A stretch of DNA of 64,000 bases from Neoechinorhynchus agilis (Eukaryota > Animalia > Acanthocephala). Of the stretch, positions 1-64,000 are shown one piece after another. Location: NCBI GenBank assembly GCA_051530055.1, contig CM121341.1, forward strand, positions 17,648,784 to 17,712,783, in the 5' to 3' direction. The position numbers and the translations under genes are program-made. The notes under the pieces are model-generated. The model ran no database searches. It was not told the origin of the DNA and saw only the letters and a program-made list of their open reading frames with translations. Positions within the stretch are counted from its first letter, which is position 1, and every line of letters begins with the position of its first letter.

Positions 1-521
1 TTTCCTGTGCATTCGCTTAAAATCGCTTTACATTTTTTCTTTAACAACATCGATATCTCAAAATCACTCTTTTTGTCTGAACGAAGTCTCATATGGTACT
101 CGTTAAGATTTTCAAGCTCATCATAACATCCATGATCGATCAGAAGCATTTCTACGCAAAATACTAACTTATCAAGAGTAGGCACAGTTATTCGCATACA
201 ACTAAAGCACGTTGCTTTGAGTAAGAAAATGAGTTTGTCGAAGTACATCGGGTTATAGATAGGAAGTGCAAGGCGAATGACGCCGTAATGTCCGGGACAG
301 GAGTTATAATCTCGTCGGCAAGATAGACAGACATTTGAATAGTCGTAAGGACCCATGTGGAGATCGTAAACGCTTCCAGGCAATTTGTTTTTTAAATCGT
401 CTTTTGATCCGTAGACGGTGAGGGAACAGGAACCTATCTCAGCCGCTTCCTCCGACGTAAAATTCCGAAGAGTAAGTGAGGATATGCAGATTGAAGGAAT
501 CGATAACTGAGGTTTCGCCAT
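1..521 (-). CDS. POLR1A: RNA polymerase I largest subunit, 5' part (runs off the window start)
   Basis: Not in the ORF track; translated by hand from ATG at 521: MAKPQLSIPSICISSLTLRNFTSEEAAEIG...GSVYDLHMGPYDYSNVCLSCRRDYNSCPGHYGVIRLALPIYNPMYFDKLIFLLKATCFSCMRI. This matches the RPA1 N-terminal zinc-binding clamp (CxxC...CPGHxG, YNPxxFDKL...CxxC). The frame stays open to base 1. Confidence 0.9.
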   Translation of the reverse strand, partial: MAKPQLSIPSICISSLTLRNFTSEEAAEIGSCSLTVYGSKDDLKNKLPGSVYDLHMGPYDYSNVCLSCRRDYNSCPGHYGVIRLALPIYNPMYFDKLIFLLKATCFSCMRITVPTLDKLVFCVEMLLIDHGCYDELENLNEYHMRLRSDKKSDFEISMLLKKKCKAILSECTG

Positions 522-1319
522 TGTCTGTAATGGAAGAGGAAATGAACGGAAGCGAAAAATTACATTTAGGCCAATCGGACCACAAAAAAGGAGAATAAAT
601 CGTTGTGTGCGATTAATTCTACCGAAAGTTAGAAGAGATCTGAGTGAAAGCGAGTATCTTAAAACAAAAAAACCTTATAATCCACGCGGCTCGACTCTTG
701 ACGACTTTGACGTTTAAAATACTCAAAATATTTGGATGAAGCTCTCGAGGAATTTCTTGCATCCCTTATGGTATCCGATGATGTCATTAAAAAGAAAGAC
801 GAATCGCACTGAACCGACGATTATCACTATAATTCAAACTTTATCATCCAGAAGGATTTTCTCCCTATGATGAAATTAAAACGCTCAAAACCAATCTTAA
901 ACTTCAGTGGTAGCGAAAAAGCAAGAAAAAATTCGTATTCTAATCTATGCGAGTCTTTTCGGCATTCTAATGGACGATATAACATCCTATTTGAATTAAA
1001 ATAACAGTATAATATCTCCATGTCAGGTATTTCATTCGCGTTGGAATTCGAGTTGAAGCCACTGGAAAATCCAGCGAAACCCAAATATTGCGAAACTTTA
1101 GAAAATTCATCCATTACATCTGCAAAAATAAAATCGCAAAAGTAAAAAAACAATTATTTTTCAAGCAATCATCAATTTGCCACAGCTCTAACGTTGCATT
1201 CTTAGAATACGAAAGACCCAACGACGCCTTCGCCCACTAGCAAAAAAACCGATTTTGAGGAAGCTTTAATTCTAGGCAAAACTCGAACATTGTGATAGAT
1301 TGCAATCGTGGCATTTTTA

Positions 1320-1850
1320 TCCAGGTGGGACCAGCCATGTTATATGGCGCAAAAACTTGGACGATCAAGCAAAACGACCTCAGAAGATTAGAAACGAACG
1401 AGATGAGGATGCTGAGATGTGCAGCACTGCATGAATCCTCGTTGGTCCTCGCTGATTCTGATCTCCTCTCTAATCCTGTGATCCATTATTCGTTCCCACA
1501 GTTTCATTGTGTGAGACATGAGTTTAATGGTGCAGTAGCTCCTACCCTGTAGAACATCTCCTTTGCCTTTGAAGATCGGTATCAATATGCTACCCTGCCA
1601 TTCCGACGGGATCTTTTCCTTCAAATCTATGTTCTGAAAGAGCCTCGTGGGCAACTTTATTCCGAAGACGCCAAGGGATTGCCACAGCTCGATCGGAATG
1701 TAATCTGAACCGGCGCTCCTACCAGTCTTCATTTTCCTGAGCTCTGCGGCCACCTCACCGTACGAGTTCGGCCTCGTCATATTGACATTCAGGTGTACGT
1801 CCTCTAGATGCAGTCTGTCATTCTCAGTGTTCAGTATAGTGCTGAAATAT
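1320..1850. mobile_element. Two oppositely oriented RTE-clade LINE fragments
   Basis: Plus strand, about 1320-1430: PAMLYGAKTWT...RRLETNEMRMLRC (RTE C-terminal region). Minus strand, about 1440-1850: IPIELW...IPSEWQGSILIPIFKGKGDVL...IKLMSHTMKLWERIMDHRIR...QRGFM (RTE RT N-terminal region). Boundaries are approximate. Confidence 0.8.
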
Positions 1851-1861
1851 TCCTTCTTGAG

Positions 1862-2000
1862 CAACAAATTATCGCATCTACAATTCGGCTTCCGGCCCAA
1901 TTTTTCTGCAACGGATGCCCTACCATGCATTTATAACACATTCCTACGCAACCTCGACAATAATCCCTCTCACGTCATCCGGCTCATTCAATTGGACGCT
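1862..2000 (+). mobile_element. CR1/L2/Jockey-group LINE RT fragment abutting the left end of the palindrome
   Basis: Encodes LQFGFRPNFSATDAL...IRLIQLD and is a diverged copy of 7978-8110 inside the palindrome arm. Confidence 0.75.
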
Positions 2001-2518
2001 TTTTCTCAAGCTTTTTGGTTAATATAAAAGACGAGATTACTATGCAAAAATCTTTGTGTCTACAACAAACTTTAACTGATAGGTGCTCAGAAATTGACTG
2101 TAGCATCCAAATCTAAAAGTCTTTATTGCATTGATTTTCCTAACCGTAAAAGTAAAGAAATATGCTAATGTTTGGTTCAAATTCCTTGATCTAAGTTCAT
2201 AGAATAACAATAGAGTTTCAAACAACTCATTGCCAGACGCTGACACCGATTTTCCGTTTCGAGTCATGCATCAACAATGCCCGATATGAGACTCTTCGCT
2301 TATAAAATGATTATTTTATATGATATTTATAGCACTTACGAGGAATTCCAAAGCGTCTAAGCAAAATTTTATCTCATCATCAAATGAAAACTAAACACAT
2401 GGTTGAGCCCTCTAAATTTCTATTAATTTTAGAACTTTAGTCACTTTATATTCGCCCGCGACCTAACTTAAATGTTCGATTCCTCGTTTACCTCACTAAG
2501 TTCGATATGATGGCGCAC

Positions 2519-3794
2519 TCAATCCTCTTGCTCTTCTCCATGATTGTTCAATTCAGGTACAACGCAAAGCACTATGATTCGCATTGTGACGGGAATGATA
2601 ATAAATCCAAAAAATACCATAATTATCAGTGCATAAGCTCCCTTAAGCCCGAGATCGACACCACCTACTGCATTCATTGAACTCACAATTCGTTGTGAAC
2701 CACAATCGTTACAATCATCCATCCGATGATCGATCACATTAGAAAAAGTGTTTTTTTCTAAACCATTGTAGCAATAAATTTGGACATTGTCGATCTTAAA
2801 CAGGATATTATTGCTTTTGTTGTGCCGATCAATGATATTATCAATCGATCAGTCACATTTGAGGTTAAAACAGACAAAATTTCAAAAAGAATTGTTCTAA
2901 ATCAAATACCAACTTCGCTTCCCTAGATTTAATCTTAATAATTTTCAAAGTGAAAACTTAAGCCGAGTCTAATGATCGTCAATACTTCCATAAAAAGCAA
3001 TATTAAGATGCGAAAAATAAGGAATCACAAAGAAAAAATGGTGTTTTGACTGATTGATTTCATCTTACTCACTAAATTTCTAGCTTTGCAACCAAAGCGA
3101 ACGTTTTCAATAAACGTCGTTCGACAACCGACGGATTTATCGACTAAGACTGCCATTTTGAAGGCTCCATTCAATAGATTTTCAAACATATTCATAAGAA
3201 TTTGCGGATATTTTGAATCGGCAAAACTGTTATTAATGAATTCACACTTTTTCATAAAAGCCGAATGCGAATACTTTAATCTATTCAAAAAAGAAATCCC
3301 ACCAAAAGTTTCGAATGGAATTCGATTAGAAAAAATCCAATTGTTCCATAACATTTTTTAACCAAAATGATCCTTAGTGACCTTTTCGCCGAAAAGACAT
3401 TATAAATCAAAGAAAGATCATTTAGATGGCATCCAATAATCGAAAGTCTTCTGAGTGATGGAAAATCGATTGACGCCTTGAAGTTCAGACGAGTCAATTG
3501 AAACTGTTCAATCTTCAATGTAAATAGTTTCGGAAAACTAAGTTTAATTTTCACCGTTGACATTGTCAGAAAACATTTGAGATCATCAGAGCCTCTTAAA
3601 TGGAGATTTCGAATGTAATAGTTGGTTCTATTGGCAGCCATGAGCAGGTCTAAATAAACATGCGAAACATCCCGACAATTAAACGATAATTGATCTTTGC
3701 CTAATAGGAGCTTTTTACTTTTTCTACCAATCGCGTTAATTTTTACTTCTAATTGATTGTAAAGCAAAATAAATAAGAAATAGCCAACAAGCAT
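2519..3794 (-). CDS. Possible LRR-like single-pass membrane protein (interrupted by introns or frameshifts), left-arm copy
   Basis: Consecutive same-strand ORFs give a signal-peptide-like start (MLVGYFLFILLY), LRR-like segments (FPKLFTLKIEQFQL, FPSLRRLSIIGCHLNDL), a Cys-containing juxtamembrane stretch (IYCYNG...DCNDC), a TM helix (AYALIIMVFFGFIIIPV) and a short tail. The frames do not join without splicing or frameshift. Confidence 0.4.
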
Positions 3795-3975
3795 TCGAAA
3801 TCTAGCTAATCGGAAACCCGTTAAAAAATTAAACCAAGGTTACCATGGCAACAATCAAATCTTTTTTCCGCAAAAATCGGGTTGATATGACGCAATGGAA
3901 AAATTTATCGACGTAACGCTTTTAACCTTCTTTCGCCTTTTCGCCCCTTCGTCTCATTGTAAACGTTCTTCCAAA

Positions 3976-5922
3976 TTTCTCCTCACCCTTTTCTCTCTTT
4001 CGAGAGGTCGCCGGTCCTAATATTACACTTATTCGGTGATACATGCCGTGTCAAATTTAACCACGATCTTGGTTTACACGATCCACCCAACGCTTCTTCA
4101 GTCTCCCTCGTCGTCGCCTTCCCAATATCTCGATCACCTCTATGCTTATATCTCCTCTCGCGCTATTCATAACGTTATTGAACCACTGCAATCTTCTTTG
4201 AACTATCACTTCGGTGCATCGGCTCTCTAGCATCCCTCTAACATCCTCGTTTCTTTCCCTATCCCTGAATGTGAAGCCAGCTGACCATCTCAACATCCTC
4301 ATTTCATTCGACTGAGATCGTCTTTCTTGGTCGTCCGCGTCTCTGCGCCGTACAACATCGCTGGTCTCACTACAGTCTCAAATACTCCGATCTTTTTCGA
4401 TTTAACTCGATCCTTTTATCACATACAGAATACGCTTGACATTTTCTTCCAGTTGTGCCATCCGCTTTGTATTCGAGGAGTTATTTTAGGTTTGAGAGAG
4501 TTGACATACTGACCTTACTACCGAGATATTCAACTGAATCTTTCGATGTTAATAGGGTTCCATCTAATTCTAGATCCTCCGGACCCATGTACACTGTCTT
4601 CGCTCTGGTTACTTTGAGTCTGTTACTTTCCAATGCCTCACGTCACCCTTCCAGTCTTTCCTGAGCCACTTCGTGTTTTTCCGCTGTGACTACTTGGCCA
4701 AAGCGCATTCCCTTCTAGCATCTTTCTTACCCTGCTTAAATTCGCTAGATTTTCGGCTGTATATCCATGGTCCCAACTCTTTTTAGCTTCTCGTTTCCGA
4801 CGTATCGCTCGCTTCACTCTTGGTTTCCACCACCAAGCCTCTTTGCCTGACTTTACCCGTCGTCTGTCCGAGAATATTTCGACCCTCTTCCAATATGAGT
4901 TTGGCCGATCGGTTCAATCATGCATTTGAATCCTCCACTTTCGTTTCCCGCTTACCAACTGGCGAATCACCAAATCTCTTACGCAACCACTTGATTCTGG
5001 GGTTCGTTTTCTGAGTATATCGTCTCCTTGTTCTGACCGTCAAGTCTTCTACTATTATCCGATGCTGTGAAACACAATGTTCGTCGAGAATCGTTTTTAC
5101 GTTCGTCAATTCGTGCTATCGCTAAAGGATGTAATCCATTCTACTAACTTTTCCTCCGCTAGAATAGATGGCGAGGTGCCTATCTTCTTTTCGGTAGATG
5201 GTGTTTGTCAGTCTCAACTCCTTTGCCACCGCAAAGTCCAGAAGCTTTTCTCCTTCCGCATTTCGCAATCCAATACCACCAACCACTCGTTCACAGCCAT
5301 CTCTACTTCCCACATGTCCATTAAGATCTCCTGCGACCACACCGTATCTGATAAAGTTTGAAAGAATTTCTCTTTCTCATCTACTCAACATGCTATTTGC
5401 GGGCATAGGCCGATATTGTGATGATATCCTCACCTCTAAAATCTAATCTCACCGAAATGATCCTATCACTTGTCCTGATTACCTCCAAAACACAATTCAC
5501 TAGCTCTTTCTCCAAGATCACTCCCACACCATTTCTGCCACTTGGCTCGCCTTTGTAGATTGTTTTATAACCATCACATCGTTCTCGGGCTTTCACACCC
5601 TTCCACATGGTCTCTTGCACTCCTAGTATTCCGATTTTTCTTCGCATCATGTCCACTATTTCCTTGCTCCTTTCGATCACCGATCAAGCATTTAGCGTTG
5701 ATATTCTTAGGTTAGTTGTGTAGACTAATTTCTTTAGCCGAGACCGTCCATGCCTCGGTAGCCCTTGATGATGTAACACAAGCTCCGGGCGAAGAACTTG
5801 CGCGTCGCATCTTAGTTAATTTGTTTATATGTTTGATGCCATTGGGTTCAAAATTTGGCATATTTTTACAGCCTTATGCCCTTCCTGACTCCAGCCGGGA
5901 TTGGGACCCTCTTGGGTAAAGT
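3976..5922 (-). mobile_element. RTE-clade (Expander/Rex3-like) LINE, both ends present, RT core deleted; left-arm copy
   Basis: APE motifs (ILGVQETMWKG, VAGDLNGHVG, MDYIL) and C-terminal MRMLRWSAG...RLQWF. Flanked by the 16-bp direct repeat TAAACGTTCTTCCAAA at 3960-3975 and 5923-5938 (TSD). Confidence 0.9.
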
Positions 5923-7749
5923 TAAACGTTCTTCCAAACTATTCACAATAATTGGAAAGTTCAGGTCAAATGCACCTTTCGGAGTTTGTTATACTTTCAA
6001 CTGCGGATTCTATATATTTTCGGATTATGCAAAATTTTTGATGAGGAATCTTTTTAGAATTTATCATTGTTCCTGATTGTTGAATCCAGCAAAATATTTA
6101 GCCCGATTATTCTGTCTTGGTCATCATTCATGCGATGACCTTTGCTAAAGTCAGGCGAGATAGTTTCCGATCAGTGGTTCGCCATAGATCTTACAATTTT
6201 GGACACCCGAACTCGAGATCCTTCCATTTATGGAATAGGCAAGTAATTTTTGGGTCACAGCGATCTCTTCATTTTCGTAGTCGGCGTCTAAACGGGACGT
6301 CTGACCCTACCTCCGAAGAAACATTAAAGTTTTTGATGCTGTTCAATGGATTTTTTTAAGGCAATCCCTTAGGAAGGCACTTCAGAGGTAATTTTATTCG
6401 TGGACGTCAGTGCTGTATGAAAGCGTAAAGATGGCTCTGCGGAGGGTCGTTAATTAAAACAAAGAAGCCGAAATTAATGATTGGGTTGCATCTACAAGCT
6501 GAATTGTTCTCACTGTCGTAATTCAGCGCAATTGGGCCGCGTGCCTAAATTCAGCTGTTTTGGTTAACTTCATGTACACTTCAATTTGTTTTCTTTTTGA
6601 TCCGTCTCAGTTGTTGATGCACGGGAAAGTGTCGAGTTAACGGATGAAAGAGAAATTGTTACATTTCAGAATACAATATTGTTCGTCCACAATATCAGCT
6701 TTACCGATTATTTTTTATTGGTAAACAATTTTTGTGGTACACTGAAATTGGGCCGAAACTCGTACTTGTGACCTTATTCGGTTGCAGCAATTTTATTTGG
6801 TCCACAAAGCACCCGAACCCGCTTTTATTTATTTTTGATTGGAAATATTTAAGCTGGGCATATTGATTGCTTTGTCCCTTTTATCGGCCGCTTTGACGGT
6901 TTTTCGATATCGTAAACAAAGCTACATGTCTGCTATCCTTCAATTAATCGAGTAAAATTTGTCTCAATCCGGAGACAGGTTGAAAAATTTTCGACGTGAA
7001 TTCAATTGATTTTTGTAATACATTAGTTTATGTAAAGTAAAACTGATTGCAACAAATTTGTTAACAGAAAAGCGAAATTGAAAAATTCAATGTTGTAAAA
7101 AAGATTGCCATTTGATGGAAATCGTTAATTCAGAATCGATATGATGATTTGTAACAATCCAATTGCGAACACGATAGTGAGCTCAAATTGCTACTCTGAT
7201 CGATTCACAAAACGAAAAAAGCCCAATCGATTTGCGGTTGTACATTCGTGAGCTCGATCATTTTGATTGTTTGAGCGACTAATACGGCATCTGATGGAAT
7301 CTACTAATTTTTCGGATGTCGAAATGAATTTTTCGTATTTTGGAGGACAAAATAGCCTGCAGATTTATCAATAATTATCATTGGTAAACTATTTTTATGG
7401 CAAAATAAAATTGGACTAGAGTACGTGTTTGTGACCAAAATGGGCATCATTGCCATTCTTCGAGATGAGGCAGATGAAACAACCTTTTATTAAAAGAAGT
7501 TTGTTGTCGCTGAGTGTAAACGTGACCTCTGTCCTATTCGACAAATGAATAAAGTTTCCTGAAATTAAAAACGCATTTGGCTCTAAAAAAATTATTTCCC
7601 AACATAAATTATTTCAGAAAAGAATATTTGCCGAACAGACGATAGAGTATTCCGACGGTTCATCTACACTCCTTTTTGTTGTCATCATTTTTTAACGGTT
7701 GAAATCAAACTATTTAAATCCACAACAACATTTTAACTCCTACAGCATC

Positions 7750-8650
7750 TCAAGAAATTACTTCGAAATTCGTCCCCTCAGTCTGAAGTCCCATGCATCA
7801 TCCACGAACTCATAGACCCATTTACCCTCATTATAAATCGCAGCTTTATATATAGCATCTTTCCTTCATGTCTGAAAAATGTTAAAGTGAATCTACTTGT
7901 TGAAAATGGGCATGCGATTTTCGCCGAATCATTCCGTCCGAAAAATGTTTCAAACTCGTCTTCTTCCACTTTGAGCAACGAATTATCGTCCCTACAATTC
8001 GGCTTCCGGCCCAATTTTTCCGCAACGGACGCCCTACCATGCATTTATGACACATTCTTGCGCAACCTCGACAATAATCCCTCTCACGTCATCCGTCTCA
8101 TCCAATTCTATTTATCGAAAGCATTCGACTCTATGAACCACTCACTACTTCGGGCCTGTTCTGATTTCACTATTTCTTCGGGCCTGTTCTGATTTCGGTC
8201 TAAACCCTTGGCTGATCCACTGGCTGATCTCCTATCTTCACAATTGCAAATAATACATTCACTGCCGATCTACCTCCCACTAAAGGCGTCCCTTGAATTG
8301 ATGTCCTGTCACCACTTCTTTTTAACATTTTCTTAAACGACCTTAAACTCTGCTCGTTTCATTCTAAACTTTTCGTATATGCCAACGATCTCAACCTCAT
8401 CTCTCAATCACCAGCCCACCTCTCCTTCTCCTTAACATCTAACGAAATCATCCACATCAAAGATTTCTTCACCAATCACAAACTCTACCTGAACTTCATA
8501 AATGCTTTGAAATGAGCCCCTCAATCCCTCGCAGCCCCATATCCTACTTCGATCTTCCAATTGGCATCGAACGGGTCACCTACCCTTCAGAATTCCGGGT
8601 CTCCAGTTTCAATCAAATATTGAGTGGGATTCTAGCATTAAGCTTTCCCT
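7750..8650 (+). mobile_element. Degraded CR1/L2/Jockey-group RT fragment, left-arm copy (carries a 28-bp tandem duplication)
   Basis: IINRSFIYSIFPSCLKNVKV...LQFGFRPNFSATDAL...YLSKAFDSMNHSLL...PWLIHWLISYL. Confidence 0.75.
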
Positions 8651-9659
8651 CCTCAAACGCTTCCCCCGCTCGCCAAATGCATTTATAAAATTTTCATCCA
8701 ACAATAAAAACGCTTTTCAACGCTATTACCACAATTTTTGGATAAACTCTAACAACTATGGAAGCGATTTGCTCGAGTATTCGGTTTTAGTTTTTTTTAC
8801 GACAAGACAGATTGTAGCAGCGAGCGTTGTAAATGAGAGCAAATCAAAATTTGGTAATTAAATGAGTGTTGTTAGCAACGCGCTTAATTGCTTGGTAGTT
8901 ACCAATTTTTCGGAAAGAAGCACGAAAAGCCCAACTATTTATTAACTAGCGATGGATTGAACCATCGAAAGTACTAATGAGCGATTCTCAGTTGTATTTG
9001 CTCAATTTTCGCTATCTAATTCCTCAGCCAAGTTTTCATGGCACTTTTCGAGAACATTTGTGAACAAGGTCTCATTGAATTTATACCAATAATAAACTTC
9101 TGATTCATGACTGAAATGCTGTTCACCTCGATCGTATTGACCACTTGACGCCGACAAAACGGTTCGGAGTCATCTTCCGCAAACGATTCGACGTAGGCTC
9201 TAATTAGATGTGGTTCGTTAAGAACTTGTCTTGCAGGCAGACATCGTGCTTTAGAATTTTCTTCAAAATCGTAGAAGACCACAAAGATGGACTTATGCTG
9301 TAGTTCCTTTTGTTCCACGTGTTTTAACATTTCTCGGACGAAATTGGATTAACTATCATTTCCACGAATTATCCACTATTCATCGTTAATTGCGATTTCT
9401 CGACGATTACGGCAGCTGACTGATGATAAGGCGATCAAGCAAAGAAAAGCAATCATTTTGTCGTTCGAATGAGAGATTGACGGTTAATTTTTTAACGATG
9501 GATCGGTTCTTTTTATACCTCAGATGTTTTCTGAACACATTCGAAAATAATCGATCATCGTACTTGTTTTTGAAAACAATCATACTTTCAAAATATTCTT
9601 CGATTCAAATCAAAATTTATTTTAGTTGCAGCTTTTACAGGCATTTACGAATATTCATG

Positions 9660-10130
9660 CCACCACTGCAGTATTGGTGTAACGGTCGAAAGGACGAATT
9701 AAGCGTTCCCTCGTTGCACAGTCAGACTTTCGTTTTGTAGGAGGAATGCTCTTTATCTCGGATCGCCGGTGATTCGTCTCAAGCTCTTAGACAATTACTT
9801 GACCAGTTTCTGCGCCGCGGCACCAAACGACTCGAGTGTCTCGACACCAAAGGGGACAAAATAATGATTTCGACTCAGGTACCTGTATTTAATCTTTTTG
9901 CGGTCCTCAGTGGCTTTTTCTGTTCCTCTGATTTAAGCGCGGCGAATTTTATGTTGCTGGCTGCGATCGTGTCCACGAACGTGGCGTCCCAGAGGATGCA
10001 TTTTCCTTCTCGCCACGGGAATACTGTGACGCCGTCCGGTCTACTGCGGCCATAGAGTCGGCAAAGATTGCTCGGCGGGTACATTCGCCTCATTACAACG
10101 GTAAATCTGAAACTGATTGTTTGCAACCAT
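9660..10130 (-). mobile_element. CRE-type non-LTR retrotransposon 3' fragment (restriction-like endonuclease), left-arm copy
   Basis: RPDGVTVFPWREGKCILWDATFVDTIAASN, followed by FVPFGVET and VQRGNA motifs. Confidence 0.8.
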
Positions 10131-10339
10131 TGACGGGTGCCTGCTCGCTGCCTGAATCTTCACACCAAAGGCTAACAACCTTCATCTTAGTGAAGTATTT
10201 TGCACAAAACAAAAGAAAGTGAACGTATATCCAACAAATTTTCTTTAGTTTATTAGATTCAAATATTTACTGATTTTCTTTAACAAATTGAGTAAGCCAA
10301 GTTTCCGATTCTTTAGATGATGAAATTTCAGCTCGACTC

Positions 10340-10740
10340 ACCCAAATCGACTTTTATAAATCTTTTGATCCTGTCGATCACAGTCTTCTCCTTGATACAT
10401 GCTTTAAGTTTGACCTTACCGCCTGGCAAATCAAATGGTTGAATTCCTTTCTAAACAATAGATTACAATTTATCGAAATAGGGAACATCGTCTCGAACAC
10501 CTTAGCAATTAACAAGGGAGTTCCCAAAGGAGCTGTTCCCCCCTTCATTCTTTTCAACATTTTCCTGAATGTTCCTTTTCCATCCTCTTCTTATTCTAAA
10601 TACTTCTTGTATACTGATGATCTGACAATCATTACGCATGACTCCCCTCTCACTCTCAATTACTTCTAACGATATTTCTCATTTTCAACCATTTTGCTCC
10701 TCTAAATGTCTTACCCTTAATTTAAGCAAGTGCTTCGAAA
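10340..10740 (+). mobile_element. LINE RT fragment (CR1/Jockey group), left-arm copy
   Basis: DFYKSFDPVDHSLLL...WLNSFLNNRLQFIEIG...GVPKGAVPPFILFNIFLN...LYTDDL. Confidence 0.75.
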
Positions 10741-10811
10741 TCGTCTCTTAAATCTCAAATTGTATGGTATGCAACGGTACTTTCCTACGTTGCACCGTAG
10801 GTATAAGCCCG

Positions 10812-13200
10812 TCAAATAGAATTAGATTCCGCAAGGGATCTAAAATACACGACAGCAGTCCTGTTATGCGAGCAATTCGCGTCTCTTAAAATCAGGTCAT
10901 CGTATGTACGACAGTTCCCTTTGCCTTTACGATACAATGTCGTTGCCTTCCAGAAAAGGAACTGTTGCACGACCTGTGGGCAAGATGCCTCGGACCGAAT
11001 TATATTGCCCGTGAACTGCAATCGTCTGCGGTGCAAATATTCACTGGGCGGTTGGACACCGGCTCTCTTATACAGTGCTTTGTTGGTCACTTTATCTGAC
11101 CATCTGACCTTGAACGCCGCACGTAAGAGAGATGAATGATTTTGGTCCAACTGCCTCGTCATCGTTGGTGACAGTGTCCAGGTCTCTGCATTGCAGTAGA
11201 GAATGCACTCAATTGGAGCCCTGAACAGCTGCGAACGGAGTTCATCTGGCAAAGACTCACTGTCAAAAAGTGGTTTAAGTTGTCCCATTGCTCTCCAAGC
11301 TATAGCTCTCCGTCGGCTGACATCCGCACTAACCTCAGCAACGACAACTCCCAGATAGACATACCGCTCTATCTGTTTTAATTGCTCAATGCCATTCGGC
11401 CCTTGTCAAGAATTCCGCCTTTTTCGAGTTGATGGTCAGACCAATCATACTCGCCCTCTCGCACAGTCTATTTAGCATGCGTTGAGCTCCTTCGACTGTT
11501 GAGGACATCAATACGATGTCGTCAGCATATGCCATGTGGGAGGCGCGTATCTCAGGATACCTGCGACCTCTTTTCCTCAAAAGAAGAAATCCATCTTCAT
11601 CATTCGGTAGTGCCCATCTGATTACCCAATCAAGCACCAAGATGAAGAGGAAAGGAGCCAATGTGTCGCCCTGCAGAACACCTGAAGTGGTGGAAAAGTA
11701 TTCTGTCAAACCGTCGGCTGTCTTGGCGGCGGACCTTGTGTTTTTTATAATGCCATAACGGATGTGACAATGATGGGCGGCACTCCATACTCCTTTAAGA
11801 TACCGCCAATCATCGTTCGATTTACCGAATCGAAAGCTCGACGGAAATCAACAAATACCAGCGTCACATCCGTTTGATGAATTCGTGCCTCCTCGAGGAT
11901 CCTCCTCAAAGCCAATATGTGCTCTGTGGTGCCTCGACCTTCCCTGAAGCCGTTCTGTTCAATTCTTAGAAACGGTTCGAGGATTGGCTGAATTCGGCGT
12001 CTCAAAATGCTGCTGTTTCCTCTTCTCCTCATTAGCAAGGGAGCCAAAGAACGGACGTGGAGGATGCTGAGGCGTACGGAACAACGAGTCACTCATGCTG
12101 TTCGGTTGGCAGCTCATCAACTGTGAATGTGTCAGCGTTTTTGACCCGACATTTTTCCCTACGCCTCAACAATATATGGTCAAGCTGAGCTAAGCGTCTC
12201 TTGGGATTTTTTCCCATGGCATGTTTGGACGGATTCTTTTGACCCATAAACGTCGCCAAACGCCACGGACGCTTCCGGAATAGTGTTAGCAGACACGAGA
12301 TCATGCCGCTCCAGCGCCTCAACCAAGTACCGGCTGTTCCGATTCTCGCCTTTCAACACATATAGCAATCTTTCCGAATGTGGTAAAATCGCGTTGAAGT
12401 CACCGGCTATTAAGAGGGTGTCTCTGTTCGGTACATCATCTAATGCTTCGCCTAGATTTCCACAAAATCCTTCAACCGCCTCTTCGTCCGACGAGGAGGT
12501 CGGTGAATATACGCCAAAAGCATAGAGATTTCTCGGCCGAAGCTTTATGCTGACACGAAGGATTCGGTCAGTTATAAAACTGCATAGTGCTGAGTTTCGG
12601 AGGCGGGGTGATAAACAAACGCTTACACCTCCATTTCCTCGACTGTCCGCAGATAGGTAAGATAATGGGCAGCCTCCTCCTAAATCCTCGTGATTTACGT
12701 CTGTGTCTGACTGGCCTCTTATGCGCAATTCTTGTAAAAACACAAGATCCATTCTGGCGTCCCTTGCCAATTTGGCCAGGGTTCCCTTACGCCATTGCGC
12801 TCGCAGACTCCTACAATTCAAGGATCTGATTCGTAGTCCTCTTCTATCTGAAATAGCTGGGCCAAAGGGCTCACAGCTGTCAGTGCCACCTGAACAGTCC
12901 GTACCCACCACGGTGATGAGCTTCGACTGACGCTTTTGTTGCCTCCGGCGACAGTTTCGCTCATTTCGACGCTCAAGTCGTCGGCGAGAGCTACGACGCC
13001 CTCGCTTTTTCCCGTTGCACTGGTGGATTTTGTTGCTCCCGTTCGCTGCCGCATCACCAAGTGGAGCGGCACACCGACCCCGCGTTGACAAGCTACTATC
13101 ACTAGCTGCCTGGCCGCCGGAGTTGCTTCTTTTAAGTGACCGACAAGAATCAGTAACATCAAGTCCGATCATCGTGAAAGAAAGTGAGGGACTGAAAGAA
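10812..13200 (-). mobile_element. RTE/RTEX-like LINE with APE and RT, frameshifted; left-arm copy
   Basis: APE motifs (LRIRSLNCRSLR, VFLQELR, IAGDFNA) and RT motifs (EQNGFREGRGTTEHILALRRILE, FVDFRRAFDSV, GVLQGDTLAPFLF, YADDIVL), spread over several frames. Confidence 0.88.
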
Positions 13201-14555
13201 AGTTAGGGACTGATTGATTTGACGATATTATGAATACCAATGTGGAATACTGTAGGTTACGAAAATTGAGGATCGCTTAAATTATTTACCAATTTTTGTA
13301 CATAATTTCTATTTAAAATTGAAATAATGTGAGAAATATTGCAACTACGGCCAAAAAAATTTCGCATTCAAAACAATTCAAATTTTCTTATTTGAACGAG
13401 ATCATAAAATTTACACGAGCGTTTTGTGCTGTAACTCTAGCCGGTAAAATAATTCGAGATAATTTGTAGGAAGTCGACTGTAGTCTCACATTTCACTTAA
13501 AGAGGTTCAGTGTGTCCATTTGCAGCTAGTTTTAGAACCTAGCAAATGACCTTCGAAAAGGCTGCCGAAAGCTTACAGTTTACGAGTGTCATTAGATACC
13601 TGGGGTGCATAATTCGGTGGCCCATATTTTTCCTGATCCAAATAAAACGTGTTATTATAACCCATAAACTGTCATTATCCCCAAATGGGAACTTTGTATT
13701 TTAAATAACCTAGCAATTACAACTGTGACCAAGACATTAAAACAGAAGCTTCGCAAGTTCCAATTGTATTTAGTGAAAGTAGAAATAAAGTGATCGCGTG
13801 AATGGATTGCCGTTTGCACGCAATCTCGTTTCTGCCCAGAGGTCCTCGTCTTCCGCCGTAGTGAGAAAAAGTAAATTTCGACAGCATAAAAGACGTTGTA
13901 GGTCGTGGCATTGCTATTCATTATACAACAGTATAGTCAATGTTTTTGCACTAATTTAACTGGAGTGACACTTGTTGACCCCTCGATTTGCCCACTATTA
14001 TTTGGGACTCGTTGTTTCCATAGTGAATTTCAAGAAGTTCTGGGAAATCGGGTGCAAGGTAACAAATTGGAGAATCGGACTAAAACTGCTTATATCGAAT
14101 AAAATGATTGTGATCAGACTCCAAATTCGCGTTTCCCAAGTATTGCTACGGACACAAATAAAGTAAAAAGTATAAAATACAATTTTGGTTGTGAATGGGC
14201 TCAATTGAATATAACCGGTATCGTTAAAAACTAAAGCGCGGGCTTTAAAACAATTGGCACAAGATGCAGTATCGTTGATAAAATCTTATTTTCATCTCAC
14301 TGTGGGTCCTAGAAGAGTTCATAATTATTACTAAATCAATTTCCTCGATTTTAAACCTCTGGATAAGTTTAGAACGAAGTGAGCTTGAGGAAGTGAACGA
14401 CTTACCCAAAATCTATGAGCGATATTTGATAAACTAATTTTGGTAGCCAACGTGGTGCACTAAAACCCTTCGGGACTTTCTATGGCATCTCTTTTAAAGT
14501 GACCAACGTTTTACCACACATTTTATCATTTGAATTCACTGCGTTCAAATCACAC

Positions 14556-15982
14556 TCATTTCCACCTTTCGTTTGATTGATCTAAAATTCGGATTCTATC
14601 GTACGTCATATTTTCGTCCAGACTGGCGCTTGACTTCAGCTTGTTGAGCAACGAAGAATTCCTCATTGGTGTATAATCAGTTGGCGTAATTCCTGCGAGT
14701 TTTAATACAGCTTCGGAGTTGGATCTGGATAGACTAATTCGTTCGTCCATTTCCTTGCTCGGTGATACACTGCGTTTTAGAGCATCTGAGAGATGTTTTG
14801 CTCCATTTGCTGTCAAAAATCGCAACATTTCATTAAACTGCGACAACATGAACGGTAGTGCCCATTGGAAAATGTTGAGGAAATTTGGAAGGACATAAGG
14901 GTGTTCAACTTGTTTAAAAACCGAAACTGTCAACGATTGGCCGTTATGACGAGCAATCGCTCCCATATTTTTATAGACGTCACAATAATTTGGAGCTGAA
15001 AAAAGGGTAAGCATATCAGGAATCGACTTCATTGAAGAGGACTTCATTACCGGATCAAACCCTTCATTAGGTACTTGATGTGCTCGGATAATACCTAGAA
15101 GTCCATTTCTTTGATCGCACAATTCATTCTTTTTGTTTAAGGAGAAGCTCAAGAATGAGTTTCTGCCATAAGAAAATCCCTTGTGAGTTTTGGTCCAATC
15201 AAATAGCTGCATTTTCTGCTCACGTTTTTTGCGTACTCTCCTTTTATCAGTTTGTTCTGGTCAACAGGATCAGCCCATAGCAAGTCACACATAATTCCTC
15301 TTTTGGGAACATCTACAAATCGATTTATTAGTAAAATGTCCTCTACGTATGTCATATGGGGAGATATGCACCCGTGAACGCAAAATATTTGCTTATTCAC
15401 GACAGCAGCTAATGGAAGTGCATTGAACATTTCACAAGCAGCGTCATAGCAGGATTCGTTCAGCTTGAAAAGGCATTCGTGACGAAATGTAAAGAATGAA
15501 GTCAGTTTCCGGGATTCGTGATTGCCTCGCAGAAGTCGAACTGTGCGCGGATATCGACATTTTAAAGCACACAGGTAAAGGAGAACCTCAACGCTGAAGT
15601 AACCGCGATCAACGTAATCTCCAAGAAACAAGACATTCTCATTTACAAAATCTATTTTTTCTATAATGTTCAAGAGGTCGTAGAATTGTCCATGAATGTC
15701 ACCTACTATCACCACGGGGCAGTCGATTTCGATGACATTCGGTTCGCGGCGAAGAATTCGACTTGCTGCCTTTAGTAAATACTTTGCTGCATCTACATGC
15801 AGAACGCCCTGGTTAAGTAAGTGAGTTCTCAGACGATGCAGGCGGACCCTTGACGTTTCCTTATTTACTAGATCGCCTTCCGTTAATCGATAGGATGGAA
15901 CGGTCGCTGATGCATGATACCCCTGGAGCATTTCGACCTGAACATTATTATAAAAATGATTGATTTTCCTGAGGATTGTCAT
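14556..15982 (-). CDS. PPP3CA: Calcineurin A (PP2B catalytic subunit)-like, divergent; left-arm copy
   Basis: PPP motifs GDIHGQ, GDYVDRG, RGNHE, IIRAH and FSAPNYCD. Also the CnB-binding segment PNFLNIFQWALPF and an autoinhibitory-like C-terminus (LDQSNERW). Two ORFs joined across a roughly 56-59 nt interruption. Confidence 0.9.
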
Positions 15983-16137
15983 GGAAACCCCCTCAATCCA
16001 AATTTGTCTTCGTTCTAAAACCAGTAAAAACGGGTTTCTCAGTTAATCATAAACATTATTGATTGTATGTTCAAGCGCTTATAGTAGATCACACCTATAA
16101 TTTATTGAAAGCAATAATAAAGCAGCAATTGCAACCT

Positions 16138-16674
16138 TCATGCTGCAGCGGGAACAAGGGACCACAGCCCATCCACAGGTGGAAATGGGTTTTCATTTCT
16201 TCGATAATGAAGCCGTTCGTCTCTCCTGTTCTCTTGGTCACGATGTGCTCTTTGATGAATAACGTGATAAACATATTCCAGAAATAGCCTCGAGGCGATC
16301 ATTGGTAGACAAATTAATGTTCGAAAATCAAAATGTTTTCCATTGCCTGGAATGTATGATGCCAAGATTGCCGTCATCGACAGTATCCACTGAACTAGAA
16401 GGATTACTAGAATTTGGACGCGTTGGACATTCCAGTTCGACGCGAATATCCCAGTTTTAATACTAGCGATAATTACGCTAGAAATCATCGGTACGTGAAA
16501 ATAGTAAAATTTATTCAAAGTATTTGATATATAATCGGTTCGCGTCTCATTGATCGCTAAGAAGACAAAATCAAGTGATGTGAATATGGTAGTGTGCAAA
16601 ACGAACAACACCAGTAGCCTCGAAACTTGTAGGCGGTCCATTGTTTCGTTAAAATATTTGGCTAGGTGAAGCAA
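16138..16674 (-). CDS. Orphan multi-pass membrane protein (about 4 hydrophobic segments), left-arm copy
   Basis: 178-codon ORF (167 aa from the ATG at MDRLQ) with hydrophobic segments and a charged C-tail. An AATAAA lies about 30 nt after the stop. No family recognised. Confidence 0.6.
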   Translation of the reverse strand: MLHLAKYFNETMDRLQVSRLLVLFVLHTTIFTSLDFVFLAINETRTDYISNTLNKFYYFHVPMISSVIIASIKTGIFASNWNVQRVQILVILLVQWILSMTAILASYIPGNGKHFDFRTLICLPMIASRLFLEYVYHVIHQRAHRDQENRRDERLHYRRNENPFPPVDGLWSLVPAAA

Positions 16675-17586
16675 TCGGAGTGCGTTCTAGTGAATTTAGA
16701 GCGTATGTTAGAAGTCCGGAGAAGCCGTGGGATAAGCTTTTACAAATTTATGACAGTTATGACAGTGGCGTACTTTATCGTCAAGTTTAAGCACCTATAA
16801 CTTACTCTAAATTAAACTATTGAATTCATGAAAAAGCTCTTGCGGGAAGTTGAGTTAAAACCACAGCTAATTGCAATCTCATTCGAAAATAGAAAATCTC
16901 TGTGTTATTAGTTAGCTGATAAATAATAACGTTTATTGCGTTTAAATACTTTTTTTGTTATCGATTGTTAAATTACAAAAATTAATTTGTATCTAAACTT
17001 TGATCTTAAGAATACGATTAAGCTAAATATCCGATTGGCACTATGGTGAACGAATTGCGTACCAAGCTGGGATTGTGCATTACATTAACACTGCGAGATA
17101 AGTTAAAAGATGTGTACCCGTTGATATAACTTTATATCAACGGGTACACATCTTTTAACTTATCTCGCAGTGTTAATGTAATGCACAATCCCAGCTTGGT
17201 ACGCAATTCGTTCACCATAGTGCCAATCGGATATTTAGCTTAATCGTATTCTTAAGATCAAAGTTTAGATACAAATTAATTTTTGTAATTTAACAATCGA
17301 TAACAAAAAAAGTATTTAAACGCAATAAACGTTATTATTTATCAGCTAACTAATAACACAGAGATTTTCTATTTTCGAATGAGATTGCAATTAGCTGTGG
17401 TTTTAACTCAACTTCCCGCAAGAGCTTTTTCATGAATTCAATAGTTTAATTTAGAGTAAGTTATAGGTGCTTAAACTTGACGATAAAGTACGCCACTGTC
17501 ATAACTGTCATAAATTTGTAAAAGCTTATCCCACGGCTTCTCCGGACTTCTAACATACGCTCTAAATTCACTAGAACGCACTCCGA

Positions 17587-18123
17587 TTGCTTCACCTAGC
17601 CAAATATTTTAACGAAACAATGGACCGCCTACAAGTTTCGAGGCTACTGGTGTTGTTCGTTTTGCACACTACCATATTCACATCACTTGATTTTGTCTTC
17701 TTAGCGATCAATGAGACGCGAACCGATTATATATCAAATACTTTGAATAAATTTTACTATTTTCACGTACCGATGATTTCTAGCGTAATTATCGCTAGTA
17801 TTAAAACTGGGATATTCGCGTCGAACTGGAATGTCCAACGCGTCCAAATTCTAGTAATCCTTCTAGTTCAGTGGATACTGTCGATGACGGCAATCTTGGC
17901 ATCATACATTCCAGGCAATGGAAAACATTTTGATTTTCGAACATTAATTTGTCTACCAATGATCGCCTCGAGGCTATTTCTGGAATATGTTTATCACGTT
18001 ATTCATCAAAGAGCACATCGTGACCAAGAGAACAGGAGAGACGAACGGCTTCATTATCGAAGAAATGAAAACCCATTTCCACCTGTGGATGGGCTGTGGT
18101 CCCTTGTTCCCGCTGCAGCATGA
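17587..18123 (+). CDS. Orphan multi-pass membrane protein, right-arm copy
   Basis: Mirror of 16138-16674; AATAAA at 18155-18160. Confidence 0.6.
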   Translation: MLHLAKYFNETMDRLQVSRLLVLFVLHTTIFTSLDFVFLAINETRTDYISNTLNKFYYFHVPMISSVIIASIKTGIFASNWNVQRVQILVILLVQWILSMTAILASYIPGNGKHFDFRTLICLPMIASRLFLEYVYHVIHQRAHRDQENRRDERLHYRRNENPFPPVDGLWSLVPAAA

Positions 18124-18278
18124 AGGTTGCAATTGCTGCTTTATTATTGCTTTCAATAAATTATAGGTGTGATCTACTATAAGCGCTTGAACATACAATC
18201 AATAATGTTTATGATTAACTGAGAAACCCGTTTTTACTGGTTTTAGAACGAAGACAAATTTGGATTGAGGGGGTTTCC

Positions 18279-19705
18279 ATGACAATCCTCAGGAAAATCA
18301 ATCATTTTTATAATAATGTTCAGGTCGAAATGCTCCAGGGGTATCATGCATCAGCGACCGTTCCATCCTATCGATTAACGGAAGGCGATCTAGTAAATAA
18401 GGAAACGTCAAGGGTCCGCCTGCATCGTCTGAGAACTCACTTACTTAACCAGGGCGTTCTGCATGTAGATGCAGCAAAGTATTTACTAAAGGCAGCAAGT
18501 CGAATTCTTCGCCGCGAACCGAATGTCATCGAAATCGACTGCCCCGTGGTGATAGTAGGTGACATTCATGGACAATTCTACGACCTCTTGAACATTATAG
18601 AAAAAATAGATTTTGTAAATGAGAATGTCTTGTTTCTTGGAGATTACGTTGATCGCGGTTACTTCAGCGTTGAGGTTCTCCTTTACCTGTGTGCTTTAAA
18701 ATGTCGATATCCGCGCACAGTTCGACTTCTGCGAGGCAATCACGAATCCCGGAAACTGACTTCATTCTTTACATTTCGTCACGAATGCCTTTTCAAGCTG
18801 AACGAATCCTGCTATGACGCTGCTTGTGAAATGTTCAATGCACTTCCATTAGCTGCTGTCGTGAATAAGCAAATATTTTGCGTTCACGGGTGCATATCTC
18901 CCCATATGACATACGTAGAGGATATTTTACTAATAAATCGATTTGTAGATGTTCCCAAAAGAGGAATTATGTGTGACTTGCTATGGGCTGATCCTGTTGA
19001 CCAGAACAAACTGATAAAAGGAGAGTACGCAAAAAACGTGAGCAGAAAATGCAGCTATTTGATTGGACCAAAACTCACAAGGGATTTTCTTATGGCAGAA
19101 ACTCATTCTTGAGCTTCTCCTTAAACAAAAAGAATGAATTGTGCGATCAAAGAAATGGACTTCTAGGTATTATCCGAGCACATCAAGTACCTAATGAAGG
19201 GTTTGATCCGGTAATGAAGTCCTCTTCAATGAAGTCGATTCCTGATATGCTTACCCTTTTTTCAGCTCCAAATTATTGTGACGTCTATAAAAATATGGGA
19301 GCGATTGCTCGTCATAACGGCCAATCGTTGACAGTTTCGGTTTTTAAACAAGTTGAACACCCTTATGTCCTTCCAAATTTCCTCAACATTTTCCAATGGG
19401 CACTACCGTTCATGTTGTCGCAGTTTAATGAAATGTTGCGATTTTTGACAGCAAATGGAGCAAAACATCTCTCAGATGCTCTAAAACGCAGTGTATCACC
19501 GAGCAAGGAAATGGACGAACGAATTAGTCTATCCAGATCCAACTCCGAAGCTGTATTAAAACTCGCAGGAATTACGCCAACTGATTATACACCAATGAGG
19601 AATTCTTCGTTGCTCAACAAGCTGAAGTCAAGCGCCAGTCTGGACGAAAATATGACGTACGATAGAATCCGAATTTTAGATCAATCAAACGAAAGGTGGA
19701 AATGA
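18279..19705 (+). CDS. PPP3CA: Calcineurin A-like, right-arm copy
   Basis: Identical translation to the left-arm copy; interruption at about 19092-19152. Confidence 0.9.
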
Positions 19706-21060
19706 GTGTGATTTGAACGCAGTGAATTCAAATGATAAAATGTGTGGTAAAACGTTGGTCACTTTAAAAGAGATGCCATAGAAAGTCCCGAAGGGTTTTA
19801 GTGCACCACGTTGGCTACCAAAATTAGTTTATCAAATATCGCTCATAGATTTTGGGTAAGTCGTTCACTTCCTCAAGCTCACTTCGTTCTAAACTTATCC
19901 AGAGGTTTAAAATCGAGGAAATTGATTTAGTAATAATTATGAACTCTTCTAGGACCCACAGTGAGATGAAAATAAGATTTTATCAACGATACTGCATCTT
20001 GTGCCAATTGTTTTAAAGCCCGCGCTTTAGTTTTTAACGATACCGGTTATATTCAATTGAGCCCATTCACAACCAAAATTGTATTTTATACTTTTTACTT
20101 TATTTGTGTCCGTAGCAATACTTGGGAAACGCGAATTTGGAGTCTGATCACAATCATTTTATTCGATATAAGCAGTTTTAGTCCGATTCTCCAATTTGTT
20201 ACCTTGCACCCGATTTCCCAGAACTTCTTGAAATTCACTATGGAAACAACGAGTCCCAAATAATAGTGGGCAAATCGAGGGGTCAACAAGTGTCACTCCA
20301 GTTAAATTAGTGCAAAAACATTGACTATACTGTTGTATAATGAATAGCAATGCCACGACCTACAACGTCTTTTATGCTGTCGAAATTTACTTTTTCTCAC
20401 TACGGCGGAAGACGAGGACCTCTGGGCAGAAACGAGATTGCGTGCAAACGGCAATCCATTCACGCGATCACTTTATTTCTACTTTCACTAAATACAATTG
20501 GAACTTGCGAAGCTTCTGTTTTAATGTCTTGGTCACAGTTGTAATTGCTAGGTTATTTAAAATACAAAGTTCCCATTTGGGGATAATGACAGTTTATGGG
20601 TTATAATAACACGTTTTATTTGGATCAGGAAAAATATGGGCCACCGAATTATGCACCCCAGGTATCTAATGACACTCGTAAACTGTAAGCTTTCGGCAGC
20701 CTTTTCGAAGGTCATTTGCTAGGTTCTAAAACTAGCTGCAAATGGACACACTGAACCTCTTTAAGTGAAATGTGAGACTACAGTCGACTTCCTACAAATT
20801 ATCTCGAATTATTTTACCGGCTAGAGTTACAGCACAAAACGCTCGTGTAAATTTTATGATCTCGTTCAAATAAGAAAATTTGAATTGTTTTGAATGCGAA
20901 ATTTTTTTGGCCGTAGTTGCAATATTTCTCACATTATTTCAATTTTAAATAGAAATTATGTACAAAAATTGGTAAATAATTTAAGCGATCCTCAATTTTC
21001 GTAACCTACAGTATTCCACATTGGTATTCATAATATCGTCAAATCAATCAGTCCCTAACT

Positions 21061-23449
21061 TTCTTTCAGTCCCTCACTTTCTTTCACGATGATCGGACTT
21101 GATGTTACTGATTCTTGTCGGTCACGTAAAAGAAGCAACTCCGGCGGCCAGGCAGCTAGTGATAGTAGCTTGTCAACGCGGGGTCGGTGTGCCGCTCCAC
21201 TTGGTGATGCGGCAGCGAACGGGAGCAACAAAATCCACCAGTGCAACGGGAAAAAGCGAGGGCGTCGTAGCTCTCGCCGACGACTTGAGCGTCGAAATGA
21301 GCGAAACTGTCGCCGGAGGCAACAAAAGCGTCAGTCGAAGCTCATCACCGTGGTGGGTACGGACTGTTCAGGTGGCACTGACAGCTGTGAGCCCTTTGGC
21401 CCAGCTATTTCAGATAGAAGAGGACTACGAATCAGATCCTTGAATTGTAGGAGTCTGCGAGCGCAATGGCGTAAGGGAACCCTGGCCAAATTGGCAAGGG
21501 ACGCCAGAATGGATCTTGTGTTTTTACAAGAATTGCGCATAAGAGGCCAGTCAGACACAGACGTAAATCACGAGGATTTAGGAGGAGGCTGCCCATTATC
21601 TTACCTATCTGCGGACAGTCGAGGAAATGGAGGTGTAAGCGTTTGTTTATCACCCCGCCTCCGAAACTCAGCACTATGCAGTTTTATAACTGACCGAATC
21701 CTTCGTGTCAGCATAAAGCTTCGGCCGAGAAATCTCTATGCTTTTGGCGTATATTCACCGACCTCCTCGTCGGACGAAGAGGCGGTTGAAGGATTTTGTG
21801 GAAATCTAGGCGAAGCATTAGATGATGTACCGAACAGAGACACCCTCTTAATAGCCGGTGACTTCAACGCGATTTTACCACATTCGGAAAGATTGCTATA
21901 TGTGTTGAAAGGCGAGAATCGGAACAGCCGGTACTTGGTTGAGGCGCTGGAGCGGCATGATCTCGTGTCTGCTAACACTATTCCGGAAGCGTCCGTGGCG
22001 TTTGGCGACGTTTATGGGTCAAAAGAATCCGTCCAAACATGCCATGGGAAAAAATCCCAAGAGACGCTTAGCTCAGCTTGACCATATATTGTTGAGGCGT
22101 AGGGAAAAATGTCGGGTCAAAAACGCTGACACATTCACAGTTGATGAGCTGCCAACCGAACAGCATGAGTGACTCGTTGTTCCGTACGCCTCAGCATCCT
22201 CCACGTCCGTTCTTTGGCTCCCTTGCTAATGAGGAGAAGAGGAAACAGCAGCATTTTGAGACGCCGAATTCAGCCAATCCTCGAACCGTTTCTAAGAATT
22301 GAACAGAACGGCTTCAGGGAAGGTCGAGGCACCACAGAGCACATATTGGCTTTGAGGAGGATCCTCGAGGAGGCACGAATTCATCAAACGGATGTGACGC
22401 TGGTATTTGTTGATTTCCGTCGAGCTTTCGATTCGGTAAATCGAACGATGATTGGCGGTATCTTAAAGGAGTATGGAGTGCCGCCCATCATTGTCACATC
22501 CGTTATGGCATTATAAAAAACACAAGGTCCGCCGCCAAGACAGCCGACGGTTTGACAGAATACTTTTCCACCACTTCAGGTGTTCTGCAGGGCGACACAT
22601 TGGCTCCTTTCCTCTTCATCTTGGTGCTTGATTGGGTAATCAGATGGGCACTACCGAATGATGAAGATGGATTTCTTCTTTTGAGGAAAAGAGGTCGCAG
22701 GTATCCTGAGATACGCGCCTCCCACATGGCATATGCTGACGACATCGTATTGATGTCCTCAACAGTCGAAGGAGCTCAACGCATGCTAAATAGACTGTGC
22801 GAGAGGGCGAGTATGATTGGTCTGACCATCAACTCGAAAAAGGCGGAATTCTTGACAAGGGCCGAATGGCATTGAGCAATTAAAACAGATAGAGCGGTAT
22901 GTCTATCTGGGAGTTGTCGTTGCTGAGGTTAGTGCGGATGTCAGCCGACGGAGAGCTATAGCTTGGAGAGCAATGGGACAACTTAAACCACTTTTTGACA
23001 GTGAGTCTTTGCCAGATGAACTCCGTTCGCAGCTGTTCAGGGCTCCAATTGAGTGCATTCTCTACTGCAATGCAGAGACCTGGACACTGTCACCAACGAT
23101 GACGAGGCAGTTGGACCAAAATCATTCATCTCTCTTACGTGCGGCGTTCAAGGTCAGATGGTCAGATAAAGTGACCAACAAAGCACTGTATAAGAGAGCC
23201 GGTGTCCAACCGCCCAGTGAATATTTGCACCGCAGACGATTGCAGTTCACGGGCAATATAATTCGGTCCGAGGCATCTTGCCCACAGGTCGTGCAACAGT
23301 TCCTTTTCTGGAAGGCAACGACATTGTATCGTAAAGGCAAAGGGAACTGTCGTACATACGATGACCTGATTTTAAGAGACGCGAATTGCTCGCATAACAG
23401 GACTGCTGTCGTGTATTTTAGATCCCTTGCGGAATCTAATTCTATTTGA
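21061..23449 (+). mobile_element. RTE/RTEX-like LINE, right-arm copy
   Basis: Mirror of 10812-13200, differing at 13135/21126 (Leu versus Arg codon). Confidence 0.88.
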
Positions 23450-23520
23450 CGGGCTTATACCTACGGTGCAACGTAGGAAAGTACCGTTGCATACCATACA
23501 ATTTGAGATTTAAGAGACGA

Positions 23521-23921
23521 TTTCGAAGCACTTGCTTAAATTAAGGGTAAGACATTTAGAGGAGCAAAATGGTTGAAAATGAGAAATATCGTTAGAAGTA
23601 ATTGAGAGTGAGAGGGGAGTCATGCGTAATGATTGTCAGATCATCAGTATACAAGAAGTATTTAGAATAAGAAGAGGATGGAAAAGGAACATTCAGGAAA
23701 ATGTTGAAAAGAATGAAGGGGGGAACAGCTCCTTTGGGAACTCCCTTGTTAATTGCTAAGGTGTTCGAGACGATGTTCCCTATTTCGATAAATTGTAATC
23801 TATTGTTTAGAAAGGAATTCAACCATTTGATTTGCCAGGCGGTAAGGTCAAACTTAAAGCATGTATCAAGGAGAAGACTGTGATCGACAGGATCAAAAGA
23901 TTTATAAAAGTCGATTTGGGT
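23521..23921 (-). mobile_element. LINE RT fragment, right-arm copy
   Basis: Mirror of 10340-10740. Confidence 0.75.
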
Positions 23922-24130
23922 GAGTCGAGCTGAAATTTCATCATCTAAAGAATCGGAAACTTGGCTTACTCAATTTGTTAAAGAAAATCAGTAAATATTT
24001 GAATCTAATAAACTAAAGAAAATTTGTTGGATATACGTTCACTTTCTTTTGTTTTGTGCAAAATACTTCACTAAGATGAAGGTTGTTAGCCTTTGGTGTG
24101 AAGATTCAGGCAGCGAGCAGGCACCCGTCA

Positions 24131-24601
24131 ATGGTTGCAAACAATCAGTTTCAGATTTACCGTTGTAATGAGGCGAATGTACCCGCCGAGCAATCTTTGC
24201 CGACTCTATGGCCGCAGTAGACCGGACGGCGTCACAGTATTCCCGTGGCGAGAAGGAAAATGCATCCTCTGGGACGCCACGTTCGTGGACACGATCGCAG
24301 CCAGCAACATAAAATTCGCCGCGCTTAAATCAGAGGAACAGAAAAAGCCACTGAGGACCGCAAAAAGATTAAATACAGGTACCTGAGTCGAAATCATTAT
24401 TTTGTCCCCTTTGGTGTCGAGACACTCGAGTCGTTTGGTGCCGCGGCGCAGAAACTGGTCAAGTAATTGTCTAAGAGCTTGAGACGAATCACCGGCGATC
24501 CGAGATAAAGAGCATTCCTCCTACAAAACGAAAGTCTGACTGTGCAACGAGGGAACGCTTAATTCGTCCTTTCGACCGTTACACCAATACTGCAGTGGTG
24601 G
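24131..24601 (+). mobile_element. CRE-type 3' fragment, right-arm copy
   Basis: Mirror of 9660-10130. Confidence 0.8.
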
Positions 24602-25610
24602 CATGAATATTCGTAAATGCCTGTAAAAGCTGCAACTAAAATAAATTTTGATTTGAATCGAAGAATATTTTGAAAGTATGATTGTTTTCAAAAACAAGTA
24701 CGATGATCGATTATTTTCGAATGTGTTCAGAAAACATCTGAGGTATAAAAAGAACCGATCCATCGTTAAAAAATTAACCGTCAATCTCTCATTCGAACGA
24801 CAAAATGATTGCTTTTCTTTGCTTGATCGCCTTATCATCAGTCAGCTGCCGTAATCGTCGAGAAATCGCAATTAACGATGAATAGTGGATAATTCGTGGA
24901 AATGATAGTTAATCCAATTTCGTCCGAGAAATGTTAAAACACGTGGAACAAAAGGAACTACAGCATAAGTCCATCTTTGTGGTCTTCTACGATTTTGAAG
25001 AAAATTCTAAAGCACGATGTCTGCCTGCAAGACAAGTTCTTAACGAACCACATCTAATTAGAGCCTACGTCGAATCGTTTGCGGAAGATGACTCCGAACC
25101 GTTTTGTCGGCGTCAAGTGGTCAATACGATCGAGGTGAACAGCATTTCAGTCATGAATCAGAAGTTTATTATTGGTATAAATTCAATGAGACCTTGTTCA
25201 CAAATGTTCTCGAAAAGTGCCATGAAAACTTGGCTGAGGAATTAGATAGCGAAAATTGAGCAAATACAACTGAGAATCGCTCATTAGTACTTTCGATGGT
25301 TCAATCCATCGCTAGTTAATAAATAGTTGGGCTTTTCGTGCTTCTTTCCGAAAAATTGGTAACTACCAAGCAATTAAGCGCGTTGCTAACAACACTCATT
25401 TAATTACCAAATTTTGATTTGCTCTCATTTACAACGCTCGCTGCTACAATCTGTCTTGTCGTAAAAAAAACTAAAACCGAATACTCGAGCAAATCGCTTC
25501 CATAGTTGTTAGAGTTTATCCAAAAATTGTGGTAATAGCGTTGAAAAGCGTTTTTATTGTTGGATGAAAATTTTATAAATGCATTTGGCGAGCGGGGGAA
25601 GCGTTTGAGG

Positions 25611-26483
25611 AGGGAAAGCTTAATGCTAGAATCCCACTCAATATTTGATTGAAACTGGAGACCCGGAATTCTGAAGGGTAGGTGACCCGTTCGATGCCAA
25701 TTGGAAGATCGAAGTAGGATATGGGGCTGCGAGGGATTGAGGGGCTCATTTCAAAGCATTTATGAAGTTCAGGTAGAGTTTGTGATTGGTGAAGAAATCT
25801 TTGATGTGGATGATTTCGTTAGATGTTAAGGAGAAGGAGAGGTGGGCTGGTGATTGAGAGATGAGGTTGAGATCGTTGGCATATACGAAAAGTTTAGAAT
25901 GAAACGAGCAGAGTTTAAGGTCGTTTAAGAAAATGTTAAAAAGAAGTGGTGACAGGACATCAATTCAAGGGACGCCTTTAGTGGGAGGTAGATCGGCAGT
26001 GAATGTATTATTTGCAATTGTGAAGATAGGAGATCAGCCAGTGGATCAGCCAAGGGTTTAGACCGAAATCAGAACAGGCCCGAAGTAGTGAGTGGTTCAT
26101 AGAGTCGAATGCTTTCGATAAATAGAATTGGATGAGACGGATGACGTGAGAGGGATTATTGTCGAGGTTGCGCAAGAATGTGTCATAAATGCATGGTAGG
26201 GCGTCCGTTGCGGAAAAATTGGGCCGGAAGCCGAATTGTAGGGACGATAATTCGTTGCTCAAAGTGGAAGAAGACGAGTTTGAAACATTTTTCGGACGGA
26301 ATGATTCGGCGAAAATCGCATGCCCATTTTCAACAAGTAGATTCACTTTAACATTTTTCAGACATGAAGGAAAGATGCTATATATAAAGCTGCGATTTAT
26401 AATGAGGGTAAATGGGTCTATGAGTTCGTGGATGATGCATGGGACTTCAGACTGAGGGGACGAATTTCGAAGTAATTTCTTGA
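25611..26483 (-). mobile_element. Degraded CR1/L2/Jockey-group RT fragment, right-arm copy
   Basis: Mirror of 7750-8650. It lacks the 28-bp duplication, so the frame runs through SLLRACSDFGLNPWLIHWLISYL. Confidence 0.75.
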
Positions 26484-28303
26484 GATGCTGTAGGAGTTAA
26501 AATGTTGTTGTGGATTTAAATGATTTCAACCGTTAAAAAATGATGACAACAAAAAGGAGTGTAGATGAACCGTCGGAATACTCTATCGTCTGTTCGGCAA
26601 ATATTCTTTTCTGAAATAATTTATGTTGGGAAATAATTTTTTAGAGCCAAATGCGTTTTTAATTTCAGGAAACTTTATTCATTTGTCGAATAGGACAGAG
26701 GTCACGTTTACACTCAGCGACAACAAACTTCTTTTAATAAAAGGTTGTTTCATCTGCCTCATCTCGAAGATTGGCAATGATGCCCATTTTGGTCACAAAC
26801 ACGTACTCTAGTCCAATTTTATTTGGCCATAAAAATGGTTTACCAATGATAATTATTGATAAATCTGCAGGCTATTTTGTCCTCCAAAATACGAAAAATT
26901 CATTTCGACATCCGAAAAATTAGTAGATTCTATCAGATGCCGTATTAGTCGCTCAAACAATCAAAATGATCGAGCTCACGAATGTACAACCGCAAATCGA
27001 TTGGGCTTTTTTCGTTTTGTGAATCGATCAGAGTAGCAATTTGAGCTCACTATCGTGTTCGCAATTGGATTGTTACAAATCATCATATCGATTCTGAATT
27101 AACGATTTCCATCAAATGGCAATCTTTTTTACAACATTGGATTTTTCAATTTCGCTTTTCTGTTAACAAATTTGTTGCAATCAGTTTTACTTTACATAAA
27201 CTAATGTATTACAAAAATCAATTGAATTCACGTCGAAAATTTTTCAACCTGTCTCCGGATTGAGACAAATTTTACTCGATTAATTGAAGGATAGCAGACA
27301 TGTAGCTTTGTTTACGATATCGAAAAACCGTCAAAGCGGCCGATAAAAGGGACAAAGCAATCAATATGCCCAGCTTAAATATTTCCAATCAAAAATAAAT
27401 AAAAGCGGGTTCGGGTGCTTTGTGGACCAAATAAAATTGCTGCAACCGAATAAGGTCACAAGTACGAGTTTCGGCCCAATTTCAGTGTACCACAAAAATT
27501 GTTTACCAATAAAAAATAATCGGTAAAGCTGATATTGTGGACGAACAATATTGTATTCTGAAATGTAACAATTTCTCTTTCATCCGTTAACTCGACACTT
27601 TCCCGTGCATCAACAACTGAGACGGATCAAAAAGAAAACAAATTGAAGTGTACATGAAGTTAACCAAAACAGCTGAATTTAGGCACGCGGCCCAATTGCG
27701 CTGAATTACGACAGTGAGAACAATTCAGCTTGTAGATGCAACCCAATCATTAATTTCGGCTTCTTTGTTTTAATTAACGACCCTCCGCAGAGCCATCTTT
27801 ACGCTTTCATACAGCACTGACGTCCACGAATAAAATTACCTCTGAAGTGCCTTCCTAAGGGATTGCCTTAAAAAAATCCATTGAACAGCATCAAAAACTT
27901 TAATGTTTCTTCGGAGGTAGGGTCAGACGTCCCGTTTAGACGCCGACTACGAAAATGAAGAGATCGCTGTGACCCAAAAATTACTTGCCTATTCCATAAA
28001 TGGAAGGATCTCGAGTTCGGGTGTCCAAAATTGTAAGATCTATGGCGAACCACTGATCGGAAACTATCTCGCCTGACTTTAGCAAAGGTCATCGCATGAA
28101 TGATGACCAAGACAGAATAATCGGGCTAAATATTTTGCTGGATTCAACAATCAGGAACAATGATAAATTCTAAAAAGATTCCTCATCAAAAATTTTGCAT
28201 AATCCGAAAATATATAGAATCCGCAGTTGAAAGTATAACAAACTCCGAAAGGTGCATTTGACCTGAACTTTCCAATTATTGTGAATAGTTTGGAAGAACG
28301 TTT

Positions 28304-28350
28304 AACTTTACCCAAGAGGGTCCCAATCCCGGCTGGAGTCAGGAAGGGCA
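28304..28350 (+). ncRNA. Degenerate twister-ribozyme-like sequence at the RTE 5' end (mirror at 5877-5923, minus strand)
   Basis: AACTTTACC-CAAGAG-GGTCCCAATCCC-GG resembles the RTE-associated twister core as I recall it (AACACTGCC-AATGCC-GGTCCCAAGCCC-GG). The 3' half appears shortened. Confidence 0.5.
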
Positions 28351-30251
28351 TAAGGCTGTAAAAATATGCCAAATTTTGAACCCAATGGCATCAAACATAT
28401 AAACAAATTAACTAAGATGCGACGCGCAAGTTCTTCGCCCGGAGCTTGTGTTACATCATCAAGGGCTACCGAGGCATGGACGGTCTCGGCTAAAGAAATT
28501 AGTCTACACAACTAACCTAAGAATATCAACGCTAAATGCTTGATCGGTGATCGAAAGGAGCAAGGAAATAGTGGACATGATGCGAAGAAAAATCGGAATA
28601 CTAGGAGTGCAAGAGACCATGTGGAAGGGTGTGAAAGCCCGAGAACGATGTGATGGTTATAAAACAATCTACAAAGGCGAGCCAAGTGGCAGAAATGGTG
28701 TGGGAGTGATCTTGGAGAAAGAGCTAGTGAATTGTGTTTTGGAGGTAATCAGGACAAGTGATAGGATCATTTCGGTGAGATTAGATTTTAGAGGTGAGGA
28801 TATCATCACAATATCGGCCTATGCCCGCAAATAGCATGTTGAGTAGATGAGAAAGAGAAATTCTTTCAAACTTTATCAGATACGGTGTGGTCGCAGGAGA
28901 TCTTAATGGACATGTGGGAAGTAGAGATGGCTGTGAACGAGTGGTTGGTGGTATTGGATTGCGAAATGCGGAAGGAGAAAAGCTTCTGGACTTTGCGGTG
29001 GCAAAGGAGTTGAGACTGACAAACACCATCTACCGAAAAGAAGATAGGCACCTCGCCATCTATTCTAGCGGAGGAAAAGTTAGTAGAATGGATTACATCC
29101 TTTAGCGATAGCACGAATTGACGAACGTAAAAACGATTCTCGACGAACATTGTGTTTCACAGCATCGGATAATAGTAGAAGACTTGACGGTCAGAACAAG
29201 GAGACGATATACTCAGAAAACGAACCCCAGAATCAAGTGGTTGCGTAAGAGATTTGGTGATTCGCCAGTTGGTAAGCGGGAAACGAAAGTGGAGGATTCA
29301 AATGCATGATTGAACCGATCGGCCAAACTCATATTGGAAGAGGGTCGAAATATTCTCGGACAGACGACGGGTAAAGTCAGGCAAAGAGGCTTGGTGGTGG
29401 AAACCAAGAGTGAAGCGAGCGATACGTCGGAAACGAGAAGCTAAAAAGAGTTGGGACCATGGATATACAGCCGAAAATCTAGCGAATTTAAGCAGGGTAA
29501 GAAAGATGCTAGAAGGGAATGCGCTTTGGCCAAGTAGTCACAGCGGAAAAACACGAAGTGGCTCAGGAAAGACTGGAAGGGTGACGTGAGGCATTGGAAA
29601 GTAACAGACTCAAAGTAACCAGAGCGAAGACAGTGTACATGGGTCCGGAGGATCTAGAATTAGATGGAACCCTATTAACATCGAAAGATTCAGTTGAATA
29701 TCTCGGTAGTAAGGTCAGTATGTCAACTCTCTCAAACCTAAAATAACTCCTCGAATACAAAGCGGATGGCACAACTGGAAGAAAATGTCAAGCGTATTCT
29801 GTATGTGATAAAAGGATCGAGTTAAATCGAAAAAGATCGGAGTATTTGAGACTGTAGTGAGACCAGCGATGTTGTACGGCGCAGAGACGCGGACGACCAA
29901 GAAAGACGATCTCAGTCGAATGAAATGAGGATGTTGAGATGGTCAGCTGGCTTCACATTCAGGGATAGGGAAAGAAACGAGGATGTTAGAGGGATGCTAG
30001 AGAGCCGATGCACCGAAGTGATAGTTCAAAGAAGATTGCAGTGGTTCAATAACGTTATGAATAGCGCGAGAGGAGATATAAGCATAGAGGTGATCGAGAT
30101 ATTGGGAAGGCGACGACGAGGGAGACTGAAGAAGCGTTGGGTGGATCGTGTAAACCAAGATCGTGGTTAAATTTGACACGGCATGTATCACCGAATAAGT
30201 GTAATATTAGGACCGGCGACCTCTCGAAAGAGAGAAAAGGGTGAGGAGAAA
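28305..30251 (+). mobile_element. RTE-clade LINE, right-arm copy
   Basis: TSD TTTGGAAGAACGTTTA at 28289-28304 and 30252-30267. Has the 5' motif AGGAAGGGCATAAGGCTGTAAAAA and a 3' hairpin CTCTC-GAAA-GAGAG followed by a purine-rich tail. Confidence 0.9.
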
Positions 30252-30432
30252 TTTGGAAGAACGTTTACAATGAGACGAAGGGGCGAAAAGGCGAAAGAAG
30301 GTTAAAAGCGTTACGTCGATAAATTTTTCCATTGCGTCATATCAACCCGATTTTTGCGGAAAAAAGATTTGATTGTTGCCATGGTAACCTTGGTTTAATT
30401 TTTTAACGGGTTTCCGATTAGCTAGATTTCGA

Positions 30433-31708
30433 ATGCTTGTTGGCTATTTCTTATTTATTTTGCTTTACAATCAATTAGAAGTAAAAATTAACGCGATTGG
30501 TAGAAAAAGTAAAAAGCTCCTATTAGGCAAAGATCAATTATCGTTTAATTGTCGGGATGTTTCGCATGTTTATTTAGACCTGCTCATGGCTGCCAATAGA
30601 ACCAACTATTACATTCGAAATCTCCATTTAAGAGGCTCTGATGATCTCAAATGTTTTCTGACAATGTCAACGGTGAAAATTAAACTTAGTTTTCCGAAAC
30701 TATTTACATTGAAGATTGAACAGTTTCAATTGACTCGTCTGAACTTCAAGGCGTCAATCGATTTTCCATCACTCAGAAGACTTTCGATTATTGGATGCCA
30801 TCTAAATGATCTTTCTTTGATTTATAATGTCTTTTCGGCGAAAAGGTCACTAAGGATCATTTTGGTTAAAAAATGTTATGGAACAATTGGATTTTTTCTA
30901 ATCGAATTCCATTCGAAACTTTTGGTGGGATTTCTTTTTTGAATAGATTAAAGTATTCGCATTCGGCTTTTATGAAAAAGTGTGAATTCATTAATAACAG
31001 TTTTGCCGATTCAAAATATCCGCAAATTCTTATGAATATGTTTGAAAATCTATTGAATGGAGCCTTCAAAATGGCAGTCTTAGTCGATAAATCCGTCGGT
31101 TGTCGAACGACGTTTATTGAAAACGTTCGCTTTGGTTGCAAAGCTAGAAATTTAGTGAGTAAGATGAAATCAATCAGTCAAAACACCATTTTTTCTTTGT
31201 GATTCCTTATTTTTCGCATCTTAATATTGCTTTTTATGGAAGTATTGACGATCATTAGACTCGGCTTAAGTTTTCACTTTGAAAATTATTAAGATTAAAT
31301 CTAGGGAAGCGAAGTTGGTATTTGATTTAGAACAATTCTTTTTGAAATTTTGTCTGTTTTAACCTCAAATGTGACTGATCGATTGATAATATCATTGATC
31401 GGCACAACAAAAGCAATAATATCCTGTTTAAGATCGACAATGTCCAAATTTATTGCTACAATGGTTTAGAAAAAAACACTTTTTCTAATGTGATCGATCA
31501 TCGGATGGATGATTGTAACGATTGTGGTTCACAACGAATTGTGAGTTCAATGAATGCAGTAGGTGGTGTCGATCTCGGGCTTAAGGGAGCTTATGCACTG
31601 ATAATTATGGTATTTTTTGGATTTATTATCATTCCCGTCACAATGCGAATCATAGTGCTTTGCGTTGTACCTGAATTGAACAATCATGGAGAAGAGCAAG
31701 AGGATTGA
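30433..31708 (+). CDS. Possible LRR-like single-pass membrane protein, right-arm copy
   Basis: Mirror of 2519-3794, with identical translations in the ORF track. Confidence 0.4.
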
Positions 31709-32303
31709 GTGCGCCATCATATCGAACTTAGTGAGGTAAACGAGGAATCGAACATTTAAGTTAGGTCGCGGGCGAATATAAAGTGACTAAAGTTCTAAAA
31801 TTAATAGAAATTTAGAGGGCTCAACCATGTGTTTAGTTTTCATTTGATGATGAGATAAAATTTTGCTTAGACGCTTTGGAATTCCTCGTAAGTGCTATAA
31901 ATGTCATATAAAATAATCATTTTATAAGCGAAGAGTCTTATATCGGGCATTATTGATGCATGACTCGAAACAAAAAATCGGTGTCAGCGTCTGGCAATGA
32001 GTTGTTTGAAACTCTATTGTTATTCTATGAACTTAGATCAAGGAATTTGAACCAAGCATTAGCATATTTCTTTACTTTTACGGTTAGGAAAATCAATGCA
32101 ATAAAGACTTTTAGATTTGGATGCTACAGTCAATTTCTGAGCACCTATCAGTTAAAGTTTGTTGTAGACACAAAGATTTTTGCATAGTAATCTCGTCTTT
32201 TATATTAACCAAAAAGCTTGAGAAAATTGCAGCGAAGATAAATCAAACCTCGCCTGGTCTTCATTGTTTCAAACTATCACGTATGTTAGGTCTAATCAAA
32301 AGC

Positions 32304-35300
32304 TTAATTTTTGAGAGACAAGCGACCATCATTATCAATTTCATAAATTTGATCACACCACTGCATTGTTAATTTTCTATGTGTTATAAACAACACACCT
32401 GCATTATCAACAAGAAATTTGTCTATAACTTCAAGTATTTTGACTTCTGTTTGCTCGTCTACATTCGAAGTAGTTTCATCGAAAATATAAAGAACGCCGG
32501 ATCCGAGTTTGCGTTCGATTACTTGCCTGCACAGACAAACAAGTTGCCGTTCTCCAGCCGAAAGTGTATTGGCATTCTTAGTATAAAGCTGGTTGTTCAA
32601 ATGGCCTATACCACATTCAATGAGCCCCTGTTCAAGTTGAAAATCCGTAAATACATGAAATAGATCTAGATTTTGCCTTAGATTTCCATTAAAAAGACAT
32701 GGAGTTTGGCCAATCACACAAACCAGTGATCTAAATTTTGACAACATTAAAGAGTAGAAAAAGACTGCATTATTACCTTAATTTACTTAAACTCAGTTTG
32801 TCCACGTCCATACCACCGATTTGGATAAGACCCAAATGGAAGCGTTCATAGGCGCATATTGCATTAACAACAGAACTTTTCCCGCTGCCTGTTCGACCAA
32901 CGATTCCTACTTTCTGACCTTTTTTTACTTGCAAATTAAAGTCTTTCACGACCTCTCGAATGCCATCGTACGAAAATGAAAGATTTTGACAATTCAGTGC
33001 ACAGTCATTTAAAGGTTGCCCATTAATATGTTCTGTGAAAAACTCGTCCTCTGTCTCAACATCTCGTAGATATTGAATTATTCGTTCAACACTCACCAGG
33101 GCGGATTCAGTATCGGTCGTGGTGGTAACGAGTCCATTTAGAAGATTTATCAGACGTATTAGGTAAGAAATTAATAGACCAATCGAGGTGACGGAGTATT
33201 TAGATCTGAGATAAATTGCAATCGTACAAACGGCTAAAAATGAGACGAAACGGGCAGTTTAATTTTCATCGGGGAGTGGCTTGCATGTCTGAACGTGGAA
33301 GGTACAAGTGAAATGCTTCGATCGGGGTCTAATTTAAGAAATTTTCTAGTTTCTGTCTTCTGATTTGAAATTCTTACTTTAGGATATACAAAAATGAACT
33401 AGCGTCAATTTTTTTGTTGGTTTTTAAAGGTACAATTTCGACTTAAGGTAAATGTGTAGAGTGCGCCAATCCTGAGTTTCAAGAAAAATAACTACGTATA
33501 GTGAATTTTAACATCGGTTAATTAAACGAATAGTGCTTTTCTTACCAGTCAACAGTATTGAAGCGAGCAATGTCAATCTTATTTGTAGCCAGCATGGTAC
33601 AATAGAATTTTGAAACGAGACATTCAAGTGTGTGCGCACACGCTGAGCAAAACGATTTCTCATGTGCTCAAGCAACCTTAGTGCTCTGATAGCAGCAATT
33701 CCATCCATCGTCTCCATTACAGTCGAATAAACTGGGCTAAATGTAGCAGTACAAGTGCGCCGCAGTTCACAAATTGCAAATCGATAGAAACGCTAAATAA
33801 GTGTAGTAAATATAAGAATTAAATAATAAATGCTTACCTGAATGCAAATGTAGACGATGAGCAATATAAGTATAATTGGAATCAATGAAGGCATTTGGTA
33901 AATTGCAATACCAATGGCAGCCAATATTGAAGCCAAGTTAGCAAGAAAGATGTTGAGTACAAAGGGGAGATTATCATCAATGCATGAAGTGTCCGAAGAA
34001 AACCTGTTCATCAGTGCACCGTGACTATTTGAATCAAAAAATCGAAGTTTAGCCTGAAAATGATTTATAATTAAGCCATTTTTACTTAAAGTACCTTTAA
34101 GATGTGATTTAAAAATTTGTCGTGAATACGATTGGCTGCAACCAGGCATGCGTACGCGAATAATATTGCTCGTATACACGTGAAGGCGCAATTAAGGAGA
34201 GTTATTGAGAGATATCCATTCAAAAACTTTTGCCTATCCGTTTCATTCCAGACGCTTTCATTATTTGATAAATGTAAACTGAGCCAATAATCGGTCCCTA
34301 ATGACGACCCTGAGTAATGCGAAAATAAAAAATATTAAATGCCATCGAATTTGTAATTACCTTGCATTAAAATGAGTGAAAAAAGTACTGCTACGCACAA
34401 CGAAGCTCCGATGGATTGTAAATAAAATAAGTATACGCTCCAACCAACGCCAAGATTCGTCTCATTTATTTCCTCACTATTATTTATTGCTTTTGCATTT
34501 GCTGATGTAAACTGAAGAGTTTCTGGTTTTTCGTGATGCTTATCATTGTTCGTGACTGAATAAAATACGTTTACAATTCCGTCGCTTTCCGCGGAGGGCA
34601 TCTTTATAACTATTCGACAATTTTGCACTTGGTCTAGTAACCAAGAGGAATGTGTACACAGTATCCTTGTCTTCCCTTCAAGTTCGTCAAGTACACATTT
34701 TTGAAATACTTGCATCGCAACCTGATGGTCGAGTGCGGAAAAGGGATCATCGAACACGTAGGTGTCAGCATCCTGTAAAGAATAATTTTAGTTTAGGAAT
34801 GAATACTAAAGGAAAATGAGACAAAGTAAACTTTATAAATTAACCTATAATGCAAAGAAACAAATTTTTAAGCTTCAATGGATTTTGAAGAGTTAGATGA
34901 TATTTTTAGGGACACATTTTGAAGTTTAAAATCCATTATGATATTTTCAAGCCATGGAGATTTGGTAATATAAAATAATTATCATTACAGCTACTACCGT
35001 GTTGTTACAAACCAAACAGCAACGATGACTGCTACGGTACTGTCTTCAATTTTGTTATTTCACTTCCACTTTAAATCCATCCATAAAGCATATTGTTCGT
35101 ATTATTGGAAAACTTTTCGACCATACTTAAAGATCGGTAGAAGATCGTAGTTTACTACCCTAACAAAAATAATTTACGATGGAATGTTTTCCAGGCTTCT
35201 GAGAAGATCATTAACGGACATTTTGTTGGTTTTGTGACGAAAAGTTTAAGAATTGGTCAAAATTAGCATCAATAATTTGTCACTTGCTCTCTAATCGAAG

Positions 35301-38096
35301 ATCCATAAATATTCTAAATCGCAAAATGGTCCCCTTTGTATATTATTTAAGACCGATGATAACGCTTTCCATCGTACAGTTAATCATAGATGACAAACAC
35401 AATTTTAGTGAATCAGAATTGGAGCGGAATTTCTGAAAGATCATGTTAAACCTAACGTTGTTTCATTGCGGACACCAACGCTATTCACCTGATAAAGACA
35501 CCGAGCAAGTGCAACACGGACTCGTTGTCCTCCACTTAGCATTTTGCCATTGTATCCAACAAGAGTCGAATCGCCGTTAGGCAACGCCTACTTTTCGAAA
35601 TGAATAAAATTCTTCCAATATGGAAAGACAAACCAACAGGTCAATATCCAGTCCACATCTAGTTAAAACGCTTCTGTACTTCTCTTCATCAAATAACTTA
35701 TTTAAAACGACGTTATCACGAATACTTTCATTAAGAATCCAAGGCTCCTGTGGAAAATAACCAACTTTGTGATCTAGTGAATTGACAAGCATTCTTAAAA
35801 AAGTTGACTTTCCGGATCCGATTGGTCCATCAATCACAACCAAGTCTCCTCGATTAATATCAATACTTTCCATTATAACGCAATCCCTGTTATCAACACA
35901 GAATTGTTGTCCGTCTATTTTGATAGTAGGGCTTATTCTAAGACGTTTACTGGAGTGCACGGAGTTCAAGAATTCCATTATTCTTTTATAGGATACTCTA
36001 CTTTCAATGATTCCACTAATAACCCACGGAAAGGAGTTTAGCGGTGCAATCAACATACCTAACCAGTTTAGACATGAGAATGCTCTCGGCGCGTTCAAGT
36101 GTTTATGAGTGAGTAAAGTGTAGACAGAAAAAGTAATAGAAGATAGCAAAACAGGAGTAAATGCCCAAAGAAAAACGCATATCGAATCAAGGTACTTCAC
36201 ATTTCGTACCTGCTCCATTTCACGAATTCGTGATCCCGTTATCCTCGATTCTACAAAACCTTCCAATTTGTTGTATTTAATACTTAATGCGTTGGACAAC
36301 AGGTCATGGGCATGTAATAAACGCTCGTCTTTTGCTGTAAGCATCTTCACATTGAATTTATTGATATATTTTGCTATAAAGCGATTAAGTGCAAGTAGGG
36401 CAATAGTGAGAACGAGACCAGGGATAAAGGCTAAACCGAGTTGAACGTACAAAATGCAAACAACTATCAATATCTGAACGGGCAGACACCAGAGTTCATG
36501 AAAACTGTTGAAGAAATTCACTGATCTTGACACGTCCGAGCTTATTAAGTTAATTATATGACCACTAATGTCCTTCAATTCACACTCTGATGATAAAATT
36601 CTATCTTGGATTCGGTTCAATAAATTCAATTTGAACTGAGTACACCTTGAGTTCCTTTAAGAATGGATTGTATTAGAAAAATGCGAAATAATAAGTCATT
36701 CTGGTGCTCCCAGATTTTGTCACGAACTGAAGTGAGAAAGATGCCCATAAAACTATGGAGTACTTTACAGAGTCCTTTTTGGTTTGAAGCCTATTGTTCC
36801 TCAGATATCCTATTGCTCGACAATCACCTGTACTCCATAAATCAAAGATAAACATAACGTACGCTAATTTTACTTAAATTTCAAAACTTCGGCTTAGTGA
36901 TCATTTAAAGACAAAACTTTTCAAATGTCGAATTTTTTAGACAAAATCGATTTCATTGCTGTTACTATTTCGCGTTTACAAGCTTTAAAATACTAAAAGT
37001 GCGGGACGAGAAAAGATTCTCTCCGGGAATGTTCTAAAAGCTGTTAACATGTATTCGAACAATATTTTTCGAAAAATATACTAAATTTTATTTTAATGAG
37101 GCACTAATTTCCCCTAGCCTCAAAAGATCTTTGTATTTCTCAGTGAAATATACAATAGATATTTTAAAAACATTTTCCCCCAATTCATTAAAGGAACTCG
37201 CTTCTACAAATTCTGCAAACTAAATAAGTATAATGCGTTGACGTCAGGGATCCGGCAAAGTTAGTAACGCTCAAAGCGAAGAAGATCGATATAAGTTTAT
37301 GAGATTGCGAGTCCTGAAAGGCGTATAAGAACTCTTTAAGAATAAACGGTGTTATCAAGGTGGTAATGGCAGATATTAATTTGAGGGATCCTGCTTTAAG
37401 AAAAAAATCAACATACACTACTCGTCGAATATTTCTGCAATCCAATTCGTTGATAATGTTTTCGATTGGTTTCCTGTAAACTAAGATTTTATACATCCAA
37501 TTGAACAAAATATCTGAGGAATCAAATTTGATTTTTTTTGTAAAAGTCGCAAGTATACATATCGGTAGATATAGACTCATCATAGCACAAGTGATTGATC
37601 GCACTGTTAGAACTGCAAATAAAAAATTTTGAAGTGGACATATTCGATCAAATGTGTCTAGAATTTCATTCAGAACAGATTTCTCAAATCAAAGAAACGA
37701 AGAGAAAGCTGTGCTTTAAAGTAAACAAAAATGAAAAAACGTCAGGAGAACAAATGATCCAATGTCAATAAAGAAGAAAATACGACGTTCACAATTACCT
37801 TGAAACGACCTTACAGCAAGAACAGATATCAGCAATAAATTCAGAAAATATTGCTCATGAGAACTCTGGGAAGAAATAGTCGTAAGAAGTACGAATGATG
37901 CAAAATGAACGATAGTAAGGAATTGCCGAATGACTGCAATTAAGAAACAGAACGAGGATTGTCCATTTATAAGAGATGAAATAACGCAAAGTATTTGACA
38001 TGCGACAAACGGAAAAACAGTCCATTGTGCTGTTTTCGATTCAATCTTCTTGGTTTTAATCAAAACATTTTGAAAATCTAAACACAGCTCCATCAT
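32304..38096 (-). CDS. ABCC10: ABC transporter family C, most like ABCC10/MRP7 (multi-exon)
   Basis: [19 protein letters not shown] and [15 protein letters not shown] are ABCC10-like. NBD1 has [23 protein letters not shown] and [12 protein letters not shown]2 has [17 protein letters not shown] and DETTSNVD. Several GT-AG introns were checked by eye, but the complete exon chain was not resolved. Confidence 0.85.
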
Positions 38097-38137
38097 CTGC
38101 AATAAAAAAGAGTTGATCGCACGATTAGGACCAAAGA

Positions 38138-40100
38138 CTATTTTAATCCTAAAATTACTTTATATCGCCTCAAAATATCCATTATTTCACTCGAAACTGT
38201 GGCTGGATCGTCTTCGTGAATTGCATGGCCTGTCCCGGGTACCAAAAATATTTGAAATGCACCTTGCATTTGCCCTATAGTCAGAGTTCTATCAAGCATT
38301 TCGATATTAGAAAGTACAAGGATCTTTGCTCCTGGCAGTTCAACAAAGTTCCCTGACATTCCATCGAACCAACCATTCCAATATGGCGACGTTTTCGATA
38401 AATTTATTCTCCAATTTACTTCACCATTCGAATCCGTTAAGAAGTGCCCTGGTCCAGATACTCGAACGGATAAAAGATTTCTTATTTGATTTGCACGGTA
38501 AAGATATTCTATGGCTTTGGACATGCACGGGAAAATATTAGGCCGCACGGATAAAATTTGTTTCATTTTATTCAATGATTGTTTCGCGTATCCTTCTAAG
38601 GCACGTTCAAGTGAAGATATTAAAACGAATGTAGCATTCGAGAAAATGACGTTTTTCTAGAAATATGAGTATTATTAACAGTTGGCGGATTCTAAAAAAC
38701 AATGTCAATCGTTGCAGCATGTAAAAATACTGATTAAATCTATCCGAAAAAGGAATTGAAGTTCATATGCTTGATTAAGGTTTAAGATAGAAAGTCCGCT
38801 AGCACTATTTCTTAAGTGATCATTTCTAGCGAATTAATACTTTTTAAAAGAATCACGAAAGGTCAATTTGAGACCGTGATTCAGCGTTTAACTTGCGACT
38901 TTTTCCATCACATAAATACAATAAAGGAGCTAAACAAATTTTCTCAATAAAACTAATATCAATCATCGATCGATATAACTTCGAGATAATCGAATAAGAA
39001 TTGTGATAGGGAAAATTTTGGACATGGCATATTTTATTTATATCGTTGTTTAGGTAGCTTGTCGACACCCGAGAGAGATCATTAAAGACGAATGTATATT
39101 TCGACTGATTGAATTAGTCATAATCAATTCAATTGTACGTCTTTAACACGATCTTTCTCGAGTATCGACAGGCGACCTAAACAACAATATATCTAACAAC
39201 CCCAATGTAATCCTCAATAAAAATATTTTATTTGCTTGTAAGTGTTCTACAATATATGTTGCGAGGTAACCTCATCAAATATTTCAAACGTTTGTCAATA
39301 ACCTAGAGAGATTTTTAAAGGCAAATGTATATATTTCGACCGGTTGAAACAGAATCATTATATAAATTCCATTTTTGTAACGATTTTACGTCGTAAAAAC
39401 TTACAAGCAATAGAACTGATAAAATGACTGATTCAACCGGTCGAAATATATACATTTGTCTTTAAAAATCCCTCTAGGTTATTGACAAAGGACCTAAATA
39501 ATAACAATTCTTAAGACTAACATTGTTTCCAATAAGGACAATAGTATTGAAAAATAACTTGAAACTCAATCATAGTCTGTAAAAAGTTCAAACCTACTAG
39601 CAAGATATCTCATTGATTAAATTTTCTTCACGTGGACGTGCCGGACGACGTCGATAACAACGGTCAGCTGAACAAGTTTTTTAACACTATCTTTACAACT
39701 TTTGCCCATTCCAACGACAACAGATCCTCCAAGACTGTGTCCAACCAATACAATCACAGCCACATTATCGATCAGAGCACTTAATACGTGATTACAATCG
39801 TTAACTAAAGTTTGAATATCTAGTCGGGCATCATCGGAGGTTTGAGTTAAGCCGTGACCGCGGAGATCAATAGCAGCCAAGTCCAAAGAAAATTCTGAAT
39901 TGATACACAGTTCTTTAGCTAGAAGGGCGAAGGATAATCCGGAAAATCCAGCACCATGAACACAGAACACAAGGATGCGGTGCTGGGACTCACGAAGAGA
40001 TCGTTTAATATAAACATTGAACCTGTCTTCATCGGTAGTTTTGATGATATTTGTTTCATCGAAATAATCTTGCCATGGAAGTGGCTCAAATTGATTAAAT
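38138..40100 (-). CDS. PPME1: Protein phosphatase methylesterase 1 (PME-1); start codon not located, 5' coordinate approximate
   Basis: PLPWQDYF, HGAGFSGLSFA, DLRGHG, GHSLGG, IDVV, WRINLSKTSPYWNGWF, LTIGQMQG and GHAIHED match PME-1. Intron of about 1 kb at 38596-39642. Confidence 0.92.
39039..39191. repeat. Small degenerate fold-back element in the PPME1 intron, with a hammerhead-like core
   Basis: TATATCGTTGTTTAGGTAGCTTGTCGACACCCGAGAGAGATC pairs imperfectly with GATCTTTCTCGAGTATCGACAGGCGACCTAAACAACAATATA. The minus strand contains TTGATTA-T-GACT..AGTC-GAAA-TATA. Confidence 0.6.
39291..39489. repeat. Fold-back element in the PPME1 intron (58-bp arms, 2 mismatches) with a degenerate hammerhead
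   Basis: Arms at 39291-39348 and 39432-39489. The plus strand from 39416 reads CTGATAA-AAT-GACT-GATTCAACC-GGTC-GAAA-TATA. Confidence 0.75.
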
Positions 40101-40635
40101 GGTGGAATGAGGATAAAGAATGGGCATTCTCATTTACCACATAGAAGGATCCATTCGAGTTTTTACGTTTAAAATTTTGCCAAATCTGAAATTTTATTTA
40201 ACCACTATTTACTGAGTCCAATAACATCACTAGCAAATTCTCTTAGAAATCAATGCTGATTATCCAGGGCAATAAGTGCCTTTTGTAAAAAGTAGGTTTT
40301 TATTTAAACGACAAACACACGCTAGCCGCTATTTTTTTAAAGAATGTCGATAACCGCCAAAAGCACCGTGAAATTGAGGATTTAAGCGATTCGTTCAAAA
40401 TACTTCAAACCTAACAAAATCTATAGGACGTTATGAATTTATTTGACTAAACACTGTTCCATCGTCTTTCTTTCGCCCTAATAAAATTCTTTTTGTGTTT
40501 GCCGACACCCGAACTTGATGGAAAGTTAAGACCCGTCATTTTCAACGCTCATGATACAGACGTGCAAGTTATTTAAAATTGGCTCCTAAATTAAGGGTTT
40601 TTCAGTGCATTTTGATTCAGTTTCAATTAGCGATG

Positions 40636-40808
40636 TTTGATTCAGAAATAGATTTATCTTGAAAATTTTGGGCTTTTTCGTTGGCCTTCTTCAGTCAATT
40701 GTTTCGCAATTTTCACGTTTGAAGTGAAAAACTTGCGAAACAATTGACTGAAGAAGACCAATGAAAAGGCCGAAAATTTTCAAGATAAATCTATTTTTCT
40801 GAATCAAA
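40636..40808. repeat. 173-bp palindromic mini-element with a minimal hammerhead ribozyme motif in each arm
   Basis: Arms at 40636-40716 and 40724-40808, with the 7-nt loop GTTTGAA. Confidence 0.9.
40744..40783 (+). ncRNA. Minimal type I hammerhead ribozyme (Penelope-associated type)
   Basis: TTGA-CTGAAGA-A-GACC-AATGAAAA-GGCC-GAAA-ATT-T-TCAA: stem I TTGA/TCAA, intact core, palindromic stem III (GAAAATTTTC), one mismatch in stem II. The opposite-arm copy has GAAA changed to CAAA. Confidence 0.7.
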
Positions 40809-41172
40809 AGTCGTCATTAGCGGCTTCAATCAACTCTCCGAGTTTCGCCGCCGTCATAGGTGTCGCTGATCGAAGTATACGTCGGCTGAATTTACAAACT
40901 AAATTTCGTTTCAGTGTTTCATTTTGACTGAGTCGCCTTTTACTAAAAGCAAATGGGTACTTGGTTATAGTTCTACTTGTATTGTCTCTCTTCAATGCTT
41001 ATAGTCCCTCTATTTTACATGCAAGAATTCAATCCAAAAGCAGGAAACTATTTTTTCATTTTCTCCAAGTATGTTAATAAGCTTTGGATGTTTCTTATAG
41101 ACCTGAGAAATGATGTTCGTTTTTTATTAATTTAATCGTTTTTTCTTCATTATCAATCACGCCTACGCAGCT

Positions 41173-41340
41173 TCAGGATTTGGAACTGTTGAAATAGTGA
41201 AGTCCGACTGCGATTGTGCCGATGAATAAAGCCACACCTGCCAAAGCGCCAACGATAATGCCAGCTATTTGGTCGCCGCTTAAATGATTATCACCTAAAG
41301 TGATCTGTGGCGCAATAGTTGTAAACGTCGACGAGTTCAT
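41173..41340 (-). CDS. 55-aa single-pass membrane micropeptide, or the last exon of a larger gene
   Basis: Below the ORF-track cutoff: MNSSTFTTIAPQITLGDNHLSGDQIAGIIVGALAGVALFIGTIAVGLHYFNSSKS*. It has a Ser/Thr-rich N-terminus and a typical LSGxxIAGIIVG juxtamembrane/TM motif. Confidence 0.6.
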   Translation of the reverse strand: MNSSTFTTIAPQITLGDNHLSGDQIAGIIVGALAGVALFIGTIAVGLHYFNSSKS

Positions 41341-41964
41341 TTCTATGAGAGCTAATTTTAAGAAATTGATTCCAATCGCTTATTTATCGTAAAACACTCA
41401 CGTTGACAAATGACAAGGTTAACGAATGTCCAAAAAGGAATAATCAATTGTCGAAGGGCGTTATCTGCACTTGATGACAAGAACGTGCTTAGGTTCATAG
41501 CTTTCGCATTTAGAAATCTAAGGTTAAATAGAAAGAATGCCATTATATTCAACTTATGCGGAGTTAACATCGATCCATTCTGACTTTTCAATGTGCCTGC
41601 ATCGAAATCTAACTAGCATCGTTCTGTTTCCTGGGAACTCTTTCTCGTTAGACAGCCGCTATAGGGATTCATCAAAGATTGTTAAAGCATAAACTTTCGA
41701 GCGAGAGGTACCTATAGTAACCGAGATTCCTATAACTGCTGGATCGGAACGAGTGCGCGCAATATTATTGATGAAGATCGCTTATCAAACTCCGTTTAGA
41801 CATTGGACATGAGAAAATTTCATATCTCTATAAGCAAGAGAACGACCTTCCTTTAAATGACTTCATAAAATCAAACATCGTATTTTTAAACAAGAAAATA
41901 AGATGAATGCGACAGATTTTCGATTTCAATTTGAATCAAATGTATTGTTATTAAGGTCGCTTTT

Positions 41965-42040
41965 TGACACCTGAAAAGGATCATTAAATACGAATGCATA
42001 TATTTCGACTGATTGAATCAGTCATTGTCAATTGAATCTA
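41965..42040 (-). repeat. Solo copy of the hammerhead-like repeat seen at 39061-39130
   Basis: The minus strand reads TTGACAA-T-GACTGA-TTCAA-TCAGTC-GAAA-TATA-TGCATTCG, similar to 39061-39130. Confidence 0.55.
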
Positions 42041-42132
42041 AAAAATTACAGGGGAATTTGTCACAAACACAAATCACATGATTGTTTTTGTTTTGACTCG
42101 GCAACCGGGATCGTCAACCTCGCAGGCGATCA

Positions 42133-42420
42133 TCAACCGTCCCCGTCCTCAGTTGTACCCCGAATGCTTGCAGTGTTGTCTCTCAACACGGCGATGCTGA
42201 TATTTTGAACCAGGTTTGTATCACCGTTTGTAACCTGAAGGCGTCGCTTCAGATCCTTCAGAAGTTGAAGAGCCTCGCTACCAAGAGATCCGTAGGTCTC
42301 AACCCCAAAAGGCAGAAACACATGGGCAAAATCGAGTTATTTTGCCGTTTTCCGTCCTTCCGCAGCGCTCGCTGCACCTTTAGCTTGACATTTTCGTGCC
42401 GTGATTTCAAATTCGTATTT
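42133..42420 (-). mobile_element. CRE/R2-group RLE 3' fragment
   Basis: AAEGRKTAK...FLPFGVETYGSLGSEALQLLKDL...QNISIAVLRDNTASIRGT. Confidence 0.75.
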
Positions 42421-42905
42421 AGTAATTTCTTCTCAACTGCATTTCATCTTTTCGATTGTCCTTATCTAAGCAATTGAAGCGGTTAAAAACAATAGTTTAT
42501 TTTGGACACCGATATTTCGGAGTTTTGCTCCTACTTCGGGATTCTGAAAACACGTCATCTACAAAGATAGAGTTAGAAAAATTCAGTTAGGATGCTAACT
42601 CATTCCGTTGGTTAAGCACAATAACACATCCCACTTTGGCTGCCGTCTCCTGCCTACGACCATGAGTCCTAATTTTTCAGCTCTTGCGAGATAAGCAAAG
42701 ATTCCACAGTCCAAAGTTCACTTTGTATAAGTCTCAGATCTTTAAATATGAAAGTTTATGGTGATTAGAATTTTATGGTGATCATAATCCTCCGGATAAA
42801 CCATCTAAATAGTTTTTAGTTGCAAATCAAAATGACGTTTTGAATAAGAGAGAAACTTTGTGTGGTGTCATTTTCGACGGATTTTCGGCGACTTTTAGAT
42901 CGAAG

Positions 42906-43462
42906 ATGGCTACAGGCGGGGAATCAACTGTTCCAGTCGTTAGTGTTGACACTTCGGATCTTGGAGGGTTATGCGAGGCTATTAGTAAAATTGAGCGTGA
43001 CCGGAAGGAGCGAAAAGAACAGCTCAAAAGACTTTATTCTCAAGGTGAGTCCAATCTTGAAGTCGACAATGAAAGGAAAGGAAATCGAGATCAACAAGTA
43101 GTACCAATATTCCGCAGCTACGTTCCTTCAGATGAACATTTAAAGGAAACGACTATTCCTGGTCCGAATTTAACGGATTTTGAGAAAATCGTGAGTTAAC
43201 TTTGAATAAAGTGCATTACACTCACTGAGTTGTTTGTTAGGTTAAAAAGAGTATGAGTGTAGTGAGTGAGGACGTTATTCAGAATCGACCGGTGAATGCG
43301 TTTCTTATAGCTCCTGAACGAATTGATGCGGATTTGAAGAAGGATATTGAAAACGATATGCAGAAGCTTAAGCAAGAGACCATGCGGGCGATGACGGAGA
43401 TTGCAAGGGAAAATATACTAAACCGTAAATATGTATCTGCTATTGCCGATACTACTAGCTAG
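42906..43462 (+). CDS. CCDC12: CCDC12/Cwf18 spliceosomal protein (2 exons)
   Basis: RKERKEQLKRL...FRSYVPSDEHLK...IAPERIDADLKKDIENDMQKLKQETMRAMTEIARE. GT-AG intron at 43191-43240 (50 nt). Confidence 0.85.
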
Positions 43463-44025
43463 AGAATAAATACAATCTTTAACTGAGAAATAGTTGCCGA
43501 TATACATCATACCTTCCTTGCTTTGATCGCTTTATAATTTTAACTTTTCGCTCCTTATTGATTTCTTTGATCGGAGCATAATTTTGTTAGGTGTCAGGAC
43601 AGTTTAGCTTGGATATTTATCTCAAGAGGAAATCTAGTTGCAATCTCCATTGAGGAACACGTTCATTTATTCTTAATAATTAATTGTATGAACACATGGA
43701 AAAGCATGAAAAAGTTGTTGTTGAATACTGTCATTTTTTACGCTTGTTTATAAAAATCATCGATAAAAAATCCTTCGGGTTAATCAAAGTATACTTTTGG
43801 TGAAAATAATCCCGGTCATAACATATATTTGAAATAAATCAAATATTTTGGGAAATTCCTAGATTTATTGCCTATATTTCGTCGGATAATTCCGATATTA
43901 TCAAGACCTATCATTGCTTGTAAAATTTTAAATGTCCTAGTGCGCATTTCAAGAAATTTGCGCTTTTTGTGTCAGACAGTTTGCTCTTGCCACTCGATTT
44001 GAGCAGTTGGAGCTATCGGTGGAAA

Positions 44026-44255
44026 ATGTCGGGAGGAAAAGAAACAAAAGGTTGACTTGGAGTGCTGAAATTTTCAAGAGAACTGGACGGATTTGTATTT
44101 TTCTTCGTAGAGCAGGACGAGGAACCGCTGTCTCATCTGTAAGAGAGGGTTACGGTAGTCAATGAACACAATAATTAAAAGACACTATGAAACCAAACAC
44201 AGAACAATGTACGATCCGTGTGTTGGTTTGCTTCGAGAAGAGAAGATCGCGAAGT
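44026..44255 (+). mobile_element. hAT (SPIN/GTF2IRD2-like) transposase N-terminal fragment, degraded
   Basis: Across frameshifts: KVDLEC-NFQENWTDLYF...CLIC...IKRHYETKH...YDPCVGLLREEKIAK, a BED-finger pattern. It ends where the CRE RT fragment is joined. Confidence 0.7.
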
Positions 44256-46280
<2,025 letters not shown>

Positions 46281-47308
46281 AAACTCACGCCTCATACAAG
46301 GGTTAGTACGGTGCTACATACAGAAATTGAAAAGTCGCGCCGCCAAACGGAATATTTTATACGATTCATCAGCGGAACTACAGTTTATACATACGAGCGA
46401 GGAGGATATATTAGACCAGTTATTTTTAAATGAGAACCGCTGCAGTGCTTGTATTTTACTATCTTTTGACAGAACCAGTCGATGTGACCCAAGGCAATAT
46501 ATTTCGAACATTGAGGAAGTAAGAAGTTATGATTGGACCGTTGTTTGAATTGTGATAAAGCGCGCCAAAAATAACGAATCTCAATAGTAAAACAAATCAG
46601 CGAGTTGGCTATGTGGATGGGAAGTTTAATCAGCGGGGCATATGCGGCCTATTTCTTTTAAAAGGATATTTAATTGGAGTTAATTCGTGCTTTTTTAATT
46701 TCGAGAATGTCTTCCCTGGACAGCTTCGTAAGGGGATTGAACACAATAAATGTAGTTTTCCCGTGATAAGTCATCAAACGTGATGTCTGACACATTGAAA
46801 AGTTCGGATAAAAGGTTTTTACCCTTATATTGAACTTGGTTTGTATGACCGTTTTAGGAGGATTTACCCAGATTGGATTTTTTTGGCTTGGAGAAGGAAC
46901 TCTTTGAAATATTTGTTCGATAATTAAGAGATTAAGGTCCTCTTCAGATGTTCGTTTTTAAATCTGATAATAAAGTCTCATTTAGGAACACGAATCCGAA
47001 GACGAAAAGATGAATCTTGCGGTACCTTAGGCACAGATTTGTGGGAAATAATACCTAAGGCCGAATGAGACAGTAGCACGTTAGTGGCCGAAAGTATTTC
47101 CAGTATCCACTTGATCCTAAAGAGATCTCCTGTAGAAAAGATGTAAGAGGTATCAAGCGTGCAATTTTTGCGATGATCATTCAACACCAAATGGATGATT
47201 TATTAAATTGAAAACGACGTTTTGTTTTACTTATAATAAATGTTGTGCATACAACGAACCAACCGAATGATGTCGATATGTGAGCAGGCACTGGGGTATA
47301 CGATTAGA

Positions 47309-47489
47309 CTTATTGTTTAGGTCTTCACCCGGTAAACAATTTTTTATTAAAAACGTTTCGAACGTCATCGGGTTTTTCATCAGTTTGTTAGTTATTAAAA
47401 ACGCTCAAGATGACTGATGATGACACCGAAGAGGTTTTAAACGTTTTTAATAAAAAAATTATTTACCGGGTGAAGACTTAAACAAGAAG
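47309..47489. repeat. Fold-back mini-element (50-bp arms) with two outward-facing degenerate hammerheads
   Basis: Arms at 47309-47358 and 47439-47489. Minus strand: CTGATGA-AAAACCCGATGACGTTC-GAAA-CGTT. Plus strand: CTGATGA-TGACACCGAAGAGGTTT-TAAA-CGTT. Confidence 0.75.
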
Positions 47490-47759
47490 TCAAAGCCGTG
47501 ATATTAGTTAGAGCACGAACGATTGAGATTATCGATTCCGATTGATCATATATCGTTCCGCCTTTCTCGACGAGACAGCAATTTCACTGTTTAAAATATT
47601 CGAAGTGTTTCACCTGCTGTAAATCTCAATTTGCTCGTTACACAAAAACTAAGGAAAATGCCACTCTAGAATTGTAACGAAATGATTGCGATATACAAAC
47701 CTTGATCTTATCACGGACGAGTAGGGACATTGCCTAATTGGCGAGGCAAAATGTGAATA

Positions 47760-49640
47760 ACTGCCGTCTGCCGAAGTCAGCGTCCTTCCAGCCACAACAC
47801 TCGATAAACAGACCAAACACGCTGGCAGAGCACTTACAGCTGCAAACGGTTCAACAATCCCAACATTCGGCAACAAGCTACTGCAGTTGAATTTCGGTAA
47901 AACTCAGACGGAATAGATGTTAACTCTTGCAGCGGTTAAACACCCTATCCTAGGCCCTGATTTCCTTCGACACTCAGGTTTACTGGTCGACTTAAGGAAT
48001 AAGCAGCTGGTTAGTGCAGAAACTTTCGCAACGATACCACTAGCCTCCGTTCCTGTATCGATCGAAGCCCTCAGCGTCGATTTCCTCGGATCGAAGAACG
48101 ACGAATTTAGTAAAATTCTCGCAGATTTCCCCGATATAACGAGACCTACCTTTTCGTAAGTTTCGACCAAACATGCAGTGGAGCACATTATTGAGACACA
48201 AGGACAACCACTCCATGCTAGACCGCGACGCCTCCCGCCCAATAAACTCGCTATTACTAAATCCGAATTCAAAAATATGGAGGATCTTGGAATCATTAGA
48301 CGCTCAAATAGCCAGTGGTCGTCTCCGTTGCATCTCGTACCCAAATCAGGCGGCGGATGGCGTCCTTGTGGTTATTACCGCAGGCTAAATGATATCACAA
48401 CGCCCGACAAATATCCGATTCCTCGAATACAAGATTTTTCAGCTAAACTCGCTGGAACAACGATTTTCTCGAAAGTAGACCTCGTCCGAGGGTATCATCA
48501 AATTCGGGTAGCCCAACAAGACATACCAAATACTGCGATTATTACGCCTTTTGGCCTTTTTGAATTTCTTCGTATGCCTTTCGGGTTGAAAAATGCTGCA
48601 TAAACATTCCAGCGGTTAATGGATACGGTTTGTTCAGGTATGGATTTTGCTTTCGTCTACTTAGATGATATACTGATCGCGAGTTCAAATCGATCCGAGC
48701 ACAGGAAACACCTACGAACATTGTTCGATCGACTCTCAGAGTACGGCCTCGTTCTGAACCCAGATTAGTGTGAGTTCGGCGTAGAATAGATCTATTTCCT
48801 AGGACACCGTGTGAGTGGACGGGGTACAGTACCATTGCCAGATAAAGTAAGCGCGATTCGCAGTTAACCTCCTCCGACATCCACCAAAGCTTTGCAAGGA
48901 TTTGTTGGTATGGTAAATTATTATCATCATTTCATCCCTTCGGCAGCCCGTCTGATGCGTTCGCTCAACCAAGGGCTTTTTGGTAAAACAAATCTAAGAG
49001 GTTTTTCTTGGACAGTTGAAATGGGTTCAGTATCCGAAAAAACTAAAGCCGCTCTAGCAAACGCAACGATGCTTTCACATTCAGTGACCAACGCACCAAT
49101 CTCTGTCAGTACAGATGCATCCGAGTTCGCTATTGGCGCTGTTCTACAGCAGAAAGTGTCCGATTCATGGCAGCCACTGGCATTCTTCAGCAAACAACTG
49201 CGTAAACCTGAACAACGGTACAGTACCTTCGATCGCGAGCTTCTAGCCATGTATCTCGCTATCCGACATTTTCGATATTACGTCGAGGGCCGATCGCTTA
49301 CGATTTACACTGATCATCGACCTTTAGTTTATGCGATGTCAAAAGTTTCGGATCCTTGGCCAGCCCGTCAGCAACGACATTTGAATTATATATCTGAGTT
49401 CACGACCAATATCGAACACATTAGTGGACAAGAGAATCAAGTTGCCGATGCATTGTCCCGCATTGATTATTTAGCCAGTATTTCCGAAGGAATATCGTTT
49501 GAAGCGACCGCAGAAGATCAAAAGTCTGATCAACACATCCAGGCATATCGTTCAACGAATACCTCGCTACAGTTGAAAGAAATTCCTTTCAATGGCACAG
49601 GACAAACTATTTTGTGTGACATTTCTACTGGCCGTTATAG
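47760..49640 (+). mobile_element. Ty3/gypsy LTR retrotransposon pol remnant (PR-RT-RNase H; integrase and LTRs not seen)
   Basis: AEVSVLP, PILGPDFL, WSSPLHLVPK, FSKVDLVRGYHQI, RMPFGLKNAA, YLDDIL, TDASEFAIGAVL and YSTFDRELLA, with several in-frame stops. Confidence 0.92.
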
Positions 49641-50518
49641 ACCGACGAAACGATTAATTCCAATTAAGTACATATTGTTTACATTTTAGCAACTAATTTT
49701 CCATCAAGGTTGAAAAATTCTAAAACTTCAGGGTAAGGCAAAGCACCAAGTGCAGTTTTGGGATAAAGATCTGTCATAGATTTGGGTGGATTGGTTAAAG
49801 AGTTTTGTAGTTAACTGTTTAGACCGCAAAAATAACTTCCTCGCTGCAAGTCTTTAACAAAAACACTTGTTTTACAACCGTAAAATGAAACATACTGCGT
49901 TACAAAGAAAGCTTTTATTCAACGAATTCTTTCCAGCGGTTCTGGCTAGTTCTATTAAATTTAAATTAATGATGAGCTATACTCTCAATCTCTCATTTTT
50001 AGATAATTTAATCTTCCCATCGAACTAATGATAAATTGTCAGATGATACCTTCGTCGTCGTTGAAATATTGATCCGTTCGATTGCGTCCATAAATGGACA
50101 TTTTGAATTCGACAATCTAGAAACTTCCCTCTTACCTTGTCTAATGTCTTATAGCTGATACAAAGAAATGTAAACGAAGATGATTGTTAAGTTTGATTAC
50201 ATGAAGGTATAAGGTTTGCTGGAGTTAAATGTTGTTAATGTAAGGCTATTATATTCGAGGTAATTAGTCAACGATAACCGAAAATTCGGGTTACTATTTT
50301 GATACTATAGAGAAAAGCTGGAGCGACGTCTTTGCGAGTTTGTCATGAGAACTATTTAACTGTAAAACTACGAATCAGCATAAAGATAAATTTTGCAAAC
50401 TCTAGGCAACTAACTCGGATATGTTGATCGATAACTGCGGCCGTTGAATATTTGTACGTATTTTCAAAACTCCCAGTAATGAGTTCTTTTAAATTGACTC
50501 ACATATTCGTTTCTTGTA

Positions 50519-51532
50519 TCATGGTTTTCGTTTGACTACCAGATTTCCGTGCGATGAAAGTGCATTCTTGATTCTGTATCGAATCCTTTTTGATTGTAGG
50601 AACATTACATAAAATTTCATACAGTGATTTGACACTAGAAAATGGATCAATACGCTGTTAATAAACAGACAGAAAGCTCCCTGAAAACACGAAGTTTCGT
50701 GCTCGTTGACCATTGGCGTAATGATTTGCAATACGGCGAAAGGTGTTGTTGAGACGAGATGGTACAAAGAAATCAGAAACAGATTTCTGATTGATCGCCT
50801 GGCTTTGACTTGATGGTTGCTTCTGGATAAATGTCCGCTAGATTTAATTTTCCGATAAAGGGATATCGAACAAATAGTCACTCCGGCCATCGGGACAATG
50901 GTACAAAATCCGTAAAAGAAAATAGGAAATGCGAATCTGAACCAGGCAATGGTGTCCTTGGGTAGAGCACATGGCGTAGCACCCAATCTATAATGCCCAG
51001 GTTGGTACGGCACGAAGAGACGACCGAACGGAATAATAGAAACGACGAGCAATAGAATTACTGAACAGACTATCCAGGCACTACGCTTTTTCAACAACCA
51101 TCGATTTTGTCCGTTTCCCGTGACGCCGACGAGTCGATCGACATTTGCAGCCAAAAGTAGGTAGTTTGAGACGATCATGGTGCCAATCAGGGATATAACA
51201 ATGTATCGGCAAGTGTCCTTGATACCAGCATTTAAAATCTTCGTATAGTGTAACCATCTGTGGATGAGATTGCTCAAAAAAAGACTGTCCAAAAGAGCTA
51301 TTGCTTTTAAGTAAATGGAGAATGAAAAGTCGTGGTAAAGAGACGAGCGCATTGTCTGGAACAATAAGAAATTTCCTATTAGTCCGATTGTGACCCAAAC
51401 TGGAAATAGAATTGTTCGAGACCAGTTCGCGATTAATACCAATGTTCCGGCGGCTCCACTGTTGCACTTAAAAATCTCGCCTATTCGAATGGGCGGATTT
51501 GCGAACGTAGTTTGCGAACTTGATTGTTCCAT
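50519..51532 (-). CDS. Class A (rhodopsin-like) GPCR, peptide-receptor-like, single exon
   Basis: Seven hydrophobic segments, GLIGN in TM1, LALLD-like motif in TM2 (IALLDS), DRL in place of DRY, W in TM4, TTPF in TM6 and NHCMKFY in TM7. Confidence 0.88.
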   Translation of the reverse strand: MEQSSSQTTFANPPIRIGEIFKCNSGAAGTLVLIANWSRTILFPVWVTIGLIGNFLLFQTMRSSLYHDFSFSIYLKAIALLDSLFLSNLIHRWLHYTKILNAGIKDTCRYIVISLIGTMIVSNYLLLAANVDRLVGVTGNGQNRWLLKKRSAWIVCSVILLLVVSIIPFGRLFVPYQPGHYRLGATPCALPKDTIAWFRFAFPIFFYGFCTIVPMAGVTICSISLYRKIKSSGHLSRSNHQVKARRSIRNLFLISLYHLVSTTPFAVLQIITPMVNEHETSCFQGAFCLFINSVLIHFLVSNHCMKFYVMFLQSKRIRYRIKNALSSHGNLVVKRKP

Positions 51533-52193
51533 TTATGAATTTATCGAATCAGTAAAGTATCGAATGCAGACTAAAATATTCTTCGCACTGATTAGGTAAT
51601 CAGAGACAGATTCAGACTTGAGGAAAATGAAGCCGGCCGATCAGATATATACTTACTGATTGTAATGAGGTAGTTGGAACATATCACGTTCAGCATAATA
51701 TTTTGATGGCAATTCTTGTTAAGACTATAGGAGTTTAGTTGTGTTATTAATAAATCAATTTCTTTGCACGTTCGGAATCCCTTGGAACACGTAAAATTAT
51801 CTTATAAGAAGCGCAAAATGAAACGTGAATATAACGAGTAGATGCTGAAATTTAGAGTAAAGTGATATTTTCTCATCGAATTTGGGTCTCTGTGTGAGAA
51901 TTCTACATTTAGGTTTTAAACTATGATATTTAGATAAAATCCAAATCTTTATAAACGACATCATACTTTTCTTCCAATTGAGACAGTCAGTAAAAGTGTT
52001 AAAGTACAAAACGTGCAATCACCACCGCCCACAAAATTGGAGCTTCTCTCCCTCCTCGGCTGTCGCTATCACGCTAGCAGCATTGCCTCGTTGTACTGCA
52101 AGCGAGATATTTTATCCCAGGAATACACCTGCTCTTTGTAAAGATATAATCCATTGTTTGTAAAAAGAAGGGAAGTAGTACAAATAATATTTT

Positions 52194-52235
52194 ATTGAAA
52201 TATTTCTACGCTCGCGTGGGTCTTCTTCAGTCAAT
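52194..52235 (-). ncRNA. Minimal hammerhead ribozyme in the inverted Penelope arm
   Basis: Mirror of 55566-55607, with the stem II region GACCCACGCGAGCGTA (two substitutions). Confidence 0.6.
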
Positions 52236-53254
52236 CTGAAAAAGGTCAGGGTTTTTTGCGATCGCTTTTCCACTCCCCCTTATCTGGCGGTATTCTGAGT
52301 TTCAGTTTGCAGTCCGCTTTGTTACCCTCGAAAGTTGGAAGGTATTTGATGCAACTGGCTTCCATCACCAGTCGTCCGAATCGATCCTGATTACGTGACA
52401 ACACCTTTGTGTTGTTGAAATCGATTCGATGACCAATTTTATATGACATGCGTGACTACTGCTGAGCTAAGATCCTTCTTTTTGCTAACTGCACATTTGT
52501 GTTCTCGGATTCGTCTGTCGATATTAATAGTTTGTCCGACATACACTTCGTCGCAGTCCATGCAAGGGATCTTATAGACCGACTCAGGTCGTGGCTCCGT
52601 TTTTATATTTGAGATGATCGTATTCAAAGTTCCACCTCTCCTGCAAAAAACTTCGATCGCCAACTCGTCATTCGCATACTTGATTATCCTTTTCATGTTC
52701 CTAAATGAAACTTCATCAAGGAAAGGTACTTCGAGAAAAATCTTCTCCTTTTTAATAGTTGGCGATTTTCCGAAACTGTATTTGACATCTTTGAGGCACT
52801 TCTCCACTAGGTGTAGGGGATATCCCAGCGACCCCGACTTTTCGATGATATATTTGATCTCCTCATTTCGTATGTGCTCATTACTACAATGTGTGAAGGC
52901 TCTATAAAACAAGGGTCTTACTCTAGACACCTTGTACATCTGAGGTTGCATGGTATTCCACGGTACGAAACCGTTTGGGACTCCTCGTTTTCTGTATACA
53001 CTTGTCGTGTAAAGTAATCCAATCCGTTGGATAGAAACGTCAAGAAATGAAAAATGATCATGTTCCTCAACCTCCATCGTCCACCGGATGTTCATGTCTT
53101 TTATGTTGAGTTGTTTATGGAGATCTGCAGGCGTCACGAGAGATGGATCCATCAAAATGAACGTGTCGTCGACGTATCTGGTCCAGAATACGATACCAGG
53201 AATGGAATTTAAGAAATCCAATTCCCATTGTCTCATGTATACCTCCGCTAAGAC

Positions 53255-55363
53255 ATGAGCAAGAGGACTTTGGCTGTGGATTTTTTGAGGGCTTGCAAGA
53301 TTTATGGTATTTTCCGTAGGTTTATGGATCTGAATTCACCAGCACTCGGATTCTGCAATTCATGGCAACGTAAACATATGATGGATAGATTGCTGGATAA
53401 AACGATCTATTCTATGAGCAAAAAATCGAGACACATAGCTAAGCAGTTCGACAGATGTCTTGAAGTAATGAGAGAACGTGTGGGCTTAGAGTATTGTCAA
53501 ATCTTGGAATTCGTTTTGACAGAAAGCAAGAGTATTGAAGAAAAGAATATCTACATTCGACACAATCGAAAACTTACTGCCTTGACTAACAATCGTATAT
53601 ATATCGCCTCAGATCACAAGGATGATGTTTATAACATTTCCAACATCATACTGCCGAACGAAGTCTTGGAACTCCTGAGCTATGGCCCGGACTATGTTCC
53701 GTATGCCCCTACAAAAAAGCATGAATATAGAATCAAACTGGAAAAACCTGCAACTCAAGTTGAGTACAGTAAGATAAACTTACCTTCGTGGAGAATTGAA
53801 CGATATTATGACTCGGTTTTCAAAAACCAACATATAAGTTCTAACGTTTCTCCAAGAATTCAACGTGGAAAAGATAGATTTAAGAAGATAAAGGGAATGG
53901 TGTTGGTCAAGATAGACAAGGGCTATGGGTATTGCGTTACGAATGAAGAGCAATATAGAAGAGCTGGTCTTGATATCTTAAATGGCGATGAATTTATTGA
54001 ACTAAAAAGATGTCCAACCGAAAGCCAAGAAATGGAGTTCAATAGGTTTATTCTGGGATTGAGTAAGCAAGACAAACTTCCTCAACAGGAATACAAGAGT
54101 CTTCGCTCTAACAATACATTGACACCAAGAATGTACATACTTGCTAAAGTACATAAAGATCCAGTCAAATTTTGTCCCATAGTTGCAGCTCATTCCACCT
54201 TTTGCACTGCTATATCTCGACAGATAGCTAGTATGCTCCGCAGTACATTAGAAAGTTCTGTTCACGGTGTGATGAATGGAAGGGACTTTATTACAAGACT
54301 TCGATCGGAATGGAAACCAAACTGTAAAATGGTTTCAGCTGATGTGACTTCACTTTTCACGAAAATCCCGATCAATCGAACAACTGAGTTGGCCATTCCG
54401 CTTCTCCTTCTAAACAATGAATGGAAGCTAACCAAGACCGACTGGAATAGGCTCTTAGAGTTCTGTACCAAGTACGTCAATTTCCAGTTCGACGGAAGGG
54501 ATTTCCAACAGAAAAATGGAGTGGCGATGGGAAGTCCTCTTGCTCATGTCTTAGCGGAGGTATACATGAGACAATGGGAATCGGATTTCTTAAATTCCAT
54601 TCCCGGTATCGTAGTCTGGACCAGATACGTCGACGACACGTTCATTTTGATGGATCCATCTCTCGTGACGCCTGCACATCTCCATAAACAACTCAACACA
54701 AAAGACATGAACATCCGGTGGACGATGGAGGTTGAGGAACATGGTCATTTTTCATTTCTTGACGTTTCTATCCAACGGAGTGGATTACTTTACACGACAA
54801 GTGTATACAGAAAACGAGGAGTCCCAAACGGTTTCGTACCGTGGAATACCATGCAACCTCAGATGTACAAGGTGTCTAGAGTAAGACCCTTGTTTTATAG
54901 AGCCTTCACACATTGTAGTAATGAGCACATACGAAATGAGGAGATCAAATATATCATCGAAAAGTCGGGGTCGCTGGGATATCCCCTACACCTAGTGGAG
55001 AAGTGCCTCAAAGATGTCAAATACAGTTTCGGAAAATCGCCAACTATTAAAAAGGAGAAGATTTTTCTCGAAGTACCTTTCCTTGATGAAGTTTCATTTA
55101 GGAACATGAAAAGGACAATCAAGTATGCTAATGACGAGTTGGCGATCGAAGTTTTTTGCAGGAGAGGTGGAACTTTGAATACGATCATCTCAAATATAAA
55201 AACGGAGCCACGACCTGAGTCGGTCTATAAGATCCCTTGCATGGACTGCGACGAAGTGTATGTCGGACAAACTATTAATATCGACAGACGAATCCGAGAA
55301 CACAAATGTGCAGTTAGCAAAAAGAAGGATCTTAGCTCAGCAGTAGTCACGCATGTCATATAA
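53255..55363 (+). CDS. Penelope RT plus GIY-YIG endonuclease ORF (5'-truncated, C-terminal frameshift)
   Basis: VSADVTSLFT, GVAMGSPLAHVLAEVYM, RYVDDTF, VYKIPCMDC..VYVGQT..RRIREH. The motif GHRIDFNNTKVL...EASCI follows in a shifted frame. Confidence 0.92.
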   Translation: MSKRTLAVDFLRACKIYGIFRRFMDLNSPALGFCNSWQRKHMMDRLLDKTIYSMSKKSRHIAKQFDRCLEVMRERVGLEYCQILEFVLTESKSIEEKNIYIRHNRKLTALTNNRIYIASDHKDDVYNISNIILPNEVLELLSYGPDYVPYAPTKKHEYRIKLEKPATQVEYSKINLPSWRIERYYDSVFKNQHISSNVSPRIQRGKDRFKKIKGMVLVKIDKGYGYCVTNEEQYRRAGLDILNGDEFIELKRCPTESQEMEFNRFILGLSKQDKLPQQEYKSLRSNNTLTPRMYILAKVHKDPVKFCPIVAAHSTFCTAISRQIASMLRSTLESSVHGVMNGRDFITRLRSEWKPNCKMVSADVTSLFTKIPINRTTELAIPLLLLNNEWKLTKTDWNRLLEFCTKYVNFQFDGRDFQQKNGVAMGSPLAHVLAEVYMRQWESDFLNSIPGIVVWTRYVDDTFILMDPSLVTPAHLHKQLNTKDMNIRWTMEVEEHGHFSFLDVSIQRSGLLYTTSVYRKRGVPNGFVPWNTMQPQMYKVSRVRPLFYRAFTHCSNEHIRNEEIKYIIEKSGSLGYPLHLVEKCLKDVKYSFGKSPTIKKEKIFLEVPFLDEVSFRNMKRTIKYANDELAIEVFCRRGGTLNTIISNIKTEPRPESVYKIPCMDCDEVYVGQTINIDRRIREHKCAVSKKKDLSSAVVTHVI

Positions 55364-55565
55364 AATTGGTCATCGAATCGATTTCAACAACACAAAGGTG
55401 TTGTCACGTAATCAGGATCGATTCGGACGACTGGTGATGGAAGCCAGTTGCATCAAATACCTTCCAACTTTCGAAGGTAACAAAGCGGACTACAAACTGA
55501 AACTCAGAATACCGCCAGATTAGGGGGAGTGGAAAAGCGATCGCAAAAAACCCTGACCTTTTCAG

Positions 55566-55607
55566 ATTGACTGAAGAAGACCCACGTGAGGGTAGAAATA
55601 TTTCAAT
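55566..55607 (+). ncRNA. Minimal hammerhead ribozyme in the Penelope 3' end
   Basis: ATTGA-CTGAAGA-A-GACCC-ACGTGA-GGGTA-GAAA-TAT-T-TCAAT: stem I ATTGA/TCAAT and palindromic GAAATATTTC; G-A mismatch at the base of stem II. Confidence 0.7.
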
Positions 55608-56126
55608 AAAATATTATTTGTACTACTTCCCTTCTTTTTACATACACCTGCTCGTGCGTCGCAGTCGTTATCGTTATTAAAAAAGCATTGATCATTGAGC
55701 AGCAGCTGAGTTAAGACTGGAGTCATTTTCAATTGATAGATTCAAATTTTTTTATAACCACGTCCTTGTCCTAAATTATGCTACTATTTATTTCCATCTA
55801 TTGATTTCAAGGATTATCGAACTAAACTGTTTAAAAGCTTTTAAATGAACTTAAAATCGTTCATTCCCTGGTTTAATGTTTGTATAGAAATGATATGATT
55901 AAACACCATAAAAGTGATTACGGTTTGTTCCAATGACTTTCAATGAATGTATTGCGACAACTGCATACAAACTATTGATGTGAACGTATAATAAAGAATA
56001 TTCTGATCACAAGTACAGCACATGCAAACTAGAGAATGCAATTATTACAAGATTGAACTTGGTAAAGAGTTTCATAACTAGTGATTTTTAACATCTTATG
56101 GGTGGCTCAGTCGGTAGCTTTTCTGC

Positions 56127-56494
56127 CGAGAAGTGTAAGATGAGGATTTTTTACCATAAAGGGTGAAATATGGACACATAGCCTACAAGCTTATACTACG
56201 GTAATTTGGTGAATTTGCTTATTCCGTAGATGTGCTGAGATGGTTGATCCCAGTTTTAGTCAAAAGGTTCGGATCCATTACCGTAGATGAATCATAACCA
56301 AAGGGCGCCAAATACCGCTGAAAGGAGGAGGAGGAAACTCATTGATGAGTCCCTCCCCCTCGGGGAATATCTGAGAATCTAGAGGAATGCGTACAAACTC
56401 ATTTGGTCACGGCATTGAGCGCAGACCAGCGCTTCCCTGATCCAGATCCGTGGTCTGTGTGTATGGCAAAAAAATCCTCATCTTACACTTCTCG
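56127..56494. mobile_element. MITE-like element, 368 bp
   Basis: Terminal inverted repeats of about 32 bp (CGAGAAGTGTAAGATGAGGATTTTTT perfect for 26 bp) at 56127-56158 and 56462-56494. No clear TSD. Confidence 0.7.
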
Positions 56495-57636
56495 ATAAAT
56501 TAATAGTGAATGTGTTTATTATGTTTTAAATTAATAAAACCGCACAACTAAAGTCGTTTGAAAAAGCGAACTAAAGGTGATTGTTAGGGATTCGAAAATA
56601 AAACATAATGGAACAAAGGAGTTGGATTTCCGTAGCGCTGAATCAGACTGCTTGCTGCTGAGTTTTAGGTTAAATACAGCTAACACTGACTAAAAAACGT
56701 AATCATTGGCTCACCTTTGAAACGTCATAGTCGTTCCTAAATAGATTTAAGCTGAATCTTAAAATCCTAAACCAAGCGATTGAGTTCAATTTCCACTTAA
56801 GCTATTTTTTGTTGCACTTATAAATTTTTACAATGTAAATTTGATAGTAATGTATTTTCCCAACTCAAAGTTAAAGAATTTCATAATTTTGCTAGATTTA
56901 ACAATTTTAGTTCATATTTTTCAATATTGCGAATCAAATAAAACCTGCGTTCCTTTAAGATCAGCGCCAAGGAAAATTCCCATGATTAAGGGAAGCGATT
57001 AACTCCAAGAAGCAGGCACGAATAAATATACACTTATCATTAGTTAGCCTTGCAGTCGTAAGGAATTTTTCACCCCACGGTACTTCATTCTTTGCCTTCC
57101 CTTTTCAATGAATGTGCTGAAATAGTGTCGACATATCAGCATTTATAATTTAATTCTAAGGAAGTAATTACGAAATTTATGAAAGCGTATAGTATAGGTC
57201 CCTTTTTATCTGCAACCTATTAGTTGAGTTAGCCAAGGGTAAAATTCGAGAATGTCACTATTTTTTCTTTAGAACTGGGTTAAATTTCACTCTGCAACCT
57301 TTAATCGTAGCGTTACAGGCCAAACAGTCTTTCATTATAGACATAAGCTATCTTGATATAACACGAGAAAGCTGTGAAAATCGAAATATTTAAATATAAT
57401 AAATTGGTTTCGAAATCTTTTAGAATTTGCATGTACAAAGAAGTTCACACAAGCTTATCTTCGTTATTGTACGAATTTAATCCTATTCCCTATCAGCTGT
57501 ATTTCTCTAGATTTTAGCGACTTGTACGAAATTAGAGCCTTATTGCATTTCTCTTCTTTTAATTCAAAATAATTCTAAAAACCTACTCTAAGTCATTTCC
57601 GACGTGGACGTATGAAAGGATTAAAAATGCTACTGA

Positions 57637-58899
57637 AAAACCATCATCATCAACCTGCTCATCAGAAAATGTTTTCTTTTCTTTTAACATTTGCCCTCTG
57701 AGGCGATAAATCGCCATTTTCGTCATTGGGCTTTTGCTCAGTGCCACAAACTTACTGTAAATTTATCTAACCGACTAGATCTGTAGCGAAAATAAACGTT
57801 GGTCATTTTCACTTCGAAATCGACTAAATTTACGAAACTTTTTAGGTTGTGACTAGAGACGCGACGAAATGAACGTTTAGTTTGCGTTGTTCAACATTTG
57901 TCAAGCAGAAGTTTCGATTTGTTGGTTATCGATGAATTTTTATAATGAGATTAATGTTTGTTTTTATCCCAAGCAATGATTAAGTTAAAGTCTCATGCTA
58001 AAATTTTAAACATTGTTCTAGTTTTTACCAAAATTCGTAAAGTTTAATGCTGGTTTATCGGGCTTCCTCAAGTTTAAAAATTGCTTTGTTCAATTCTAAA
58101 AGTTGTTTAAAGAAATTTCAACGTCGTCTTTGAAAAGAACAGAGCGGCGCTTTTGGTCTCAGCAAAAGTTTCTAGATTTCATAAACGGCATTGCATTTAT
58201 GTTTAATCACTCGGATAGCTGATTCCATCGAAATTCATTGAAAATTTCGAAACGAACTTGTGTACAGATTCTCACATTCGTTCACTTTATAGAGAGCGAC
58301 GCAAATCTTTTAAAATTTTAAATTAACCATCAGACCCGGAAATGTACATCAAGTAAGTAATTCGATCTGTTAAAGCGCCGTCTATCACATAAATTCGTTT
58401 TTGGAGCATTTATGAGGTTCCGTGAATTTGATTATTCAGTCAAAATGATGTTCCTGAAATGCGTAAATAGTATTTGCGAATTTAGTTCTATTTATGGGCG
58501 GAATATTTTGCAGAAAAGACAATCTTAATGAACTTTTTTGCACTTCTCAAGAACATCGCCGAATTTTTTTGATTTCCGTTTCCCTTGAACAAGTGCATTT
58601 CAGAAGTAATAAAGAATAAAAACTATCATCATCAACCTGCTCATCGAATAAAGTTATCTTTTCTTTTATTATTGGCCCTCTGAGGCGATAAATCACCATT
58701 TTCGTCATCGGGCTTTGACACAATGCCACAAACTTACTGTAAATTAATCTAATCGACTAGATCTGTAGCGAAGTTGGATGTTGGTCATTTTCACTTAGAA
58801 ATCGACTAAATTGACGAAACTTTTTAGGTGGTGACTAGCGACGCGACGAAATGAACACACAGTTTGCGTTGTTCAACGTTTGTCCAACAGAAGTTCCGG
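57637..58899. repeat. Pair of diverged direct repeats of about 280 bp (57637-57916 and 58619-58899)
   Basis: Shared blocks such as CATCATCAACCTGCTCATC, CCCTCTGAGGCGATAAATC, GCCACAAACTTACTGTAAATT and GACGCGACGAAATGAAC. Confidence 0.85.
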
Positions 58900-59929
58900 T
58901 TTATCATGTTTATTTTTAAAGCAATCAAACTGATGTCATATTTCTTGTTTGTATTCTTAACGAATAAGCAACAACGTATCCTTCAAAAGTATACCATCAA
59001 TATCAAGTGTTTATCTCTTGCAAACAAAATCTTTCTATACTTCCAACCATTGATTAGTAATCAGTGTTTCCCATAAATAGTTTATGTTCGTAATATTGTA
59101 GTTAATATTTGGCAACAAATCCATAATTTTACCAGCCTTTGAAGCTTAAATTTAATTCATATGTTTTACTAAAACATTAGTCGCTCAATCATTGAATTCT
59201 TATCCCCCATTCAACTCTACAATACAAAAATCTGAATGATTAGAAATCATTTCATATAATATGTTCATCCCAGCACACATTACTCGCTGATGTGACCAAT
59301 TCCGAAGCATTTTATAAAAGTTGACTTTTAACTGTTATCATAAATTCAAATATTACCGCTAGATCACCTTCAAATAAACTCAGCTCCAGCGTATTTTATG
59401 CTTAATACTTTAAATCGATAGAACTCAGTAAAATGTGGCAACAAATATTTCCTTGATGGGTTTATTGAAATGCCAAATTATTCCTTAAATACATTTAGAG
59501 ATTCAATTCGTATGCACTATCAAGTCCATCAATTATGTGCATCCGATTCCAAATCTAAAACAAATCGAACTGATTATTTTTTAACACAACGCAATCTCGA
59601 TCACTGGAAAATGCACAAAAAACGATTTTCCAATCATTTTCATAAAGAAGATCCCATTTGATTTAAGGTAACGAACCAAAAGAAATATTTTCTTGACACG
59701 ACACTTTGGATACCATTATTAAATATAAGTTTGTTTGCGCTCTCTGATCGATGTGAAATCGAAATTAATATGAAGTAATTCTGTTGCAGTTACAAATTGC
59801 GATTTTGTAAGCAAAATAACTGTATAACTTTATATACATCTCTTTCCTGTATTCTCGCTGTAATAAGTTAGCAGTGTCGATGGTCAACAATATAATTGAG
59901 TTATTTCTTCGCAATGAACGGGGCACGTT

Positions 59930-61250
59930 TCTCGCTTCGCTCGGAACCTGGATGCTAGACCACAAGATGAAAACGGAAACTTGTCTGCCCAAAACGAACC
60001 AAGTGAAGAGAACAACGTCAATGTGATTGTTTCATCTTCATCAGCCAAGGGACCACACGATCGAGCTTCTCACCAGGAATCTGTGAGGTTTGTGATGGGA
60101 TTTTCTCCCTGACGAAAAATGGAATTCTTAGGGTTCACGAACCCCGTAAAACTCGCTGCGGCGGTTCCGGTTCACCTCCTAATTTCATTGATGGTGTGCA
60201 CCAAAATCCTATCACATCAGCACAAAATGAAATTCCATTTGTAGGGAATATTGTGAGCGAGTTCTGCCCATGACGTTCTGAAAAGAATCCCAAAGGGCGC
60301 GCGATATCAGTCCGCGACAGACTGCATCAAGACTGACTCAGAGTTGTGGATGCGTCTTTTTGCGTTCCCTAGGATATTGTTTTCCGCTGGTGATGTTTCT
60401 GAGGGCGACTAAGTTCTTTTGACGAAAATTTTAATCAATGTCTTTCGATAGCATACGAGCTATGTAAGGAGTGTATCTAGGAGCGTAGCCACCTCCGAAA
60501 CTCAAATCGGTTGCTTGCTGAACGCGTTTCTTCGAAGCTCGCAGACGGAAATGTCAGAGGAGCAAATCATCTTTTATCATCAATAAACAGTCTCGCCAAA
60601 AAATGACGAAGAAACTTTGGAAGAGTACGTCACTTCCCAACTTATTTGATTACGTGTTACTCCACCGGGGCCCGAAAAACCAAAAGGTAAATCTCCCAGC
60701 CTTCCACGTTAAACACTCTCTTTCTCCCAAATCAGGTAAATAATTATAGCTATACCCCCACTGTAGCTGATCCACACATAGTCTCAACTCTAAACTCGTT
60801 TCTATCATAGCCAATCACTCACCCCAACTCAAATTTTCCCGCAGACCGCACGGTGTTCCAGTGTTTCCGTGGCGAGAAGAAAAATGCCTTCTCTGGGACG
60901 CCACGTTCGTGGGCACGCTCGCAGCGAGCAACATAGAATTCGCTGCTATTAAACCAGGGGGAGCAGCAACCGCCGCTGAGGAACGCAAAAGGACAAAATA
61001 CCACGGCCTAGATCGAAATCATTATTTTGTTCCCTTTGGTGTCGATACGCTCGGGTCGTTTGGTACTGCGGCGCAGCACCTGGTCAAGTAATTGTCTAAG
61101 AGATTGAGACGAATCACTGACGATTCGAGATCAGGAGTATCCCTCCTACAAAACGTAAGTCTGGCTGTGCAACGAGGGAACGCTGAATTCGTCCTTTCGA
61201 CCATTACACCAGGACGGCAGCTTAGTGATCCAGAACGGTGGTGTGAATGA
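59930..61250 (+). mobile_element. Internally deleted CRE-type element (5' part plus RLE 3' part, RT missing)
   Basis: 59930-60630 aligns with the 5' part of the element at 45100-45790. 60845-61250 encodes FPWREEKCLLWDATFVGTLAASN...FVPFGVDT...VQRGNA. Confidence 0.8.
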
Positions 61251-61542
61251 TCTAACGTGTTATGTGTCAATTGAAAAATAATAATTGGGTTTAGTTAAAA
61301 AATTGAAGGGAATGACTTTATTTTGAAAAGCTTAAAACAGTGGCACGATGTCTAATATTTTCGCAAATGATAATTTTAAAAAATGTGCTTTTAAATTTGA
61401 AAAAAAAATAAGATCAAGAATTATTGTTTATTTAGTTTGGCCATGGAGGGTAGATTTTGAATAATTGTTAAAACAACCTACTAATCAGTATAAATAGCAG
61501 TCGTTTATAAGATTCACAGATAGCAATCTGCAGACGTATGCA

Positions 61543-63633
61543 TTATCCTCCGGTCGTAACGATTATCTTTTCGAAATTCCCAGTAACTTCATTTAAACTT
61601 CTACTTTTTGGCGAACATTTCGAATTCCGCGATGGATGAGAGTCGTTGATCAAAATCGCTGCAACCAGCAGAGCCAGTGAAGCTACACCGATTGTAATAA
61701 ATGCAACCGATACGATTACCGCAGTCAGACGACTATCTACGATATGCCTCGGCTGGACAGACATTGTTTCGTTGATATTGGCGATTACAGCCATTATTAT
61801 GGGTAATTCGTCTAATCTTAATGTAAATGTCATCTCCATGTAATCCATTTGTCTTCGTTGTAAATCACACTTTGAATCCACAAAGAAAGGACATTGTGTC
61901 GATTCACAGGTAACATTAGCGGTACATGGCAGTTGGGTGATTAATAATCGATCATCAATCGTCGATGAAAGGATGAGAATGGCCTCTGTTGCAGTTGATT
62001 TGTTTAGATGAGGGTAAGATATTGGAAGGTACGATTTGTACTCAATTTTAATTTCGATTTGATTTTCGCTGCACGCGATTCTCCGTGCATATCGATCATT
62101 GTTTAAAAACCAACAACTTGATTTTTTGCTTTCGACGTAATCGATAATCAAATGATCAAGCATTGCATTCGTCACGTCACTATCTAGTTGAGAACTCATA
62201 TAAACCTCAAAATTTATGAGCTGACTTAGGAGATGAGAATCGATGATTTGCACTTCGATTTGACACTTAGATGACAATTGAGGCGTTCCTCTATCTTTAG
62301 CGACGACAGTAAATACGAAATATGTTACATTCAATGAAATCCGTTCTTTTAATAGTTGAATTTGTCCATTTGATGACTTTACTTTCACGAAATCATGTTT
62401 ACAATAGACCTCATACTCTAATTCAGCATTTTCACCTTCATCGACGTCTACGGCATCGATCACCGGACTGAATTGATCTATCTCCGATCGATAAACACTG
62501 AAAACCCTCGAAGCGAATTCGAATGAGGGATGATTGTCATTCACATCATCAACGACCACGTTGAATTCGAGCTGTTTACAATGAAAAGGTTCATCATGCA
62601 CGGACACTAATATGTGGTGCTCTTTTAATACTTCTCTATCCAGAGGCTTTGTTAGCACAATCAAAAAAATAAATCGATTTTCAGTTTCGTGTAGGCCAAA
62701 CACATCACTTTGTATTTTTACGCCAATATTCTCTGGAATATCAGCATCCACTATTGTCACATTGAACAACACATTACCAACGGGAAAATCTTCTTTTACA
62801 TGAATCGTATCGTTTGAAATACTGGCATGGATTTGGGGTGAGTTATCGTTAACATTTAGAACGTTTATATTGATTGTACAGTAGCCATTGAAAGTGTAAC
62901 TACCAGGTCCGGAATCTGTGACCTTGACTACAAATTCAAAATGCCTCTGTGTTTCAAAGTCGAGTTGATTTATGAGGCGCAAGTATCCGTTTTGTGGATC
63001 AATTTCAAAGTACTCGTGTGAATCCATGTGGTATTTGATAGATTGAGTGCATTCATCATTGTCGATAGCAGTCACCTTGCCAATAATCGAGTTTATAGTT
63101 TGATTTTCACGAACAAAAATATTCACGTCCATACACTCAGGAGCGTTGTCGTTTACGTCCTTTACCGAAATATCAGCAATCACCGTAAACTCGTTAGCTA
63201 AAGTACACAATTCAATTGAGTATCGATCAACACCTTCTCGATCAAGTGATTTCGTTGTAATGAGTTGAAAGAGGTCGTACTGAAGTTGACAAAGTTGGAA
63301 ACTGTTTTCCATTTCGATGCAATCATTTTTTAGATAGCAAGGGAGGTCAGTAAGTAAAAGTTGAACGCCAGGGGAAAGTCCTTCAAACACTTCAAGGTTC
63401 ATGTGAAAAGTAACGAACTGCTCAGATGTGCCGTAATTTACTGTTTCCAATGTACATTGGCACCTGGGCGAGAAGAGTGTTTGATTTAGAGGGTTATGAT
63501 GATCGGAAGTGATTGAAAGTGCTGATTTGAGGAATCTTTCCACTGATGATCGCTGCGGTAATGATAGCTGACTGGTGACTGGAAGCATGAATGTGATTGT
63601 AAAGATTTCAAGCACAAGGCAGCATATTCTCAT
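61543..63633 (-). CDS. Protocadherin-like single-pass cadherin, single exon
   Basis: Signal peptide, repeated LDRE/LDFE and DVNDNxP motifs, DVDEGENA, AKDRGTPQLSS, TM segment LTAVIVSVAFITIGVASLALLVAAILI and a short tail. Confidence 0.9.
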   Translation of the reverse strand: MRICCLVLEIFTITFMLPVTSQLSLPQRSSVERFLKSALSITSDHHNPLNQTLFSPRCQCTLETVNYGTSEQFVTFHMNLEVFEGLSPGVQLLLTDLPCYLKNDCIEMENSFQLCQLQYDLFQLITTKSLDREGVDRYSIELCTLANEFTVIADISVKDVNDNAPECMDVNIFVRENQTINSIIGKVTAIDNDECTQSIKYHMDSHEYFEIDPQNGYLRLINQLDFETQRHFEFVVKVTDSGPGSYTFNGYCTININVLNVNDNSPQIHASISNDTIHVKEDFPVGNVLFNVTIVDADIPENIGVKIQSDVFGLHETENRFIFLIVLTKPLDREVLKEHHILVSVHDEPFHCKQLEFNVVVDDVNDNHPSFEFASRVFSVYRSEIDQFSPVIDAVDVDEGENAELEYEVYCKHDFVKVKSSNGQIQLLKERISLNVTYFVFTVVAKDRGTPQLSSKCQIEVQIIDSHLLSQLINFEVYMSSQLDSDVTNAMLDHLIIDYVESKKSSCWFLNNDRYARRIACSENQIEIKIEYKSYLPISYPHLNKSTATEAILILSSTIDDRLLITQLPCTANVTCESTQCPFFVDSKCDLQRRQMDYMEMTFTLRLDELPIIMAVIANINETMSVQPRHIVDSRLTAVIVSVAFITIGVASLALLVAAILINDSHPSRNSKCSPKSRSLNEVTGNFEKIIVTTGG

Positions 63634-64000
63634 GAAACCATCGAGTTTACGAAGTTCTAAAACGGAAGTTTTTAAACCAGGGCGAACCGAATATTGTGCA
63701 ATTGGGTTGCTGATGTGTTTAGCACTTTACTAAATTCAAACTGTCACCGTAGCCAATCTCAACTTATTTGTGTGTTTTGCATATTTTAATTGGCGGAGCG
63801 CGTAATCTTCTATGTATCATCAGAAATCATTAAGCAGATTGCCGTGCGTTGTTCCATAAAGCGGAACTATCGCCGTTCGACAACCTTCTTCGAGAGATTA
63901 CGAAGGACAAGACAGCAGATTCGTGGCATCAGACAAGATGTTTATACGTTTGAAATCAATCGCCTGGACTTACAGGTTCCCCAGCTGCGCTCTAAGGCAA

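What the first reader, a model, noticed from the sequence alone, without database searches (positions are those of the whole stretch)
2001..32226. 30-kb gene-bearing palindrome with only a 2-nt spacer
Seen: 15.1-kb arms meet at TTGATATAA-CT-TTATATCAA, and the flanks beyond 2001 and 32226 are unrelated (LINE debris and POLR1A on the left, the ABCC10 3' end on the right). Established: long spacer-less palindromes extrude cruciforms and are normally unstable, and gene-bearing sex-chromosome palindromes have kb-scale spacers. Inference: this is either a recent fold-back duplication or a maintained palindrome that doubles a calcineurin A and orphan-TM gene pair. An assembly fold-back artefact (long-read or amplification chimera) remains a real alternative. 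The bounded left end and the multi-base indels between arms argue against a simple single-molecule artefact.
Basis: partly seen in the sequence, partly recalled or inferred. Interest (0 to 1): 0.8.

Follow-up and report, generated by a model that had tools for sequence, protein, structure and literature searches.

The report
Spacer-less 30-kb palindrome, probably misassembly
The 30-kb mirror-image duplication is really in the deposited thorny-headed-worm genome sequence, but the way that draft was built makes an assembly error more likely than real biology, and only the raw reads can settle it.

Summary
Arms 2001-17129 and 17132-32226 are inverted copies around a 2-nt CT, and the flanks are unrelated. 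The arms differ by 13 substitutions and three indels of 1, 5 and 28 nt.

The window is Neoechinorhynchus agilis (Acanthocephala), GCA_051530055.1, chromosome CM121341.1. That draft came from DNA of about 50 pooled worms. It used Nanopore R9.4 reads plus Illumina, MaSuRCA/Flye, purge_dups, Hi-C scaffolding and TGS-GapCloser.

The arm differences are transition-biased (10:3) and strongly clustered. They look like natural variants, not read errors and not even divergence after a duplication. That fits two haplotypes of one locus. It also fits a young real duplication.

My estimate:
- about 0.6: the spacer-less palindrome is an assembly product (fold-back read or inverted haplotype copy);
- about 0.22: a real, recent fold-back duplication;
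- about 0.12: a real inverted repeat whose spacer was lost;
- about 0.04: an old, maintained palindrome.

No independent assembly or reads were reachable, so this stays unproven. The "gene pair" is weaker than stated. The calcineurin-like gene is a divergent paralogue with a frame problem. The TM ORF is unannotated and has no homologues.

The parts
2001..17129 (.). Left arm of the palindrome (15,129 nt)
17130..17131 (.). Two-base centre 'CT'. One base change on either side would make a perfect zero-spacer palindrome.
   Evidence: The 160 nt around it fold into a perfect hairpin, -97 kcal/mol, z = -27.6.
17132..32226 (.). Right arm (15,095 nt)
1857..2000 (+). Truncated reverse-transcriptase fragment of a repeat family, abutting the left boundary. 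It is 92% identical to 7971-8107 inside the arm.
   Evidence: Nucleotide homology ends at 1993. No RT homology was detected in 2001-3600.
32227..32747 (-). Right flank: 78 nt, then the last coding ORF (second ATP-binding domain) of an ABCC-type transporter
1..521 (-). Left flank: first coding exon of the RNA polymerase I largest subunit (POLR1A/RPA1). It is intact and points away from the palindrome.
14556..15931 (-). Calcineurin A-like gene, left copy (annotated protein of 426 aa, ACOME3_004230)
18330..19705 (+). Calcineurin A-like gene, right copy. It encodes the identical protein; the one nucleotide difference (15338/18923) is synonymous.
16138..16674 (-). 178-aa hydrophobic ORF, left copy (mirror copy at 17587-18123 +). 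Not annotated, no homologue.
10812..13172 (-). Decayed LINE (endonuclease plus reverse transcriptase, broken into at least 4 ORFs). Mirror copy at 21089-23449.
2171..2324 (.). Difference cluster 1: six transitions within 154 nt
7087..8196 (.). Difference cluster 2: five substitutions plus the 1-, 5- and 28-nt indels, in and next to the RT-like repeat fragment

Best explanation
The palindrome is a feature of the deposited assembly, not (as drawn) of the worm's chromosome. The locus is most likely single-copy.

Inferred mechanism, none of it shown directly: at a place where the contig could not be extended, the path turned back on itself. One route is a Nanopore fold-back read, in which template and complement strand of one molecule of about 15 kb are read as a single sequence. 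The other route is a second haplotype copy of the same 15-kb stretch placed in inverted orientation. The resulting end was then joined to the neighbouring contig by Hi-C scaffolding and the gap was closed.

Later consensus steps sorted variants from the 50-worm pool between the two copies. That produced the 13 substitutions and three indels. purge_dups compares contigs with one another, so it would probably not remove a duplication inside one contig (my own knowledge).
For: Shown by tool results or papers:
- The source is N. agilis GCA_051530055.1.
- Its methods: DNA from a pool of about 50 worms; 4.17 Gb of Nanopore R9.4 reads; only 0.088 Gb of HiFi; MaSuRCA hybrid assembly with Flye; purge_dups; instaGRAAL joins marked with 10 N; manual curation; TGS-GapCloser.
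- Contig N50 was only 482 kb before scaffolding. The final assembly keeps about 0.9 N per 100 kb, so most joins were sealed without N.
- Nanopore genomic libraries contain 0.55-0.6% fold-back artefact reads, and 1-4% in another study. [quoted passage not shown] They are sometimes recurrent at one site (PMC12870357). A 2-nt centre fits that.
- TGS-GapCloser ignores gap length, and gap fillers raise misassembly counts (PMC10166144).
They were put down to erroneous scaffolding of phased haplotypes (PMC8494291).
- Haplotype-derived false duplications are the main class of false gene gain, and in the long-read VGP assemblies most lie on the same scaffold (PMC9516828).
- The arm differences are 10 transitions to 3 transversions and are strongly clustered (P about 3e-5). 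The differences form two tight clusters separated by difference-free stretches of 4.8 and 5.0 kb. They are therefore real biological variants, not read errors, and not even accumulation after a duplication.
- A truncated fragment of a repeat family ends at the left boundary.

Inferred or from my own knowledge:
- Repeats are a typical place for a contig to end.
- An arm of 15.1 kb is a plausible length for one molecule from a column DNA preparation.
- Spacer-less palindromes of this size are fragile wherever they have been tested (review PMC7999016; mouse palindromic-transgene data from my own knowledge). The natural hairpin elements in this same window have 47-73-nt arms, 83-93% match and 15-91-nt spacers.
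Against: There are no N bases anywhere in the window, so neither outer junction is visibly a scaffold join.

I could not build a fully clean route by which this pipeline seals a fold-back contig end onto the next contig without reads that span the join.

From my own memory of the software: Flye discards reads that overlap their own reverse complement, and MaSuRCA rebuilds long reads from Illumina k-mers. Both should suppress simple fold-back chimeras.

Both flanking genes are intact, so a real insertion of one inverted arm between them is not excluded.

No read depth, read alignment or independent assembly was available.
Confidence: 0.6

Rival explanations
1. A real, recent fold-back inverted duplication. 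A double-strand break or stalled fork arose next to position 17131. The end snapped back on a few bases of homology (TATAA/TTATA) or switched template. About 15 kb was copied backwards, and the new end was joined to the other broken end. Both gene copies exist, and the variant is common in the sampled population. The arm differences come from population variants that the assembler sorted between the arms.
For: Both outer junctions are seamless, with no N and no broken gene. Only two novel junctions are needed. The truncated repeat at 2000 could be the resected side of the break. The bases after the centre (TT) are the same as the first two bases of the right flank, a 2-nt microhomology if arm and right flank were once adjacent; this is weak. 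The pipeline's own filters against fold-back reads favour a junction seen in several reads (my own knowledge).
Against: To be assembled from a pool of about 50 worms the variant must be common, and so many generations old. Yet the centre is perfect to 2 nt and there are no differences for nearly 1.8 kb on each side. Long spacer-less palindromes are fragile in every system tested (my own knowledge). Earlier palindromes reported in another rotiferan draft genome were all artefacts.
Confidence: 0.22
2. A real inverted duplication with an ordinary spacer, whose middle was lost in assembly. Both arms and both outer junctions are real. Two contigs each ran into the same collapsed repeat and stopped at the same base. 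Scaffolding put them head to head, and the gap closer sealed them with 2 nt.
For: This explains the seamless outer junctions, the exactly mirrored inner ends, and arm differences that resemble paralogue variants homogenised by gene conversion. Scaffolds under 5 kb were discarded, so a short spacer contig could have been dropped.
Against: Reads spanning a short spacer would be plentiful at roughly 90x Nanopore coverage (4.17 Gb on a 46-Mb genome). A gap closer would then have put the spacer back rather than 2 nt. No trace of spacer sequence remains at the centre.
Confidence: 0.12
3. An old palindrome kept alike by arm-to-arm gene conversion, as on sex chromosomes, doubling a calcineurin-like gene and a membrane-protein gene.
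For: Arm identity of 99.7-99.9%, with differences in patches.
Against: The 2-nt spacer contrasts with the kb-scale spacers of known maintained palindromes. The calcineurin-like gene has a frame problem, and its annotated product lacks a conserved core strand. The TM ORF has no support as a gene. About two thirds of each arm is transposon debris or sequence with no recognisable coding content.
Confidence: 0.04

Closest known systems
Nanopore fold-back (template-complement) artefact reads, and the palindromic contigs they seed
   Same: A near-perfect inverted duplicate with almost nothing between the halves. The arm length is within one molecule. The source library is Nanopore R9.4 genomic DNA.
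   Different: The palindrome here lies inside a chromosome-scale scaffold with no N beside it, and the arms carry natural-looking variants. At least one further assembly step is needed: a join plus haplotype-sorted consensus.
Palindromes of the first Adineta vaga draft genome (AV13)
   Same: Another rotiferan (acanthocephalans are rotiferan parasites). [quoted passage not shown]
   Different: Those came from a short-read-era scaffolder. Here the junction is sealed to the base.
Heterotype (haplotype) false duplications in genome assemblies
   Same: Two adjacent copies on one scaffold that differ by allelic-looking variants and create false gene gains.
   Different: Typical cases have a gap between the copies. 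This one is inverted and gap-free. The defining half depth could not be measured.
Fold-back inversions / breakage-fusion-bridge inverted duplications (cancer, yeast, human inv-dup-del)
   Same: A head-to-head junction with little or no spacer and possible microhomology.
   Different: Those are mostly somatic or newly arisen events, usually with a terminal deletion or copy-number steps. Here both flanks continue normally, and the structure would have to be common in a natural population.
Sex-chromosome ampliconic palindromes (human Y P1-P8, X palindromes)
   Same: Arms of 10 kb or more, identity near 99.9%, genes in the arms.
   Different: Those have spacers of kilobases and conserved, expressed gene families. 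Here the spacer is 2 nt and the gene content is doubtful.
Penelope-like element with inverted pseudo-LTR (present in this same window at 52155-55646)
   Same: A genuine inverted repeat produced by element biology.
   Different: It is 1.1 kb with a 1.26-kb spacer and lies inside one element. It is unrelated to the 30-kb structure.

Membership tests
Fold-back-read assembly artefact | Inverted halves separated by at most a few bases | tested here: met
   2-nt centre. [quoted passage not shown]
Fold-back-read assembly artefact | Source data contain such reads (Nanopore or amplified DNA) | tested here: met
   Nanopore R9.4 PromethION reads dominate the long-read data.
Fold-back-read assembly artefact | About half the normal read depth on each arm, and a fold point at the midpoint of the supporting reads | not testable with these tools
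Fold-back-read assembly artefact | Sits at a contig end or next to a gap | tested here: inconclusive
   There is no N in the window. But only about 0.9 N per 100 kb remain, although contig N50 was just 482 kb before scaffolding. No contig map (AGP) was available.
Heterotype (haplotype) false duplication | Copies differ by allelic-type variants | tested here: met
   10 transitions to 3 transversions, indels of 1, 5 and 28 nt, clustered with P about 3e-5. The DNA came from a pool of about 50 worms. This is also compatible with paralogue variants.
Heterotype (haplotype) false duplication | Half depth, single-copy k-mers, discordant pairs, and a gap or depth-gap between the copies | not testable with these tools
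   Criteria are from PMC9516828. There is no N gap between the copies. A depth-gap at the CT centre cannot be checked.
Maintained (gene-conversion) palindrome | Long arms with identity above 99.9% | tested here: met
   13 substitutions in 15.1 kb, or 99.91% excluding indels.
Maintained (gene-conversion) palindrome | A non-palindromic spacer, typically of kilobase scale | tested here: not met
   The spacer is 2 nt.
Maintained (gene-conversion) palindrome | Functional, conserved genes in the arms | tested here: inconclusive
   The calcineurin-like gene has a frame problem and is at most about 50% identical to any relative. The TM ORF has no support.
Fold-back (BFB-type) inverted duplication | Head-to-head junction with short spacer or microhomology | tested here: inconclusive
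   The junction form fits. Microhomology cannot be told apart from the arms themselves.
Fold-back (BFB-type) inverted duplication | A copy-number step supported by reads, present in individual genomes | not testable with these tools
   No reads available.
Foldback / terminal-inverted-repeat transposon | Target-site duplication flanking the element | tested here: not met
   The left flank ends ...GGACGCT and the right flank starts TTGCAGC..., with no direct repeat. The arms are host genes plus LINE debris, not subrepeats.
Programmed extrachromosomal palindrome (ciliate or slime-mould rDNA type) | Free ends or telomeres, and rDNA content | tested here: not met
   The structure is embedded between unique protein-coding genes on both sides of the palindrome.

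The most novel reading that the evidence does not exclude
A 30-kb, essentially spacer-less, gene-bearing palindrome is really present and common in the germ line of a natural acanthocephalan population. That would mean this animal tolerates a structure that is rapidly broken or revised in bacteria, yeast and mammals.
Probability: 0.22. Interest if true: 0.65.

Novelty: not a real feature. Interest (0 to 1): 0.2.

Why it matters
If it is an artefact, there are practical consequences. The public N. agilis reference carries a false 15-kb duplication and a false second calcineurin-like gene. Reads will map ambiguously there. Similar fold-backs may sit elsewhere in this assembly and in other Nanopore-plus-gap-closer drafts, and purge_dups is unlikely to remove such a within-contig duplication (my own knowledge). 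The case is also a close echo of the Adineta vaga palindromes, which shaped ideas about rotifer genome evolution for years before they were retracted.

If it is real, it would be a rare natural test case for how a metazoan germ line tolerates a giant perfect palindrome. It would also be a datable fold-back duplication with both breakpoints known to the base.

Tried and rejected
Independent evidence:
- The exact-protein look-up of the TM ORF found nothing, and its homology search found nothing.
- The calcineurin search found only the deposited N. agilis protein. No second assembly or read-derived contig of this species appeared at 90% identity or more.
- The look-up of that protein returned only this locus.
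- A metagenome scan for the 30-mer ending at the centre found nothing.

Census of other palindromes in this assembly:
- I tried to reach more N. agilis loci through the intact Penelope-like ORF. Transposon proteins are not annotated for this genome, so no loci were found.

Does the left-flank repeat run across 2000/2001, which would make that junction native?
- Nucleotide homology to the in-arm copy stops at 1993. No RT homology was detected in 2001-3600. Pfam does not see the flank copy. The 'LD|AFSQAF' resemblance to the RT motif LDxSKAFD is too short to count.

Rejected or uninformative leads:
- Transposon reading: there is no target-site duplication and the arms are not subrepeats.
- Hi-C bin boundaries: no DpnII or HinfI site lies at any of the three junctions.
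- Soft-masking as a guide to repeats: the files are all upper case.
- Fetching the record's annotation by accession: it is not in those collections.
- Poly(A) signal as a clue to which outer junction is native: only a weak AATATA lies about 20 nt inside the arm. Not decisive.


Full report
**What is in the sequence.** The window holds a 30,226-nt palindrome.
- Left arm: 2001-17129. Right arm: 17132-32226. Two unpaired bases, CT, lie between them.
- One base change at the axis would make it a perfect zero-spacer palindrome.
- The 160 nt around the centre fold into a flawless hairpin (-97 kcal/mol, z = -27.6).
- Homology ends at the very first base outside each arm.

The arms are not identical.
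- There are 13 substitutions and three indels. All three indels are extra bases in the left arm: one A in a homopolymer, AACTA at 7708, and a 28-nt tandem duplication at 8169-8196.
- Ten of the 13 substitutions are transitions.
- The 16 events are far from evenly spread. Six lie within 154 nt (2171-2324). Eight lie within 1.1 kb (7087-8196). Stretches of 4.8 and 5.0 kb have none. In simulation, P is about 3e-5 for the median spacing and 5e-4 for the densest 400 nt.

**What the arms and flanks contain.** Reading the left arm from the centre outwards on the minus strand:
- A 178-aa hydrophobic ORF (16138-16674). It has two strong hydrophobic segments. It has no Pfam hit, no homologue among 5.8 billion proteins, and no gene call in the deposited annotation.
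- A calcineurin A-like gene (14556-15931). Both copies are annotated as the same 426-aa protein.
- A decayed LINE (10812-13172; endonuclease and RT domains in at least four ORFs).
- About 8.8 kb of further retroelement debris and sequence with no recognisable coding content.

The calcineurin-like protein keeps the GDIHG, GDYVDRG and GNHE motifs and an autoinhibitory-like tail. However:
- It is only 44-50% identical to its nearest relatives.
- The annotated 95-nt intron (15129-15223) removes the strand that aligns with 'HNTVRGCSYFYSY' of calcineurin.
- That strand is encoded, but in a different frame from the upstream ORF. So the sequence has either a one-base frame problem near the A6 run at 15225-15230 or a decaying gene.
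- The single arm difference inside the gene is synonymous.

The flanks:
- On the left, the first coding exon of the RNA polymerase I largest subunit starts at 521 on the minus strand and runs out of the window. It is followed by RT fragments at about 1290-2000. The last fragment (1857-1993) is 92% identical to a copy inside the arm at 7971-8107.
- That fragment stops within a few bases of the left boundary. No RT homology was detected in 2001-3600.
- On the right, an ABCC-type transporter on the minus strand ends with its stop codon 78 nt from the boundary.
- No flanking gene is broken.

**Where the sequence comes from.** The calcineurin-like protein matches, at 100%, a protein of Neoechinorhynchus agilis, a thorny-headed worm of mullets. 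It is encoded twice, at about 17.65-17.68 Mb of CM121341.1, a 19.4-Mb chromosome of GCA_051530055.1.

The paper describing this assembly (PMC12690905) reports:
- DNA from a pool of about 50 male and female worms, column-extracted.
- 4.17 Gb of Nanopore R9.4 reads, 17 Gb of Illumina and only 0.088 Gb of HiFi.
- MaSuRCA 4.0.9 hybrid assembly with Flye, then purge_dups.
- Hi-C scaffolding with instaGRAAL (10-N junctions), manual curation, TGS-GapCloser, and removal of scaffolds under 5 kb.
- Contig N50 was 482 kb before scaffolding. The final 46.2-Mb assembly has 0.9 N per 100 kb, roughly 40 ten-N gaps. So most contig joins carry no N.

**Why I rank an assembly artefact first (about 0.6).**

First, the data type is one in which fold-back reads are routine.
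- In Nanopore genomic DNA, 0.55-0.6% of reads are template-plus-complement concatenations. Another study cited there found 1-4%.
- Some recur at the same site, and standard trimming tools miss them (PMC12870357).
- At about 90x coverage of a 46-Mb genome, that means thousands of such reads.
- A 15-kb arm is the size of one molecule from such a preparation (inference).

Second, the assembly came from many individuals, and the differences between the arms are what natural variants look like.
- They are transition-biased.
- They include a tandem-duplication length variant.
- They are bunched into short tracts between long identical stretches.
- This rules out read error. It also rules out the simplest model of even divergence after a duplication.
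- It is what one expects when two copies of one locus are polished with reads from different haplotypes. Such 'heterotype' false duplications are the commonest cause of false gene gains, and in the long-read VGP assemblies most lie on the same scaffold (PMC9516828).

Third, there is a direct precedent in another rotiferan. All the palindromes reported in the first Adineta vaga genome disappeared in the chromosome-level assembly. They were ascribed to erroneous scaffolding of phased haplotypes (PMC8494291).

Fourth, biology argues against the structure as drawn.
- Long palindromes without a spacer are break-prone in every system examined (review PMC7999016; see also the abstracts of PMC8053094 and PMC10164571).
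- A palindromic transgene of about 15 kb in mice was rearranged at the centre within a few generations (my own knowledge: Akgun et al. 1997; Zhou et al. 2001).
- For a structure to be assembled from 50 pooled worms it must be common, and so not brand-new.
- Yet the centre is perfect to 2 nt, and nearly 1.8 kb on each side has no difference.
- The natural hairpin elements in this same window are 47-73 nt per arm, 83-93% matched, with 15-91-nt loops.

Fifth, one outer boundary abuts a truncated member of a repeat family. That is a typical place for a contig to end and be joined to something else (inference).

- The 'bounded left end' carries no weight. In any palindrome the left limit is the mirror of the point where the right arm stops. 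A contig that folds back and then simply ends produces exactly this picture once it is joined to the next contig. Only the centre and one outer junction need be false.
- The multi-base indels do exclude an unpolished copy of a single molecule. They do not exclude a falsely duplicated locus polished from a pool.

**What speaks for a real structure, and why my confidence is only 0.6.**
- There is no N in the window, and both flanking genes are whole.
- I could not write down a clean route by which this pipeline seals a fold-back contig end onto the neighbouring contig without reads that span the join.
- From my own memory of the software: Flye rejects reads that overlap their own reverse complement, and MaSuRCA rebuilds long reads from Illumina k-mers. 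Both should suppress simple fold-back chimeras.
- TGS-GapCloser, however, ignores gap length, and gap fillers add misassemblies (PMC10166144).
- A real event needs only two new junctions. A break beside 17131 is followed by snap-back or template switch, about 15 kb of back-copying, and end joining to the other side. The truncated repeat at 2000 could then be the resected end.
- The TT that follows the central CT is also the start of the right flank. That is a 2-nt microhomology if arm and right flank were once adjacent, but it is weak evidence.

I give the alternatives these weights:
- About 0.22: a recent real fold-back duplication.
- About 0.12: a real inverted repeat whose spacer was lost. 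I mark it down because spanning reads should have restored a short spacer.
- About 0.04: an old gene-conversion palindrome. The 2-nt spacer, the doubtful genes and the mostly transposon or non-coding content all count against it.

**What could not be done.**
- No reads, depth, contig map or second assembly of this species could be reached.
- A census of other palindromes in the assembly was not possible.
- The verdict therefore rests on the anatomy of the differences, the documented assembly route, published artefact rates and precedent. It does not rest on a direct test.
- The decisive tests are cheap with the project's own data. They are: depth and allele balance at the 13 sites in the single-female PCR-free library; junction k-mers; the position of the fold point within centre-crossing long reads; and a comparison with the authors' Flye-only assembly and contig map.

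**Verdict.** This is most probably a false inverted duplication in a draft assembly, of low intrinsic interest, with about a one-in-five chance of being a truly unusual germ-line palindrome.

Noticed in passing
window 52155-55646: A Penelope-like retroelement with an intact 702-aa ORF (53255-55363, reverse transcriptase plus GIY-YIG endonuclease). Its last 1.1 kb is repeated in inverted orientation upstream (52155-53270 versus 54532-55646; 98.6%; 1261-nt spacer). This is the usual inverted pseudo-LTR layout. The nearest proteins are only 25-34% identical and include bdelloid rotifer (Rotaria) copies.
   Followed up: partly
window 15129-15230 (mirror about 19031-19132): The annotated 95-nt intron of the calcineurin-like gene removes a conserved core strand. 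That strand is encoded, but in another frame. So there is either a one-base frame problem near an A6 run or a decaying paralogue. It is identical in both arms.
   Followed up: partly
window 39034-39196, 39280-39500, 40646-40796, 47304-47494: A family of small foldback (MITE-like) hairpin elements, mostly in the span of the ABCC gene. Arms are 47-73 nt, 83-93% matched, with 15-91-nt loops.
   Followed up: partly
window 45881-46279: A nearly perfect (TTA)133 microsatellite of 399 nt, next to a 27-nt GC-rich repeat at 45797-45862.
   Followed up: no
window 1388-1930 and 1857-2000: Two reverse-transcriptase fragments in opposite orientation sit back to back just left of the palindrome. The minus-strand piece covers the N-terminal RT motifs up to Q-x-GF. 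The plus-strand piece starts at QFGFRP.
   Followed up: no
window 50519-51532 and 61543-63633: A single-ORF rhodopsin-family receptor (337 aa) and a 696-aa ORF with cadherin repeats, both on the minus strand.
   Followed up: no
window 24168-24378 (L001 15839-16049): A 70-aa gene is annotated only in the right arm, although the mirrored left-arm sequence is identical. This shows the annotation treats the two copies unevenly.
   Followed up: no
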